Positions 1 through 64,000 of a stretch of 64,000 bases of DNA are shown piece by piece (the first letter of the stretch is position 1; each line of letters opens with the position of its first letter). Both the position numbers and the translations under genes were made by a program. The notes under the pieces are model-generated. The model had not been told where the DNA came from and ran no database searches. It saw nothing but the letters and a program-made list of their open reading frames with translations. The DNA lies in assembly GCA_963737655.1 (NCBI GenBank), contig CAVTTN010000002.1:4128001-4192000 (forward strand), given 5' to 3'. This stretch comes from an uncultured Planctomycetota bacterium (GTDB lineage Bacteria > Planctomycetota > Planctomycetia > Isosphaerales > Isosphaeraceae).

Positions 1-700
1 CGGCCTTCCCGTCGGGACCGAGCTCCTTGACATGGAGCAGGGCCACGTCCGCGGCCAGCAGGGCGAACGCCTCCTCGACGATCTCCGCCATCCGTGGCAA
101 ATCTTCGGGACTTCGGCAGAGGTTCGCCGGGTCGAGGACGACCTTCAGCCAGGGGGACCGGACCTCGTCGATCAAACGGCGGGCCTTGACCGCCGAGTTC
201 ACGACGTTCCCGGCCTCGGGCTCGAAGGCGAAGGTCACCTCGTGCCGGTCGGCGATCGCGACGACCCGCCCCATCGTCGCGACGAGGTCGGCCCGGGCGT
301 CTTCGGATTCGTTCTCGGGATGATACCTCCACATGTTCTCGCGATCGCGGGTGCCCGTGCAAAGGGTCACGATCCGGGTATCCAGCCACCGGCATGAGGC
401 GGCGAGGACGTCGAGGCGATTGAGGTTCTCCTCCCGCCTCGCCAGGTCGGGGTCGATCAAGTTGAACGTGCCGGAGATCGCCGCGAGCCGAAGGCCCCGA
501 ATCGACAGAGCGCGAGCGATCCTCGCGCAATCGCTCTCGGGAAGGCGTTCCGGCAGCGTGGGCATCCCCGCGCTCGACAGGTTGAGCTGAACCGATCGGA
601 GCCCCGAACGACGGACCTCGTCGAGCGTCTCCTCCAACGAGGGCCGGACGAACGTCCGGGCGAAGATGCCCAACTGCGAGGGGGTGAGGGGGATCGCCAT
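1..700 (-). CDS. Sugar phosphate isomerase/epimerase family protein (xylose isomerase-like TIM barrel), runs off the window's left edge
   Basis: Not in the ORF track. Manual translation from ATG at 700 gives MAIPLTPSQLGIFARTF...ISGTFNLIDPD...LCTGTRDRENMW...FAFEPEAGNVV...VVLDPANL...LLHVKE, with the E/D/H metal-site pattern of this family. The ATG overlaps the TGA of the upstream gene (TGATG). Confidence 0.85.
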   Translation of the reverse strand, partial: MAIPLTPSQLGIFARTFVRPSLEETLDEVRRSGLRSVQLNLSSAGMPTLPERLPESDCARIARALSIRGLRLAAISGTFNLIDPDLARREENLNRLDVLAASCRWLDTRIVTLCTGTRDRENMWRYHPENESEDARADLVATMGRVVAIADRHEVTFAFEPEAGNVVNSAVKARRLIDEVRSPWLKVVLDPANLCRSPEDLPRMAEIVEEAFALLAADVALLHVKELGPDGKA

Positions 701-1773
701 CAGACACCCCCCGAGACGGCGGCGAGCTTCACGGAGTCACCCGTCTCCGTCGATCGGGCGATCGCGACCATCGCCCTCATCGCGGCCACCCCGTCCTCGA
801 CATTCGCGCCGGTCATCGGCGCCCCATCCAGGATCGTCGCGGCGAAGCCTTCGATTTGACGCTTGTACGTGTACGCATCCTCGCCCAGGGGGCGGCGGAA
901 GGTGCGGTCCTTCTCCGAGAAGCATTCCACCTCGCTCGACTTGTGGAACCAGGGGAGATGGATCTTGCCCGAGGCGCTTCCCAATTCTCCATAGACCTGG
1001 AAACCCTCCTGAAAATCGCCGCGGATCGGGATGGTCAGATCCAGATGTCCAAGCGCCCCCGATTCATAATCGACCGCGACGAACCACGAATGGGCCCCAT
1101 ACTTCTCCAGGTGGCGCGCCCGGACCGAGGCGATCGGGCCGCCGAGGAACCTCGCGGTATCGACGATGTGGCTGCCGTGGGTCAGCAGGAAATAGCGGCG
1201 GCGATCGGCCTTCGGGTCGCCTTCGGGCTTGAGCATGCCCGCGCTCTTCTCGGGGATCGGCTGGAGGTTGTCGGTCATGGTGTAGCGGTGGGTGGAGTCG
1301 CAATACCACGCCTTCACCGCCATCACGCCGCCGATCTCCTCGCGGATGAATTTCGCGGCGAACGCCACGCCCGGATCGAACCTCCGGTTGTTGCCGACCT
1401 GCAAGGTCAGGCCGGTCCGGGCGACGGTCTCGCGAAGTCTTTCGCACTCCTCGACCGTCACCCCGAGCGGTTTTTCCACCAGGACATGCTTCCCGGCCTC
1501 CAGCGCCCGGATCGCGGCCGGGACGTGGAACGGGTCGGAGATGCCGATCAGGACGGCCTCGACCTCGGGATCGGCGAGCATCGTGGCATAATCATAAAAG
1601 ACGCGTCCGGGTCGATGGACGGCCGCCATGCGGTCGGCAAGCTCGGTCGCGGCGTCGCAGATGGCGAAGAGCTCGGCGTTGCGGGCCTTCCGACAGGCGT
1701 CCAGGTGGGCGAACTGGGCGATCGGACCGCAGCCGAGGAGGCCCACCCGGAGCTTCCGCCCTTCTCGGCTCAC
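700..1773 (-). CDS. Gfo/Idh/MocA family NAD(P)-dependent oxidoreductase
   Basis: N-terminal Rossmann motif VGLLGCGPIA, AGKHVLVEKP motif, NRRFDP, and HGSHIVD segment. Confidence 0.93.
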   Translation of the reverse strand: MSREGRKLRVGLLGCGPIAQFAHLDACRKARNAELFAICDAATELADRMAAVHRPGRVFYDYATMLADPEVEAVLIGISDPFHVPAAIRALEAGKHVLVEKPLGVTVEECERLRETVARTGLTLQVGNNRRFDPGVAFAAKFIREEIGGVMAVKAWYCDSTHRYTMTDNLQPIPEKSAGMLKPEGDPKADRRRYFLLTHGSHIVDTARFLGGPIASVRARHLEKYGAHSWFVAVDYESGALGHLDLTIPIRGDFQEGFQVYGELGSASGKIHLPWFHKSSEVECFSEKDRTFRRPLGEDAYTYKRQIEGFAATILDGAPMTGANVEDGVAAMRAMVAIARSTETGDSVKLAAVSGGV

Positions 1774-3197
1774 GAGACCCTCCCGGGATAGCGCTGGCGG
1801 AGCGATTCCAGGAGGGCCTGACGACCCGTCCGGGCGGCCAGGGCGGCCAGGGCGTCGAGGTGCTCGTCGATCGGCACCCCGGCCAGCTCCTTCGTCGTAT
1901 GGACGTCCAGCGCCTGGGTCATCGCCTCGGCTCCGAGCCTGGGATCGTACTGGCCCTTCGCATTCTTAATCGAATTGATGGCCGAGCCGGCGAGGAAGAG
2001 GATGTCCCCGGTGATCCCTCGCGCCTCGGCGTCTTGCAAGTTGAGGAGGAGGTTGCCCTGGTCGAGCGCCCCGGCCCGGGTAATCATCGTCGAGGCGATG
2101 CCCTCAACGGGCCTGGTCAGGGCGTCCTCGGAGGCGAGCCACTCCTGGCCGTAGGGGCGGAGGAACGGCGTCCCGGGCTTGACCGGGGCCGTCTGGCGGA
2201 AGTCGATGCCGTCGAGGCGGGCGAGGAAGTCGATCACCTCTCGGTAAATCGCGCGGGTCCGGGTGCCGATCCCCGCGTTGTGGCCGTAGATCGCCGGGGG
2301 GTTCGGAAGGTGCTTCGTCGCCTCGCGGACCGCGCGAACGGCGCCGGTCGCATAGGTCTCGCTGAACATCACGCCGGTCGCACCGGCCTCCACCACGGCC
2401 TTCACGGTGTTGATGATCTCATGAGGCGCCCCGCTGACGTGAGGGGCGAAGATCAGGCCGAGTCCGCCCCGCTCGGCCCTCGCGCGCTCGATCGATTCGA
2501 GGGCCTTTTTTGTCCGATCGGCGACGGGCGAGTAATCGAGATTGGGATAGAGGTCTTCGTCTTCCTTGATGAACATCAGGAGCCGGCAGCCGGCCACCTC
2601 GGCGACGATCCGGCCGACGTCCTCGGCGGTGATCCCGGCCGTGGGCTTGAGGATCGTGCCGAAGGCGGGCTGATCGGGGGCGAAGCCGGTCATCCGTCTC
2701 ATGGCCCTGGGGCCGTGGGCCGGACCGGGGAAGGTCCTGAGGACTTTCTCGGGGATCTGGAGGGCGACGAGCCGCGAGTCCTGGTTCTCGTAGACGTCGA
2801 AGATGATCGCGCCGGCGACGGTGTGGAGGATGTCGCAGGACGTGAGATGCCCGTCGGGCTGGAGCATCATCTTCAGCGGGAACGCGACATGGAGAAGCCC
2901 GAGCCTCCCCGTCGAGTCGAAGGGATCGACGCCCGCGGGCTTCGCGGAGCATTCGTCGAGAAGCGAGCCCTTCGGCGGGTGCTTCACCCCACTCGTGGCG
3001 TGGTAGCTGATGTCCTCGACGGCATCTTCCAGCTTCTGGGTGCGGAACGCGAAGAAGTAGGTGGCGACGATGGCGTCATCGATCTTCGGCGGCGGGTTCT
3101 CGGCGAGGCGATCGGTCACGATCGCGCGGAGGGCAACCTCTCGGGCGTCGGCGTCGTGCCAGAGCGATTCGAGGACGTCGGACGGGAGGGTCTTCAT
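1770..3197 (-). CDS. RuBisCO-like protein (form IV, RLP), divergent
   Basis: FPGPAHG, FGTILKP and FIKEDED (the KDDE carbamylation motif read as KEDE), IYGHNAG, and C-terminal AGA and AGSAI loops, in the order expected for the RuBisCO large-subunit fold. Confidence 0.85.
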   Translation of the reverse strand: MKTLPSDVLESLWHDADAREVALRAIVTDRLAENPPPKIDDAIVATYFFAFRTQKLEDAVEDISYHATSGVKHPPKGSLLDECSAKPAGVDPFDSTGRLGLLHVAFPLKMMLQPDGHLTSCDILHTVAGAIIFDVYENQDSRLVALQIPEKVLRTFPGPAHGPRAMRRMTGFAPDQPAFGTILKPTAGITAEDVGRIVAEVAGCRLLMFIKEDEDLYPNLDYSPVADRTKKALESIERARAERGGLGLIFAPHVSGAPHEIINTVKAVVEAGATGVMFSETYATGAVRAVREATKHLPNPPAIYGHNAGIGTRTRAIYREVIDFLARLDGIDFRQTAPVKPGTPFLRPYGQEWLASEDALTRPVEGIASTMITRAGALDQGNLLLNLQDAEARGITGDILFLAGSAINSIKNAKGQYDPRLGAEAMTQALDVHTTKELAGVPIDEHLDALAALAARTGRQALLESLRQRYPGRVS

Positions 3198-3260
3198 CGC
3201 GAGACGGCCCGGCGGGGTAAGGAAGCGAGACGACTCCGGGGACGCCCCGGAATGCCTGCC

Positions 3261-3288
3261 AGTATGGCCGAGCCGGGGGGGGAGTCAA
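3261..3288 (-). promoter_or_regulatory. Putative sigma70-type promoter of the RLP operon
   Basis: On the minus strand TTGACT (3288-3283), a 16 nt spacer, then CATACT (3266-3261), about 64 nt upstream of the start codon at 3197. Confidence 0.5.
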
Positions 3289-3396
3289 GAGACCCGGCCG
3301 CCGACGGACGGCGACTCGTCCCGGACGGCGCCTTGATCCTCCGCATCGCCGGTGTCATCCTCTTCCATGAGACACATTCCAGGCGGGGACTTGGGG

Positions 3397-5138
3397 ATGA
3401 TCGCACGGGCCCGGATGTTTTTCGCCCTGGCGGCCCTCGCCGCGGTCGGCCCCGGGCCGGCTTCGGGCGAGCCGTTCGCGATCGTCGTCGGGATCATTGG
3501 CGAGGGGGACTCGTGCCGACCGTCGGCCTCTCGGGAGGCGGCCGCGATTGTGGAAGCCCTGAGCCGGGGCGGTTTTCGTCGCGATCGTATCATTGCGCTC
3601 ACACGACCGGCCGCCGCCGGGTCGCGCGGGCCGACCCGGGCGAACCTTCTCAAGGTCGTCGAGGAGACCGCCGGACGCCTCCGGCCGGAGGATGGCCTGG
3701 TGATGGTCCTGATCGCCCCCGGGTTCCGCGTCTCCCGGCGAGACGTGGGCGACGTGATCGCCGACGATGTGGGCGGGGTGGTCCGGTTGGATGAAATCCG
3801 CGCGAAGATGGGACGGTCCCGGGGCGGATTTCGGCTCCTTGTGCTCGATGCGGGTCGAGCGGCTCCGCCGGCCTCGATGGCCGCGAGCCTGGAGGGCGTT
3901 CGCGGGCCGGTGGACCCGGCCTCGGGTTCGGTGCCGGTGCTCTTTTCGAGCGGGCCGGGCCGACGGTCGGGCGGGGCCGGAGCCGACGGGCGATCCGCGT
4001 TCTCAACCGCTCTCGTGGCCGCCCTCAACGGCGACGCGGACACCGACCGCGACGGGGCCGTGACCGTGAACGAGGCCCTGGGCTTCGTCCGGGCCCGGTC
4101 CGGCGACACCTCGCCAATGTTCGAAGGGGAGCCGGGGACGGAGTCCATGCTCCTGACCCTGACCGGCCGAGCGGGCCCCATCGTCGCCGACGGCCACAAG
4201 GCCGTTCGTCGGGGGGACGACCGGGGCGCGACGACCGCGTTCTCTCGCGCCTCCCAGATGGACCGGGATTCCGTGCCGGCGTTGCTTTCCCTCGCCCGGG
4301 TCCAGGCCAGGAAGGACCCCGACGCGGCCCGGGCGAGCTATCTCGACGCCCTCCGGCTCGACCCGGGCCTCGCCATCGCCCACCTGGAACTCGGCGACGT
4401 TCTGGCCGGACTCGGCCGGGACGCCGACGCGGAGGCCGAGTACCGGAAGGCCCGGGACCTCGGGCAGGATCGTCCCGACCCTCTCGAGCACCTCGGGCGC
4501 CTTTTTCTCAGCAATGCGAATTACGTCGGGGCGATCCGCGAGCTCGACCGGGTGCTCGACCGCGACCCGGAAAACGCCTCGGCCCTGGGCTGCCGGGGGC
4601 TGGCCCACTTCTGCCTCCGACATGCCGAAGACGCCCAGTCCGACCTCGACCGGGCCGTCGCCTTGCAGCCGAGGTCGCCGATCCTCCGCGTGAATCGAGG
4701 CGTGCTGGCCATGTCGCGAGGCCGTCTCGAGGCTGCGTCGACCGACCTGGAAGAGGCCATCTTCTGGGCCCGCGACCTTCGCGGACCGGACGCGCAGCAG
4801 GCCTATTTTAACCGGGGACACGTGCGGTTTCTGCGGAAGCAATACGCCATGGCCATCACCGACTGGGAAAAATCTCGGCTCTCCGCCCGGCCTCCTCGGT
4901 GGAAGACTTCGAGATCGAGGTCTGGATCGGCCGGGCCTTCGCCGCGACCGGCGACCTGGATTCCGCGCGGAAGGCGTTGGACCGGGCCCTCGCGTTAGAC
5001 GACTCGCTCGTCGAGATCTATGAGACGAGGGCCGCGATCCTCGAGGCCCTCGGCGACGATGAGCGTGCCCGGGCCGATCGCTTTCAAGCGGAAACCCGCC
5101 GGATCCGACCCCAGCCCATCGGCCACATTAAGCGGTGA
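3397..5138 (+). CDS. Exported degenerate caspase-domain (C14-like) + EF-hand-like + TPR protein; apparent 1-nt deletion near 4868-4872
   Basis: Signal-peptide-like N-terminus, caspase-like elements (AIVVGI, PTRANL, VLDAG, SAFSTAL), DTDRDGAVTVNE loop and TPR repeats. Adding one A to the A5 run joins ORF 3352..4998 to ORF 4899..5138 (DWEKISALRPASSVEDFEIEVW), which encodes further TPR sequence. The start at ATG 3397 is my choice. Confidence 0.75.
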
Positions 5139-5219
5139 TGGGAGTTGCGATTGCGTTGTTCATAACCGGAGGATCGGGCGCCCTGGGTAAACTGCGCGTG
5201 CAAATTGGACGGAAAGCTT

Positions 5220-5247
5220 TTGACAACATAGATAGGTCGGGTAAATT
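5220..5247 (+). promoter_or_regulatory. Putative sigma70-type promoter upstream of the giant gene
   Basis: TTGACA (5220-5225), a 16 nt spacer, then TAAATT (5242-5247), in a relatively AT-rich patch about 320 nt before the start. Confidence 0.4.
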
Positions 5248-5566
5248 GGTCCTGCCACGTGATCCCTGATTCCTCCCGCATCGGACAGAGGATGAGACTC
5301 GGTGGGATCGGAGGGGTGCCGGAGGGGTCCGTTCGCGATGTCATGGTTGGCGTCGCGAGGTGAGCGGGGCCAGGACGTGTTGTCGCTTGCACGATTTTTG
5401 ACGACTACCCCCTTTCCTTTACGAACGTCCCGAGTGATATTCGGTAGCCGGCGAGGACTCATCAACGTCAGTACGAGACTGCACAAGAGTCTTCCTTGCT
5501 ATAGAGCGCGTCGCCGCGCCCGCCCCCAGCCCGTTAGGCCTGTCAACGCACGACGGAGAGCCGACG

Positions 5567-8500
5567 ATGAGCAAGCGTCCCGATCGCGTCCGGACGGATA
5601 AGAAGACTCGTCGCGCGCTGGCCCAGCGCCTCTTCGTCGAGCAGATGGAGCCGCGGCAACTCCTCTCGGTGGTGAAGTTTACGGTGAACAGCACCGGGGA
5701 CACCGGCGGCATGCCGGACATGAACAACAAGGGCACGCTCCGCCAGGCAATCGACGGCGTGAATGCCCTGACGGGGGGGGATACCGGCGAGATCGACTTC
5801 GCGATCGCCGCCGGGCCTTTCACCATCACCCCGGGGGCGGCGAACCCCCTGCCGGCCCTCACGAATCAAGTTTTCATCGATGGATATTCGCAGACCGGTG
5901 CGTCGAGGAATTCCAACGCGATCGGCGCGGCAGACAATGCGGTCATCCTGATCGCCTTGAGCGGCACGAACCTTGGCAGTTCCGACTCTCTTCTCGAATT
6001 CGACGCCGGAGGCGCCGGAAGCACACTTCGAGGCCTGGCGATCGGCGGGGGGGCCCAGACCAATGGCGTTTATCTGAACGCAACGTCCAATGTCGTGGTC
6101 GTAGGCAATTTCCTCGGGACCAACGCCGCCGGGACTGCCGCGAATCCCAATGCCGAAGGCGTTCTGATCAAGGGCGGCTCGAACAATACCATCGGGGCGG
6201 TGGCGGGCGCGTCCACGGCACCGGACCTCAACGTCATTTCCGGGAACTCCGACGCCGGCATCGACCTGATGGCCACCACCGGCAACCGGATCACGGGGAA
6301 TTACATCGGGACCGCCGCGACCGGGACGTCGGGCCTGGCCAACCAGAAGGATGGCGTGGCCCTTCACGGCACATCCACGAACAACACCATCGGGGGGGCC
6401 GGCCCGCTCGGGAGGAACGTGGTTTCGGGCAACGACGCCGATGCCGGAGGGACGTCGAGCCACGGGCTCTTCCTTGCTGACGCCTCCGTCGCGAACAACC
6501 TGATCTCTCACAACTATGTCGGCACGAACGCCGCGGGGACAGGGGCGGTCCCCGACACCCAGGGGATCGTCGCCGAGGGACCCGGCAACACCCTCAGCGG
6601 CAACGTGGTCGCGGGCATCAGTCAGTTTGGCATCGGCTTCTTCACGGCCGGGGTGACTTCGGGCCTCGTCATCGGCAATTTCATCGGGACGGACCCCACC
6701 GGCACGACCAAGATCGCCAACGGGGCCGACGGCATCGCCCTGTTCCAGGGGGCCAATCACGTCACGATCGGCGGCCTGGCGACGACGACCGGCGCCTCGC
6801 CGGGCAACGTGATCTCGGGGAGCACCCCGGGCGTCAACATCCACGACACCGGGACCACCGCCAACGTGGTCCTCGGCAACCTGATCGGCACGGATTCGTC
6901 CGGGACCTCGGCGCTCGGCAATAGCACCGGGATCTTTATGACGGCCTCGGGCAATACCGTCGGGGGCACGGTCTCGGGATCGCGCAACGTGATCTCCGGC
7001 AACACCGGGGCCGGCGTGGCCCTGGTCACGAACGGGACGGTCCCCTCCAACAACGTGATCCTGGGCAACTACATCGGCACGGACATCTCGGGGGCGTCGC
7101 TCGTCCCGAATTCGACCGGGGTGGTCCTCTCGGGCGGTGCGAACGGGAACCTCATCGGCGGATCGGTCTCCGGCGCGGGCAACGTGATCTCCGGCAACGA
7201 TAACGCCGGGATTTCGATCAGCGGCTCGATGACGACGGGCAACGCGATCCAGGGCAATCGGATCGGGACCGACGTCGCCGGCACCTCGGCGATCCGCAAC
7301 GGGCTGGCCGGCGTCTCTCTGGACGGTGACGCGAGCAACACGATCGGCGGGACGGCTTCGGGCTCCCGAAATGTGATCTCGGGGAATAACGGAGTCGGCG
7401 TCTCCATTTTCGGAGGGGCCGCCGGCGACGTGGTCCTGGGCAATTACATCGGGTTGGATACCAACGGCACCTCGGCGCTGCCGAATTCGACGAATGGAGT
7501 CGTACTGGCCACCGGGGCGACCTCGAACACAATCGGGGGCACGGCGACCGGCTCCGCGAACGTGATCTCGGGCCAGGCCGACGCCGGCATCGACGTCGAG
7601 TCCTCGTCCAATGAGATCGCCGGCAACTTCCTGGGCACGAATGCCGCCGGAGACGCCGCGGTCCCCAACGGGACCTTCGGCATCCTCGTGAACGCGACGG
7701 GCACCACCATCGGAGGTTCGGCCACCGGATCGGGGAACGTAATCTCCGGCAACGGCATTCACGGGATCGACATCAAGGCCGCATCCACCCTGGTCCAGGG
7801 GAACCGGATCGGCACGAACGCGGCGGGGACGGCGGCGGTCTTCAACGGCACCGGCATGACGGGCTCGGGCATCCTCATCGAGGCGACCGGCGCGACGATC
7901 GGAGGGTCGGCCAGCGGTGCCGGCAACCTCATCTCGGGCAATTTGAGCGAGGGCATCGACATCGAGGCCGCCTCCGCCCTGGTGCTCGGCAACTCGATCG
8001 GCACCAACGCCGCGGGGACCGGCGGCATCGCCAACGGGGACAACGGCATCCTGGTCGCCGCCGACGGGAACACGATCGGCGGATCGGTCGCCGGCGCCGG
8101 CAACGTGCTCTCGGGCAACACCAAGTACGGGATCAATGTGCAGGCCGGGAGCCAGGTGATCCTCGGCAACCTCGTGGGGACGAACGCGACCGCCACGGCG
8201 GCCGTGGGCAACCATGACGGGATCCGGATCGACGGGGCTTCGACCGCCAACACCATCGGCGGGGCGGGCGCCGCGGGCAACACGATCTCGGGCAACGGCG
8301 ATCACGGGCTCGACCTCTTCACCTCGTCGAACCTCGTCGTCGGCAACAAGATCGGCCTCCTCGACACGGCGCATCCCACGCTCGGCAATGGCGGGTTCGG
8401 CATCGATGTCCAGGGGTCATCCAACACCATCGGGGCCGCGGGCGTCGGCAACACGATCAACGGCAACGCGACCGACGGCACCTACATCCAGGGCAGCTCG

Positions 8501-11500
8501 AACCTCGTCCAGGCGAACTATTACGGCACAGACGGCTCCGGGTCCTCGGGCCTGGGCAATGGGGGCGCCGGGGTCGATATCAACACCGGCTCGAACAACA
8601 CCATCGGCGGATCGACGGCGGCAACTCGCAACGTGATCGCCAGCGGCGGGCTTGCGGGTATCCGGCTTGAGAACGGGTCGAACCTCGTCGTCGGCAACCT
8701 GATCGGGCTGGACCCCTCCGGGACGACGGCCCTTCCGAACGGGGACCAAGGGGGCATTGATATCGAAACCGCGTCGGTCGGCAACACGATCGGCGGGACC
8801 GTCTCCGGGCTGAGCAACACGATCTCGGGCAACAGCACCTTTGGGATCGTCGTGCAGTCGTCCTCGAATCTGATCCAGGGCAACCTGATCGGATCGAACG
8901 GCTCGAAGGGCGCGGGGCTAGGGAATTTGGTGTCGGGGATCGTGATCGGTTTGGGGACCGGCAACACGATCGGCGGGACGGTCGCCGCGGCGGCCAACGT
9001 GATCGTGGCGAACCAGTTGGGAGGCATCCAGGTCGCGACGGGCCCGAACCTGGTCGCGGGGAACCTGATCGGCCTGTTCGCCGACGGCACGGTCCTCGGG
9101 AACACCGGCTTCTCGAACCAAGGTAACGGCGTGAGCGTCGGTGGCGTGACGGGCGTGACGATCGGCGGGGCCTCGGCGGCTTTCGCGAACACGATCGCCG
9201 GCAACACCGCCGCCGGGGTTCGAGACCCCAACAGCTCGACCGGGCTGGTGGTGGAGTCGAATTCCATCTTCTCCAACGGCGGCCTGGGCATCGACCTCGG
9301 CTCGGCCGGTGTCACGCCCAACGGCACGGCCGGGATCACCAACTACCCCGTTTTCCAGGCGTTCTGGAACCCGACGACGAGTCTCGCGGCGTTTTCCGGG
9401 ACGTTCATCGGCTCGCCGAACACGTCGTACACGCTCCAGTTCTTCTCCGACCCCAGCCCCGACGGCTCCGGCCACGGCGAGGGCAAGACGCTCCTGGCCT
9501 CGCAGACGGTCATGACCGACGGCTCGGGTCAGGCCGTGTTCCTGATCACCGAGTCCGCCAACCCGATCACGATCGGCACCGTGGTCTCAGCCACAGCCAC
9601 CGAGCCGACGCTCGGCACCTCGGAATTCGCCCTGAACAGCACCACGGCCGACCTCCGGTACACCGTTCTCTCGACGGCCGACACCGCGACCCCGGGCACT
9701 CTGCGGACGGCCCTCATCAACGCGAACGCCTCCGGCACTGCCCAGACGATCCTCTTCGCGATCCCCGACCTTGACGGCACCCCCAAGGTCATCCAGCTCA
9801 CATCGGCCCTGCCGGCGATCACTCAAAAAATCGATCTCAACGGCTATTCCGAATCGGGCGCCTCGGCCAATACGAATCCCCTCAACCAGGCGGATAACGC
9901 GGTCCTCAAGGTCGTCCTGGACGGTTCGAACCTCGCCTCGACGAACCAGTACGGCCTCCAGTTCGCCACCGGAGGGATCGGCTCGACCATCCGAGGTTTG
10001 GCGATCGTCGGGTTCGGCACGACCGGATCGGCGGCCATAGAGCTGGATTCGGACGCCACGGGGACTCACTCCCTGATCACCGGCGTGTTCCTGGGCCTGA
10101 ACCCGGACGGGACGACGACGAACGCCGCGAATACCACGGGTGTCCTGGACAACGCCAACGGCGTGGTGATCGGCGGGACGACCCTGGCTGATCGCGTGGT
10201 CGTCTCGAACAACACCGGCGTGGGCCTGATCCTGAACGGGTCCGGAGGGCTGGTCCAGGGGGCATTCCTCGGCCTTTCCGTCGATGGCACGACAACGCAC
10301 GGCAACCCGATCGGCGTGATGGTCTCGGGAGATTCCGCGACGATTGGCGGGACGGCGGCCGGCTCGGGAAATCTTTTCGCGGGCGCAACCACGGAAGGGT
10401 TGAACCTCGCCTCCAACGGCGACCTCGTCGAGGGCAATAGCTTCGGCTTCGACGCCGCGGGGACTTCCAGCCTCCCCAACCAGATCGCCGTCCTCGTCTC
10501 GGCCGGCACGGCCAGCTCGATCGGAGCGACCGTCGCCGGCGCCGGCAACGTCATCGCGAACAGCGGCGGCGACGGGATCAAGCTGACCTCGGCGAGCACC
10601 CCCGGGACCTTGATCCTCTCCAATTCGATCTTCGCCAACGGCGGCCTGGGGATCGACAACAAGGCCCTCACCCCTCCCGTCCCGTCGATCACCTCCGCCT
10701 ACCATTTCTCGGACAAATCGATCCTCGAAGGGACGCTCCAGGGCGCCGCGAGCACCTCGTACATCGTCCAGTACTTCGATAACGCCTCGGGCGTCTCGGG
10801 TCAGGGGAAGACCCTGCTGGGGACCGAGGTCTTGACCACCGACGCCACGGGCTCGGCGACGATCTCGGCCACGGTCGGCGCGATCGCCCTGGGGGACGTG
10901 GTCACGGCCACGGCCTCCGAGACGACCAACGGCACCTCGAACTTCTCGACGGCCGCCGTGGTCGTCGATGCCCTGAAGGTCACGAGCAACGCGGATTCCG
11001 GGGCCGGGTCGCTCCGCCAGGCGATCGTCAACGCGAATCGCGACACCGCGCCCAACACCACGATCACCTTCGGGCCCGGTCCGTTCGCGATCCAGCCGAC
11101 GACCCCCCTGCCGACCCTGACCCATCCGGTCCTGATCGACGGTTTCAGCGACGGCACCTCCTCGCAGAACACGGCCGACACCTCGCACGCCTCCAACGCG
11201 TCCATCGACATCTTCCTGGATGGGGCGCTGGAGGCCGGCGGGTCGAAGGTGGGCCTGGATTTCGGCCCGGGGGCGGTCGGGAGCACGGTCCGGGGGCTGG
11301 CCATCGGCGATTTCGCCTCGGCGGGAATCCTGGTGGACCCGTCCGGCGGGTCGATCACGATCGCGGGCGACTACCTCGGCACCGATGCCTCGGGCAACGT
11401 CGCCAAGGCCAACGGCGTGGGGGTGAGCGTCTCGGCCGGCGCGACCGGCGTGACCATCGGCGGTTCCTCGCCGGCCTCAAGGGTCGTGATCGCCGGCAAC

Positions 11501-14500
11501 AGTGGCGCGGGGATCGTCCTGGCCGGAGCCTCGGACGTCGTCGAGGGGGATTTCCTCGGCCTGGGCGCCAACGGATCGGCCCTCGGCAACGGTGGCGACG
11601 GCGTCAGCATCTCGGGCGCGAGCAACACGATCGGCGGGACGTCGGCCGCGCTCCGCGACGTGATCTCCGGCAACCTGGGGAACGGGATCTCGATCTCGGG
11701 CTCGCCGGCGCAGTTCAACGTGATCGTGGGCGATTACATCGGCACGGGCCTGCTCGGGACCTCCGCCGTCCCCAATGCGTTTTCGGGCGTGAACGTGGCC
11801 TCCGGGGCGACGTTGAACACGATCGGCGGGGTCATTAGCCTGGGTTTCGGCGACGTGATCGCCGGCAACACCGGGGCCGGCGTGACCTTCCAGGGGATGG
11901 GCACGTCGTCCAACCTGCTCGCCGGCAGCTTCATCGGCACCAACTCCACCGGAGGCGTGGCCCTGGCCAACTCGGGCGGGGGCGTCAAGGTCTTCAACCT
12001 CGACTCGGGCGAGACGATCGGCGGGAGCAAGGCCTCGGGCCTGGGCAACGTGATCTCCGGCAACGCCGGCTCGGGCATCCTGATCGACCCGACCTCCGGC
12101 GACGTGATCCAGGGGAACCTCATCGGCCTGGCCGCCGACGGGACGACCCCGCTGAATAACGCCGTGAACGGGATCTACGTCCTCGACTCGACCAGCATCA
12201 CCATCGGCGGATCGGCGGCGACGGGCAACGTGATCTCGGCCAACGGCGCGGCGGGGGTCCGAGTCGAGGGTTCCGGCGCGATCGTGATCGCCGGCAACCT
12301 GATCGGCACGGACAAGACGGGCCTGGTGGCCCGGGGGAACGTGGCTGGAGGCGTGGTCGTCCTGGACGACGTTGCGAACGTCGGGTCGTCGGCCATCACG
12401 ATCGGCCCGGACAACGTGATCTCGGGGAACTCCGACGAGGGCGTCCTGATCCAGGGGCCGTTCACCACCGGGGTGACCGTCTCGGGCAACACGATCGGCC
12501 TGGCGAGCGACGGCTCGACCCTCCTGGGGAACGTCCAGGGCGCGACCCGCAACGGCGAGGGCCTGGACCTGATCAACACGTCCGGGAACCTGATCGGCGG
12601 ATCGTCTGGGAACGTGATCTCCGGAAACAACGGCGACGGCATCGCCTTCTCGGCCAACGCGAAGCAGAACCTTGTTCAAGGAAACACGATCGGCCTCGAT
12701 TCCACCGGGACGGCCGCCCGCCCCAACGGCGGCGATGGGGTGGACGTCCTCTCGGGCGACGGAAACACGATCGGCGGCCTGTCGGCGGCGTTCCGCAACG
12801 TGATCTCCGGGAACAGCAAGGATGGCCTGGGGCTGTTCACCTCCAATGACCTGGTGATCGGCAACTATCTGGGCACCACTGGTGCGGGCACGGCCGCCCT
12901 GGGCAATGGGCGCTCGGGGGTCGTTGTCGGGGGGAATAACAACACGGTCGGCGGCTCGACGACGGCCGGCGCCGGCAACGTGATCTCCGGCAATCAAGGC
13001 TCGGGCGTGGCGGTCACCAGCACGGGCGTCGTGGTCGCCGGCAACTTCATCGGCCTGAGCGCCTCCGGGGCGTCCAAGCTCGGCAACACGCTGGACGGCG
13101 TGACGGTGGCCTCGGGTGCCTCGGCCACGATCGGCGGGAGCACGGCCGACCTGGCCAACCACGTCGGCGGCAACGCCCGAGACGGCATCCGCCTGACCGG
13201 CACCACGAACATCCTCGTCCAGTCCAACCTCGTCGGCACCGACGCCAGCGACTCGGCGTCGCTCGGAAACACGGCGATTGGGATCAATCTGACCGCCGGC
13301 TCGACCGGCAATACGATCTCCGGCAACACGATCGGTCACAGCGGGACCAGCGGCGTCCTCGTCTCCGGCGACCAGAACCTGATCTCCGGGGGGCGGATCG
13401 ACCACAGCGGAGGGTTCGGCGTCTCCATCCCGGGCGGCTCCAACACGGTCTCGGGCCTCACTTCGACGAACAACCAGGGCGGAGTGCTGATCCAGGGCAG
13501 CTCGAACCTGGTCGCCTCCAGCGCGTTGACCAACAATTCGACGGGCGGCGGTGCAGGGGTTTCGATCTCGGGAGGCTCGGCAAACACGATCGGCGGGGCC
13601 CTGGGTTCGACGGGCGACACGATCACCGGGAACGCGGACGGCGTGTTGGTCGGCTCGGCCATGAACCTGATCGTCGGCAACACGATCCGCCTGAACACCG
13701 CCTCGGGCGTCCATGTGACGGCCGCGGGCGTCACGGTCGGAGGGACGACCTCCTCGGCGGCCAATCAGATCGGCTCCAACTCGGTCGATGGCGTGAGGAT
13801 CGATGCGGCCACCGGGGCCGTGGTCGTCGGCAACTTCCTCGGTGTGAAGTCCGACGGCACGACGGCCGACGGCAACACCGGGGCCGGGATTTCGGTCGTC
13901 TCCGGCGGCTCCAACAACTTCGTGGGCGGGGCCGCGACCGGCTCGGGCAACATCATCGCCCACAACGGCGGCCCGGGCGTCTCGCTCGGCGGCGGCCTGA
14001 ACCTCGTCGCCGGCAACTCGATCACGGCGAACGCAACCGGCGGCGTCCTCGTCGCGGCCGGCACCGGCAACACGATCGGCGGGACGGTCGCGACGGCCTC
14101 GAACCTGATCTCCGGGAATACCGGGGTCGGGGTCGAGGTCGATGCGGCCGGGACGCTCGTGATTGGCGACCTGGTCGGCACGAGCCTCGATGGCAAGACG
14201 GCCTTCCCGAACACCGGCGACGGCGTGAAGATCACGGCGGGATCGGCGACGATCGGCGGCACCTCGGGCGCGGGCGATACGATCTCGGGCAACTCGGGTG
14301 CGGGCGTTCATGTCGTGGGGACCTCGGGTGCCCTGATCGCCGGGAACCTGATCGGCGTCTCCGGGAGCGGGAATGCGGCCCTGGGGAACGCGCTCGGCGG
14401 GGTGATCGTCGATGGCTCGACCGGCGTGACCATCGGTGTGGGGAACGTGATCGCCGGAAACGCCGTGGTCGGCGTGGCGTTCCTGAACTCCGCGAACAAC

Positions 14501-17500
14501 GGCCTGGTCACGGGCAACACGATCGGCCTCGGCTCCGACGGCTCGACGCTGCTCGGCCAGCCGATCGGGGTGAGGCTCGACGCCTCCTCGGGGGTCAGCG
14601 TGGGCGGGTTGACCGCCCTGACCCGCAACCTGATCTCGGGTAACGCGACGGGTGTCTCGGTCTCCGGGACGACGGTCAACGACCTGGTCTTCGGCAACTA
14701 TCTCGGCACGAATTCGACCGGGCTGGCGGGCAAGGCAAACACGACGGCCGATCTCGCGATCGCCTCGGGCAGTTCCGGGACGACGGTCGGAGGGACGGCG
14801 GCGGGCTCCGGCAACCTGGTCGATTCGTCGGCGGTCGGGCTGTCGATCGCCGGCTCGTCGAACGTCGCGATCGGCAACTCGATCGGCCTCGGGGCCGACG
14901 GCTCGACGGCCCTGGGCAACTCTCAGGGGATCGTGATCTCCGGGGCCTCGAACACGATCGGATCGGCGGGCGCCTCGTCGTTCAATGTGATCGTCAACAG
15001 CAGCTCTCAGGGGGTTCAGATCACCGGAGGCTCGGCGACCTCGAACATCGTTTCGGGGAACCTGATCGGGCTTCTCTTCAACGGCACGGCGGCGGCGAAC
15101 GCCACCGGCGTGCAGATCTCCGGCGGGGCGTCGGGAAACACGGTCGGCGGGGCGTCGGCCGGGACCGGCAACACGATCTCGCGAAATACCGGCAACGCAG
15201 TACTGATCTCGGGAGCGTCGGCGAACCTGGTCGCCGGCAACCTCGTCGGCCTCGGAACGAGCGGGACGACGCTCGCGGCGAACGGCTCGGACGCGATCGT
15301 CCTCTCGGCGGCGACGAACAACACGATCGGCGGACCGTCTTCCGGCTTCGCGAACGTCGTCGCCGGGAACGGGACGCACGACGGCATCCTCTTGACCGGC
15401 GCCGGGACTTCGGGCAACTCGGTCCAGAGCAACCTTGTCGGCGCGAACAACACCGGGACCGTCGCCTTCGGGTTCGCCTCGGCGATTGCCGCGAATTCCT
15501 CGGCCGCGAGCAACACGATCGGAGGCGCCGGCGCGGGGAACCGGGTGCTCGGATCGGCCGGGCCGGGCGTGCTGATCACCAACGCCAGCACAATCCTCGT
15601 CGCGGGCAACACCATCGGAGGGGCGGGTTCGCTGGCCAACGGCTCGGGAGTGTCGATCTCCGGGGCCTCGACGGGCACCACGATCGGCGGATCGGCGGGC
15701 AACCTGATCGCCGGGAACTCGGGCGACGGCCTGATCGTCTCGGGCGGCTCGGTGATGACCACGGCTGTTTCGGGCAACACCATCGGCGGCTCGCTCTCCA
15801 ACGGCGGAAATGGCGTCCACCTGACCGGCGCCCCGGTCGGCGTGACGATCGGAGGGGCGAGCACCGCGTCGCTCAACGTGATCTCGGGGAACTTGGGATA
15901 CGGAGTCGAGGTCGATGGCGGCTCCTTGTATGTGATCGCCTTCAACGCGATCGGCGTGGATTCTACCGGAAGCAAGGCCCAGGGTAACGCCCTGGGCGGC
16001 CTCTATTTGAATCAGGCGAGCAACGTGCTCGTCGGGCCGGGGAACGTGATCTCGGGGAACACCGGTGACGGCGTCTTCCTCCAGGGAGGCTCGGCGAATG
16101 TCGTCCGGGGCAACCTGATCGGCCTCACGTCCGATGGCAAGAACGCCGTGGGCAATTCCGCGGCCGGGGTCGAGGTCGCCGACTCCTCGAACAACACGAT
16201 CGGCGGCGCCTCGGGCTCGACCAACTTCATCGCGGGGAACGTGGCGGGGATCTCGATCCACAAGACGCAATCGGTGGCGACGGGGAACGTCGTCGTCGCC
16301 AACCAGCTCGGTACCGACCAACAGGGCATCACGCCGTTCCCCAATACGGGCGACGGCATCGTGGTGACCGGCGCGACGGGGACGACGATCGGCGGGGTTG
16401 GGACGCTCCGCAATCTCATCCAGAACAGCGGGGGGGCCGGCGTCCATTTCGTCGGCGGGGCCACCGGGACGATCCTCGGCAACCTGATCGGCACGAACCA
16501 GTCCAACTTCTCGACGTTCGGCAACACGCTCCAGGGTGTCCTGATCGACGGCAACTCGCCGACGGGGATCGGCGTCGTCGGCAACTCGATTTCGGGCAAC
16601 GGGGCGGATGGGATCAAGGTCCAGGGTGCCTCGGGCGTCTCGATCTCCTCGAACGTGATCGGGCTGGACGTGAGCTTCAGCGCGGCTCTTCACAACGGCG
16701 GAGACGGCGTCTACTTGCTGGACTCGACCGGGACATTCGTCGGCGGGTCGGGCCTCGGCAATACGATCTCGGGGAATTCCGGTTCAGGTGTTCACGTGAA
16801 GGGGGCGACCAGCTCCGCCGCCTCGAACGTGATCGCCGGCAACCGGATCGGCCTGAACGGTGCGGGAGGGATCGCGGTCGCGAACGCGATGAGCGGCGTC
16901 TTCGTCGAGTCGGCGACGGGCACGACCATCGGCGGCTCGGCCGCGGGGACCGGAAACCTGATCTCGGGCAACACGTTGTACGGGGTCCAGCTGTCTCTGG
17001 GCGGCGGCACGACGGTCCTCTCCAACACGATCGGGGCGAATGCGGCGGCGAACGGCTCGGTGGCCAACAGCATTGGCGTCGGGATCCTCGACTCGTCGAA
17101 CAATGCGATCGGCGCCATCGGTTCACCCAACGTGATCGCGGGCAACACCGGCGACGGCGTCCTGATCGTCCACGACGCGAGCGGGTCGGCCACGGCGAAC
17201 GTGATCGCCGGGAACCGGATCGGCACCATCCTCTCGGGGCTCTCCGCCCTGCCCAACGGCGGCAACGGCGTGTCCCTGGTGGGGACGGACGCCTCGGATG
17301 CTTCCTCGGACGTCGTCACGGGCAACCTGATCTCCGGCAACGGCGGGGACGGCCTGAAGTTCGCGAGCCTCTCCGGCGTCGCGGTCACGGCCAACACCAT
17401 CGGTGCGGACGCCACCGGCCTCCAGAAGATCCCCAACGGCTCCTCGGTGACGGAAGGCGTCCTCCTCAACACCACGACCATGGTGACGATCGGAGGGAGC

Positions 17501-20500
17501 ACGACCGACCTGAGCAACCAAATCTCGGGCAACGCCGGGATCGGCGTCCATGTGACCGGCGGTGGCAGCAACGTGATCGCCGGGAACGTGATCGGCCTGG
17601 GCTTCGGAGGGTCGGTCGCCTTGGCCAACGGCGGCGACGGCGTGAAGATCGATTCCTCCCCGGCGAACACCATCGGCGGGACGGCCCTGGCCGCCGCCAA
17701 TGCGATCTCCGGGAACTCGGGGGCGGGCATCGACGTCCTGACCTCCTCGGGCACGATCATCCTGGGCAACCGGATCGGCACCTCGAGCGCCGGCAGCTCG
17801 GCCGTCCCGAACGGCGGCGATGGCGTCCTCCTGACCAGCACCTCGCTGACGGTCATCGGCAACTCGTCCGCCGGCAACCTGATCTCGGGCGGCAAGGCCT
17901 ACGGCATCCACGACGTTTCCGGGAGCGGGACCACGATCGCGCACAACACGATCGGGACCGACCTGCTCGGCACGACGCCGCTGGGCAACACGCTCTCCGG
18001 CGTCTATCTCCAGAACACCACGAGCGACGTGGTGGGCGGGGCGTCGGGCCTGGGCAACCTGATCTCGGGCAACGGCGGGGCGGGAATCAGCATCTCGGGA
18101 TCGGCCGGCAATGGGCTCAACAGCGTCCTGGGCAATACCATCGGCCTTGGGGCTACGGGTTTGGCGTTGCCCAACGTCCATGGCGTGGCGATCTCGGGCT
18201 CGCCTTCGAACACGATCAGCTCGGGCAACATCATTGGTGGCAACAGCCAGGACGGCGTGATCGTGACCGGCGCATCGGCCATGGGAACGGTCATCGTTGG
18301 CAACCAGTTCGGGCTGAACTCGGCCGGACTGGCGGTCGGCAACGTCGCGGCGGGCGTGGAGATCGCCTCGCCGGGAGCCACGATCGGCGGATCGGCGGCG
18401 GGCCTGGGCAACACCGTCGGCGGAAACGCGGTGGGCATCCAGCTCGACGCGGCTTCGGGCGGGGCCGTGGTCCTCGGCAACTTCGTCGGCACCGATTCGG
18501 CGGGCGGCTCGGCCCGGCCCAACACGGTCGCCGGCATCGTCGTGAGGACGACCTCCGGCGGGGCGACGATCGGCGGATCGGGCCTCGCTCGAAACCTGGT
18601 CTCGGGCAACACCGGCTACGGAATCGAGCTCGACGCCGCGTCCTCAGTCCTGGTCCTCGACAACCTTGTGGGCACGAACCTCGCCGAGACGACCGCCCTG
18701 GCCAACGGCTCCGATGGCCTGTTCGCCCAGAACTCCTCGGCCAGCACGATCCGGGGCAACCTCGTCTCGGCCAACGGCGCCGACGGCATCCACCTCCTGA
18801 ATTCGACGAACGTCCTGATCGCCGGGAACCTCGTGGGGACGAATGCCTCGGGTTCGGCGGCGCTGGGGAACAAGTTGTCGGGGATCGAGGTGTCCGGCGG
18901 GAGTTCGGTGACCGTCGGCGGGACGGCGGTCGCAGACTCGAACCTGATCTCGGGCAACGCGGTCGGGGCCGGGATGTCCTTGACCGGGGGCCTCCTGATC
19001 TCCAAGGCCTCCGGCGTCCTGGTCGAGGGAAACAAGGTCGGGACGAACCTGGCCGGCACGGTGGCCGTGGCGAACTCGAATTACGGCGTGGTCCTGTTCG
19101 ACGCCACGAACGCGACGGTCGGCGGGACGACCACGCTGGGGTCGAACCTGATCAGCGGCAACGCCGGGCCGGGTGTTTATGTGTACGGCGACGCGGCCAA
19201 CATGTCGGTCGGCGACCTCGTCGCCGGCAACCTGATCGGCCTGAGCTCGTCCAACACGGCCCTGGCGAACCAGGGAGACGGCCTCCAGATCCTCAACGGG
19301 TCGCAGATCACCGTTGGCGGGGCGGCGGTCGGCGCGGGAAACGTGATCTCGGGCAACGCCGGCTCGGGCGTGGCGATCCTGCCGAACTCGTTCACGATCG
19401 CCCAGGGGAGCTTGCTCCTGGGCAACCGGATCGGCACCGATACGACCGGGACGACGGCCGTCGCCAACGGCGGCTCGGGCGTCTCGGTCCACAATTCCAG
19501 CAACACCACCATCGGCGGATCGGTCGCGGGCAACCTGATCTCCGGCAACGCGGCCGACGGCATCCTCATCTTCAACGACAGCAGCGGGTTCTCGAACTCG
19601 AACGTCGTCCTCGGCAACCGGATCGGCACCGACTTGACCGGGGCCTCGGCGCTGGGCAACGGCGGGTCGGGCGTCAGCCTCTCGGGAGGCGCGAACGGGA
19701 CGACCATCGGCGGGTCGGCGGGCAACGTGATCTCGGGCAACGCGGTCGATGGCATCGGCGTTCAGGGCGGCGCCCTGATCCTCGTCGCGAACAACCTGAT
19801 CGGCACCGACGCGACGGGCACCGCGATGCTGGGCAACGGCGTGAACGGGGTGGCCTTCTCGCAAACCTCGACCAGCACGATCCGGGGCAACACGATCGCC
19901 GGGAGCAAGGGCCTGACGCCTCCCTCGGGCTCGCGGCCGGGACCGGTAACGGCATCTATCTGCTCGGGCTGAACTCGGCCGGGTTGGATGCCCTGGGCAA
20001 CCTGATCGTCTCGAACAGGATCGGCACGAACTCCTCCGGGACCGCCTCGCTGGCGAACTCGGGCGATGGAATCCTCGCCGTCAGCACGCTTCAGACGACC
20101 ATCGGCGGGGCGTCCGCCGGCCTGGGCAACCTGATTACCGGGGCGACCGGGGGCAGCCTGGGCGCGGTGGTCATCGACGGTGGAGGCTCGGCCCTGATCG
20201 CCGGGAACTTCGTCGGCACCAACCTGACCGGGACCGCCGCCCTGGCCAGTTCGGGCATCGGCGTCCTGCTCTCGAACTCGACCGGGAACACGGTCGGCGG
20301 CCTCTCGGCGGGGGCCCGCAACCTGATCTCCGGCGACTCGACCGGCCTGGAGATCACCGGCGGGGCGACGGCGAACCTGGTCGTCGGGAATTACTTCGGC
20401 CTGAACGCCTCGGGCTCGGCGACGATCTCGGGCGGTTCGGGCGGCGACGTCCTGCTCCTGGATGTCTCGGGCAATACGATCGGAGGGACGGCCTCGGGAG

Positions 20501-23500
20501 CGGGCAACGTGATCTCGGGTGCCCTGGCCTCGGGCGTGATCCTCAGTGGAGGCTCGGCGAACTCGGTCCTTGGCAACAAGATCGGCACCGATGCGACCGG
20601 AGAGGTCGCCCTGGGCAACGCCGGAGACGGCGTCCTGGTTTCCTCCTCGTCCTCGAACACGATCGGCGGATACACGGCCGCGGCGAAGAACCTGATCTCG
20701 GGCAACCTGGGCGACGGCATCCACGTCCTCGGATCCACGATCAGCGGAGGCGCCTCGGCCTTCAACGTGATCGTGGGCAACTGCGTGGGCCTGGATGCGA
20801 CCGGGACGGCCGCCCTGGCCAACCATCTGGACGGCATCCTCCTCGAAGGGGCGACCGGGACGGTCGTCGGCGGGCCGAGCTCGGCCCAGGGCGTGAACGT
20901 GGTCTCGGGGAACCTGGGCAACGGGATCCACATCCTCGCCGGCTCCGGGAATCTCGTTCAATTCAATCTGATCGGCCTGTCGAAGGACGGCAAGTCGTCG
21001 ATCGCCAACGGCAACACGATGACCGGGCTCGGCGATGGCCTCCTGATCGACAATTCGCCCTCGAACACGCTCAGCGGCAATACGGTCGGCGGGTTCGTCG
21101 AGGCGGCGATCGCCATCATGGGAGCGGGATCGACCGGAAACGTCCTGATCAACAACGTCTCCGGCATGGTCATCACCGGCAACGGGCTGGACGGCATCCT
21201 GCTCGATGGCGCCTCGGGAAATACCATCGGCGGATCGAGCGGTACGGCGAACGTCTTCTCGGGCAACGTCCGCGATGGCATCCGAATCCAGGGCGGATCG
21301 AGCAACAACCTGATCGTCGGCAACCTCGTCGGCCTCGCCGCCGACGGGAAGACGGCCTCGCCCAACGGCGTCGACGGGATCTACCTCGAAGCGTCTTCGG
21401 GCAACACCATCGGCGGGACGGTGACCGGCTCGGCGGACTATATCTCGGGCAACCTGGGTTACGGCATCCACCTCTTCGGTACCGGGGCGACGGGCAACGT
21501 GATCCTCGGCGACTTCATCGGGACGAACGTCGCCGGGACGGCCGCCGTGCCCAACGGCCTGGGCGGCGTGTTCCTGGACGGGGCCCCGAACAACACCGTC
21601 GGCGGGGCCGGGACGGGCGGCGGCAACCTGATCTCGGGCAACGGCCAGGTCGGCGTGTACCTGCTCGGGGCCGGGGCCTCGGGTGATCTCGTGATCGGCA
21701 ACCGGATCGGCCTGGCCGGGACCGGATCGGCGTTCCTGCCGAACACCGGACCGGGCGTCCTGATCGACGGCGCGACCGGCGCCACCGTCGGCGGCGTCGG
21801 GACGGCGGGCAACTCGATCTCGGGCAACTCGGGCGACGGCATCCATCTCCTCGATGGCGCGACCGGCGACCTGATCCTGGGGGATGTCATCCTCTCCAAC
21901 GGCCAGGCGGGGATCGACCTCGACCACGTCACGAACGACAGCGTGGGCGCCGCCGTCGCCGGCAACACGATCTCGGGCAACGCCGGGTCGGGCGTGCTGG
22001 TCAACGCCGGCTCGAACCACCTGATCGTGGGCAACCGGATCGGCACCGACGGCGTGGCGATCCTCGCCGGGGGGAACGGGGTCGCGGGCGTCTTCCTGAT
22101 CGGGACGGGCGGAGTCACGCTCGGCGGGACGACCCAGGCCACCCAGAACGTGATCTCCGGCAACGTGAGCGACGGCGTGGTCGTGAGCGGGGCGACTTCC
22201 GGGAACCTGATCCTGGGCGACCTCATCGGCCTGGATCGCTCCGGGACGCTCGCCTTGCCCAACGGCGGCAATGGCGTGACCCTGCTGAACTCCTCCGGGA
22301 CGACGATCGGAGGCACGGCGGTCGGCTCGGCCGTGGTGATCTCCGGGAACACCGGGGCCGGCGTCAGCATCAGCGGAGGCTCGGCCAACGTCCTCCTGGG
22401 GGATTTCGTCGGGACGAACTCCTCGGGGACCTCGCCCCTGGGCAATCACGAGGACGGCATCGACCTCCTCTCGACCACGTCCAACACCCTGGGCGGACTG
22501 ACCTCGGCGAGTCGCAACATCATCTCGGGCAACCTCCACTCGGGCGTGAATGTCTCGCTCGGCGGGAGCAACGTCCTGGTCGGGAACTTCATCGGGTTGG
22601 ACATCAACGGGGGAGGAGCCGTCGCGAACGGTTCCGACGGGGTGGTCCTGAACGACGCCGGCCAGACCACCGTGGGCGGTCTGGTCGCCGGCGCGAGGAA
22701 CGTGATCTCGGGGAACCTCGGCGACGGCGTGCGGATCACCGGCGGCTCGAACAACGTGATCGCGGGCAACTTCATCGGCACCAACGCCGGCGGCAGCACC
22801 AAGGTGCCGAACACCGGCAACGGACTGGCGATCCTCGATTCCCCCGGCAACACGATCGGCGGCTCGATCCCGGCGGCAGCCAACGTGCTGTCGGGCAATT
22901 CGTTGTCCGGGCTCACGATCGATGGCGGCCTCTCAGGCTCGACCGGCGATCAAATCATCGGCAACCTGGTCGGGACCGACTCGACGGGTTCCTACGGGGT
23001 CGCCAACGGCCAGTTCGGCGCGGTCCTCACAAATGTCTCGGCCGTGACCGTGGGCGGGACGGCCGCCGGCCTGGGGAACGTCTTCTCCGGGAACAGCCTG
23101 GCCGGGCTGGAGATCGTGGGAGGGGTGCTCGATCCGAGTTCCGGCCTGGTCAGCGGCAACGTGGTCGTCCAGGGGAATTATCTCGGCGTGAACCTGGGGG
23201 GAACGGCCGTCGCTCCCAACTCCGGGGACGGCCTGCTGATCTCGGGATCGGCCGCCAACACGATCGGCGGAACGGCACCCGGATCGCGCAACGTGATCTC
23301 GGGGAACCTCGGCAACGGCGTGGAGATCCTCGGGCCGAACGCCTCGAACAACCTGATCCTCGGAGACCTGATCGGCACCGACCTGACGGGCCTGGCCGCC
23401 CTGGCCAACACCGGGGACGGCGTCCTGATCACCCACGCCCTCGGCACGACGATCGGCGGCCTTTCCGCCTCCGCCCGCGACGTGATCTCCGGGAACCTGA

Positions 23501-26500
23501 AGGCGGGCATCGAGCTTCAGACGAGCGGGAGCACCCTGATCGTCGGCAACTACCTGGGCTTGAACGCCTCGGGCGCCGCGGGCCTGCCCAACTCGGGCGA
23601 CGGGGTGAAGCTCTCGAACTCCCCGAACAATGTCGTCGGCGGTCCGGCCGGGGCCGGCAACGCGATCTCGGGGAACCTCGGCGCGGGGGTCGAGATCGTC
23701 GGCAGCCTCTCCTCGGGGAACTCGATCGACGGCAACCTGATCGGCACGGACCAGGCCGGCGCGTCGTCCGTGGCGAACGTGGGCGACGGCGTCCTCATCA
23801 CCGGATCGGCGGGGAACACGATCGGCGGAACGTCGGGCAACGTGATCTCGGGCAACCTGTCCAACGGAATCGAGGTCTCCGGGGTGGTTTCCGGCGGCGA
23901 GACGATCGTCGGGAACCTCGTCGGCCTGGCAGCCGGAGGCGTCACGTCCCTGGGCAATAACCGGGACGGCGTCCTCGTGATCGGGTCGTCGGGCGTGACC
24001 ATCGGCGGGACGGCCCCGGGTTCGGGCAATGCGGTTTCCGGCAACAATGCCGAGGGGATCCACGTCCTCGGCGGCCTCGGGAATCTGCTCGTCGGCAACT
24101 TCCTGGGGACCGATCGCCAGGCACTCGGCACGAAGCTGGGCAACGCCCGGGACGGCGTCCTGATCGAGAGCTCGTCCTCGAACACCATCGGCGGGACGAC
24201 GGCCGGGGCCCGCAACGTGATCGTCTCGAACGTCCTCGACGGCGTGAACGTCCTGGCGACCAACGCGACGGCGGCCAACTTGATCGTCGGCAACTACATC
24301 GGAGTGGGCGCCGACGGCTTGACGGCCGCCGGCAACGGCAAGGACGGGATCGCCGTGAACGGGGCCATCGGCACCACGATCGGCGGGATGGGCGCCTCGG
24401 GCAACGTGATCTCGGCCTCCGGCGGGTCGGGCGTCCACCTCTCGACGGCCTCCTCGGTCCTCGTCCTGGGCAACTGGATCGGCACGGACTCGACGGGGAC
24501 CGTCGCCCTCGGAAATCGCGGGGACGGCGTTCTCGAAGACGGGACGACCGGTGCCACGATCGGCGGCCTGGCGGCCTCGAACACGATCTCGGCCTCCGGG
24601 GGAGACGGCGTCCACCTCGTCGGCGGCTCGAACCTCCTGATCCTGGGCAACCTGATCGGCTCGACCGGCTCGATCACCTCCAAGGGGAACGCGGCCGACG
24701 GCGTGGCGATCGAAGGGGCCGCGTCGTCCGTGACCATCGGCGGGACGGTCGCCGGCTCGGCCAACGTCATCGGCCTGAACGCCGGCGACGGCATCCACGC
24801 GACCAGCGCCTCGCAAGTGGTCATCCTGGGCAACTTCGTCGGGATCAGCCCGACCGACGCCAAGCTCGGCAACTCGGCCGACGGCATCCTGCTCGACGGC
24901 GTCGGACAGGTCACCGTCGGCGGGACCACGGCCGCGTCGGCCAACATCGTGGGATTCAACGGGATCAGCGGCATCCACGTCGCCAACGCCAGCCCGACGG
25001 CCGGCCTGGGCAACCTGATCGAGGGAAACCTGGTCGGGACCAACGGCGCCGGAACGGCCGCCGCGGCCAACAGCCAGGATGGCATCCTGATCGACAAGTC
25101 CAGCCATCAAACCGTCGGCGGGACCGCCCTCGGAGCCGGCAACCTCGTCTCGGGGAACGTGGCCGTCGGCGTCCACGTCCTCGGATCGAGCGTCGGCAAC
25201 AATGCGATCCTGGGCAATACGATCGGGCTGTCGCGGGTCACGACCGCCCTGGGCAACGGGCTGAGCGGCGTCCTGATCGAGGCCTCGAACGCCAACACCA
25301 TCGGCGGGACGGCCTCAGGCTCGGCCAACGTGATCGCCGGCAACGGCGAGTCGGGCGTGCAGGTCAAGACCAGCGTTTCGGGCGCGACCGGCAACCTGAT
25401 CGTCGGCAACTTCCTCGGGACCGACGCCAACGGCGACTCCGGGATCGGCAACGGCCTGGACGGCGTCTTCCTCAACCAGGTCCTGAACGTCACGGTCGGC
25501 GGGACCGCCGCCGGCTCGGCCAACATTATCTCCGGGAACCTCCGCAACGGCGTGTATGTCTTCGACACCCAGGGCAAGATTTCCGCGGGGAACCTGATCC
25601 TCGGCAACAAGATCGGCCTGGATTCGAGCGGGACCGCCCTGGGCAACGGCGCCGATGGCGTGCGGGTCGAGAACGCCAACGGAACGACCGTGGGCGGCCT
25701 GGTCCTTGGCGCCCAGAACGTGATCTCGGGCAACACCGGCAACGGCGTGTCGGTCATCGGCCAGTTCGTCACGATCGAGTCGATCGTGGGAGACCGGATC
25801 GGCACCAACGAGGCCGGGACCTCGGCGATCCCGAATAGCCTGGACGGCATCTTGATCAGCCAGGCCTCGGGCGTGACCGTGGGCGGGACGACCGCGGCGG
25901 CGAGCGTCCTGATCTCGGGCAATTTCGCCAACGGGGTCGAGATCACCAACGGGGCCTCGGGCAACCTGATCGCCGGAGACACGATCGGCCTGAACCTGGC
26001 CGGATCGCCGCTGGGCAACCTCCGGGACGGCGTCCTGATCTCCGGCCAGAACACCCGGGGCAACAGCCTTGGCGGCTCGGGGGTTGGATCGGCCGTCGTG
26101 ATCGCGGGGAACCTGGGCAACGGGGTTGAGATCAACCTCGGGGCCTCGGCGAACCTCGTCGCAGGCGACCGGATCGGCACGGACCTGCTCGGGACGACCG
26201 GACTCGGCAACTCCCTGGCTGGCGTGGTCGTTTCGGGGCTCGGTACGGTCTCGAACACCATCGGAGGCGCCGCCTCGCTGGGCAACACGATCTCCGGGAA
26301 CGCCTCCAGCGGCGTGGCGATCCTCTCGGGGGCCTCGGCCACGGCGGTCGTCGGCAGCCTGATCGAGCTTTCAGGCACCGGGGCGTCCCCGGCCGACGGA
26401 GTCCTGATCTCCGGGGCCTCGTACAACACGATCGGCGGGGGCGTCGGCCTGGCGAACACAATCGTCCTGAACACCGGGAGCGGCGTGAACCTGTCGGCTC

Positions 26501-29500
26501 AGGCGGGGAATAACCTGATCGTCGGGGACTTCATCGGCACGGACCCGGCCTCAACGCCCAACCTCGGCAACCTGGCCGACGGCGTGAGCCTCTCCGGGGC
26601 CGTGAGCAACACGATCGGCGGGATTTCGGCCGTCGATCGCGTGTACATCGTCGGCAATCAGAAGGTCGGCATCGACTTGCTCTCGGCCTCGTCCAGCAAC
26701 CGCATCCTGGGCGACTGGATCGGCGTCGCCCCCGACGGCCAGGGGATGGGCAACCTGCTCTCGGGCGTGAACATCGCGTCGTCCGAGTCGAACACGATCG
26801 GCGGCACCGAGGCCGGCGCCTCCAATGTCATCTCGGCCAATTTCGAGAACGGCGTGGAGGTCGCGGGCGGCGGCAAGATCGGCAACGTCCTGGTGGGCAA
26901 CTTGATCGGGACCGACGCCTCGGGCGCGGCCGGGCTGGGCAATCAGCTCGACGGTGTCCTGTTCGGCGGAGGGGCCCGGAACACCCTCGGCGGCACCGGC
27001 TCGGCCGCCAACACGATCTCCGGCAACCTCGGCAACGGCGTGGACCTCCTCGGAGGGGCCGCCAGCAACAACATCATCGGCAACCTGATCGGCTTCGCCT
27101 CGGGCCATGCCCTGGGCAACGCGGGGAACGGCGTGCTCGTGACCGGGGCCGCCACCGGCAACGTCATCGGCACCGCGGACCTCGGCAATACGATCGTCGC
27201 CAGCGGGATGAACGGCATCCAGATCGACGGCTCCTCGTCGAATAACTTCGTCGAGGGGGACTACATCGGGACCGACGCCTCGGGACGCACGAACCTGGGC
27301 AATAGCCTCTCGGGCGTCCTGGTCCTGAATTCCTCGGGCAACGTGATCGGGCTGGGCGCCTCGGTGACGGCCAACTCGCTCGGCCTGGGCAACGTGATCG
27401 CCGGCAACCTCAAGGACGGCGTGACGCTGGGCGTCGGGGCGAATGGGACGACCGTCTCCGGCAACGCGATCGGCCGGACCCTCGGCGGGATCGACCTGAG
27501 CAATGCCGGAGACGGCCTGTCGATCGCCGGAGACAACACCCAGGCCACCGGCAACCTCGTCGTGGCCAATGGCCTGGACGGCGTCCTCGTCATGGGCCTG
27601 AACAACACGATCGGCGGTCGCGCCGGGTCCTCGGCCCAGACGATCGCCCGGAACCTGGGCGCGGGCGTCCATCTCCAGAACACCACGGCCTCGAAGAACC
27701 TGGTCCTCAACGACCTGATCGCCTCGAACCTGGCGCAGGGCGTGTTCTTCCAGGACGCCCCGGGCAACTCGGTCGTGGGCGACACGATCACGGCCAACGC
27801 CACCGGAGGAGTGCTCCTCCAGGACGCTTCGGGCAACACCATCGGCGGAGCGATCGCCGGCCTGGCGAACCTGATCCTCAACAATACCGGCACGGGCGTG
27901 GCCATCTCCGGCTCGCTGGCCTCGGCGAACCTGGTTCAGGGCAACACGATCCAGGGCTCGACCGGCGACGGCCTGGCGATCAACGCCGGATCGGCGAACA
28001 CCATCGGCGGCCTGGCCTCGAGGACCGTCCTCGGCGGCAACCTCGTCGTGGCGAGCGGGAACGACGGCATCCACCTCCTGAACCTCGCCACGAGCAACGA
28101 CCTCTTCGGCAATACCATCGGCGGGAAGGCCGGCCTGGCGAACCTCGCCAACGGCCTGGAGATTGCCGATTCGAAGAGCAACGAGGTCGGGCTGGCCAAT
28201 GGCATGGGCAACGTGATCATCGGCAACTCCCTGGGCGGCATCCTGATCACCGGGACGTCCAGTCAGAACAGCCTGTTTGCCAACGCGATCGGCACCGACT
28301 TCGCCGGAAACGCCGGGCTGGGCAACGGCGGGGACGGCGTCCAGATCCTCTCGGCGACCACGAACTTGATCGGCTCGGCCGGACAGGGAAACACGATTGC
28401 CGGCAACACCGGGGCCGGCGTCCATGTCCTGAACGGAACGGTCTCGGGCTCCGTCTCGGTGAGCAACGTCATCCAGGGGAACCTGATCGGACTCGGCGGG
28501 GCAGTAACTCGGCAGACCCTCGGGATCTTGCTCGACGATGCGACGGGGAATCTGATCGGCGGCGCGTCGGCCGGTGCCGGCAACACAATCGGCTTCAGCC
28601 AGGCGGCCGGGATCGAGATTTTCGGAATCGCCGCCTCGATCGGCTCGGGCAACGTGGTCCAGGGCAATGCGATCGGGACCGACGGCAAGGGCGCCCGGAG
28701 CAATGGCGGAGACGGTGTCCTGATCCTCGGTGCCTCGGGCAACACGATCGGCGGCCCGGCGGGCGTGGGCAATACCATCGCCTTCAACGCCCTGACCGGC
28801 GTTCACGTGACAAACGGGACGATCTCGGGCTCGCTCGGCAACGTGATCCAGGGGAACCTGATCGGCCTGGCCGGCTCGCCGGTCCAGACCGTCGGCGTGT
28901 TCCTCGACGACGCCGCCGGCAACACCGTCGGCGGTACGGCCACGAAGGCCGGCAACACGATCGGCTTCAGCCAGGCCGACGGCGTCCAGATCGTCGGCTC
29001 GATTTCCTCGGGCAATGTGCTCCTGGGCAACCAGATCGGCGCGTCGGCCGGCTCGACGGTCGGAGCCAACGGGGCCTCGGGCGTCCTGATCGACGGGGCC
29101 TCGAATAACACGATCGGTGGCTCGGCGACCGGCTCGGCCAACGTGATCGCCTCGAACGCGACCTTCGGAATCCGCATCCACGCGGGGACCGCGAACCTGG
29201 TCGCCTCCAACGCGATCGGGATGCCCGCCACGGGCGGCAACGGCCGGGATGGCGTGTTCCTGGACTCGGCCTCGGGCAACATGATCGGTGGAGGGGCCGG
29301 GTTCGGCAACGTGGTCCTCAACAACCTCGGCAGCGGAGTCCTGATCGGCGCCTCGTCGTCGGGCAACTCGGTGTCCGGGAACTACATCGGGGCCGACGCG
29401 AACACGGTCGTCTCGGGCAACGCCGGGGACGGCGTGACGATCGACGGGCCGGGCAACCTGGTCGGGGGCAGCTCGGTCGGGTTCGGCAACGTGATCGTCG

Positions 29501-32500
29501 GGAACCTGGGCAATGGCGTCCATCTCGCCGGGGCCTCGGCCTCGGGGAACGTGGTGGCCGGCAACCTGATCGGGACCAACGCGAGCGGCAAGGCCGGCGT
29601 CGGCAATCTTCTGGACGGGATCCTGCTCGAGTCCGCGTCGAGCAACACGATCGGCTCGGCCCTGGTCAAGAATGTTGTCGCCAGCAGCGGCCTGAACGGG
29701 ATCGACATCGTCGGGACATCCTCCGACAACGTCTTGCTGGGCAATGACGTCGGCCTCGACGAGAACGCCAATCACACCAGCCTCGCCAACGCCCTGGACG
29801 GCATCCTCGTCTCCCGGGGCACGGGCAACACGATCGGCTCGGCGACGACCGCCGTGGGCGCGATCAACGTGATCTCCAACAACCAGGGGTCGGGCATCCA
29901 CCTCGGGGCGTCGTCGTCCTCGACCGTGATCGTCCATTCCTACGTCGGCACCCTGGCCAGTGGTGCTTCCAAACTCGGCAACATGCAGGATGGCATCCTG
30001 ATCGACGGCTCGTCCGGCAACGTGGTCGGCGGATATGCCGACGGCTACCGGAACGTGATCGCCGACAACCATCAGAATGGCATCCACGTGAGCGGCTCCG
30101 CCGCGACCGCGAACCTGATCGCGGGCAACTACATCGGCGTGGACTTCACCGGGGCGAATTACGACGGCAATTTCGCCGCGGGCGTGTTCCTGGACGGGGC
30201 GGGCGGCAACACGATCTCCGGCCTGCTGCCCCCTCCGCCGTCGGCGGGCGTCTCGGCGACGACCTCCGGCGTCAGCGTGATCTCGGGCAACCTGGGCGAC
30301 GGCGTGAAGATCGGCGGGTCTCTGGCGGCCTCGAACGTCGTCTCGGCGAATCTGATCGGCCTGAACGCGGCCGGGACCGCCCCGCTCAGCAATGGATTCT
30401 CCGGCGTGGAGATCGCCGACGCCCCGGGGACGCTGATCGGCGGCCCGGCCGTCGGCCAGGGCAACGTGATCTCCGGCAACGGCCTGATCTACACCACCGG
30501 GAACGCCAACACGATGTCGGCCTCGGGCGTCCTGGTGACCGGGGCCGGCTCCTCGGGCACCCTGATCCAGAGCAACCGGATCGGAACGACCAGCGACGGC
30601 AAGCTGAGTGCCGGGAACCTCGGCGACGGCATCCACGTCCAGGGGACCTCGGCCGTCACGATCCGCGGCAATGTGATCTCCGGGAACGGCCAGGCGACGG
30701 CCGGGCAATCCGCCGGGGTCCACCTGATCGGCCCGGGGACCGTGGGCATCCTGATCGCCGGGAACCTGATCGGCACGGACTTCACGGGCAAGCTGGCCGT
30801 CGGCAACGCCCAGGACGGCGTCCTGATCGAGTCGGGCGCCTCGGGGAATACCCTGGGCGGCCTCACCGCGACCGACCGTAACATCATCTCCGGCAACAAC
30901 CAACCGGTCGCGGCCATCATGGGGACCGGGCCGAACGGTTATGCCTCCGGCGGCGTTCACCTGCTGGGGGGAGCGACCGGAAACCTGGTCGTCGGGAACT
31001 TTGTTGGGCTGGACGTCGACGGCGCGGTCGCCCTGCCGAACCGGCAGGACGGCGTCCTGATCGGCCAGGGCGCGACGGGCAACACCATCGGTGGGACGGG
31101 CGCCGGCGCCACCAACGTGATCTCGGGGAACAACTACAACGGCATCCATATCACCGACGCCACCACCGCCAACAACGCGATCCAGGGCAATTTCATCGGG
31201 ACCGATCTCTCCGGCACGACGATCCAGGACCTCAACCACAAGTCCCTGGGGAACGCCAACGACGGGATCTGGATCGTCAATGCCCCGAGCGTGACGATCG
31301 GCGGGGAGGCGGCCGAGGCGCGGAACGTGATCTCGGGGAACGCCGGCAACGGCATCCAGGTCGGCGACTCGAGCGGCGAGATCTCCTCCTCGGCCGCGGG
31401 CGCCGTGATCCTGAACAACCTGATCGGCGTCGACAAGACCGGGGGCGTGTCCCTCGGCAACGCCCTGGACGGCATCTTCGTGGTGAACCTCAAGGCGGCC
31501 CCGTCGGCCTCCGGGACGGCCGTGCCGGCCTCGATGCAGGTCCTCGGCAACGTGATCTCCGGGAACGTCCAGGACGGCATCCTCGCCGTGAATTCCTCGG
31601 AACTCCTGGTCCTGGGCAACAAGATCGGGACGGACGCCTCGGGCACCCTGCCCCTGGGCAACGTCGCCGACGGTTTGGTCTTGAGCCACACCGACGCCTC
31701 GACGATCGGCGGGACCACCGACGTGGCCGCCAACGTGATCTCGGGCAACTTCCAGGCGGGCCTCCGCCTCGATGGCTCCTCGAACAACGTGATCGCCAAC
31801 GACCGCATCGGCACCGACATGACCGGCTCGCTCGACCTGGGCAACCGGGACAGCGGCGTGATCATCGAGCTCGGGTCCGCCGGCAATTTCGTCGGCGGGG
31901 GCTACGCCGGCGCGGGGAATCTGATCTACGCCAACGTCGGTTCCGGCGTGATGATCCAGGGCACGAGCGACGGGACGACCTCCGGCAACGTCGTCCAGGG
32001 GAACCAGATCGGCGCCGCCACCGCGACCGTCGTCCTCCACGGGGTCGCGACGGCCCAGGACCTCGGCAATCGCAACGACGGCGTGACGATCCTCAACGCC
32101 CGGGCCAACGCCGTCTCCGGGTCGAATATCATCGTCAACAACCACGTCAACGGCGTCCAGATCGCGGGGACCTCGTCGCAGAACTACGTCCAGGACAATC
32201 GGATCGGACTCGATGCCCTCAACCGGCGGGTCGCGAACCTGGCCGATGGCGTGAGGATCGACGGCGCCTCCGGCAATGTCATCGGGGGGGTCGGTCAGTC
32301 CACGGGCCTCCCCGCGCCCAACGTGATCTCGGGCAACGCGGTCTCGGGGGTTGACCTCTTGAACGGGGCTTCGGGCAACCTGGTCCAGTTCAACATGGTC
32401 GGCCTGGACAGCCTCGGCCTGAACGCGACGGACGTCCTCGGCAACCGCCTGGGGAACTCGTCCTACGGGATCCTGATCAGCGGGGGCCGCAGCAACACGA

Positions 32501-35289
32501 TCGGCGGGATGGCCACCGTGAACGGTTCGGCCGTGATCGCCGGCAACCTGATCTCGGGCAATCGCCTCTACGGGGTGGCCCTGCTCAACGGGACGTCGGG
32601 AGACGTCCTCGCCGGGAACTTCATCGGCCTCGACAAGTTCGGCTCGGGGGTCGTGGCGAACGAGCAGGCCGGCGTCTTCATCAACCAGTCCGGCGGCAAC
32701 ACCATCGGCGGCAACTCGGCCTCGTCCCGGAACGTGATCTCCGGCAATGGCGGGGCGGGCGTCCAGATCAACGGGTCCCCGGCGGACCACTCCGGCAATC
32801 TGATCGCCGGGGACTTCATCGGGACCGACGCCTCGGGGAACCTGCCTCGAGGCAACAAGTTCGACGGGGTCCAGATCACCGACTCGCCGAACAACATCGT
32901 CGGCGGGACCTCTCCGTCCTACCGGGACGTGATCTCGGCGAACCTCGGGGCGGGCGTCCACATCGGCGGCTCGGGATCGACGAACAACGTCGTCGCGGGC
33001 GACTACATCGGGACGGACTTCACGGGGATCTACGGCAACGCCAGCTCCGGAGTCTCCCTGGGTAACCAGCTCGATGGCGTCTTGATCGATTCGGCCTCCT
33101 TCAACCTGGTCGGCGGCCTGTCGCCCGCGTCGCGGAACATCATCTCGAACAACATCCGCGACGGGGTCGGGATCAATAACTCCTCCTCGGGCAACGTCGT
33201 CGCGGCGAACTGGATCGGCCTGGATGCCCTGGGGATCAACGCCCAAGGTAACCTCGGCGACGGCGTGTACGTGAGCGGATCGACGGGCAACCAGATCGGC
33301 GGCGCGGGCCTGCTCGGCAACGTGATCTCAAGGAACTTCGGCAACGGAGTCCGCCTGACCGGAGAGTCCAGCCAGGGAGGGGCCAACCGGGTCCAGGGGA
33401 ACTTCATCGGGACCACGGCCTACGGGGCTGTCGCGACCATCTTCGGCGTGACCATCCCGGCGGCGGCCCCCAACCAGCTCGACGGCGTCCTCGCCGATAG
33501 CGCCGTGAACGACCTGATCGGCGGCCCCGGCAACGGCGTGGGAAGCACCCGGTCCACCCTGGGCAACGTGATCTCCGGCAACCTGGGTAACGGCGTCCAC
33601 ATCCTGAACTCGACCCAGGGCATCCTCGTCCAGGGCAACGACATCGGACTCGACGCCTCGGGCGCCTCGCTGACGGCCAACGCGGTCGATGGCGTCTTCC
33701 TGGACAACTCGGCGGCCGTCATGGTCTCCGACAATCTGATCTCCGGCAACGGCCAGGACGGCGTCGATATCCTGGCCGGTCCGGGCGGGGCGGCGGCGGC
33801 GGGCCACTCGGTCCTCCATAACCGGATTGGCACCGACTTCAGCGGGACCGTTCGCCTGGGCAATAGCGCCGCCGGGGTGTTCGTGAACAACTCGTCGAAC
33901 AACTCGATCGGTGGGATCAACGCGGCGGTCGGGGTGACCCCCTCGGCCGGCAACGTGATCTCGGCGAATGCTTCGGCCGGCGTGGTCATCTTCGGGACGC
34001 CCTCCACCGGCAACCAGGTCCTCGGCAACTTCATCGGCACCAACGCCGCCGGGACGGCCGCCCTGGGCAATGCCATCGGCGTCTACGTCCTGAACACCAC
34101 GAAGAACACCATCGGCTCGGACCGGGTCGGCGGGGGCAACGTGATCTCGGGCAACGACCAGGCGGGCGTCCAGATCGAGGGCACCACCTCGATGTACAAT
34201 CAGGTCGAGGGGAACCTCATCGGCTCGGACGCCACCGGGTCATACCTGATCAAGGACTCCACCAACCCCGAGCAAGACCTGAACAACGACTATGGCCGCC
34301 AGGGCTTCGGCGTCCTCGTCCTGAACTCGCCGATGAACCTGATCGGGCCGACGCTGCCCACCCTCCCCGGATTCAGCCAGTATTCGGCCAACCCGGCCAC
34401 GCTCGATCCCGGCGCCGGGAAGAACGTGATCTCGGGCAACGTGGTGGGAGTCCAGGTGTTCGGCATCGCCTCATCGAACAACGTGATCCAGGGCAACTAC
34501 GTCGGCACCGACCAGTCCGGCATGAGGCCGCTGTCGGTCTCCTCGACCGGCCAGGCCACCGGGCAGACGACCGCCCCGGCCGGCAACTACACCGACGGCA
34601 TCTATGTCAACAACTCCGGCCAGGTCACCGGCAGCGACACCAAGTCCAAGGGGCACAACTCGATCCTCGATAACCTGCTGACCGGCAACGGCGTCAACGG
34701 CATCCAGATCTACGGGCCTCAGTCGATCAACAACGTGATCGAGCTGAACTACATCGGCACCGACAAGACGGGGGGGACCTCGATGCTCCCCAGCTACGTC
34801 GGCTCCGACGGGCGGACGATCGTCGATGGCAACCAGTACGGGGTGCTCATCAACGGGTCCTCGTACAACACGATCGGGGCGGCGGGCGCCGGCAACCTGA
34901 TCTCGGGCAACCGAGACACCGGCATCTACCTGCTCGGGCCCAACTCGGCCACGAATTCGCAAACCCAGGGCAACAACAGCACGCTGAACGTCATCCGGGC
35001 GAACCGGATCGTCCGCAACGGGCAGTTCGGCGTCCTGGAGTACAACGTGCCGGTCGGGCCGCCCCTGGAAAACATCATCGACATCACCTCCAAGTCCGGG
35101 AAGAACTACTTCTCGGGCAACGCCCAGGACATCCGGCCGTTCAACGGACAGACCAAGCCGGACACCGGGGCGCCCCAGTCCAACAACCCGTATCGCAAGA
35201 AGACCAGGAAGACGAAGAAGACCGCGACCGCCAAGGCCGCCCACCCCAACCGGGCCCCGGGCTTCCATCCCAAGAAGGGAGGCAAGTGA
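5567..35289 (+). CDS. Giant planctomycete surface/extracellular protein with LEPRxLL-type N-terminus and right-handed parallel beta-helix repeats (~9,907 aa if the frameshift at ~19910 is repaired)
   Basis: N-terminal RRALAQRLFVEQMEPRQLLS and well over 100 degenerate NTIGG...NVISGN...GN.IG.D..G units. ORFs 5567..19972 and 19984..35289 join by adding one base at 19909-19913 (GSK-G-PDASLGLAAGTGNGIYLL), which restores the repeat register. The second ORF has no convincing start of its own. Confidence 0.88.
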
Positions 35290-35436
35290 CGCCCGCGACG
35301 AGGCCGACGATCGACGCCCCGGGGAGATTCCTCGGGGAAAGTGTGGATTCCGGGGCCGCTCTCCGGCTATCCTCGTGAACTGAAAGTTCGGGTGAGCGAA
35401 GCGGCTCGACCGCTCCCTCTAGCCAGGGAATGACCG

Positions 35437-38049
35437 ATGACCTCACGAGGGACCCCCCCCGACGACCAGGACCCGCTGGAAACCCTGGCCCAGTTCTCGG
35501 CCTCGGACCCGGCGCGTCCCCCCGTCCGGCCCACGGCCGAGATGACGCCGCCCCCGACGGCTCCCCGGGAGATGGACAATTCCCCGAGCACTCGCGATCC
35601 TTCGAGAACCCCGGACGACCTCGTCGCGGAAACCGTGCCGGTCACCCCGGCCGGATCCGGATCGACTTCCGGGTTCTCCGCCGCCCTGGGGCTCTCGGAC
35701 AAGCCCCGACCCGGCCAGATCATCTTCGACCGCTACAAGGTCGAGCGCGAGCTGGGCGAAGGCGGCATGGGGTCGGTGTGGCTCGTCCGTCACCTCGAGC
35801 TCGACGCCGATCGCGCCTTGAAGCTCATCGTCGCGGAGATCGCCGCCGACGAGCAGGTCCGCGCCCGCTTCAAGCGCGAGGCCCGGGTCATGGCCAAGTT
35901 GACCCACCCCAACGCCGTGACCGTCCACCACTCGAAGCTCGCCCGCGACTCCGCGTTCATCGAGATGGAGTACGTCCGAGGCCAGAGCCTCAACAAGATC
36001 CTCAAGCCCGGCGTCCCCATGCCCCTGGACTGGGTCGCGCGGATGGTTGAGCAGCTCTGCGACGTCCTCCAGGCCGCTCACGACCTCGGGATCGTCCATC
36101 GCGACCTGAAACCCTCCAACCTTATGCTGCTGGACGGTCGCCAGCCCGGCAAGGAACTCCTGAAGGTCCTCGACTTCGGGATCGCCAAGATCCTCACCAG
36201 CGATGGCACCGACACGGACGAGCTCCGCACCCAGACCAATACCTTCATCGGAACGGCCCATTATTCCAGCCCGGAGCAGATCCGCGGCTCGAAGATCGAC
36301 GCCCGCAGCGACCTGTACTCCACCGGCGTGATCCTTTACGAGTTCCTCACCGGACAGAGGCCGTTCAGCGGGACGGCGCAGATGCTCATCTGCGACCACC
36401 TGACCACCCCGCCTTCCCCGTTTGCCCTGAAGAACCCGCATTGCCGGGTGCCGGAAGCCGTCGAACGGGTCGTCCTGAAGTGCCTCTCGAAGGACCCGGA
36501 CGACCGTCCCCAATCGGCCCGGGAACTCTCCGAGGAGTTCCTCGACGCCGTCCAGCGCTCGACGACCGAGGGCAAGGGCCCCTCCGAGACTCGGGGGCAA
36601 AAATGGTCCGACCCCGGTCGGACCGAGGCGGCTCCGGCCGTCATGGCCCCGGTCCGTCAGCCCACCCGCCAGGGTTCGTGGCGAGACGCCTCGCAGGCCG
36701 GTTCCCTCTCCGCGAACGCCTACGACGCCACCGAGAACGCCAGCGTCGTCCAGCCCCACGAATACCCCGGCCTGACCATGACTCCCAAGGGCTTCATCCC
36801 GGGAGTCAAGAAGAAGAAGGCCGTGGGTCCCCTGATCACCTTGATCCTGATCCTGCCGCTCCTCCTGCTAGTCACGGCCGTCGGGATTCGCCTGGCGACC
36901 CGCGACGGGGGCCAGAAGCGGCTGCGAGAGGGCGAGGTTCCGCCCGACGACGGCACGACGCAATCCGGCAAGGGCTCGGCCGACAAGGGCAAGCCCTACC
37001 TGCTCAACGCCAACGCCAAGCAGTTCCTCCACCCCTGGGCCATGGATTCCTATCGCCCGGTGGAGTCCGAAGGGACGGACGACGGCTGGCCTCGGTTCCT
37101 GGAACGCATCCCCGAGTACATCGGCGCGCCGATCCGCTACTATCTCGACAAGCCCACCGGCCGGTATTATCCCGAGAAGTACGAGCCCGAGGGCGATCTG
37201 GCCGAGGATGAATGGCCCAAGTACCTCCGCCGCAAGACCGACGACGTCCGCTTCGTCCGGATCCCCGGCGGCGTCTTCCGGCTCGGGACCGGGGACAAGG
37301 TGCCGATGGCCCCCGGGGACTCGTCCAGGCCGGCCCATCGCGTGCGAATCACCGGCTTCTACATCCAGGAGCACGAGGTCACCAATCGCGAGGTCAATGA
37401 GTACGATCGGACCCTGCCGGCCCAAAATCGACTCACGTATTGGCAAAGTTATTTCAAGGACGCCCTGATCCGCCTCCCGGACGCCGCGCCGAATCACCCC
37501 GCCACCATGCTCAGCCATCGCGAGGCGGAGCTGTGCGCGGCGATCTACTTCAACGGACTCCTGCCGACCGAGGCCCAGTGGGAGTACGCCGCCCGGTCCC
37601 GGATCGGCCTGGAGAACCTGTTCATCTGGGATTGGCGGCCCGCCGACGACCCGATTCGCAAGAAGGAGGCGCGCGACCTCTGCGCGATGAACCGCGTGGG
37701 AGAGGGCGAGTGGCCCACCGTCAGCGTCGGGACCTTCTCCCGGACCGATGTCACCAAGGACGGCGTGATCGACATGAGCGGCAACGTCAGCGAATGGTGC
37801 CGGGACGTCATGGAACCCTATCAGCCCGACGAGGATCCGCACCCGAGGAATCCGACCGGCGCGAAGCGGAGCGACGTGAATTCCGACGACTACGTCTTTC
37901 GGGGAGGATCGGTCGAATCGATCGGCCCCGAGGAGTTGTACGCCACCCGTCGGATGAAGATGACCGGAGGCCAGCGCTCGCCGGTCGTCGGCTTCCGGCT
38001 GGTCCTGGAGACGCCCGACTCGCCGGGCAAGGCCGGATTGAAGCCCTGA
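35437..38049 (+). CDS. Membrane Hanks-type Ser/Thr kinase with a C-terminal FGE-sulfatase (SUMF1-like) domain
   Basis: Kinase motifs LGEGGMGSVW, RALK, HRDLKPSN, DFG and SPEQ; a TM helix after KKKK; then LPTEAQWEYAAR, DMSGNVSEW, RGGS and GFRLV. Confidence 0.93.
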   Translation: MTSRGTPPDDQDPLETLAQFSASDPARPPVRPTAEMTPPPTAPREMDNSPSTRDPSRTPDDLVAETVPVTPAGSGSTSGFSAALGLSDKPRPGQIIFDRYKVERELGEGGMGSVWLVRHLELDADRALKLIVAEIAADEQVRARFKREARVMAKLTHPNAVTVHHSKLARDSAFIEMEYVRGQSLNKILKPGVPMPLDWVARMVEQLCDVLQAAHDLGIVHRDLKPSNLMLLDGRQPGKELLKVLDFGIAKILTSDGTDTDELRTQTNTFIGTAHYSSPEQIRGSKIDARSDLYSTGVILYEFLTGQRPFSGTAQMLICDHLTTPPSPFALKNPHCRVPEAVERVVLKCLSKDPDDRPQSARELSEEFLDAVQRSTTEGKGPSETRGQKWSDPGRTEAAPAVMAPVRQPTRQGSWRDASQAGSLSANAYDATENASVVQPHEYPGLTMTPKGFIPGVKKKKAVGPLITLILILPLLLLVTAVGIRLATRDGGQKRLREGEVPPDDGTTQSGKGSADKGKPYLLNANAKQFLHPWAMDSYRPVESEGTDDGWPRFLERIPEYIGAPIRYYLDKPTGRYYPEKYEPEGDLAEDEWPKYLRRKTDDVRFVRIPGGVFRLGTGDKVPMAPGDSSRPAHRVRITGFYIQEHEVTNREVNEYDRTLPAQNRLTYWQSYFKDALIRLPDAAPNHPATMLSHREAELCAAIYFNGLLPTEAQWEYAARSRIGLENLFIWDWRPADDPIRKKEARDLCAMNRVGEGEWPTVSVGTFSRTDVTKDGVIDMSGNVSEWCRDVMEPYQPDEDPHPRNPTGAKRSDVNSDDYVFRGGSVESIGPEELYATRRMKMTGGQRSPVVGFRLVLETPDSPGKAGLKP

Positions 38050-38116
38050 GGGGCCTTGGCGACTCGGCGAGAGCGTCACGAGGCGTCCCCTCCGCCCGTC
38101 TTCTGAAAGAAGAGTC

Positions 38117-38162
38117 GCCGGTCCGAGGCGATCCCCGACGGGGGGGATCGCCTCGGACCGGC
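38117..38162. repeat. Perfect 20-bp inverted repeat (hairpin) between the kinase and caspase genes
   Basis: GCCGGTCCGAGGCGATCCCC (38117-38136), a 6 nt loop, then its exact reverse complement (38143-38162). Confidence 0.85.
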
Positions 38163-38181
38163 CGCCGTCGAGGGCCTCGCC

Positions 38182-41100
38182 ATGCGTCGCTCGCTGATCG
38201 CCGTCGCCCTGACGCTATGCGTAGGCCAGCCCGCCGGGGCACAGGCCCCGATCGCGGCCCCGGCCGATCGGCCCCCGCAGGTCTGGGCCGTCCTGGTCGG
38301 GGTGCAGAAGTATGACGACCCGGCAATCCCCGCCTGCGCCGGCGCCGTGGCCGATGAGGTCGCTCTCGCCGGCTGGCTCCAGAAGTCCGCGCGTTGGGAC
38401 TCGGCCAACATCTTGCGGATGGACGAGTTCGGCCAGCCCACCCACGGGCTGCCCTCTCTCCCGGTCGGCAACCTGCGACCAACCCGCGAGAACCTCGATT
38501 TCGCGCTCAAGGGCTGGCTTCGGTATCGGGTCCGCCCCGGCGACGTCGTCGTCTTCGCCTTTGCCGGTCACGGGGCGGTCGCCCCGGCCGACCCGGGGGC
38601 GAAGGCCGAAGCCCCCCGCGAGATCCTCCTGCCCATCGACGCCCGCAAGTCCGACCTCGCCCGGACCGGCTGGTCCCCGGAAGACGGCCTGGACGAGCTG
38701 GCCACCCTGTCCCCTCGCGCCGTGCTCTGCCTGATGGATACCTCGCTCCACGGCCGGGGCCAGACCGTCGCCCCGCCGGACGACCCGAAGGCCACCCTGC
38801 GATTCCTCCGCCGCCTGGCCCGATGGCCGGGGGTCTCCGCCTGGATGGCCGCCGACGGCCGACCCTCCGCCGGACCGGGCCCCGGCCCGAACTCGCACGG
38901 CCCGTTGACCGCCGCCCTGCTCCGCGGCCTGGGCGACTCGCCGAACAACGTCCGGGCCGCGCTGAACGTCATCTTCAGCGATGAGACGCTCAAGGCCCAG
39001 GGATTTCGCCCTATCGGCGGAGTGGCCCCCGAGGTCACCCTCTGGCCTTCTCAGCTCAAGAGGCCCGAACTCTTCGTCCCTCGGCTCCTCCTTCAGCAGG
39101 GCCACGCCGCGGCGATTACCGGGATGGTCGCCACTCCCGACGGCGAGGAGCTCATCACGTCCAGCGAGGATTCCACCGTCCGCCTCTGGAGGCTCTCCGA
39201 TCGCAAGCTCCTGCGGGTCTTCGGCGACCACCTCGTCGGCGTGAAGGCCGTGGGGATGACGACCGACGGCCACCTGATGGCCAGCGGCGATGGCAAGGGC
39301 CGGATCAACGTCCGAGACCTCACCCGGCCGATCGAGATGGGGATGAAGTCGGTCCCCCGACAGCCGCATTCGGTCGCGATTGAAGCCATCGAGTTCCTGC
39401 CCGAAGGCCGCGCGTTCGTCACGCTCGACGCCAAGGGGAACACCGTGGCCTGGGACGCTTCGGCCGCTGAAATCGCCACCCGCCCCTTGATGGAAGTCGC
39501 GTGCCGACGGCTCGCCACGGCCACTCTTCCGGGCCCGGTGGCGCTGGTGGTCGTGGGTTCCGATGGCCAGGTCCGCCTCTTCGGCAAGGACCTGGCGGCG
39601 GTCGGCGTGCTCGATGGCCCTCCCGAGCGCGTCACGGCCCTGGCCCTCTCGCCCGACGGCACCCGCGCCGCCGCCGGGGACGACTCCGGCCAGCTCTGGA
39701 TCTACGACCTGAAGACGAAAACCGTCACCGCCAAGCCGAAGTTCGAGGAGACCGTCGGCCTCTTGAAGTTCTCCGAAGACGGACGGCTCCTCGTGGCGTC
39801 GGGGGACGGCCTGACCGTCTTCGACCCCGACCGCAACGGGGCACGCACCGCCCTGGAGTTCGACGGCCCGGCGGCCTCCGCCTCGTTCTCTCGCGACGGT
39901 CGATGGCTCGCCGCGTTGTCGAAGATCGGCACGCTTCACCTCTGGTCCTTCGGGGCCGACGGCCGCCCCTCGCGGACAGTCTTGGCCGGCGCCGAGGGGG
40001 CCGGCTCGTTCCGGTCCGTGGCGATCGCGGCCGACTCGCGGACGGTCCTCGCCGGCGAAGCCTCGGGCGGATTCCGCCAGTGGGAGCTGCCCGACGGCGG
40101 CCTCCGCTCCCGGGTCGCGTCCCACCGAGGCCGGGTCCGCTCTCTCGCGGTCGCCAAGGGGGAAGACGGCCAGGGCCGCTACCTCCTCCAGATCACCCAC
40201 GACGGGATCGCTCAGCTCTGGGACCTCCAGGAGATCAAGGACGGTCAAACCGTCCGCACCCTCCAAGGGCTGTGGACCTCCGCCGCGTTCCTCCCTGGTG
40301 ATGCCTCGAAGCTCCTGATGACTCGCGACGCGGACTCCGGCGGGACCGTGGTGATGGTCGAAGCGGACTCGGGCAAGGTCGTCCGCGAATACCCCCGTCC
40401 CCCCTCCGCCGACGGCGGGGTCTCGGAAATCGACTTCGACCGCGTGACCGTCTCGCCCGATGGCGCCCGGGTCGCCGCCGCCGCGGCCGATGGCCGCCGG
40501 CCGATCGTCTGCGTCTGGAAGATCGAGGGCGGGCCGCCCGCCGTCCTCGCCCGCCACACCGGCTCGCCGACCGTCGTCGCGTTTTCGAGCGACGCGAAAT
40601 CGCTGCTGACCGCCGGCAAGGACGGCCTGACGATGCTCTGGGACATGGCCAAGGCTCCGGAGGTCGCCCCGGTGATCCTCGCCGCCTCGGTCCCGGGGGA
40701 AGTCATCACGGCCGCGGCCCTGGCCCCGGCCGGGCCGACCCGGATCGTCACCTGCCGCTACTCCGCCGACGACTACAAGACGCGGATCGAGACCTGGGAC
40801 CTCCCCCCCAACGGCGGCAAGCCGACGCCGATGCCCGTCCCCGGCGGGCTGATTGAAGGGATGGTCCCGGCCCTGGCCTTCACGGCCGACGGGCGATGGC
40901 TCGCGGCGTCCGGCCAGAACCGGACGATGAACGTCTGGGAGACCACCAACGGAGGCCGAAAGCTCGCCGTCCGCCCAAACCAGTTTCACGACGAGCAGGT
41001 CAACGCGCTGGTCGGCTGGCCCAAGGGGGCGATGTTCGCCTCGGGCTCGGACGATACGACGGTCCGGCTCTGGGCGCCCGAGGCCGCCCGGCCCGAGGAC

Positions 41101-42609
41101 CAGCAAAAGGTCGTCCGCTGGACGCTCCTGGGCAGCATGTCGGCCGCCCCTCCCGAGTTCGACGGCCCCCCCAAGGCCCGGACCTCTCCCGAATGGGTCC
41201 TGTTCACGCCCGACGGCAAGTTCGATAGCTCGCTTCAGGGCGAGCACCTCGTCACGTTCGTTCAGGACCAGGAAGTCCGGCCGCTCGACCAGTACCTCGA
41301 ATCCCACTACCAATCCGGCCTCGGAGATTCCCTCCGGCAAGGGAAGGCGGTCCCGGCCGTCCTGACGACGCCGAAATCCTCGGTGGCGATCGACCCGCCG
41401 CCCACCGTCTCTCCCGATCGCGAAACCCGGCTGACGATCTCCATCACCGACGCGGCGCTCAAGCAACGGGACCTCCGGCTCTACCACAACGATCAGCCGG
41501 TGCAGACCGTCGAGGACTTCACTCCGGTCCCGGGGACGGATCGTCGGTTCGTGGCCACGGTCAAGCTCCGGGGCGGGACGAACCGCTTCTACGCGATGGC
41601 CGGCTCTCGCGAGGGCGTGGATACGCGGTCGAAGGACGTGCAGGTGGAGTTCGACGCGCCCGAGGACCGAGGGCGGATCCACGTCCTGGCGCTGGGGATC
41701 AGCGAGTACGCCAAGAACGCCTTGAAGTTCGCCCATGCCGACGCCCAGTCCATCGCCGAGACCCTCGGCGATCGAGCCGTCGCCGCCGGTCGATTGCCGG
41801 GCCTCCTGATCGTCCTGAAGAACACGGAGGTCGGCGAAACGCGACTCGACGCCGAGTTCCGCCGGCTCCGGGCCGAGATCCAGGGCCATCCCGAGGATAC
41901 CATCGTCGTCTTCCTCGCCGGCCATACCGGAGTGGTCAAGAAGCAGCCCGACAACCTCCGATTCAGCCTGCTGATGCCCGATTTCCCGTTCCCCGACGAG
42001 ACGCTGAAGGTCGCCTCCGTCCGGGGACCCGCCGAAGGAGTCCTCCCGGCCGACAAGGACTCGACGTATATCCCCTATTACATCCTGTCGAGGAACCTCG
42101 CGCGGATCGATGCCTTGCAGAGGCTGGTGATCGTCGATGCGTGCCAGGCCGAGGCGATCCTGAGCGACCAGGGCGTGTTGCAGGTCCAGCGGTTCATGGA
42201 AAAGGGGGCCAGGAAGGCCAAGACGTCGTACCTCCTGGCGGCCCGCCGGGGTGAGCCGGCCTACGAAGACGCGGACCTCCGCCACGGCTTGCTGACCTAC
42301 ACCCTCCTTCGCGGCCTTCAGGCGCCGAAGCTCGAACCCCTGCCCCGGGCGGTCCCCGATCTGGATCGGCTCCCCTCCGCCGATCTCGACGGCGACGGGA
42401 CGATCACGACCCAGGAGCTTCGCGACTATACCGACCAGACGCTGCCGCTCCTGGCCCAGAATTATCCCCGGGGCGACACCCGAGGCGAGGGCAGCGTCCC
42501 CCGGGGCACCGGCCCGATCTCGGCCCGGAGCCGGAAGCTCTGGCTTCGCTCGGCCGACGTCTCCTTCCCCCTGCTCTCCGGGGGCTCCAAGCCCAAACCG
42601 GCCGAGTAG
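38182..42609 (+). CDS. Exported caspase(C14)-WD40 propeller-caspase(C14) protein with an EF-hand-like loop
   Basis: Signal peptide (…QPAGA/Q); N-terminal domain WAVLVGV, PTREN, FAGHG; many WD40 repeats (GH…SEDSTVRLW, SGSDDTTVRLW); C-terminal domain HVLALGIS, FLAGH, IVDAC, HGLLTY and DLDGDGTITTQE. Confidence 0.9.
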   Translation: MRRSLIAVALTLCVGQPAGAQAPIAAPADRPPQVWAVLVGVQKYDDPAIPACAGAVADEVALAGWLQKSARWDSANILRMDEFGQPTHGLPSLPVGNLRPTRENLDFALKGWLRYRVRPGDVVVFAFAGHGAVAPADPGAKAEAPREILLPIDARKSDLARTGWSPEDGLDELATLSPRAVLCLMDTSLHGRGQTVAPPDDPKATLRFLRRLARWPGVSAWMAADGRPSAGPGPGPNSHGPLTAALLRGLGDSPNNVRAALNVIFSDETLKAQGFRPIGGVAPEVTLWPSQLKRPELFVPRLLLQQGHAAAITGMVATPDGEELITSSEDSTVRLWRLSDRKLLRVFGDHLVGVKAVGMTTDGHLMASGDGKGRINVRDLTRPIEMGMKSVPRQPHSVAIEAIEFLPEGRAFVTLDAKGNTVAWDASAAEIATRPLMEVACRRLATATLPGPVALVVVGSDGQVRLFGKDLAAVGVLDGPPERVTALALSPDGTRAAAGDDSGQLWIYDLKTKTVTAKPKFEETVGLLKFSEDGRLLVASGDGLTVFDPDRNGARTALEFDGPAASASFSRDGRWLAALSKIGTLHLWSFGADGRPSRTVLAGAEGAGSFRSVAIAADSRTVLAGEASGGFRQWELPDGGLRSRVASHRGRVRSLAVAKGEDGQGRYLLQITHDGIAQLWDLQEIKDGQTVRTLQGLWTSAAFLPGDASKLLMTRDADSGGTVVMVEADSGKVVREYPRPPSADGGVSEIDFDRVTVSPDGARVAAAAADGRRPIVCVWKIEGGPPAVLARHTGSPTVVAFSSDAKSLLTAGKDGLTMLWDMAKAPEVAPVILAASVPGEVITAAALAPAGPTRIVTCRYSADDYKTRIETWDLPPNGGKPTPMPVPGGLIEGMVPALAFTADGRWLAASGQNRTMNVWETTNGGRKLAVRPNQFHDEQVNALVGWPKGAMFASGSDDTTVRLWAPEAARPEDQQKVVRWTLLGSMSAAPPEFDGPPKARTSPEWVLFTPDGKFDSSLQGEHLVTFVQDQEVRPLDQYLESHYQSGLGDSLRQGKAVPAVLTTPKSSVAIDPPPTVSPDRETRLTISITDAALKQRDLRLYHNDQPVQTVEDFTPVPGTDRRFVATVKLRGGTNRFYAMAGSREGVDTRSKDVQVEFDAPEDRGRIHVLALGISEYAKNALKFAHADAQSIAETLGDRAVAAGRLPGLLIVLKNTEVGETRLDAEFRRLRAEIQGHPEDTIVVFLAGHTGVVKKQPDNLRFSLLMPDFPFPDETLKVASVRGPAEGVLPADKDSTYIPYYILSRNLARIDALQRLVIVDACQAEAILSDQGVLQVQRFMEKGARKAKTSYLLAARRGEPAYEDADLRHGLLTYTLLRGLQAPKLEPLPRAVPDLDRLPSADLDGDGTITTQELRDYTDQTLPLLAQNYPRGDTRGEGSVPRGTGPISARSRKLWLRSADVSFPLLSGGSKPKPAE

Positions 42610-42634
42610 GGTCGGGGAACCGCACGAGCGTCGC

Positions 42635-43132
42635 TCATCGGCCCCCAGTCAACGCGGCGCCGATCTGCCGGAGCTCGGCGGCCTCGGCGGCCTGGCCGAG
42701 GGCGTCGTGACAGGCGATCAGGCCGTCGAGGGCGTCGTAAAACGGCCGGTTTCCGGGCAGATTCGGGGGCAAGAGCCCCCGGAAATCGCCCGGGATCGCC
42801 TTCCTCGCCAGCTCGAACGCATAGCCGAAATGGCCCCGGGCGAGTGAAGGATCCTTCGACGCCTCCAGGGCGATCCGCCCGAGCGCGGCGTGGACCCAGA
42901 GATTATCGCCGCAGCCCTGGAGCGCGAACCGGAGGGCGTCGCGGGCCTCCTCCGGCTCGCCGGCCTTCCAGATCTCGACCCCTTCCTCATAGTCGGGCCG
43001 CATCTCCTCGACGCATCGGGGATGGACCAGCTCGAATCGGTCGCCACCCACCCGACGCAGCCCGAGGCCGCCGGTCCGCCTCGGCGTCGGCGATCCCCTC
43101 GGCGCCCCCCCGAACGATCGACCATCCTCCAC
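42635..43132 (-). CDS. Hypothetical TPR-like helical protein
   Basis: TPR-like pattern EEARDALRFALQGCGDNLWVHAALGRIAL…ARGHFGYAFEL; convergent with the caspase gene. The start is uncertain. Confidence 0.65.
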   Translation of the reverse strand: MEDGRSFGGAPRGSPTPRRTGGLGLRRVGGDRFELVHPRCVEEMRPDYEEGVEIWKAGEPEEARDALRFALQGCGDNLWVHAALGRIALEASKDPSLARGHFGYAFELARKAIPGDFRGLLPPNLPGNRPFYDALDGLIACHDALGQAAEAAELRQIGAALTGGR

Positions 43133-43195
43133 CCCCTACTTCTCGCAGTCTGCTCGCCTTGGTCCTCATCCTACGATCCTGGCGACGTCGTGGAA

Positions 43196-43412
43196 ATGGG
43201 GGAAAATGGTGTCAGATCGATTTTTTGCGCGGAAAAATCGATCTGACATCATCTGTAGAAAACCCGGTGATGGAGAGGAAACGAGTCGGTCCGACTTCAG
43301 TCGGGCCTACACGAAGGTCTTGCTTTGTAGGCCCGACTGAAGTCGGACCGACTCGTTTCCTCATTCTCGATGGGGTTTTCTACAGAACAGATCTGACACC
43401 ATTTTTCCCCAT
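43196..43412. mobile_element. Nested palindromic element (MITE/REP-doublet-like)
   Basis: Outer 23-bp IR 43196-43218/43390-43412 (1 mismatch), middle 14-bp IR 43252-43265/43373-43386, and inner perfect 37-bp IR 43275-43311/43326-43362 containing GTAG-led hairpin units. Confidence 0.75.
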
Positions 43413-43431
43413 GTCCCGTTCGGCTCCGGCC

Positions 43432-46236
43432 TCAGGTCCCGGACTCGACGGGGTCCAGCGCCTGGTTGCCTTCGACGGTCCCGGAGAGTTCGGCCTCCAT
43501 CTCGCGGAGTTCCTTGGACTCGACCTTGCTCCGGTAGACCGCGTAGCCGACGATCGCCACGCCCAGGAAGCCGACGGCGTAGAAGAGCATCCAGGGGAGG
43601 CTCCACCTGGGCTCTTTGCTGAAGGCGATGATCGGGGCGATCGCCAGGAGGGCCACCATGTTCATGACCTTGATCAGGGGGTTCAGCGCCGGGCCGGCGG
43701 TGTCCTTCAGCGGGTCGCCGACGGTGTCGCCCGTGACGGCCGCCTTATGCTTCTCCGAGCCCTTGCCCGTGAGCTCGGTCCGGGGTTCATCCTCGATCAG
43801 CTTCTTGGCGTTGTCCCAGGCCCCTCCGGCATTGGCCATGAACACGGCCAGGAGCTGGCCGACGATGATCATCCCCGCGAGATAGCCGCCCAGAGCATAG
43901 GGCCCGAGGAAGATCCCGACGAGGATCGGCGCGACCAGGGCGAGTAAGCCGGGCCCGATCAGCTCTCCCTGGGCCGCCGCGGTGCAGATATTCACGACCC
44001 GGCCGTAATCCGGCGTCTTCGTCCCGGCCCAGATCTCCTGGTCGCGGAACTGGAGCCGGCATTCCTTGACGATCAGGAACGCGGCGCGACCGACGGCGCG
44101 GATCAGCATCGAGCTGAACAGGAACGGCACCGTCCCGCCGATCAGGGCGCCGATGAAGACTTCCGGCTGGGCGATCGAGAGACGCGCGGCCTCCGCGGCG
44201 TATTGCTCCGTGGTCATCTGGTCGATCTTCGACTCGCTCCCCACCGCGATCACCGCGATGAAGGAGGCGAACAGGCTGACCGCCGCGATCACGGCCGAGC
44301 CGATCGCGATCCCCTTGGTCTCGGCCTTCGTCGTGTTGCCCACGGCGTCGAGATCGGCGAGGATCTGCCGGGCCCGCGCGTAGTTCACCTCGCCCATCTC
44401 TTCGCGATCGTAGCCCATCTCGCCGATCCCGTTGGCGTTGTCGGCCACGGGGCCGAAGACGTCCATGCTGATCGTATTGCCGGTCAGCGTGAGCATCCCG
44501 ATCCCGCACATCGCCACGCCGTAGGCCACGAAGATGGCGCTCGCCCCCGCGTAGATCACGACGGAGAAGAAGATCGCCGCCGCGATCACGAGTGCGGCCA
44601 CCACCGTCGATTCATAGCCGACGGCGAACCCCTGGATGATGTTCGTCGCGTGGCCGGTCTGGCACGCCTTGGCCAGCGACTTGACCGGTTCGTAATGGGT
44701 ATGGGTGTAGTAGCTCGTGACCTTGTTCAGGGCCAGCGCCAGGACGATCCCGACGAGGCAAGTCAGCGCCGGCCGGAGGTCCAGACCGCCCCAGACCCCG
44801 AGGTTGGACCAGAACGCCTGCTTGTCGGCCAGGATCTTGCCCTCGTAGGATGTCTTGACCCATCCTCGGAAATCGGCGTGGGCCTTTCCGGCCTCATACG
44901 CGGCCTTGACCGAGGGGAGGCCGGGGGCGGCGGTGTCCATCGTGTCGACGACCCTGGCCCTCGCTTCTCCGTAAGTCAGCTTCCACGAATCGAAGGCCCG
45001 GCCGTCTCGGCCGGCGTCGAACGCGGACCTCGCCGCGTCGAACTCGTCGGTCACCGCGTAGCCGCCGAGCGCCTGGGGGTATTCCCTCATGTACTTGTCA
45101 TTGAAGTGCAAGTAGCCGGCCCCCAGCGCGAAGAACCCGGCCACGCTGATGAGCGACCCGATGATGAACCCGCGATGGACCGAGTGCAGCGCCTCGTCGC
45201 TCGTGCTGTTCGGCCCCGCCTTGACCGTGTAGGTGCTGATGATCGAACCGAGGACGCCGATCGCCCGGACCAGCAGCGGGAAGATCACGCCCTTGTGGCC
45301 GAAGCTGGCGTAGCCGAGGATCATCGCGGCGACGATCGTGACCTCGTAACTCTCGAAGATGTCGGCGGCCATCCCGGCGCAGTCGCCGACGTTGTCGCCG
45401 ACGTTGTCGGCGATCGTGGCGGCGTTGCGGGGGTCGTCCTCGGGGATGTTCGCCTCGACCTTGCCCACGAGGTCGGCGCCCACGTCGGCGGCCTTGGTGT
45501 AGATGCCCCCGCCGACCCTCATGAAGAGGGCGAGGAGCGTCCCGCCGAAGCCGAATCCGAGGAGCACCTCATAGGCGTGCTCGCCGAAGGCCATGAAGAT
45601 CACCGTGCCTCCGAGGAGACCGAGGCCGTCGGTGAGCATCCCGGTGATCGTCCCGGTCCGGTAGCCGAGCTGAAGGGCGCCTCCGTAGCTGGTCCTCGCC
45701 GCGGCGGCCACCCGGAGGTTCCCTCGGACCGCCAGGCTCATCCCCACGAAGCCGACCAGCCACGAGAACGTGGCCCCGACGAAGAACGCCGCGACCCGGC
45801 CGATCTTGACGGCCCCGGCCTCGGGAGAAACGTCGCCGGTCGTCGCGAAGTAGAGGACCGCGCAGAGCAGGAACACGAGGAAGATGATCGCCTTGAACTG
45901 CCTCCAGAGGTAGGCATTCGCGCCCAGGCGGATCGCTCGGGCGACCTCCTTCATCTTCGTCGTGCCCTGGTCGGCCCCCAGGACCTGGCCCACCAGTCCC
46001 GCTGCATAGAGCAGGCCCGCCACGGCCACGCCCAGGACGACCACCAGGCCCCATTTCTCGAAGCCCTGATAGCTCGGGTCGTTCCAGAAGCTGAAGAGCC
46101 GGAACGCCTTCGCGGGGGGCGGCGCCATCTCCGACCCGACCGCCGCGCGGATCACTTCCTCGGCCCGAGCCGGCCCGGCCCAGGCCGAGACCGCCCCGAG
46201 GAGGGCCAGGATCACCACGATACGCCTTCGTCGCAT
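43432..46236 (-). CDS. hppA: Membrane-bound proton-translocating pyrophosphatase, K+-independent type
   Basis: GGIYTKAADVGADLVGKVEANIPEDDPRN, DNVGDNVGD, GPVADNANGI, GNTTKA, GGAWDNAKK and GDTVGDPLKDTAGP motifs. Confidence 0.95.
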   Translation of the reverse strand: MRRRRIVVILALLGAVSAWAGPARAEEVIRAAVGSEMAPPPAKAFRLFSFWNDPSYQGFEKWGLVVVLGVAVAGLLYAAGLVGQVLGADQGTTKMKEVARAIRLGANAYLWRQFKAIIFLVFLLCAVLYFATTGDVSPEAGAVKIGRVAAFFVGATFSWLVGFVGMSLAVRGNLRVAAAARTSYGGALQLGYRTGTITGMLTDGLGLLGGTVIFMAFGEHAYEVLLGFGFGGTLLALFMRVGGGIYTKAADVGADLVGKVEANIPEDDPRNAATIADNVGDNVGDCAGMAADIFESYEVTIVAAMILGYASFGHKGVIFPLLVRAIGVLGSIISTYTVKAGPNSTSDEALHSVHRGFIIGSLISVAGFFALGAGYLHFNDKYMREYPQALGGYAVTDEFDAARSAFDAGRDGRAFDSWKLTYGEARARVVDTMDTAAPGLPSVKAAYEAGKAHADFRGWVKTSYEGKILADKQAFWSNLGVWGGLDLRPALTCLVGIVLALALNKVTSYYTHTHYEPVKSLAKACQTGHATNIIQGFAVGYESTVVAALVIAAAIFFSVVIYAGASAIFVAYGVAMCGIGMLTLTGNTISMDVFGPVADNANGIGEMGYDREEMGEVNYARARQILADLDAVGNTTKAETKGIAIGSAVIAAVSLFASFIAVIAVGSESKIDQMTTEQYAAEAARLSIAQPEVFIGALIGGTVPFLFSSMLIRAVGRAAFLIVKECRLQFRDQEIWAGTKTPDYGRVVNICTAAAQGELIGPGLLALVAPILVGIFLGPYALGGYLAGMIIVGQLLAVFMANAGGAWDNAKKLIEDEPRTELTGKGSEKHKAAVTGDTVGDPLKDTAGPALNPLIKVMNMVALLAIAPIIAFSKEPRWSLPWMLFYAVGFLGVAIVGYAVYRSKVESKELREMEAELSGTVEGNQALDPVESGT

Positions 46237-46526
46237 GAGGATGCCTCCGCCTGGATTCCCGGGACGAGGGGACGATGCGACCCCGAGACGGCGTCCGTTC
46301 CCGGGACATCGCCACGACGCGCCTCGAATTCCACTTTCAAACGAGAAGACCGGCGATGTGCCGGGTGACTAGCACGGATTAGACACCACGCCGAGACCCC
46401 GGGGAAGTGCCTACTTCCCGGTCCGTGCCGGGGGTCCTGGAGGGTGCATGACGTCCACCCATCCGACGGAGACCAACCGGCCGCTCCCCCTGCGTCCGGC
46501 GGGCTCAAGGTCGGGAACCAGGGGCT

Positions 46527-47552
46527 TCATCGCCCCAGCTTCTTGGCGACCTCCGAGAGGTCCACATACTGGAACCCGCCGCCGGTGGAGATCGCCAGAC
46601 GACGCAACGGGCCCGAGGCGCCCAGGTCCGGGCCGTCGCCGAACTGGATGGCCTGGATCTGGATGCTTCCGGAGTCGCTTCGAAGCCGGTCCACGTCCTC
46701 GTCGGCCATCCTCTCGGCGTCGGTCAGGAAGAAGACGACTTCCGGCTTCAGGGCGAACGCCTCGTGGAGGGCCAAAACGTGGTCGGTCCCGCCGTCGGAT
46801 CGAATCGTCGAGAGCAGGGTGCGGACCCTCGCCTTGTTCTCCCGGGTGGCGGGCATCAGGCTCCGGCGACCCTCCGCGTCGGTCAAGACGTTCGCCTTCA
46901 TGTTGTAGAAGACCACCGCGAACCGGGCGTCGGGCGGGAGCTGGTCGAGACTGGCGAGCAACTCCCGCTTCGCCAGGAGCAACGCGCCTCGGTTGGTCAT
47001 GCTGCCCGAACAATCAATCACATAAGCGAACGAACCACCACGGGCCCTCGCGCCGAAGAACTCGGTCCCTGGGCCGACCCCCCGACCGATCCCTCCGCCG
47101 GAGCCTCCGCCGGAGCCGCCCCCGCCGCCGTCTCCCGGGCCGGGCAGGATTCCCACCCCGGTCGTGGCCGGTCCGGGGAGGGCCTTCTCGGCCGCGGGAT
47201 CGGCCTTCGGGGTGGAGAAGACGTCGGCCAGGAGGGCCTCGGCCGCCGGGTCCTTCGTCGTTCCTTCGGGAGATCGGCCGTCGGCGACGATCCGTGCCGA
47301 TTCCAGGGGGGCGGTTCCGCCGATTGCCCCCGGCCCTCCTCCTCCGGTTTCGGCCGGGGCGCGGTTGTCCACCGGCCCCACTTCGGCATGAAGCACTTCC
47401 GGCGGCGAGGGCACCGACGGCGCCGCCACCTTCAACGCGACGAGCATCCCCAGGACGATCAACGCGACATGGAACACGGCCGACGTCCCGAGCGATCGCG
47501 GATCGGTCAACGGGGTTTCGCCGTTCGGGATCGGGAGCCGGAGCCGTTCCAT
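46527..47552 (-). CDS. Membrane-anchored vWA-domain protein with a TonB-like TM helix and Pro/Gly-rich linker
   Basis: TM segment SAVFHVALIVLG, low-complexity linker, and MIDAS elements DCSGSM, GGT and FFLTDA. Confidence 0.85.
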   Translation of the reverse strand: MERLRLPIPNGETPLTDPRSLGTSAVFHVALIVLGMLVALKVAAPSVPSPPEVLHAEVGPVDNRAPAETGGGGPGAIGGTAPLESARIVADGRSPEGTTKDPAAEALLADVFSTPKADPAAEKALPGPATTGVGILPGPGDGGGGGSGGGSGGGIGRGVGPGTEFFGARARGGSFAYVIDCSGSMTNRGALLLAKRELLASLDQLPPDARFAVVFYNMKANVLTDAEGRRSLMPATRENKARVRTLLSTIRSDGGTDHVLALHEAFALKPEVVFFLTDAERMADEDVDRLRSDSGSIQIQAIQFGDGPDLGASGPLRRLAISTGGGFQYVDLSEVAKKLGR

Positions 47553-47558
47553 CGCCGA

Positions 47559-48170
47559 TCACCCTCCTTCGGTTTCGGCCGGGCCGTCGAGAAACTGCGG
47601 AGGGACCTCGGGCGTCGGCCTCTTCGGGGGGGGGCGTCGGAGGTGCATCCTCGCGATCCAGAGGACGACCACCGCGCCGGCCGCCCCGGCAATCATCCAA
47701 TCCAGCCAGTCGCCCCGGACACGTCCCGCCGAGGTTCCGGTCGTCGCGACCACCCGGGGCGGACCGGGGCCGACCACGAGCGGGGCGACCCGGCGGACGT
47801 CCCCGGAAAGGTACGTGATCCGTCCCAGCGAAGTGCCCTCGAACTCAGCCGTGTCGCCCAGGGCTGGGAGGGTGTTCCGATCGGGAGCGACGGTGCAAAT
47901 CAGGTCGCCTGCGGGGGTGGCGAGCCAGGTTTCGAGCCTCGCCGGGAGCTCGCCCGAGGCCCCGGCCCGGAACGTCCGCACGACGCGGCCTTCGACGCTC
48001 ACGGATCGACCCCGAAACTCGTCCGGCCGGTCCCAGAGGTCGTGAAATGCAACGTTCCGAGGAGCGGTTTCGATCGCTCGGGACAAGGAGGCACGGTATT
48101 CGGGAAGCTCGGCGAGGGACAGGCCGACCTCGGCGTCTCCGATCGTCAGCAGGAGGAGAAGGGCGATCAT
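47559..48170 (-). CDS. Hypothetical membrane protein, possible OB-fold
   Basis: Hydrophobic N-terminus, PDEFRGRSVSVEGRV, C-terminal TM. ATG at 48170 overlaps the upstream TGA (ATGA). Confidence 0.7.
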   Translation of the reverse strand: MIALLLLLTIGDAEVGLSLAELPEYRASLSRAIETAPRNVAFHDLWDRPDEFRGRSVSVEGRVVRTFRAGASGELPARLETWLATPAGDLICTVAPDRNTLPALGDTAEFEGTSLGRITYLSGDVRRVAPLVVGPGPPRVVATTGTSAGRVRGDWLDWMIAGAAGAVVVLWIARMHLRRPPPKRPTPEVPPQFLDGPAETEGG

Positions 48171-48655
48171 GACGGCCCCTTCCCCGACGAGGAAAGCCGG
48201 ATCGAGTCCACCCCCGCCGCCGAGCACGCCCCGATGATCCGGGCCGCTTCTTCATAGAGGAGCGAATCGTCGGCCACGAGCCGGACCCTCAAGGGCTGCC
48301 CCGCCAGGACGCCTCGATACCGCCCCAGCCGCTCGCCCAGGGCTTCCGGCGACTCGATCGGCGCCTCGCCGAGCCGGAGCGTTCGAAGCTTGCCCGAGGC
48401 GTCCGCCTCGGCCCGGACCAGGAGATCGGTCTCCTGATCGACCTCGTTCGCCGGCGCGGCCGAGCGAACCCGCCCACCGGGCGAGGCCGGCAAGGCCGCG
48501 GGCGTGGAGGGGAGATACAGGTCGATCTTCGCCTCGCGAGACGGCGCGCGGAAAGTCAGGATGAAGAACGCGAGGAGCTGAAAGGCCATGTCCAGGAACG
48601 GCGTGACGGGGAAGGCTACCTCGTCGGGCGGCCCGGGCCGCTTGGATCGTCTCAT
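48167..48655 (-). CDS. exbD: ExbD/TolR family biopolymer transport protein
   Basis: VTPFLDMAFQLLAFFI TM with the conserved Asp, and VRLVADDSLLY. The start at 48655 overlaps the upstream stop. Confidence 0.88.
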   Translation of the reverse strand: MRRSKRPGPPDEVAFPVTPFLDMAFQLLAFFILTFRAPSREAKIDLYLPSTPAALPASPGGRVRSAAPANEVDQETDLLVRAEADASGKLRTLRLGEAPIESPEALGERLGRYRGVLAGQPLRVRLVADDSLLYEEAARIIGACSAAGVDSIRLSSSGKGPS

Positions 48656-49128
48656 GGCCGGGCCTCCCCGATCACCAGGAGGCTGAAGCGGGCGAATCCG
48701 CCCTCCTGGGCCGTCGAGAGGACGCGGCGGACCATTCCATACGACGCCCCTCGGTCGGCCCGGATCACGACGACCGTCGGCAGTTCGTCCGCCGGGCCGC
48801 CGCCGACGATCCGATGCCCTTCCCGCCGGGTTCGGCCCTGCTCGCTCCACCAGGACGCGGCGTCCTTCCCCGATCGGGGCGGGTCCTGATCGACGAGCAA
48901 CCGCCCGTCCCGATCGACGGCCACGACCAACCGATCCAGCCCCATCTCGGCCCCCGGGAGCGCCGCGGCCGTCGTCGGCAGACGAATGGCGGCCGTCTCC
49001 CCCTCGATCTTCGAGCCGAAGTGGACGAGCATCATGAAGAACGTGATGAGCTGAAGGACCACGTCCAGCAGGGGCGTGAGGTTCAGCTCGAAGTTGTCGG
49101 GGCCGGACCCCCGGACTCGTCGCCTCAT
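48652..49128 (-). CDS. exbD: ExbD/TolR family biopolymer transport protein
   Basis: LNLTPLLDVVLQLITFF TM with the conserved Asp, and VVIRADRGASYGMV. Confidence 0.9.
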   Translation of the reverse strand: MRRRVRGSGPDNFELNLTPLLDVVLQLITFFMMLVHFGSKIEGETAAIRLPTTAAALPGAEMGLDRLVVAVDRDGRLLVDQDPPRSGKDAASWWSEQGRTRREGHRIVGGGPADELPTVVVIRADRGASYGMVRRVLSTAQEGGFARFSLLVIGEARP

Positions 49129-49156
49129 GACGGCGGACCTCGGCTCGAAAGCGGTT

Positions 49157-49960
49157 TCAGGCCTCGGGACGCGGCGTCGCGGGCGACCGCGGAGGGGCCG
49201 CCAGAGGGTGCGGCGTCCGAATCCCCGGCGCGAACTGTTCGAGCATCCCCTCGGAGACGATCGCGACCTCCAGGGAAAGCCGGGCGATCCGGTTGCGGAA
49301 CATCGCATAAAAGGCGATCGCGGGGACGGAGATGGCGATCCCTTCGAGAGTCGCGAACAGGGCCGTCGAGATCCCCTCGGCCAGTTGCCCGGCCTGGGGA
49401 GATGCCCCGGCCGTGGCCATCACCTGGAACGACCGGATCATCCCGTAGACCGTGCCGACGAGGCCGATCATCGGCCCGAGGGTCCCGACCGTGGCGAGAT
49501 AGGTGGCGCGATGCTCTCGCCTCATGGTCTCGTCCTCGTTGGCCATCTCCATGGACCTCTGAGCGGCCGGAAGGCCCGAGGGGAGCCGCCGGACGCCCGC
49601 CCCGAGCGTCTTCGCCACGAACGAGGTGTCGAGCGCGAGCCTCTGGTACGCCTCCGTATACTTCTTCTGGGCGAGCAGCTCATTGACTTCGGCCAGCAAC
49701 GGCTCGGGCAGGGCGATCTCGCGGCGGAACTCGAAGAACATCCAGGCCACCAGGGCGATCAGGTAGAAGGACATCCCGAGGATCACCACCCCGATCGGCC
49801 CCGAGGCGCGGACCATCCAGTACAGGAACGGCTCGGCCTCGCGCGGCCGAGGCGCCTGGGCCGCGGGTTCCTCGGCCCTTGCCGAGGCGGCCGTCGGGTC
49901 GATCGTGCCCAATCCCAGGACGAACAGGAGGGCGAAGACTCCGCCTCGAACTCTCGGCAT
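49157..49960 (-). CDS. exbB: MotA/TolQ/ExbB proton channel family protein
   Basis: TLGPMIGLVGTVYGMIRSF and LAEGISTALFATLEGIAISVP motifs. Confidence 0.92.
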   Translation of the reverse strand: MPRVRGGVFALLFVLGLGTIDPTAASARAEEPAAQAPRPREAEPFLYWMVRASGPIGVVILGMSFYLIALVAWMFFEFRREIALPEPLLAEVNELLAQKKYTEAYQRLALDTSFVAKTLGAGVRRLPSGLPAAQRSMEMANEDETMRREHRATYLATVGTLGPMIGLVGTVYGMIRSFQVMATAGASPQAGQLAEGISTALFATLEGIAISVPAIAFYAMFRNRIARLSLEVAIVSEGMLEQFAPGIRTPHPLAAPPRSPATPRPEA

Positions 49961-50133
49961 GATCGCGGGGCCTCGCGCGGTCGGTCGGTCGGAAGGGGGA
50001 GGGACGGACGGTCCCGCCCCTCCCCTCAGTCTAGACGGCCCGCCTCACGCGGACAACGCCGAGGGGCCCGGCCGCGGTGGACCCAGGCCGAGGAACGGGT
50101 AAGATGGGCGGTGGCCCACGAAGGAGACCGACC

Positions 50134-50454
50134 ATGGAATTGCCCGATCGCCTGCACCACTCGCCCGACGGCGACATCCGCATCCGGGGGTCGCGGATCG
50201 GCCTCTTCGACATGGTGACCGACCATCGGTATGGCCTGTCTGCCAAGGAGATCGCGGCCCAGTACGACTCGATCACCCTCGACCAGGTCCGCGCCGTCCT
50301 GGCGTTCCACGCCGCGAACCGGGCGGAGGTGGATGCTTACGTCGATCGCGAGCAGGCCCTCATCGATCGCCGCCGGGCCGAGGCGCCGCCGGGGATCTCC
50401 CTCGAGGACTTGCGGAAGCGAGCGGCTGCCAGGAAGCTGGCGGCGCGGGGATGA
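50134..50454 (+). CDS. DUF433 family protein, putative antitoxin
   Basis: IRIRGSRI…GLSAKEIAAQYDSITLDQVRAVLAF pattern, AAGGAG Shine-Dalgarno at 50121-50126, and ATGA overlap with the next gene. Confidence 0.8.
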   Translation: MELPDRLHHSPDGDIRIRGSRIGLFDMVTDHRYGLSAKEIAAQYDSITLDQVRAVLAFHAANRAEVDAYVDREQALIDRRRAEAPPGISLEDLRKRAAARKLAARG

Positions 50455-50834
50455 TGCGGTGCCGGTTCCTCCTCGATGAGCACGTCCCCTGGGCCCTGCT
50501 ATCGGCGATCCAATCGCATGACGCTGGCTCCAGCCTCGATCCGATCGCATGCGTCCGAGTCGGAGGCGCCGGTGGCCCTCCGCTCGGCACCCCTGACCCC
50601 GATCTCCTCGTTTGGGCGGAGAGAGAAGATTACATCTTCGTCGCAAACGACAGGGATTCGCTGATCGGTTTCTTCGCAGAACGCCTCTCCGCCGGTCGAT
50701 CCAGCCTCGGCCTTTTCATCCTCCCGCGACGCTATCAGATCGCCGAGATCGTTGAGTTCTTCGCCCTGGCCGCGGAGTTTGGCTCGCCCGAGGATTGGCG
50801 GAATCTGGTAACTTACGTGCCTCGCACCCGGTAG
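50451..50834 (+). CDS. DUF5615/PIN-like protein, putative toxin
   Basis: FLLDEHV, GTPDPDLLVWA and IFVANDRD acidic PIN-like motifs; paired with the DUF433 gene. Confidence 0.8.
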   Translation: MMRCRFLLDEHVPWALLSAIQSHDAGSSLDPIACVRVGGAGGPPLGTPDPDLLVWAEREDYIFVANDRDSLIGFFAERLSAGRSSLGLFILPRRYQIAEIVEFFALAAEFGSPEDWRNLVTYVPRTR

Positions 50835-50860
50835 ACTCCTCATGCTGACAGCCGTATAGT
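50832..50860 (+). promoter_or_regulatory. Putative sigma70 promoter for uvrA
   Basis: TAGACT (50832-50837), a 17 nt spacer, then TATAGT (50855-50860). Confidence 0.45.
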
Positions 50861-50914
50861 AAGGGGTCGATTCCACCGACCTTCCCATCGACCGAGACCG
50901 AGGGCATTCCAGGG

Positions 50915-53900
50915 ATGGCCACGACCGACATCGCGATCCGAGGGGCCCGGGAGCATAACCTTCGCGATGTGTCGCTCGATCTCCCTCGGGGGGAGTTGAT
51001 TTGCTTCACGGGAGTCAGCGGCTCGGGGAAGAGCTCGCTGGCGTTCGACACCCTCTTCGCCGAGGGCCAGCGGCGGTACGTGGAGAGCCTCTCCAGCTAT
51101 GCCCGCCAATTCCTGGGGCAGATGCCCAAGCCCGAGGTGGACCGGATCGATGGGCTGTCTCCCTCGATCTCGATCCAGCAAAAGACCGGTGGGCGGAACC
51201 CGCGATCGACGGTCGGGACGATCACCGAGATCAACGACTATTTGCGCGTCCTGTTCGCCCGGGTCGGCAAGGGGTATTGCCCTCGGTGCGAACGGCCTTT
51301 GGCGGCCCTGACTCGCGACCAGATCGTCGCCCGGGCGATCGAGTGGCCCGAAGGGACCTCCCTGATGGTCCTCGCCCCGGTGATCCGCGGCCAGAAGGGG
51401 GAATACAAGGACCTCTTCGCCGAGCTCAGCCGTGCCGGGTTCGTCCGCGCCCGGGTCGATGGCCAGGTGGTCACGATCTCCGAGGACATCCCGCTCCAGA
51501 GGCAGATCAAGCACGATATCGAGGTCGTGATCGATCGGATCAAGCTCGGCCCGTCGTCGCGATCGAGGGTGGCGGAGGCGGTCGAGTCGGCCCTGAAGAG
51601 GGGCGACGGGACGGTGATCCTCGCCGCCGAGGGCCAGCCCGACGTCCTCCTGTCGTCGAAGAACGCCTGCGCCCATTGCGGGATCGGCTTCGACGACCCG
51701 AGTCCCCAGCTCTTCAGCTTCAACAGCCCGGTCGGGATGTGCCCCGAGTGCGATGGCCTGGGCGTCCGTCATGACTTCGTGCCCGAGCTGCTGGTGCCCG
51801 ACCCCTCGCTGTCGGTGGCCAAGGGGGCGATCGAGATCGTCGGGCCGATCACCAAGTTGAGCAAGGCGAAGAAGCGGCTGATGGAGTCCGTCGCCGCCAA
51901 CCTGGAGACGAGCGAGACCGGCTGGAAGAAGGGGACGCTCCTCAAGACGCCCTGGCAGGACCTGGATGACCGCGCCCGAGACGTCTGGCTGAAGGGGACC
52001 GGCAGCCGGATCATCCATCACCGGAGCGGCTATCCTCGCTCCGAAGTCTGGCCCGGGATCGCCGCCGATTTCCTGTCCGCGTACAAGAAATCGACCGCCG
52101 GGCCGATGCACGCATACCTCGAAAAGTACATGAAGAGCGTGCCCTGCCCCGATTGCCTCGGGGCCCGGCTGAACCCCCGGGCCCGGGCCGTCCGCGTGGG
52201 CGGCAAGACGCTCCCGGCCCTGGGCTCGATGGCGATCGGCTCGGCCTCCCGGTTCTTCGACGCCCTCGCCGGCCAGCCGCCGAAGGGCCTGACCGCCGAC
52301 GAAACCCCCGAGCCGCTCGACGCCCTCTCGCTCCACATCGCCGAGGAGCTGTTCAAGGAGATCCGGGGCCGGCTCGGCTTCCTCACCAACGTCGGGCTCG
52401 ACTACCTGACGCTCGACCGCTCCGCGCCCACCCTTTCGGGCGGAGAGGCCCAGCGAATCCGCCTGGCCAGCCAGGTGGGAGCGGGCCTGGTCGGCGTCCT
52501 CTACATCCTCGATGAGCCCCTCGATCGGCCTCCACCCCCGAGACAACGACAAGCTGATCCACACCCTCGAAAAGCTCCGCGACGCCGGCAATACGGTGAT
52601 CGTCGTCGAGCACGACGAGGACACGATGAGGGCCGCCGACCACCTCGTCGATTTCGGCCCCGGGCCCGGCGTCAAGGGCGGCGAGGTCGTCGCCTCGGGC
52701 GACCTGGCGACGATCTCCAAGAACCCCGACAGCCTGACCGGCCAGTACCTCGCCGGCAAGAAGGCCATCGAGGTGCCGAAAACACGGAGGCCCCGGGGCG
52801 AGAAGGCCCTCAAGATCGTCGGCGCGACCCATCACAACCTGAAGGGGATCGACGTCGAGATCCCCCTGGGCCTCTTCGTCTGCGTGACCGGCGTGAGCGG
52901 CTCCGGCAAGAGTTCGCTGATCGGCGACATCCTCCGCGAGGCCCTCGCCCGGGACCTCAACGGGGCCACCACCGAACCCGGCGCCCACGACCGGATCGAG
53001 GGGACCGACGCGCTCGACAAGATCATTGACATCGACCAGTCCCCCATCGGCCGGACCCCTCGCTCCAACCCCGCCACCTACATCAAGCTGCTGGATCAGG
53101 TCCGCGACCTCTTCACCAAGCTGCCCGAGTCCAAGGCCCGAGGCTACAAGGCCGGCCGATTCAGCTTCAACGTCTCCGGCGGCCGGTGCGAGGCGTGCGA
53201 GGGGAACGGTTCGAACAAGCTCGAGATGGACTTCCTGGCCGATGTCTGGGTCGAATGCCCGGTCTGCGAGGGGAAGAGGTTCAACCGCGAGACCCTGCAC
53301 GTCCGCTTCAAGGGCAAGAGCATCGCCGACGTCCTGGAGATGGACGTTCAGGAAGCGCTGGAACACTTCGCCAACGTCCCCAAGATCGCCGGGATGCTCC
53401 AGACCCTGCACGACGTCGGCCTCGATTACCTGAAGCTCGGGCAGGCGTCCCCCACGCTCTCGGGAGGCGAGGCCCAGCGGATCAAGCTCGCCCGGGAGCT
53501 CGTCAAGAAGGGGACCGGGCGGACGCTCTACCTCCTCGACGAGCCGACGACCGGCCTCCACTTCGACGACGTGAACAAGCTCCTGAAAGTCCTCCACGGG
53601 TTCACCACCAGCGGCAACACGGTCGTGGTGATCGAGCACAACCTCGACGTGATCAAGACGGCGGACTGGCTGATCGACCTCGGTCCCGAGGGCGGCGAAG
53701 GAGGCGGCCGGGTCGTGGCCGAGGGAACACCCGAAGCGGTCGCCAAGGTCGCCGACAGCCACACCGGCCGGGCCCTGGTCCGCGTGCTGGCTCCCCGGAA
53801 GGCCCCGAAGAAAATGGCCCCCGGCAAGACCAAGAACGCGAAAAAGCCCGTGAGGAACGCGGAGGCGGCCCTCCCCGCGATCTCGATCCGGGGCGCCCGC

Positions 53901-56900
53901 CAGCACAACCTCAAGGGCGTGGACCTGGACATCCCCCGCCACAAGATGAGCGTGTGCAGCGGCCCCAGCGGCTCGGGGAAAAGCTCCCTGGCCATCGACA
54001 CGCTCTATGCCGAGGGACAGCGGCGGTACGTCGACAGCCTCTCGAGCTACGCCCGCCAGTTCCTCGCCCCGTTGCAGAAGCCGAAGGTCGAGAGCATCAC
54101 CGGGCTGGCCCCGGCCGTCTCGATCGAGCAGAAGACCACGAGCAAGTCGCCCCGATCGACCGTGGGCACGGTCACCGAGGTCCACGACTACCTCCGCATC
54201 CTCTTCGCCCGGCTCGGCCAGGCCCATTGCCCGAAATGCGGGACGCCGATCGGCACCCAGTCCGCCGACGAGATCGTCGAGAAGATCCTCCACCTCCCCG
54301 AAGGCTCGAAGGTCCTCGTGATGGCGCCCATCGAGAGGCGCGAGAACGAGGAATTCGAACACCTGTGGGAAGACCTCCGCCAGTCCGGGTTCTCGCGAGT
54401 CCGCGTCGATGGCAAGACGGTCAGCCTGGACGAATCGCCCAAACTCTCCCACCGGCGAAAGCACGAGGTCGAGGTCGTGATCGACCGAGCGGTCGTCCGA
54501 CGATCGACGCGGTCGAGGCTCGCCGACTCGATCGAATCGGCGCTCGACCTGGGCAAGGGCGTGGTCCGGATCGCCCACGTGGACGAAGACAAACCCGAGC
54601 CGAAATGGACCGTCGAGCGGTTCAGCCAGCACCGGACCTGCGAGACCTGCGGCCGGAGCTTCGAGGAACTCAGCCCCCATCATTTCTCGTTCAACAGCTC
54701 GCTCGGCTGGTGCCCCGGCTGCGAAGGGCTCGGGGTCCAGCAAGGGGCCGACCCGGCCGCCCTGATCCCCAACGGCCTCCTGACCCTGAACGAAGGGGCC
54801 GTGATCGCCTGGCCCGCGTTCTCGGCCAACCCCACGTTCGCCGCGATGATCACCGCGATGGCCGGATCGGTCGGGTTTTCGCTCGATGAGCCGTTCGACG
54901 AGCTCGACCCCCGCCATCGCCGGGCCATCCTCCAGGGGACGGGCGGGACGTGGTTCCGCGTCCCCGAGACCGACGGCCGACCCGGCTTCGCGTTCCAGTA
55001 CAAGGGGCTCTTTCCGGCCCTGGAAGAGGCCGGGCGCGTCTCCTATCTCTACCGGGCCAAGCTTGGCGGGATGGTCGGCGAGGTCGAATGCAACGCCTGC
55101 CTCGGCGCGAGATTGAAGGACGACTCGGCGGCCGTCCGATTCCGAGGCGTCACGCTCGATCAGGTCAGCCGATGGCCCCTGAGCAAGACGCTCGCGTTCT
55201 TTCGGACCCTGGAATTCACGGCCGACGAGGCCCACATCGCCGGCGACCTCGTCCGGGAGGTTCGCGACCGCCTGAGCTTCCTCGTGGACGTCGGCCTCGA
55301 TTACCTCTCGCTCGGCCGAGGCACACCCACCCTCTCCGGAGGCGAGGCCCAGCGGATTCGCCTGGCCAGCCAGCTCGGATCGGGCCTCACGGGCGTCCTC
55401 TACGTCCTCGATGAGCCCACGATCGGCCTCCACCCCCGCGATAACGCGCGACTCCTCGGCGCCCTGAAGAGGCTCCGCGACCTGGGCAACACCCTCGTCC
55501 TGGTCGAGCACGACCGCGAGGTCATCGAGGCGGCCGATTGCCTCTTCGACTTCGGCCCCGGCTCGGGCGACGGCGGCGGCCAGATCACCGCGAGCGGCCC
55601 GCCGAATTCCGTCCGGGCGAACGACGACTCGCTGACCGGCCGCTACCTTTCGGGCAAGGCCGCCATCCCCGTCCCCACCAACCGCCGGACGCCCGATCCG
55701 ACGAATCAGATCGTGATCCGAGGCGCCCGCCACCACAATTTGAGGAACATCGACGCCGGGTTCCCCGTCGGCCTCGTGACGGTCGTCACCGGGGTCAGCG
55801 GGTCGGGCAAGAGCTCGCTCGTCGAGGACATCCTCATGAAGGCGGCGGCGAAGAAACTCCACCGCGCCCAGGTCGCCCCGGGCCTCCACGACAAGATCGA
55901 CGGCCTGAACCTCGTCGACAAGGTCATCGGCGTGGACCAGACCCCGATCGGGGGCACGCCCGCCTCCAACCCGGCGACCTATTCCGGCGTCTTCGACCTG
56001 ATCCGAGACCTCTTCGCCCGGATGCCCGAGGCCCGCGCCCGAGGCTACGCCCCGGGCCGGTTCAGCTTCAACCTGGCCGGAGGTCGCTGCGAGGCATGCG
56101 AGGGGGCCGGTCAGAAACGCATCGAAATGCACTTCTTGCCCGACGTCTGGGTCACCTGCGAGGCCTGCAACGGCTCGCGGTACACCCGGGAGACCCTGGC
56201 CGTCCAGTTCCGCGGCAAGACGATCGCCGACGTCCTGGACATGACCGTGGACTCGGCCCTGGAACTCTTCGACGGCGTCCCGCGAATCCGCCGGATCTTG
56301 CAGACGCTCCAGGACGTCGGTCTCGGTTACGTCCGCCTCGGCCAGTCCGGCCCCACCCTCTCGGGAGGCGAGGCCCAGCGCGTTAAGCTCGCGGCCGAAC
56401 TCGCCCGGCCCGACACCGGACGGACGCTCTACATCCTCGACGAGCCCACGACCGGCCTCCACCTCGACGACGTCAAGAAGCTCCTGGCCGTGGTCCACCG
56501 GCTGGCCGACCTGGGCAATACCGTCGTCATCATCGAGCACAATCTCGAGGTCATCAAGACGGCCGACTGGCTCCTGGACATCGGCCCCGAAGCCGGGGCC
56601 GAGGGCGGCCGGATCGTCGCCCAGGGCCCTCCGGAAGCGGTCGCGACCGTGCCCGGCAGCCTCACCGGGGCGATCCTCAAGGGAATCCTGGAGGCCGGCC
56701 CCCACGAGGAACGAGCACGGTTCGACCCCAAGGCCGCCGCGGCCAGGGCGATCGAGGACGCCAAACGCGCGAGGCCGATCGTCGAGGGCTCCCCGCTCGA
56801 TCCGTGGATCCTCGACGGCCTCGGCTGGCACGCCCGAGACCGCGTGACCCGGACCGGCAAGCCGATCCGCTGGGACGGCCGGATCATCGAGAATCTGGCC

Positions 56901-57404
56901 CAATGGCTCGCCGAGGACGAAGGATTCGCCCCGCCCGACTGGTCCAATCGCACCGTCGTCCGCGTCTGCGGCGACCAACCCGAGGACCCGACCTTCCTGG
57001 AGATGCTCACCGGCTCGGAATGGGTCCTGACCCTGCGGTTCTACGTCCCCGCCGGCACCTTCCGCCCCAAACCCCTGGAAAAATTCCTCGACCTGCCGAG
57101 GTTCGCCAACCTCTCTCCGCCGGTGCCCTCGGACGTCCCCCGGGTCAAGTTCTCCGTGGAGAAGGGCTGGCAGCTCGTCGAGATCGCCTGCTTCTCACTC
57201 GAAGAGATCGCCACGCCCCGATTCGGCGAATTCCTCTCCGAGGCGGCGGAATCCTACTTCGACGGCATCGACCCCCTCTTCGACGACGCGTTCCCCGACG
57301 ATGAGGACAACTTCCCCCTCCAGGTCCTGAACCTGGAAGAGATGCTCCAACTGCTACCAGCTCCCCCACCCCGGCCGAAGAAGCCGACGAAAAAACGGAA
57401 ATAG
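50915..57404 (+). CDS. uvrA: Double-length excinuclease ABC subunit A (~2,162 aa), +1 frameshift at 52517-52520
   Basis: Four Walker A motifs (GVSGSGKS x3, GPSGSGKS), four LSGGEAQR signatures and CxxC zinc modules. Removing one C from CCCC restores [12 protein letters not shown] and joins the two ORFs. Confidence 0.92.
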
Positions 57405-57560
57405 CTCGACCCGAGGTTCCGCCGCCCAGAGCGGCCCTTCACCCGACGCTTCTCCCTGGAAAATCCGGGTCCCCCGCGTTATCGTCGGTCTGGACATCCG
57501 AACCAAGCGGCTGGAAAGCCCCCCGCCGGGCGCTTTGGCCCACCCTTCTAGGAAGGTTTC

Positions 57561-58592
57561 ATGAAAGTCGGCCTGTTGACCGGGGGCGGAGACTGCCCCG
57601 GCCTGAATGCCGTGATCCGCGCCGTGGTCCAGAAGGTCCACAACGCCGGAGGGACGTGTGTCGGCTTCCTCGAAGGCTGGCGAGGCCTCGTTCGCAACAT
57701 GAGCCAGCCGCTGGACATCGACCTGACCGACGGCATCATCGCCCGGGGCGGGACCATCCTCGGCTCCTCGCGCACCAATCCGTTCAAGAACCCCGAGACC
57801 GACCTGCCCAAGCTGAAGGAGACGTTCGAGGCCCTCAACCTCGACGCCCTCGTCGCCATCGGCGGTGACGACACCCTGGGAGTCGCCAACCGCCTCCACG
57901 GCGAGCACGGAATGCCCCTGGTCGGCGTCCCCAAGACCATCGACAACGACCTGATGGTCACCGACTTCACCTTCGGCTTCGACACCGCCATCAACATCGT
58001 CACCGAGGCCGTCGATCGCCTCCGAACCACCACAGAAAGCCACCGCCGCGTCCAGGTCGTCGAGACCATGGGCCGCCACGCCGGCTGGATCGCCTGCTTC
58101 TCCGGCATCGCCGTGGCCGCCGACTACATCATGGTCCCCGAAATTCCCATCAATATCGACCACTGCGTTGAGGTCCTCAAGCGACACCGATCCGAGGGCA
58201 AGAATTACGGGATCGTCGTCGTCTCCGAAGGCGCCAAGCTCCCCGACCGTGGCGAGATCGCCGCCGCCGGCAAGGTCGATGACTTCGGCCACGTCCAGCT
58301 CGGCGGGGTCGGCAATGAGGTCGCCCGGCAGATCGAGAAAGCGACCGGCTACGAGACCCGCTGCGTCGTCCTCGGCCATCTCCAGAGGGGCGGCTCCCCC
58401 AGCGCCGCCGACCGCGTCCTCGCCACCCGGCTCGGCCTGGCCGCCGGTGACCTCGTCCTCCGCAAGGAATTCGGGACGATGGTCGCCCTGTCGGGTACCC
58501 GGATCATCTCGACGACCCTGAGTGCGGGCGTCGCCGCAAACCGCACGCTGGACCTGTCTTACTATCACGAAGCCTCGACGTTCTTCAAGTGA
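57561..58592 (+). CDS. pfkA: 6-phosphofructokinase, probably pyrophosphate-dependent
   Basis: [31 protein letters not shown] and LGHLQRGG motifs. Confidence 0.92.
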
Positions 58593-58652
58593 ACCAGAGG
58601 CCACGATCCGGCTCTCCATCCCCCAAATTCGGCATCTTCGGACACCAGCCGC

Positions 58653-58680
58653 TTGACCTGGTCGATTCTCGGGGTATCAT
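58653..58680 (+). promoter_or_regulatory. rRNA operon promoter
   Basis: TTGACC (58653-58658), a 16 nt spacer, then TATCAT (58675-58680), followed by a GC-rich segment. A 16-bp spacer is typical of rrn promoters. Confidence 0.7.
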
Positions 58681-58834
58681 GGCTCTCGCCGACGACGAAA
58701 CGAACGCTTCGACGACGGCAAGCACGACGCGACGATCACCCGGGTTTCGAACCGGATCGGTTCTGGCGACGTACTTCACAGGCCGGGGTGACGAGCCTCT
58801 CACAAGGGCGAGTCAACCCGGCCACTGGCGTCCG

Positions 58835-58850
58835 GTCTCTTTGACAATTC
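58835..58850 (+). promoter_or_regulatory. boxA-like antitermination site in the rrn leader
   Basis: CTCTTTGACAATT resembles boxA (TGCTCTTTAACA); a near copy lies in the spacer at 60881-60895. Confidence 0.6.
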
Positions 58851-59101
58851 GGCCGATCGCGAGATCGAATGACAAGCTCGAAGAGCTTGTGGACCCGTGA
58901 GGGAAGCCGGCGTGGGCCGCGCATCCGCCGGGGGCGTTTGGAATCACCTCTTCGGGGGCGATCCGGGCGTACCGGGGGGCGGTCAGCACGCCCCGGCCTC
59001 TCGAGAGAGAGTCCGGAGCGACCATCAGCACATCCTCGACCCATCGAGGAGCGACGGGGCGACTCCTCCTTCGCGAGAGGGAGGGGGCTACCCCGGAGCA
59101 C

Positions 59102-60622
<1,521 letters not shown>

Positions 60623-60880
60623 CTAAGGACGATCGACCTCGGCCCGGGATCCTCGGATCTCGGTGACCGCATCGGCCCGCCCCTCCTCCTGCGGTGAGGG
60701 CGAGGCCTACGCCGGCTCCCCCCGCGGGTCCACGCGGAATGGACGGTGAGATCTTGCGATCGGCCGCATTGCGACCCCGTCTGCCCCTCCGGGCGCGGGC
60801 CGCGGCATCCCTCCCCGAGCGGGGGCGTGCCCCGGCCCCTGGCCGGCGGCCAGGCGTGCCGAGGATCCGTCCTCGGCCCG

Positions 60881-60895
60881 GCTTTTTGACAATTT
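60881..60895 (+). promoter_or_regulatory. boxA-like site in the 16S-23S spacer
   Basis: GCTTTTTGACAATTT matches the leader copy. Confidence 0.55.
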
Positions 60896-61140
60896 GGCGT
60901 CGGTGACGAGACGAGACGAAGATTCGTCCGCCCCGGGATCGATCGGCCTCGGCCGAGGAATTCTGGGGCGGGACAGGGTCTGGACAGGATAGGTTTCATC
61001 TCCTTGGATGCGACCCGCCCGGCCGCGAGGCCGCGCGGGGATCGTTACTCAGCGCCCCGTGGAGCGTCGCGAGACGCGCGGCGGGGCGGGGACATGCGAC
61101 CATTCGTCGGCAGGCGCCGGAGACGGCGTCGGGTCGGCGT

Positions 61141-63942
<2,802 letters not shown>

Positions 63943-64000
63943 CCCCGACCCGCCGCCGCACGCCCCCCCAAAGGGCATGCGACGCGCCGGGCCGATCCGG

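Follow-up and report, generated by a model that had tools for sequence, protein, structure and literature searches.

A caspase and receptor-kinase gene pair of Isosphaeraceae as a candidate envelope sensor for T6SS

The locus and its genes

The window, meaning the whole stretch of DNA that was analysed, comprises 64,000 nucleotides from an uncultured planctomycete of the family Isosphaeraceae. The genome that holds it (G000) is 87.7% complete. Four co-oriented genes lie on the forward strand between positions 3397 and 42609, as stated in a preliminary description of this DNA. The features are as follows.

3397..5138, forward strand: gene A, degenerate caspase-like domain, EF-like loop and TPRs, frame change near 4868; local accessory
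5220..5247, forward strand: sigma70-like promoter match in the A–B gap, 10 of 12 positions, a consensus match only
5567..35289, forward strand: gene B, giant Gly/Asn beta-helix protein with basic LEPRxLL-type leader and basic C-terminal tail; recurrent, variable partner
35437..38049, forward strand: gene C, Hanks Ser/Thr kinase, TM helix and non-catalytic FGE-fold domain, a PpkA/TagR-like fusion; conserved core
38117..38162, no strand assigned: 20-pair hairpin in the 132-bp C–D spacer, terminator-like score on the minus strand
38182..42609, forward strand: gene D, probable signal peptide, pseudo-caspase domain (about 30–296), WD40 propellers, putative Ig-like linker and active-type caspase domain with EF-hand-like loop; conserved core

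As assembled, B consists of two open reading frames in different frames (5567–19972 and 19984–35289), each the sole member of its protein cluster. The GC3 signal changes frame near 19910, inside B. Because 9 of the 63 genes tested in the same assembly are frameshifted (one per 9.7 kb), the single frame change in B is probably an assembly error; the GC3 switch and this error rate disfavour two real genes. The protein of about 1 MDa described earlier is therefore split in the assembly, and, corrected for such an error, would have about 9,900 residues and 0.93 MDa. A has a frameshift too, near 4868, from which another frame continues to the stop at 5138.

The preliminary description treated the four genes as one cluster. 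A four-gene operon is not evident, since 428 bp separate A from B and the gap contains a sigma70-like promoter (two such sites found, against 0.1 expected). A conserved operon of this kind is rejected: the caspase-like domain of A has no close homologue in the 104 other genomes of the family (best match 50 bits), A stands beside C–D at one of 55 mapped loci, and only C–D is conserved. A is a local extra and no conserved part of the C–D unit. Its TPRs are detected by Pfam. The N-terminal domain gave no Pfam match at E ≤ 1 and aligns to the D caspase profile (hhalign probability 87), and also to active proteins that combine a caspase domain with TPRs or FGE. With its catalytic positions substituted (His to Pro, Cys to Gly), A fits its earlier designation as a pseudo-caspase-TPR protein. 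The hairpin between C and D was not found in the spacers of relatives, which have no sequence conservation among them.

A conserved kinase–caspase pair

C lies directly upstream of D in 50 of the 55 mapped loci, which come from 47 genomes and 29 genera. Twenty-five of these loci were picked blind, on D score alone, and 27 were chosen with TssK distances already seen; adjacency holds for 23 of the blind-picked 25. All three kinase-FGE copies found in G000 adjoin a D copy. Some gene adjacency is expected by chance, as G000 has about 111 kinase-like loci and 13 or more beta-helix loci. Distances among C and D sequences correlate (Spearman 0.52–0.58, 38 loci), a value in which co-evolution and shared ancestry are not separated. 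Close C–D homologues are confined to Isosphaeraceae among the genomes searched. In a 300-genome sample of the rest of Planctomycetota, the N-domain of D finds only generic caspase matches (best 78 bits, versus 157–324 for the three copies of G000). Named cultured relatives with genes of the C–D type, among the listed best 80 of 478 matches, are Paludisphaera, Tautonia and Tundrisphaera.

Gene C has the composition first attributed to it: Pfam places the kinase at residues 100–365 and the FGE-sulfatase domain at 606–856, and the one strongly hydrophobic helix starts at about 460–471. Kinase residues K129, E148, D223, N228 and D246 are invariant in 13 aligned sequences. The FGE domain is not a formylglycine-generating enzyme, since residues 820–858 contain no conserved Cys (41 aligned); that role is ruled out. 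Of the T6SS threonine phosphorylation pathway, C offers a membrane-anchored Hanks kinase with intact catalytic residues and a presumably periplasmic FGE-fold domain of the activator type, which follows the TM helix and is fused to the kinase. By this analogy, C resembles PpkA, the T6SS kinase of Pseudomonas, joined in one chain to the FGE domain of TagR, which activates PpkA. According to the accessible text of PMC13713981, residues 127–359 of TagR form an FGE-sulfatase domain, TagR activates PpkA, and PpkA phosphorylates Fha1.

Gene D carries caspase-like domains (PF00656) at both ends with WD40 repeats between them, a single fixed architecture across 29 genera. The C-terminal domain scores above the PF00656 cut-off and keeps His1248 and Cys1321; in the family, His is kept in 45 of 48 and Cys in 47 of 48 sequences. 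The N-terminal domain keeps His in 9 of 46 and Cys in 1 of 46, and is dead family-wide. Judged by sequence, the proposed combination of one active with inactive caspase domains is supported, as is an extracytoplasmic caspase and receptor-kinase module in the form of the adjacent pair C–D. Asp1187 and Asp1319 are each kept in 46 of 48 sequences and Glu1362 is conserved too, which suggests an acidic pocket; we presume that these residues lie at S1. Position 1184, taken here as the equivalent of the pocket Cys of metacaspases, is Ala in 43 of 48. The live-type domain is probably Arg/Lys-directed. EF-hand-like loops were reported for both caspase-fold proteins; one is present in A and another, of the form DxDxDG..E, in the C-domain of D (EF-hand_5 match, E 0.0025, under the cut-off), but the first caspase domain of D has none. 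In a PDB sequence search with the D caspase profile, the best 60 of 214 matches were all calmodulins, recruited by the EF loop, and a single-sequence fold of residues 601–1475 reached a pLDDT of 34.

Signal peptides, assessed by eye, had likewise been assigned to both proteins. An N-terminal hydrophobic stretch is present in D orthologues; that of A is weaker, and a 19-residue hydropathy scan flagged neither. With its probable Sec signal, D would be periplasmic. An intact dyad is no proof of caspase activity, as the accessible part of PMC5756287 points out.

Complex prediction with the FGE domain of C and both caspase domains of D gave a score of 0.41, versus 0.00 for the best of three controls. 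Between runs, at least 70% of contacts are the same, the pLDDT of the partners is at least 84, and the score drops to 0.00 when the live-caspase chain is replaced. The mark applied is reached by 116 of 157 solved pairs and 2 of 215 mismatched pairs; the pass is weak, because at scores of 0.60 or under it is reached by only 18 of the solved pairs yet by both mismatches. The prediction weakly favours binding of the C FGE domain to the active-caspase half of D, and the chances that C and D bind are about evenly balanced.

Surface genes and T6SS near the pair

B is a Gly/Asn-rich beta-helix protein (PF13229). Its supposed planctomycete export motif is recovered as Planc_extracel (PF07595) at residues 21–35 (E 4.6e-4), but at 20.2 bits it falls short of the cut-off of 25.5. 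The first 1000 residues gave no NCBIfam match, and a LEPRxLL-type motif is visible in many B relatives. In common with the exported LEPR-XLL/Planc_extracel repeat proteins of planctomycetes, B has a basic leader with an ExxEPRxLLS motif, then parallel beta-helix repeats; it differs in its motif score below the Pfam cut-off and in being the longest among the loci mapped. Relatives of B occur near 26 of the 55 D loci (chance expectation for a beta-helix gene, 11%), which upholds in part the inclusion of a giant beta-helix protein in the caspase-kinase module. These relatives, however, mostly have about 900–4,400 residues, usually far fewer than B, and usually lie downstream of C–D, facing an outer-membrane barrel gene, F, and a further gene, E. 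The beta-helix gene adjoins F in 23 of the 26 loci and is co-oriented with and upstream of D in only two of the 55. The synteny check proposed earlier keeps C and D together and separates them from A and from the upstream arrangement of B.

E is a WD40/pseudo-caspase gene and F a FapF-like barrel gene; neither is in the window and both are elsewhere in G000. Among 105 family genomes, 59 have both D and E, two D only, nine E only and 35 neither. F gave no Pfam match at E ≤ 1, and eight weak matches in the 300-genome sample outside the family. Its model (pLDDT 69.6) matches FapF by Foldseek (E 1.5e-9) and by VIA (Z 22.0, rmsd 3.0, 230 aligned), a barrel fold like that of FapF at 10–12% identity; COG4313, an importer, matches F as well as FapF does (VIA Z 21.3). 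Of the further FapF-type features (PTG motif, helical plug, periplasmic coiled coil and trimer), the F consensus shows a PPTG motif; the N-terminal part of F is of low complexity and lies outside the model.

T6SS core genes occur near 26 of the 55 loci, in 17 genera, and near 13 of the 25 blind-picked loci; the background, from G000 alone, is 3.6% of random 60-kb windows. TssK lies within 30 kb of 22 of 76 D matches, a count of all matches with short contigs included. Of 105 family genomes, 48 have both D and T6SS, 13 D only, 17 T6SS only and 27 neither, counts that are inflated by kinship among genomes. In the window, C–D has no T6SS gene nearby, the nearest being about 90–115 kb off. TssK and TssC are both missing from 13 of 61 D genomes, including G093 (99% complete, 2 contigs) and G130 (95%, 3 contigs). 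The T6SS cluster of G000 includes an FHA protein with homologues at 8 of the 55 loci. No PP2C gene, the class of PppA, lies near C–D or the T6SS clusters of G000, which has five PP2C_2 matches; genes for the TagQ lipoprotein and TagST transporter are absent by Pfam from 3397–46236, and TssJ and a periplasmic TssM domain were not found in G000 at its 87.7% completeness.

The closest likeness is to TagQ/TagR-PpkA-Fha1 of the Pseudomonas aeruginosa H1-T6SS. In so far as that system is set out in the accessible text of PMC13713981, the two share an inner-membrane Hanks kinase and a presumably periplasmic FGE-fold domain; C–D has a T6SS context at 26 of the 55 loci, though not in the window, and the T6SS cluster of G000 has an FHA protein. 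They differ in that here kinase and FGE domain form one protein, whose partner is of the caspase/WD40 type instead of a lipoprotein or ABC transporter, G000 has no adjoining PP2C and neither TssJ nor the TssM domain was found, and some genomes carry C–D with no detected T6SS.

Proposed function and alternatives

Since C–D usually stands beside genes for a surface filament, an outer-membrane pore and T6SS, the pair probably relays a cell-surface signal to T6SS. The proposal starts from domain content, catalytic state by sequence, C–D adjacency, the neighbourhood of E, F, B and T6SS genes and the fold of F. C and D would form a trans-envelope sensing pair of Isosphaeraceae, which are soil planctomycetes. 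D would be exported to the periplasm as a scaffold in which WD40 propellers separate a dead from a live caspase domain. The periplasmic FGE domain of the inner-membrane kinase C would bind D, most likely at the half with the live caspase; the kinase would thereby be clustered and activated, in the way that TagR acts on PpkA in Pseudomonas. Input would come from the surface module that usually adjoins, namely E, the barrel F and the exported beta-helix filament B; the usual output would be T6SS, probably via the FHA protein of its cluster. In the window, C–D sits behind a very large putative filament gene, with E, F and T6SS elsewhere in G000. We give an envelope sensor that feeds T6SS and is coupled to filament export an even chance, and much the same holds for T6SS as the target of C–D. 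Export of B through F is somewhat less probable than that; a 10,000-residue passenger in a 12-strand-type barrel counts against it. Cleavage of B by D is rather doubtful.

The strongest alternative, though an unlikely one, extends the interpretation in the preliminary description to an export and maturation system like Pseudomonas Fap. F would export B, D would be needed for export or would trim the basic ends of B, E would act as chaperone, C would only report, and T6SS would be a frequent neighbour instead of a target. In the part of PMC5557850 available, the periplasmic cysteine protease FapD (C39) is required for secretion via FapF, and both systems group genes for a FapF/COG4313-type barrel, an exported cysteine protease and repeat substrates rich in Gly and Asn. 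The protease here is instead multidomain and of the caspase clan, the putative substrate is a beta-helix protein of 900–9,900 residues with a LEPRxLL-type leader, and a receptor kinase is attached. The C39 peptidase and FapABCE subunits were not found among the neighbours, which are caspase-fold WD40 and beta-helix proteins. F is present in all 61 D genomes and E in 59 of these, and the F consensus keeps a PTG-like motif (PPTG); F also occurs, however, in 22 genomes without D. Lys/Arg residues number 10 in the first 35 positions of B and 12 in the last 40, versus 2–8 per 200 in its body, and such ends would suit an Arg/Lys protease, but beta-helix paralogues remote from any D have basic tails as well. 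A C-terminus profile of 20 F-adjacent beta-helix proteins failed to rank window B above all other paralogues (best-domain 108 bits; the F-adjacent paralogue reached 179 and one other 118), and window B shares a strict C-cap motif with 3 of the 20. Thirteen loci with a B relative have no T6SS genes, which favours the Fap-like scheme, and 13 T6SS-linked loci have no B in the stretch examined, which does not.

Less probable again is a general envelope-stress role for C–D: the target would be cytoplasmic and have nothing to do with T6SS or filaments, and the neighbours would be envelope and conflict genes pooled in islands. C–D stands without any partner at several loci (G002, G016, G133a, G130, G104b and G090b), WD40-caspase proteins are widespread, and the available text of PMC3501461 counts WD40, TPR and FGE among the domains most often combined with prokaryotic caspase homologues. 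Against this, T6SS core, c5 or vWA genes lie 3–9 kb upstream of D at 23 of the 55 loci, on many branches of the C and D trees, and one gene order, C>D><E F><B, is found repeatedly in different genera.

A very improbable reading makes D a protease toxin that is delivered to neighbours, and makes the C FGE domain its immunity domain or inhibitor. In its favour, VgrG/PAAR genes adjoin C at four loci (G007, G010b, G071 and G000b), the title of a cited reference names FGE-like proteins as T6SS immunity proteins, and it is the live-caspase half that the weak complex prediction singles out. On the other side, D has a probable Sec signal and no VgrG, PAAR or Rhs part, its architecture is fixed across genera unlike that of polymorphic effectors, and in C the kinase to which the FGE domain is joined is intact.

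Relation to known families and significance

No description of this gene set was found in the literature. The accessible texts on MoxR-vWA ternary systems (PMC7159879) and toxin-releasing caspases (PMC3482391) describe neither the set nor a kinase-FGE partner. Prokaryotic caspase homologues (metacaspase-like proteins or orthocaspases, PF00656), as presented in the available parts of PMC3501461 and PMC5756287, share with D the His-Cys dyad, WD40/TPR partners and N-terminal signal-like helices; dead copies are frequent there, and 64% of dyads are intact in Planctomycetes. D differs in carrying a dead and a live domain around propellers in one chain and in the fixed position of its gene behind a kinase-FGE gene; those texts give the homologues no function.

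The fullest form of the sensor proposal is a dedicated T6SS surface-contact relay of Isosphaeraceae built from caspase folds. A beta-helix filament of up to 1 MDa would leave through a FapF-like barrel; on the periplasmic side, its state would be monitored by a single live caspase and several dead domains (in D, E and a membrane-anchored c5 family beside a shortened TssM); the live caspase would switch a PpkA-TagR fusion kinase that fires T6SS. This complete scheme is tentative and, taken whole, unlikely. If true, it would provide a concrete signalling job for bacterial caspase/pseudo-caspase pairs and a possible export route for LEPR-XLL proteins. Most bacterial caspase homologues, dead copies above all, have no known function. 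In the present case, at least 27 genera keep a protein with one live and one dead caspase domain together with a receptor kinase, and named cultured relatives make its partner, substrate and output testable. C resembles a natural fusion of PpkA with the TagR domain, in keeping with the contact proposed between TagR and PpkA. Among the neighbouring genes are a candidate pore through which planctomycetes might export giant LEPR-XLL proteins, and candidate regulators of a T6SS that seemingly does without the usual outer-membrane anchor.

Gene content of the window locus

Four genes, all on the plus strand, fill positions 3397-42609 of the window, as a preliminary description had stated. Signal peptides of their products were judged by eye only.

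Genes of the window locus
3397-5138, +, gene A: TPRs (Pfam) and an N-terminal caspase-like domain
5567-35289, +, gene B: beta-helix protein, two ORFs as assembled
35437-38049, +, gene C: kinase, TM helix and FGE domain
38182-42609, +, gene D: pseudo-caspase, WD40 repeats and caspase

The N-terminal domain of A has no Pfam match at E<=1. It aligns to the caspase profile of D (probability 87) and also to relatives' ordinary proteins of the caspase-TPR and caspase-FGE types; where these have His and Cys, A has Pro and Gly. A frame change near 4868 resembles that of B. The B protein is rich in Gly (20%) and Asn (10%); its proposed export motif, Planc_extracel, is present, with a score below the Pfam cut-off. 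As assembled, B comprises two ORFs in different frames, with a GC3 frame switch near 19910. Frameshifts affect 9 of 63 tested genes of the window's own genome (G000), one per 9.7 kb; the test began with 150 sampled proteins of relatives, 112 of which match G000, and filtering by identity and coverage left 63 genes. Since a single change over the 29.7 kb of B is what assembly error would produce, B probably encodes a single protein (about 9,900 aa, 0.93 MDa). The giant protein of about 1 MDa first described thus stands if the frame change is an error.

A strong 20-pair hairpin (38117-38162) separates C from D; no repeat of it was found elsewhere in G000 or in relatives, and it could uncouple or stabilize the two messages. 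Convergent on D are a small TPR gene (42635-43132, minus strand) and a gene for a 934-aa H+-translocating pyrophosphatase with a long N-terminal extension (43432-46236, minus strand). On the minus strand at 700-3197, a RuBisCO large-chain-like gene with a weak PF00016 match precedes genes for a Gfo/Idh/MocA oxidoreductase and for a xylose-isomerase-like TIM barrel; the set resembles a sugar catabolism operon of the RuBisCO-like-protein kind. At 50915-57404 (plus strand), a double-length UvrA-type gene is split into two overlapping ORFs, a probable assembly frameshift.

Conservation across relatives

Full-length D occurs, among the matches listed, in Tundrisphaera, Tautonia, Paludisphaera, Singulisphaera and planctomycete MAGs, names from which the family of the window is taken to be Isosphaeraceae. 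The D N-domain is present in 61 of 105 family genomes, each at least 70% complete; 300 other genomes of the phylum gave generic caspase-level matches only. The WD40-caspase architecture per se is widespread.

The map covers 55 D loci (47 genomes, 29 genera), with between about 9 and 80 kb read at each; a locus at a contig edge (G021) is left out. Three loci are from G000, 25 were chosen blind, by D score alone, and 27 were added for long contigs and genus spread with TssK distances already seen, a possible bias towards type VI secretion (T6SS). The four genes had been proposed as a unit. The C-D adjacency is conserved, with C directly upstream of D at 50 of 55 loci (23 of 25 blind), but A occurs in the window locus alone. 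Other partners recur. E, a convergent gene (40/55), encodes WD40 repeats and matches PDZ weakly (E 0.026); in a seven-row consensus its caspase-like end retains the His and has Val in place of Cys. F (29/55) matches no Pfam family; its predicted model (pLDDT 69.6) resembles both FapF, a polypeptide transporter, and the channel COG4313. B-type beta-helix genes, mostly encoding 900-4,400 aa, occur at 26 loci (10 of 25 blind), and F adjoins 23 of these 26, so that the arrangement C> D> <E F> <B recurs.

T6SS core genes (Pfam) are found at 26 of the 55 loci, in 17 genera, and at 13 of 25 blind loci. Random 60-kb windows of G000 contain a beta-helix gene in 11% of draws and a T6SS gene in 3.6%. TssK lies within 30 kb of 22 of all 76 D hits, and F within 30 kb of 29. 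By genome, D and T6SS occur together in 48, D alone in 13, T6SS alone in 17 and neither in 27; the corresponding counts are 59, 2, 9 and 35 for E, and 61, 0, 22 and 22 for F. Fisher values for such co-occurrence overstate it, because kin are not independent. The divergent genes c19 (HEAT-like repeat) and c20, of no clear family (L042:10745-13422 and L256:147-3440), recur in T6SS clusters near C-D (G035, G010a, G069, G068, G104a) and in the third T6SS cluster of G000.

Module copies and secretion genes in G000

G000 carries three C-D pairs, including that of the window. The pair at 1.88 Mb of contig C2 lies between E and F, to one side, and a group of VgrG, DUF6931 and PAAR genes, to the other; the pair at C2:5.28-5.31 Mb is accompanied by B, F and E. 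T6SS genes (TssA, B, C, F, G, K, L, Hcp, ClpV, ImpE, VgrG and a double-FHA protein) lie in scattered clusters, the nearest about 90-115 kb from the window pair. From these arrangements, the window locus is a rearranged module copy that keeps C-D and a very large B, with E and F available in trans. The four F copies of G000 (L257, at C2:1871937-1873211, L259, L260 and L261) each adjoin E, a beta-helix gene or the two together, and an FHA + kinase gene is found by the copy at 4.80 Mb. B-type loci number at least 13, and another giant beta-helix region (C2:1247413-1283000) is longer than 28 kb and contains a 7,804-codon open frame.

TssJ and a periplasmic IcmF_C domain were not found in G000 (87.7% complete), whose TssM-like proteins have 539-610 aa. 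A candidate to stand in for the periplasmic part that the membrane complex lacks is c5, a family of large, membrane-anchored proteins, some with vWA or carboxypeptidase-regulatory domains, encoded beside TssK/TssL and a shortened TssM. It occurs in G000 at L251:10041-13883 (C2 about 4.000-4.004 Mb), also at L253 and L254, and at 15 of 55 mapped loci; it adjoins TssK, lies upstream of C in many of the 15, and has a dead caspase domain by hhalign (probability 97.8).

Catalytic state of C and D

Pieces with stops or short cover were excluded, and from the rows then listed 1 of 41 (FGE), 3 of 48 (D N-domain) and 1 of 48 (D C-domain) were removed ahead of alignment. The C-terminal caspase domain of D has the His in 45 and the Cys in 47 of 48 aligned rows, and both ends of its EF-like loop (Asp1401...Glu1412) are invariant in 48. 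The N-terminal domain keeps the His in 9 and the Cys in 1 of 46 rows. Since many of its residues are near-invariant despite loss of the dyad, alignment identifies it as a conserved dead caspase domain. Asp1187, Asp1319 and Glu1362 of D, conserved among relatives, presumably form the acidic pocket of Arg/Lys-specific members. Characterized non-caspase C14 enzymes prefer Arg/Lys, and presence of the dyad is no proof of activity (PMC5756287). The kinase residues of C are invariant in 13 aligned rows; its FGE domain shows no conserved Cys in the catalytic region among relatives. A D homologue in G007 (L053:11866-16602), adjoined by C and VgrG/PAAR, has also lost the C-terminal dyad. A C homologue in G001 (L055:3511-6903) has two kinase domains ahead of FGE and adjoins a pretoxin-HINT gene.

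Proposed mechanism

The nearest paradigm is that of Pseudomonas aeruginosa. There the periplasmic protein TagR, FGE-sulfatase-like over residues 127-359, is required for activation of PpkA, a membrane kinase that sets off T6SS assembly by phosphorylating Fha1 (PMC13713981). In C, by contrast, kinase and FGE-type domains share one chain. A three-chain prediction of the C FGE domain, with D represented by its two caspase domains, gave a score of 0.41, whereas none of three controls exceeded 0.00 (runs with at least 70% contact agreement, partner pLDDT at least 84). Of 157 solved pairs, 116 reach the complex-score mark, as do 2 of 215 mismatched ones; only 18 solved pairs and both mismatches meet it at 0.60 or less, so that 0.41 supports the complex weakly. 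Replacing the Ig/live-caspase chain of D lowered the predicted score to 0.00, which points to that half of D as the contact for C FGE.

The main rival is a Fap-like role for the module in export and maturation. The periplasmic cysteine protease FapD is required for secretion via FapF (PMC5557850), and Lys/Arg residues of B are concentrated at both ends of the protein. Beta-helix paralogues encoded far from D, however, have basic tails too. Counting against a surface sensor with T6SS output are the position of the window pair outside any T6SS cluster, the failure to find TssK and TssC in 13 D genomes, some nearly complete, the failure to find a PP2C gene near C-D in G000, the fit of the F model to an importer no less than to an exporter, and a promoter-like site of B's own, a sequence match ahead of the gene.

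No description of the gene set was found in the literature searched, mostly open journals; the preliminary description likewise knew of no characterized system of such a composition. Prokaryotic caspase homologues commonly have domains of these types as partners (PMC3501461). The chances are about even for the following reading: E, F and B would deliver surface input, D would act on C in the periplasm as ligand or switch, and the signal from C would have T6SS as its usual output. Our verdict is that the C-D module would represent the T6SS kinase sensor type, made of other parts.
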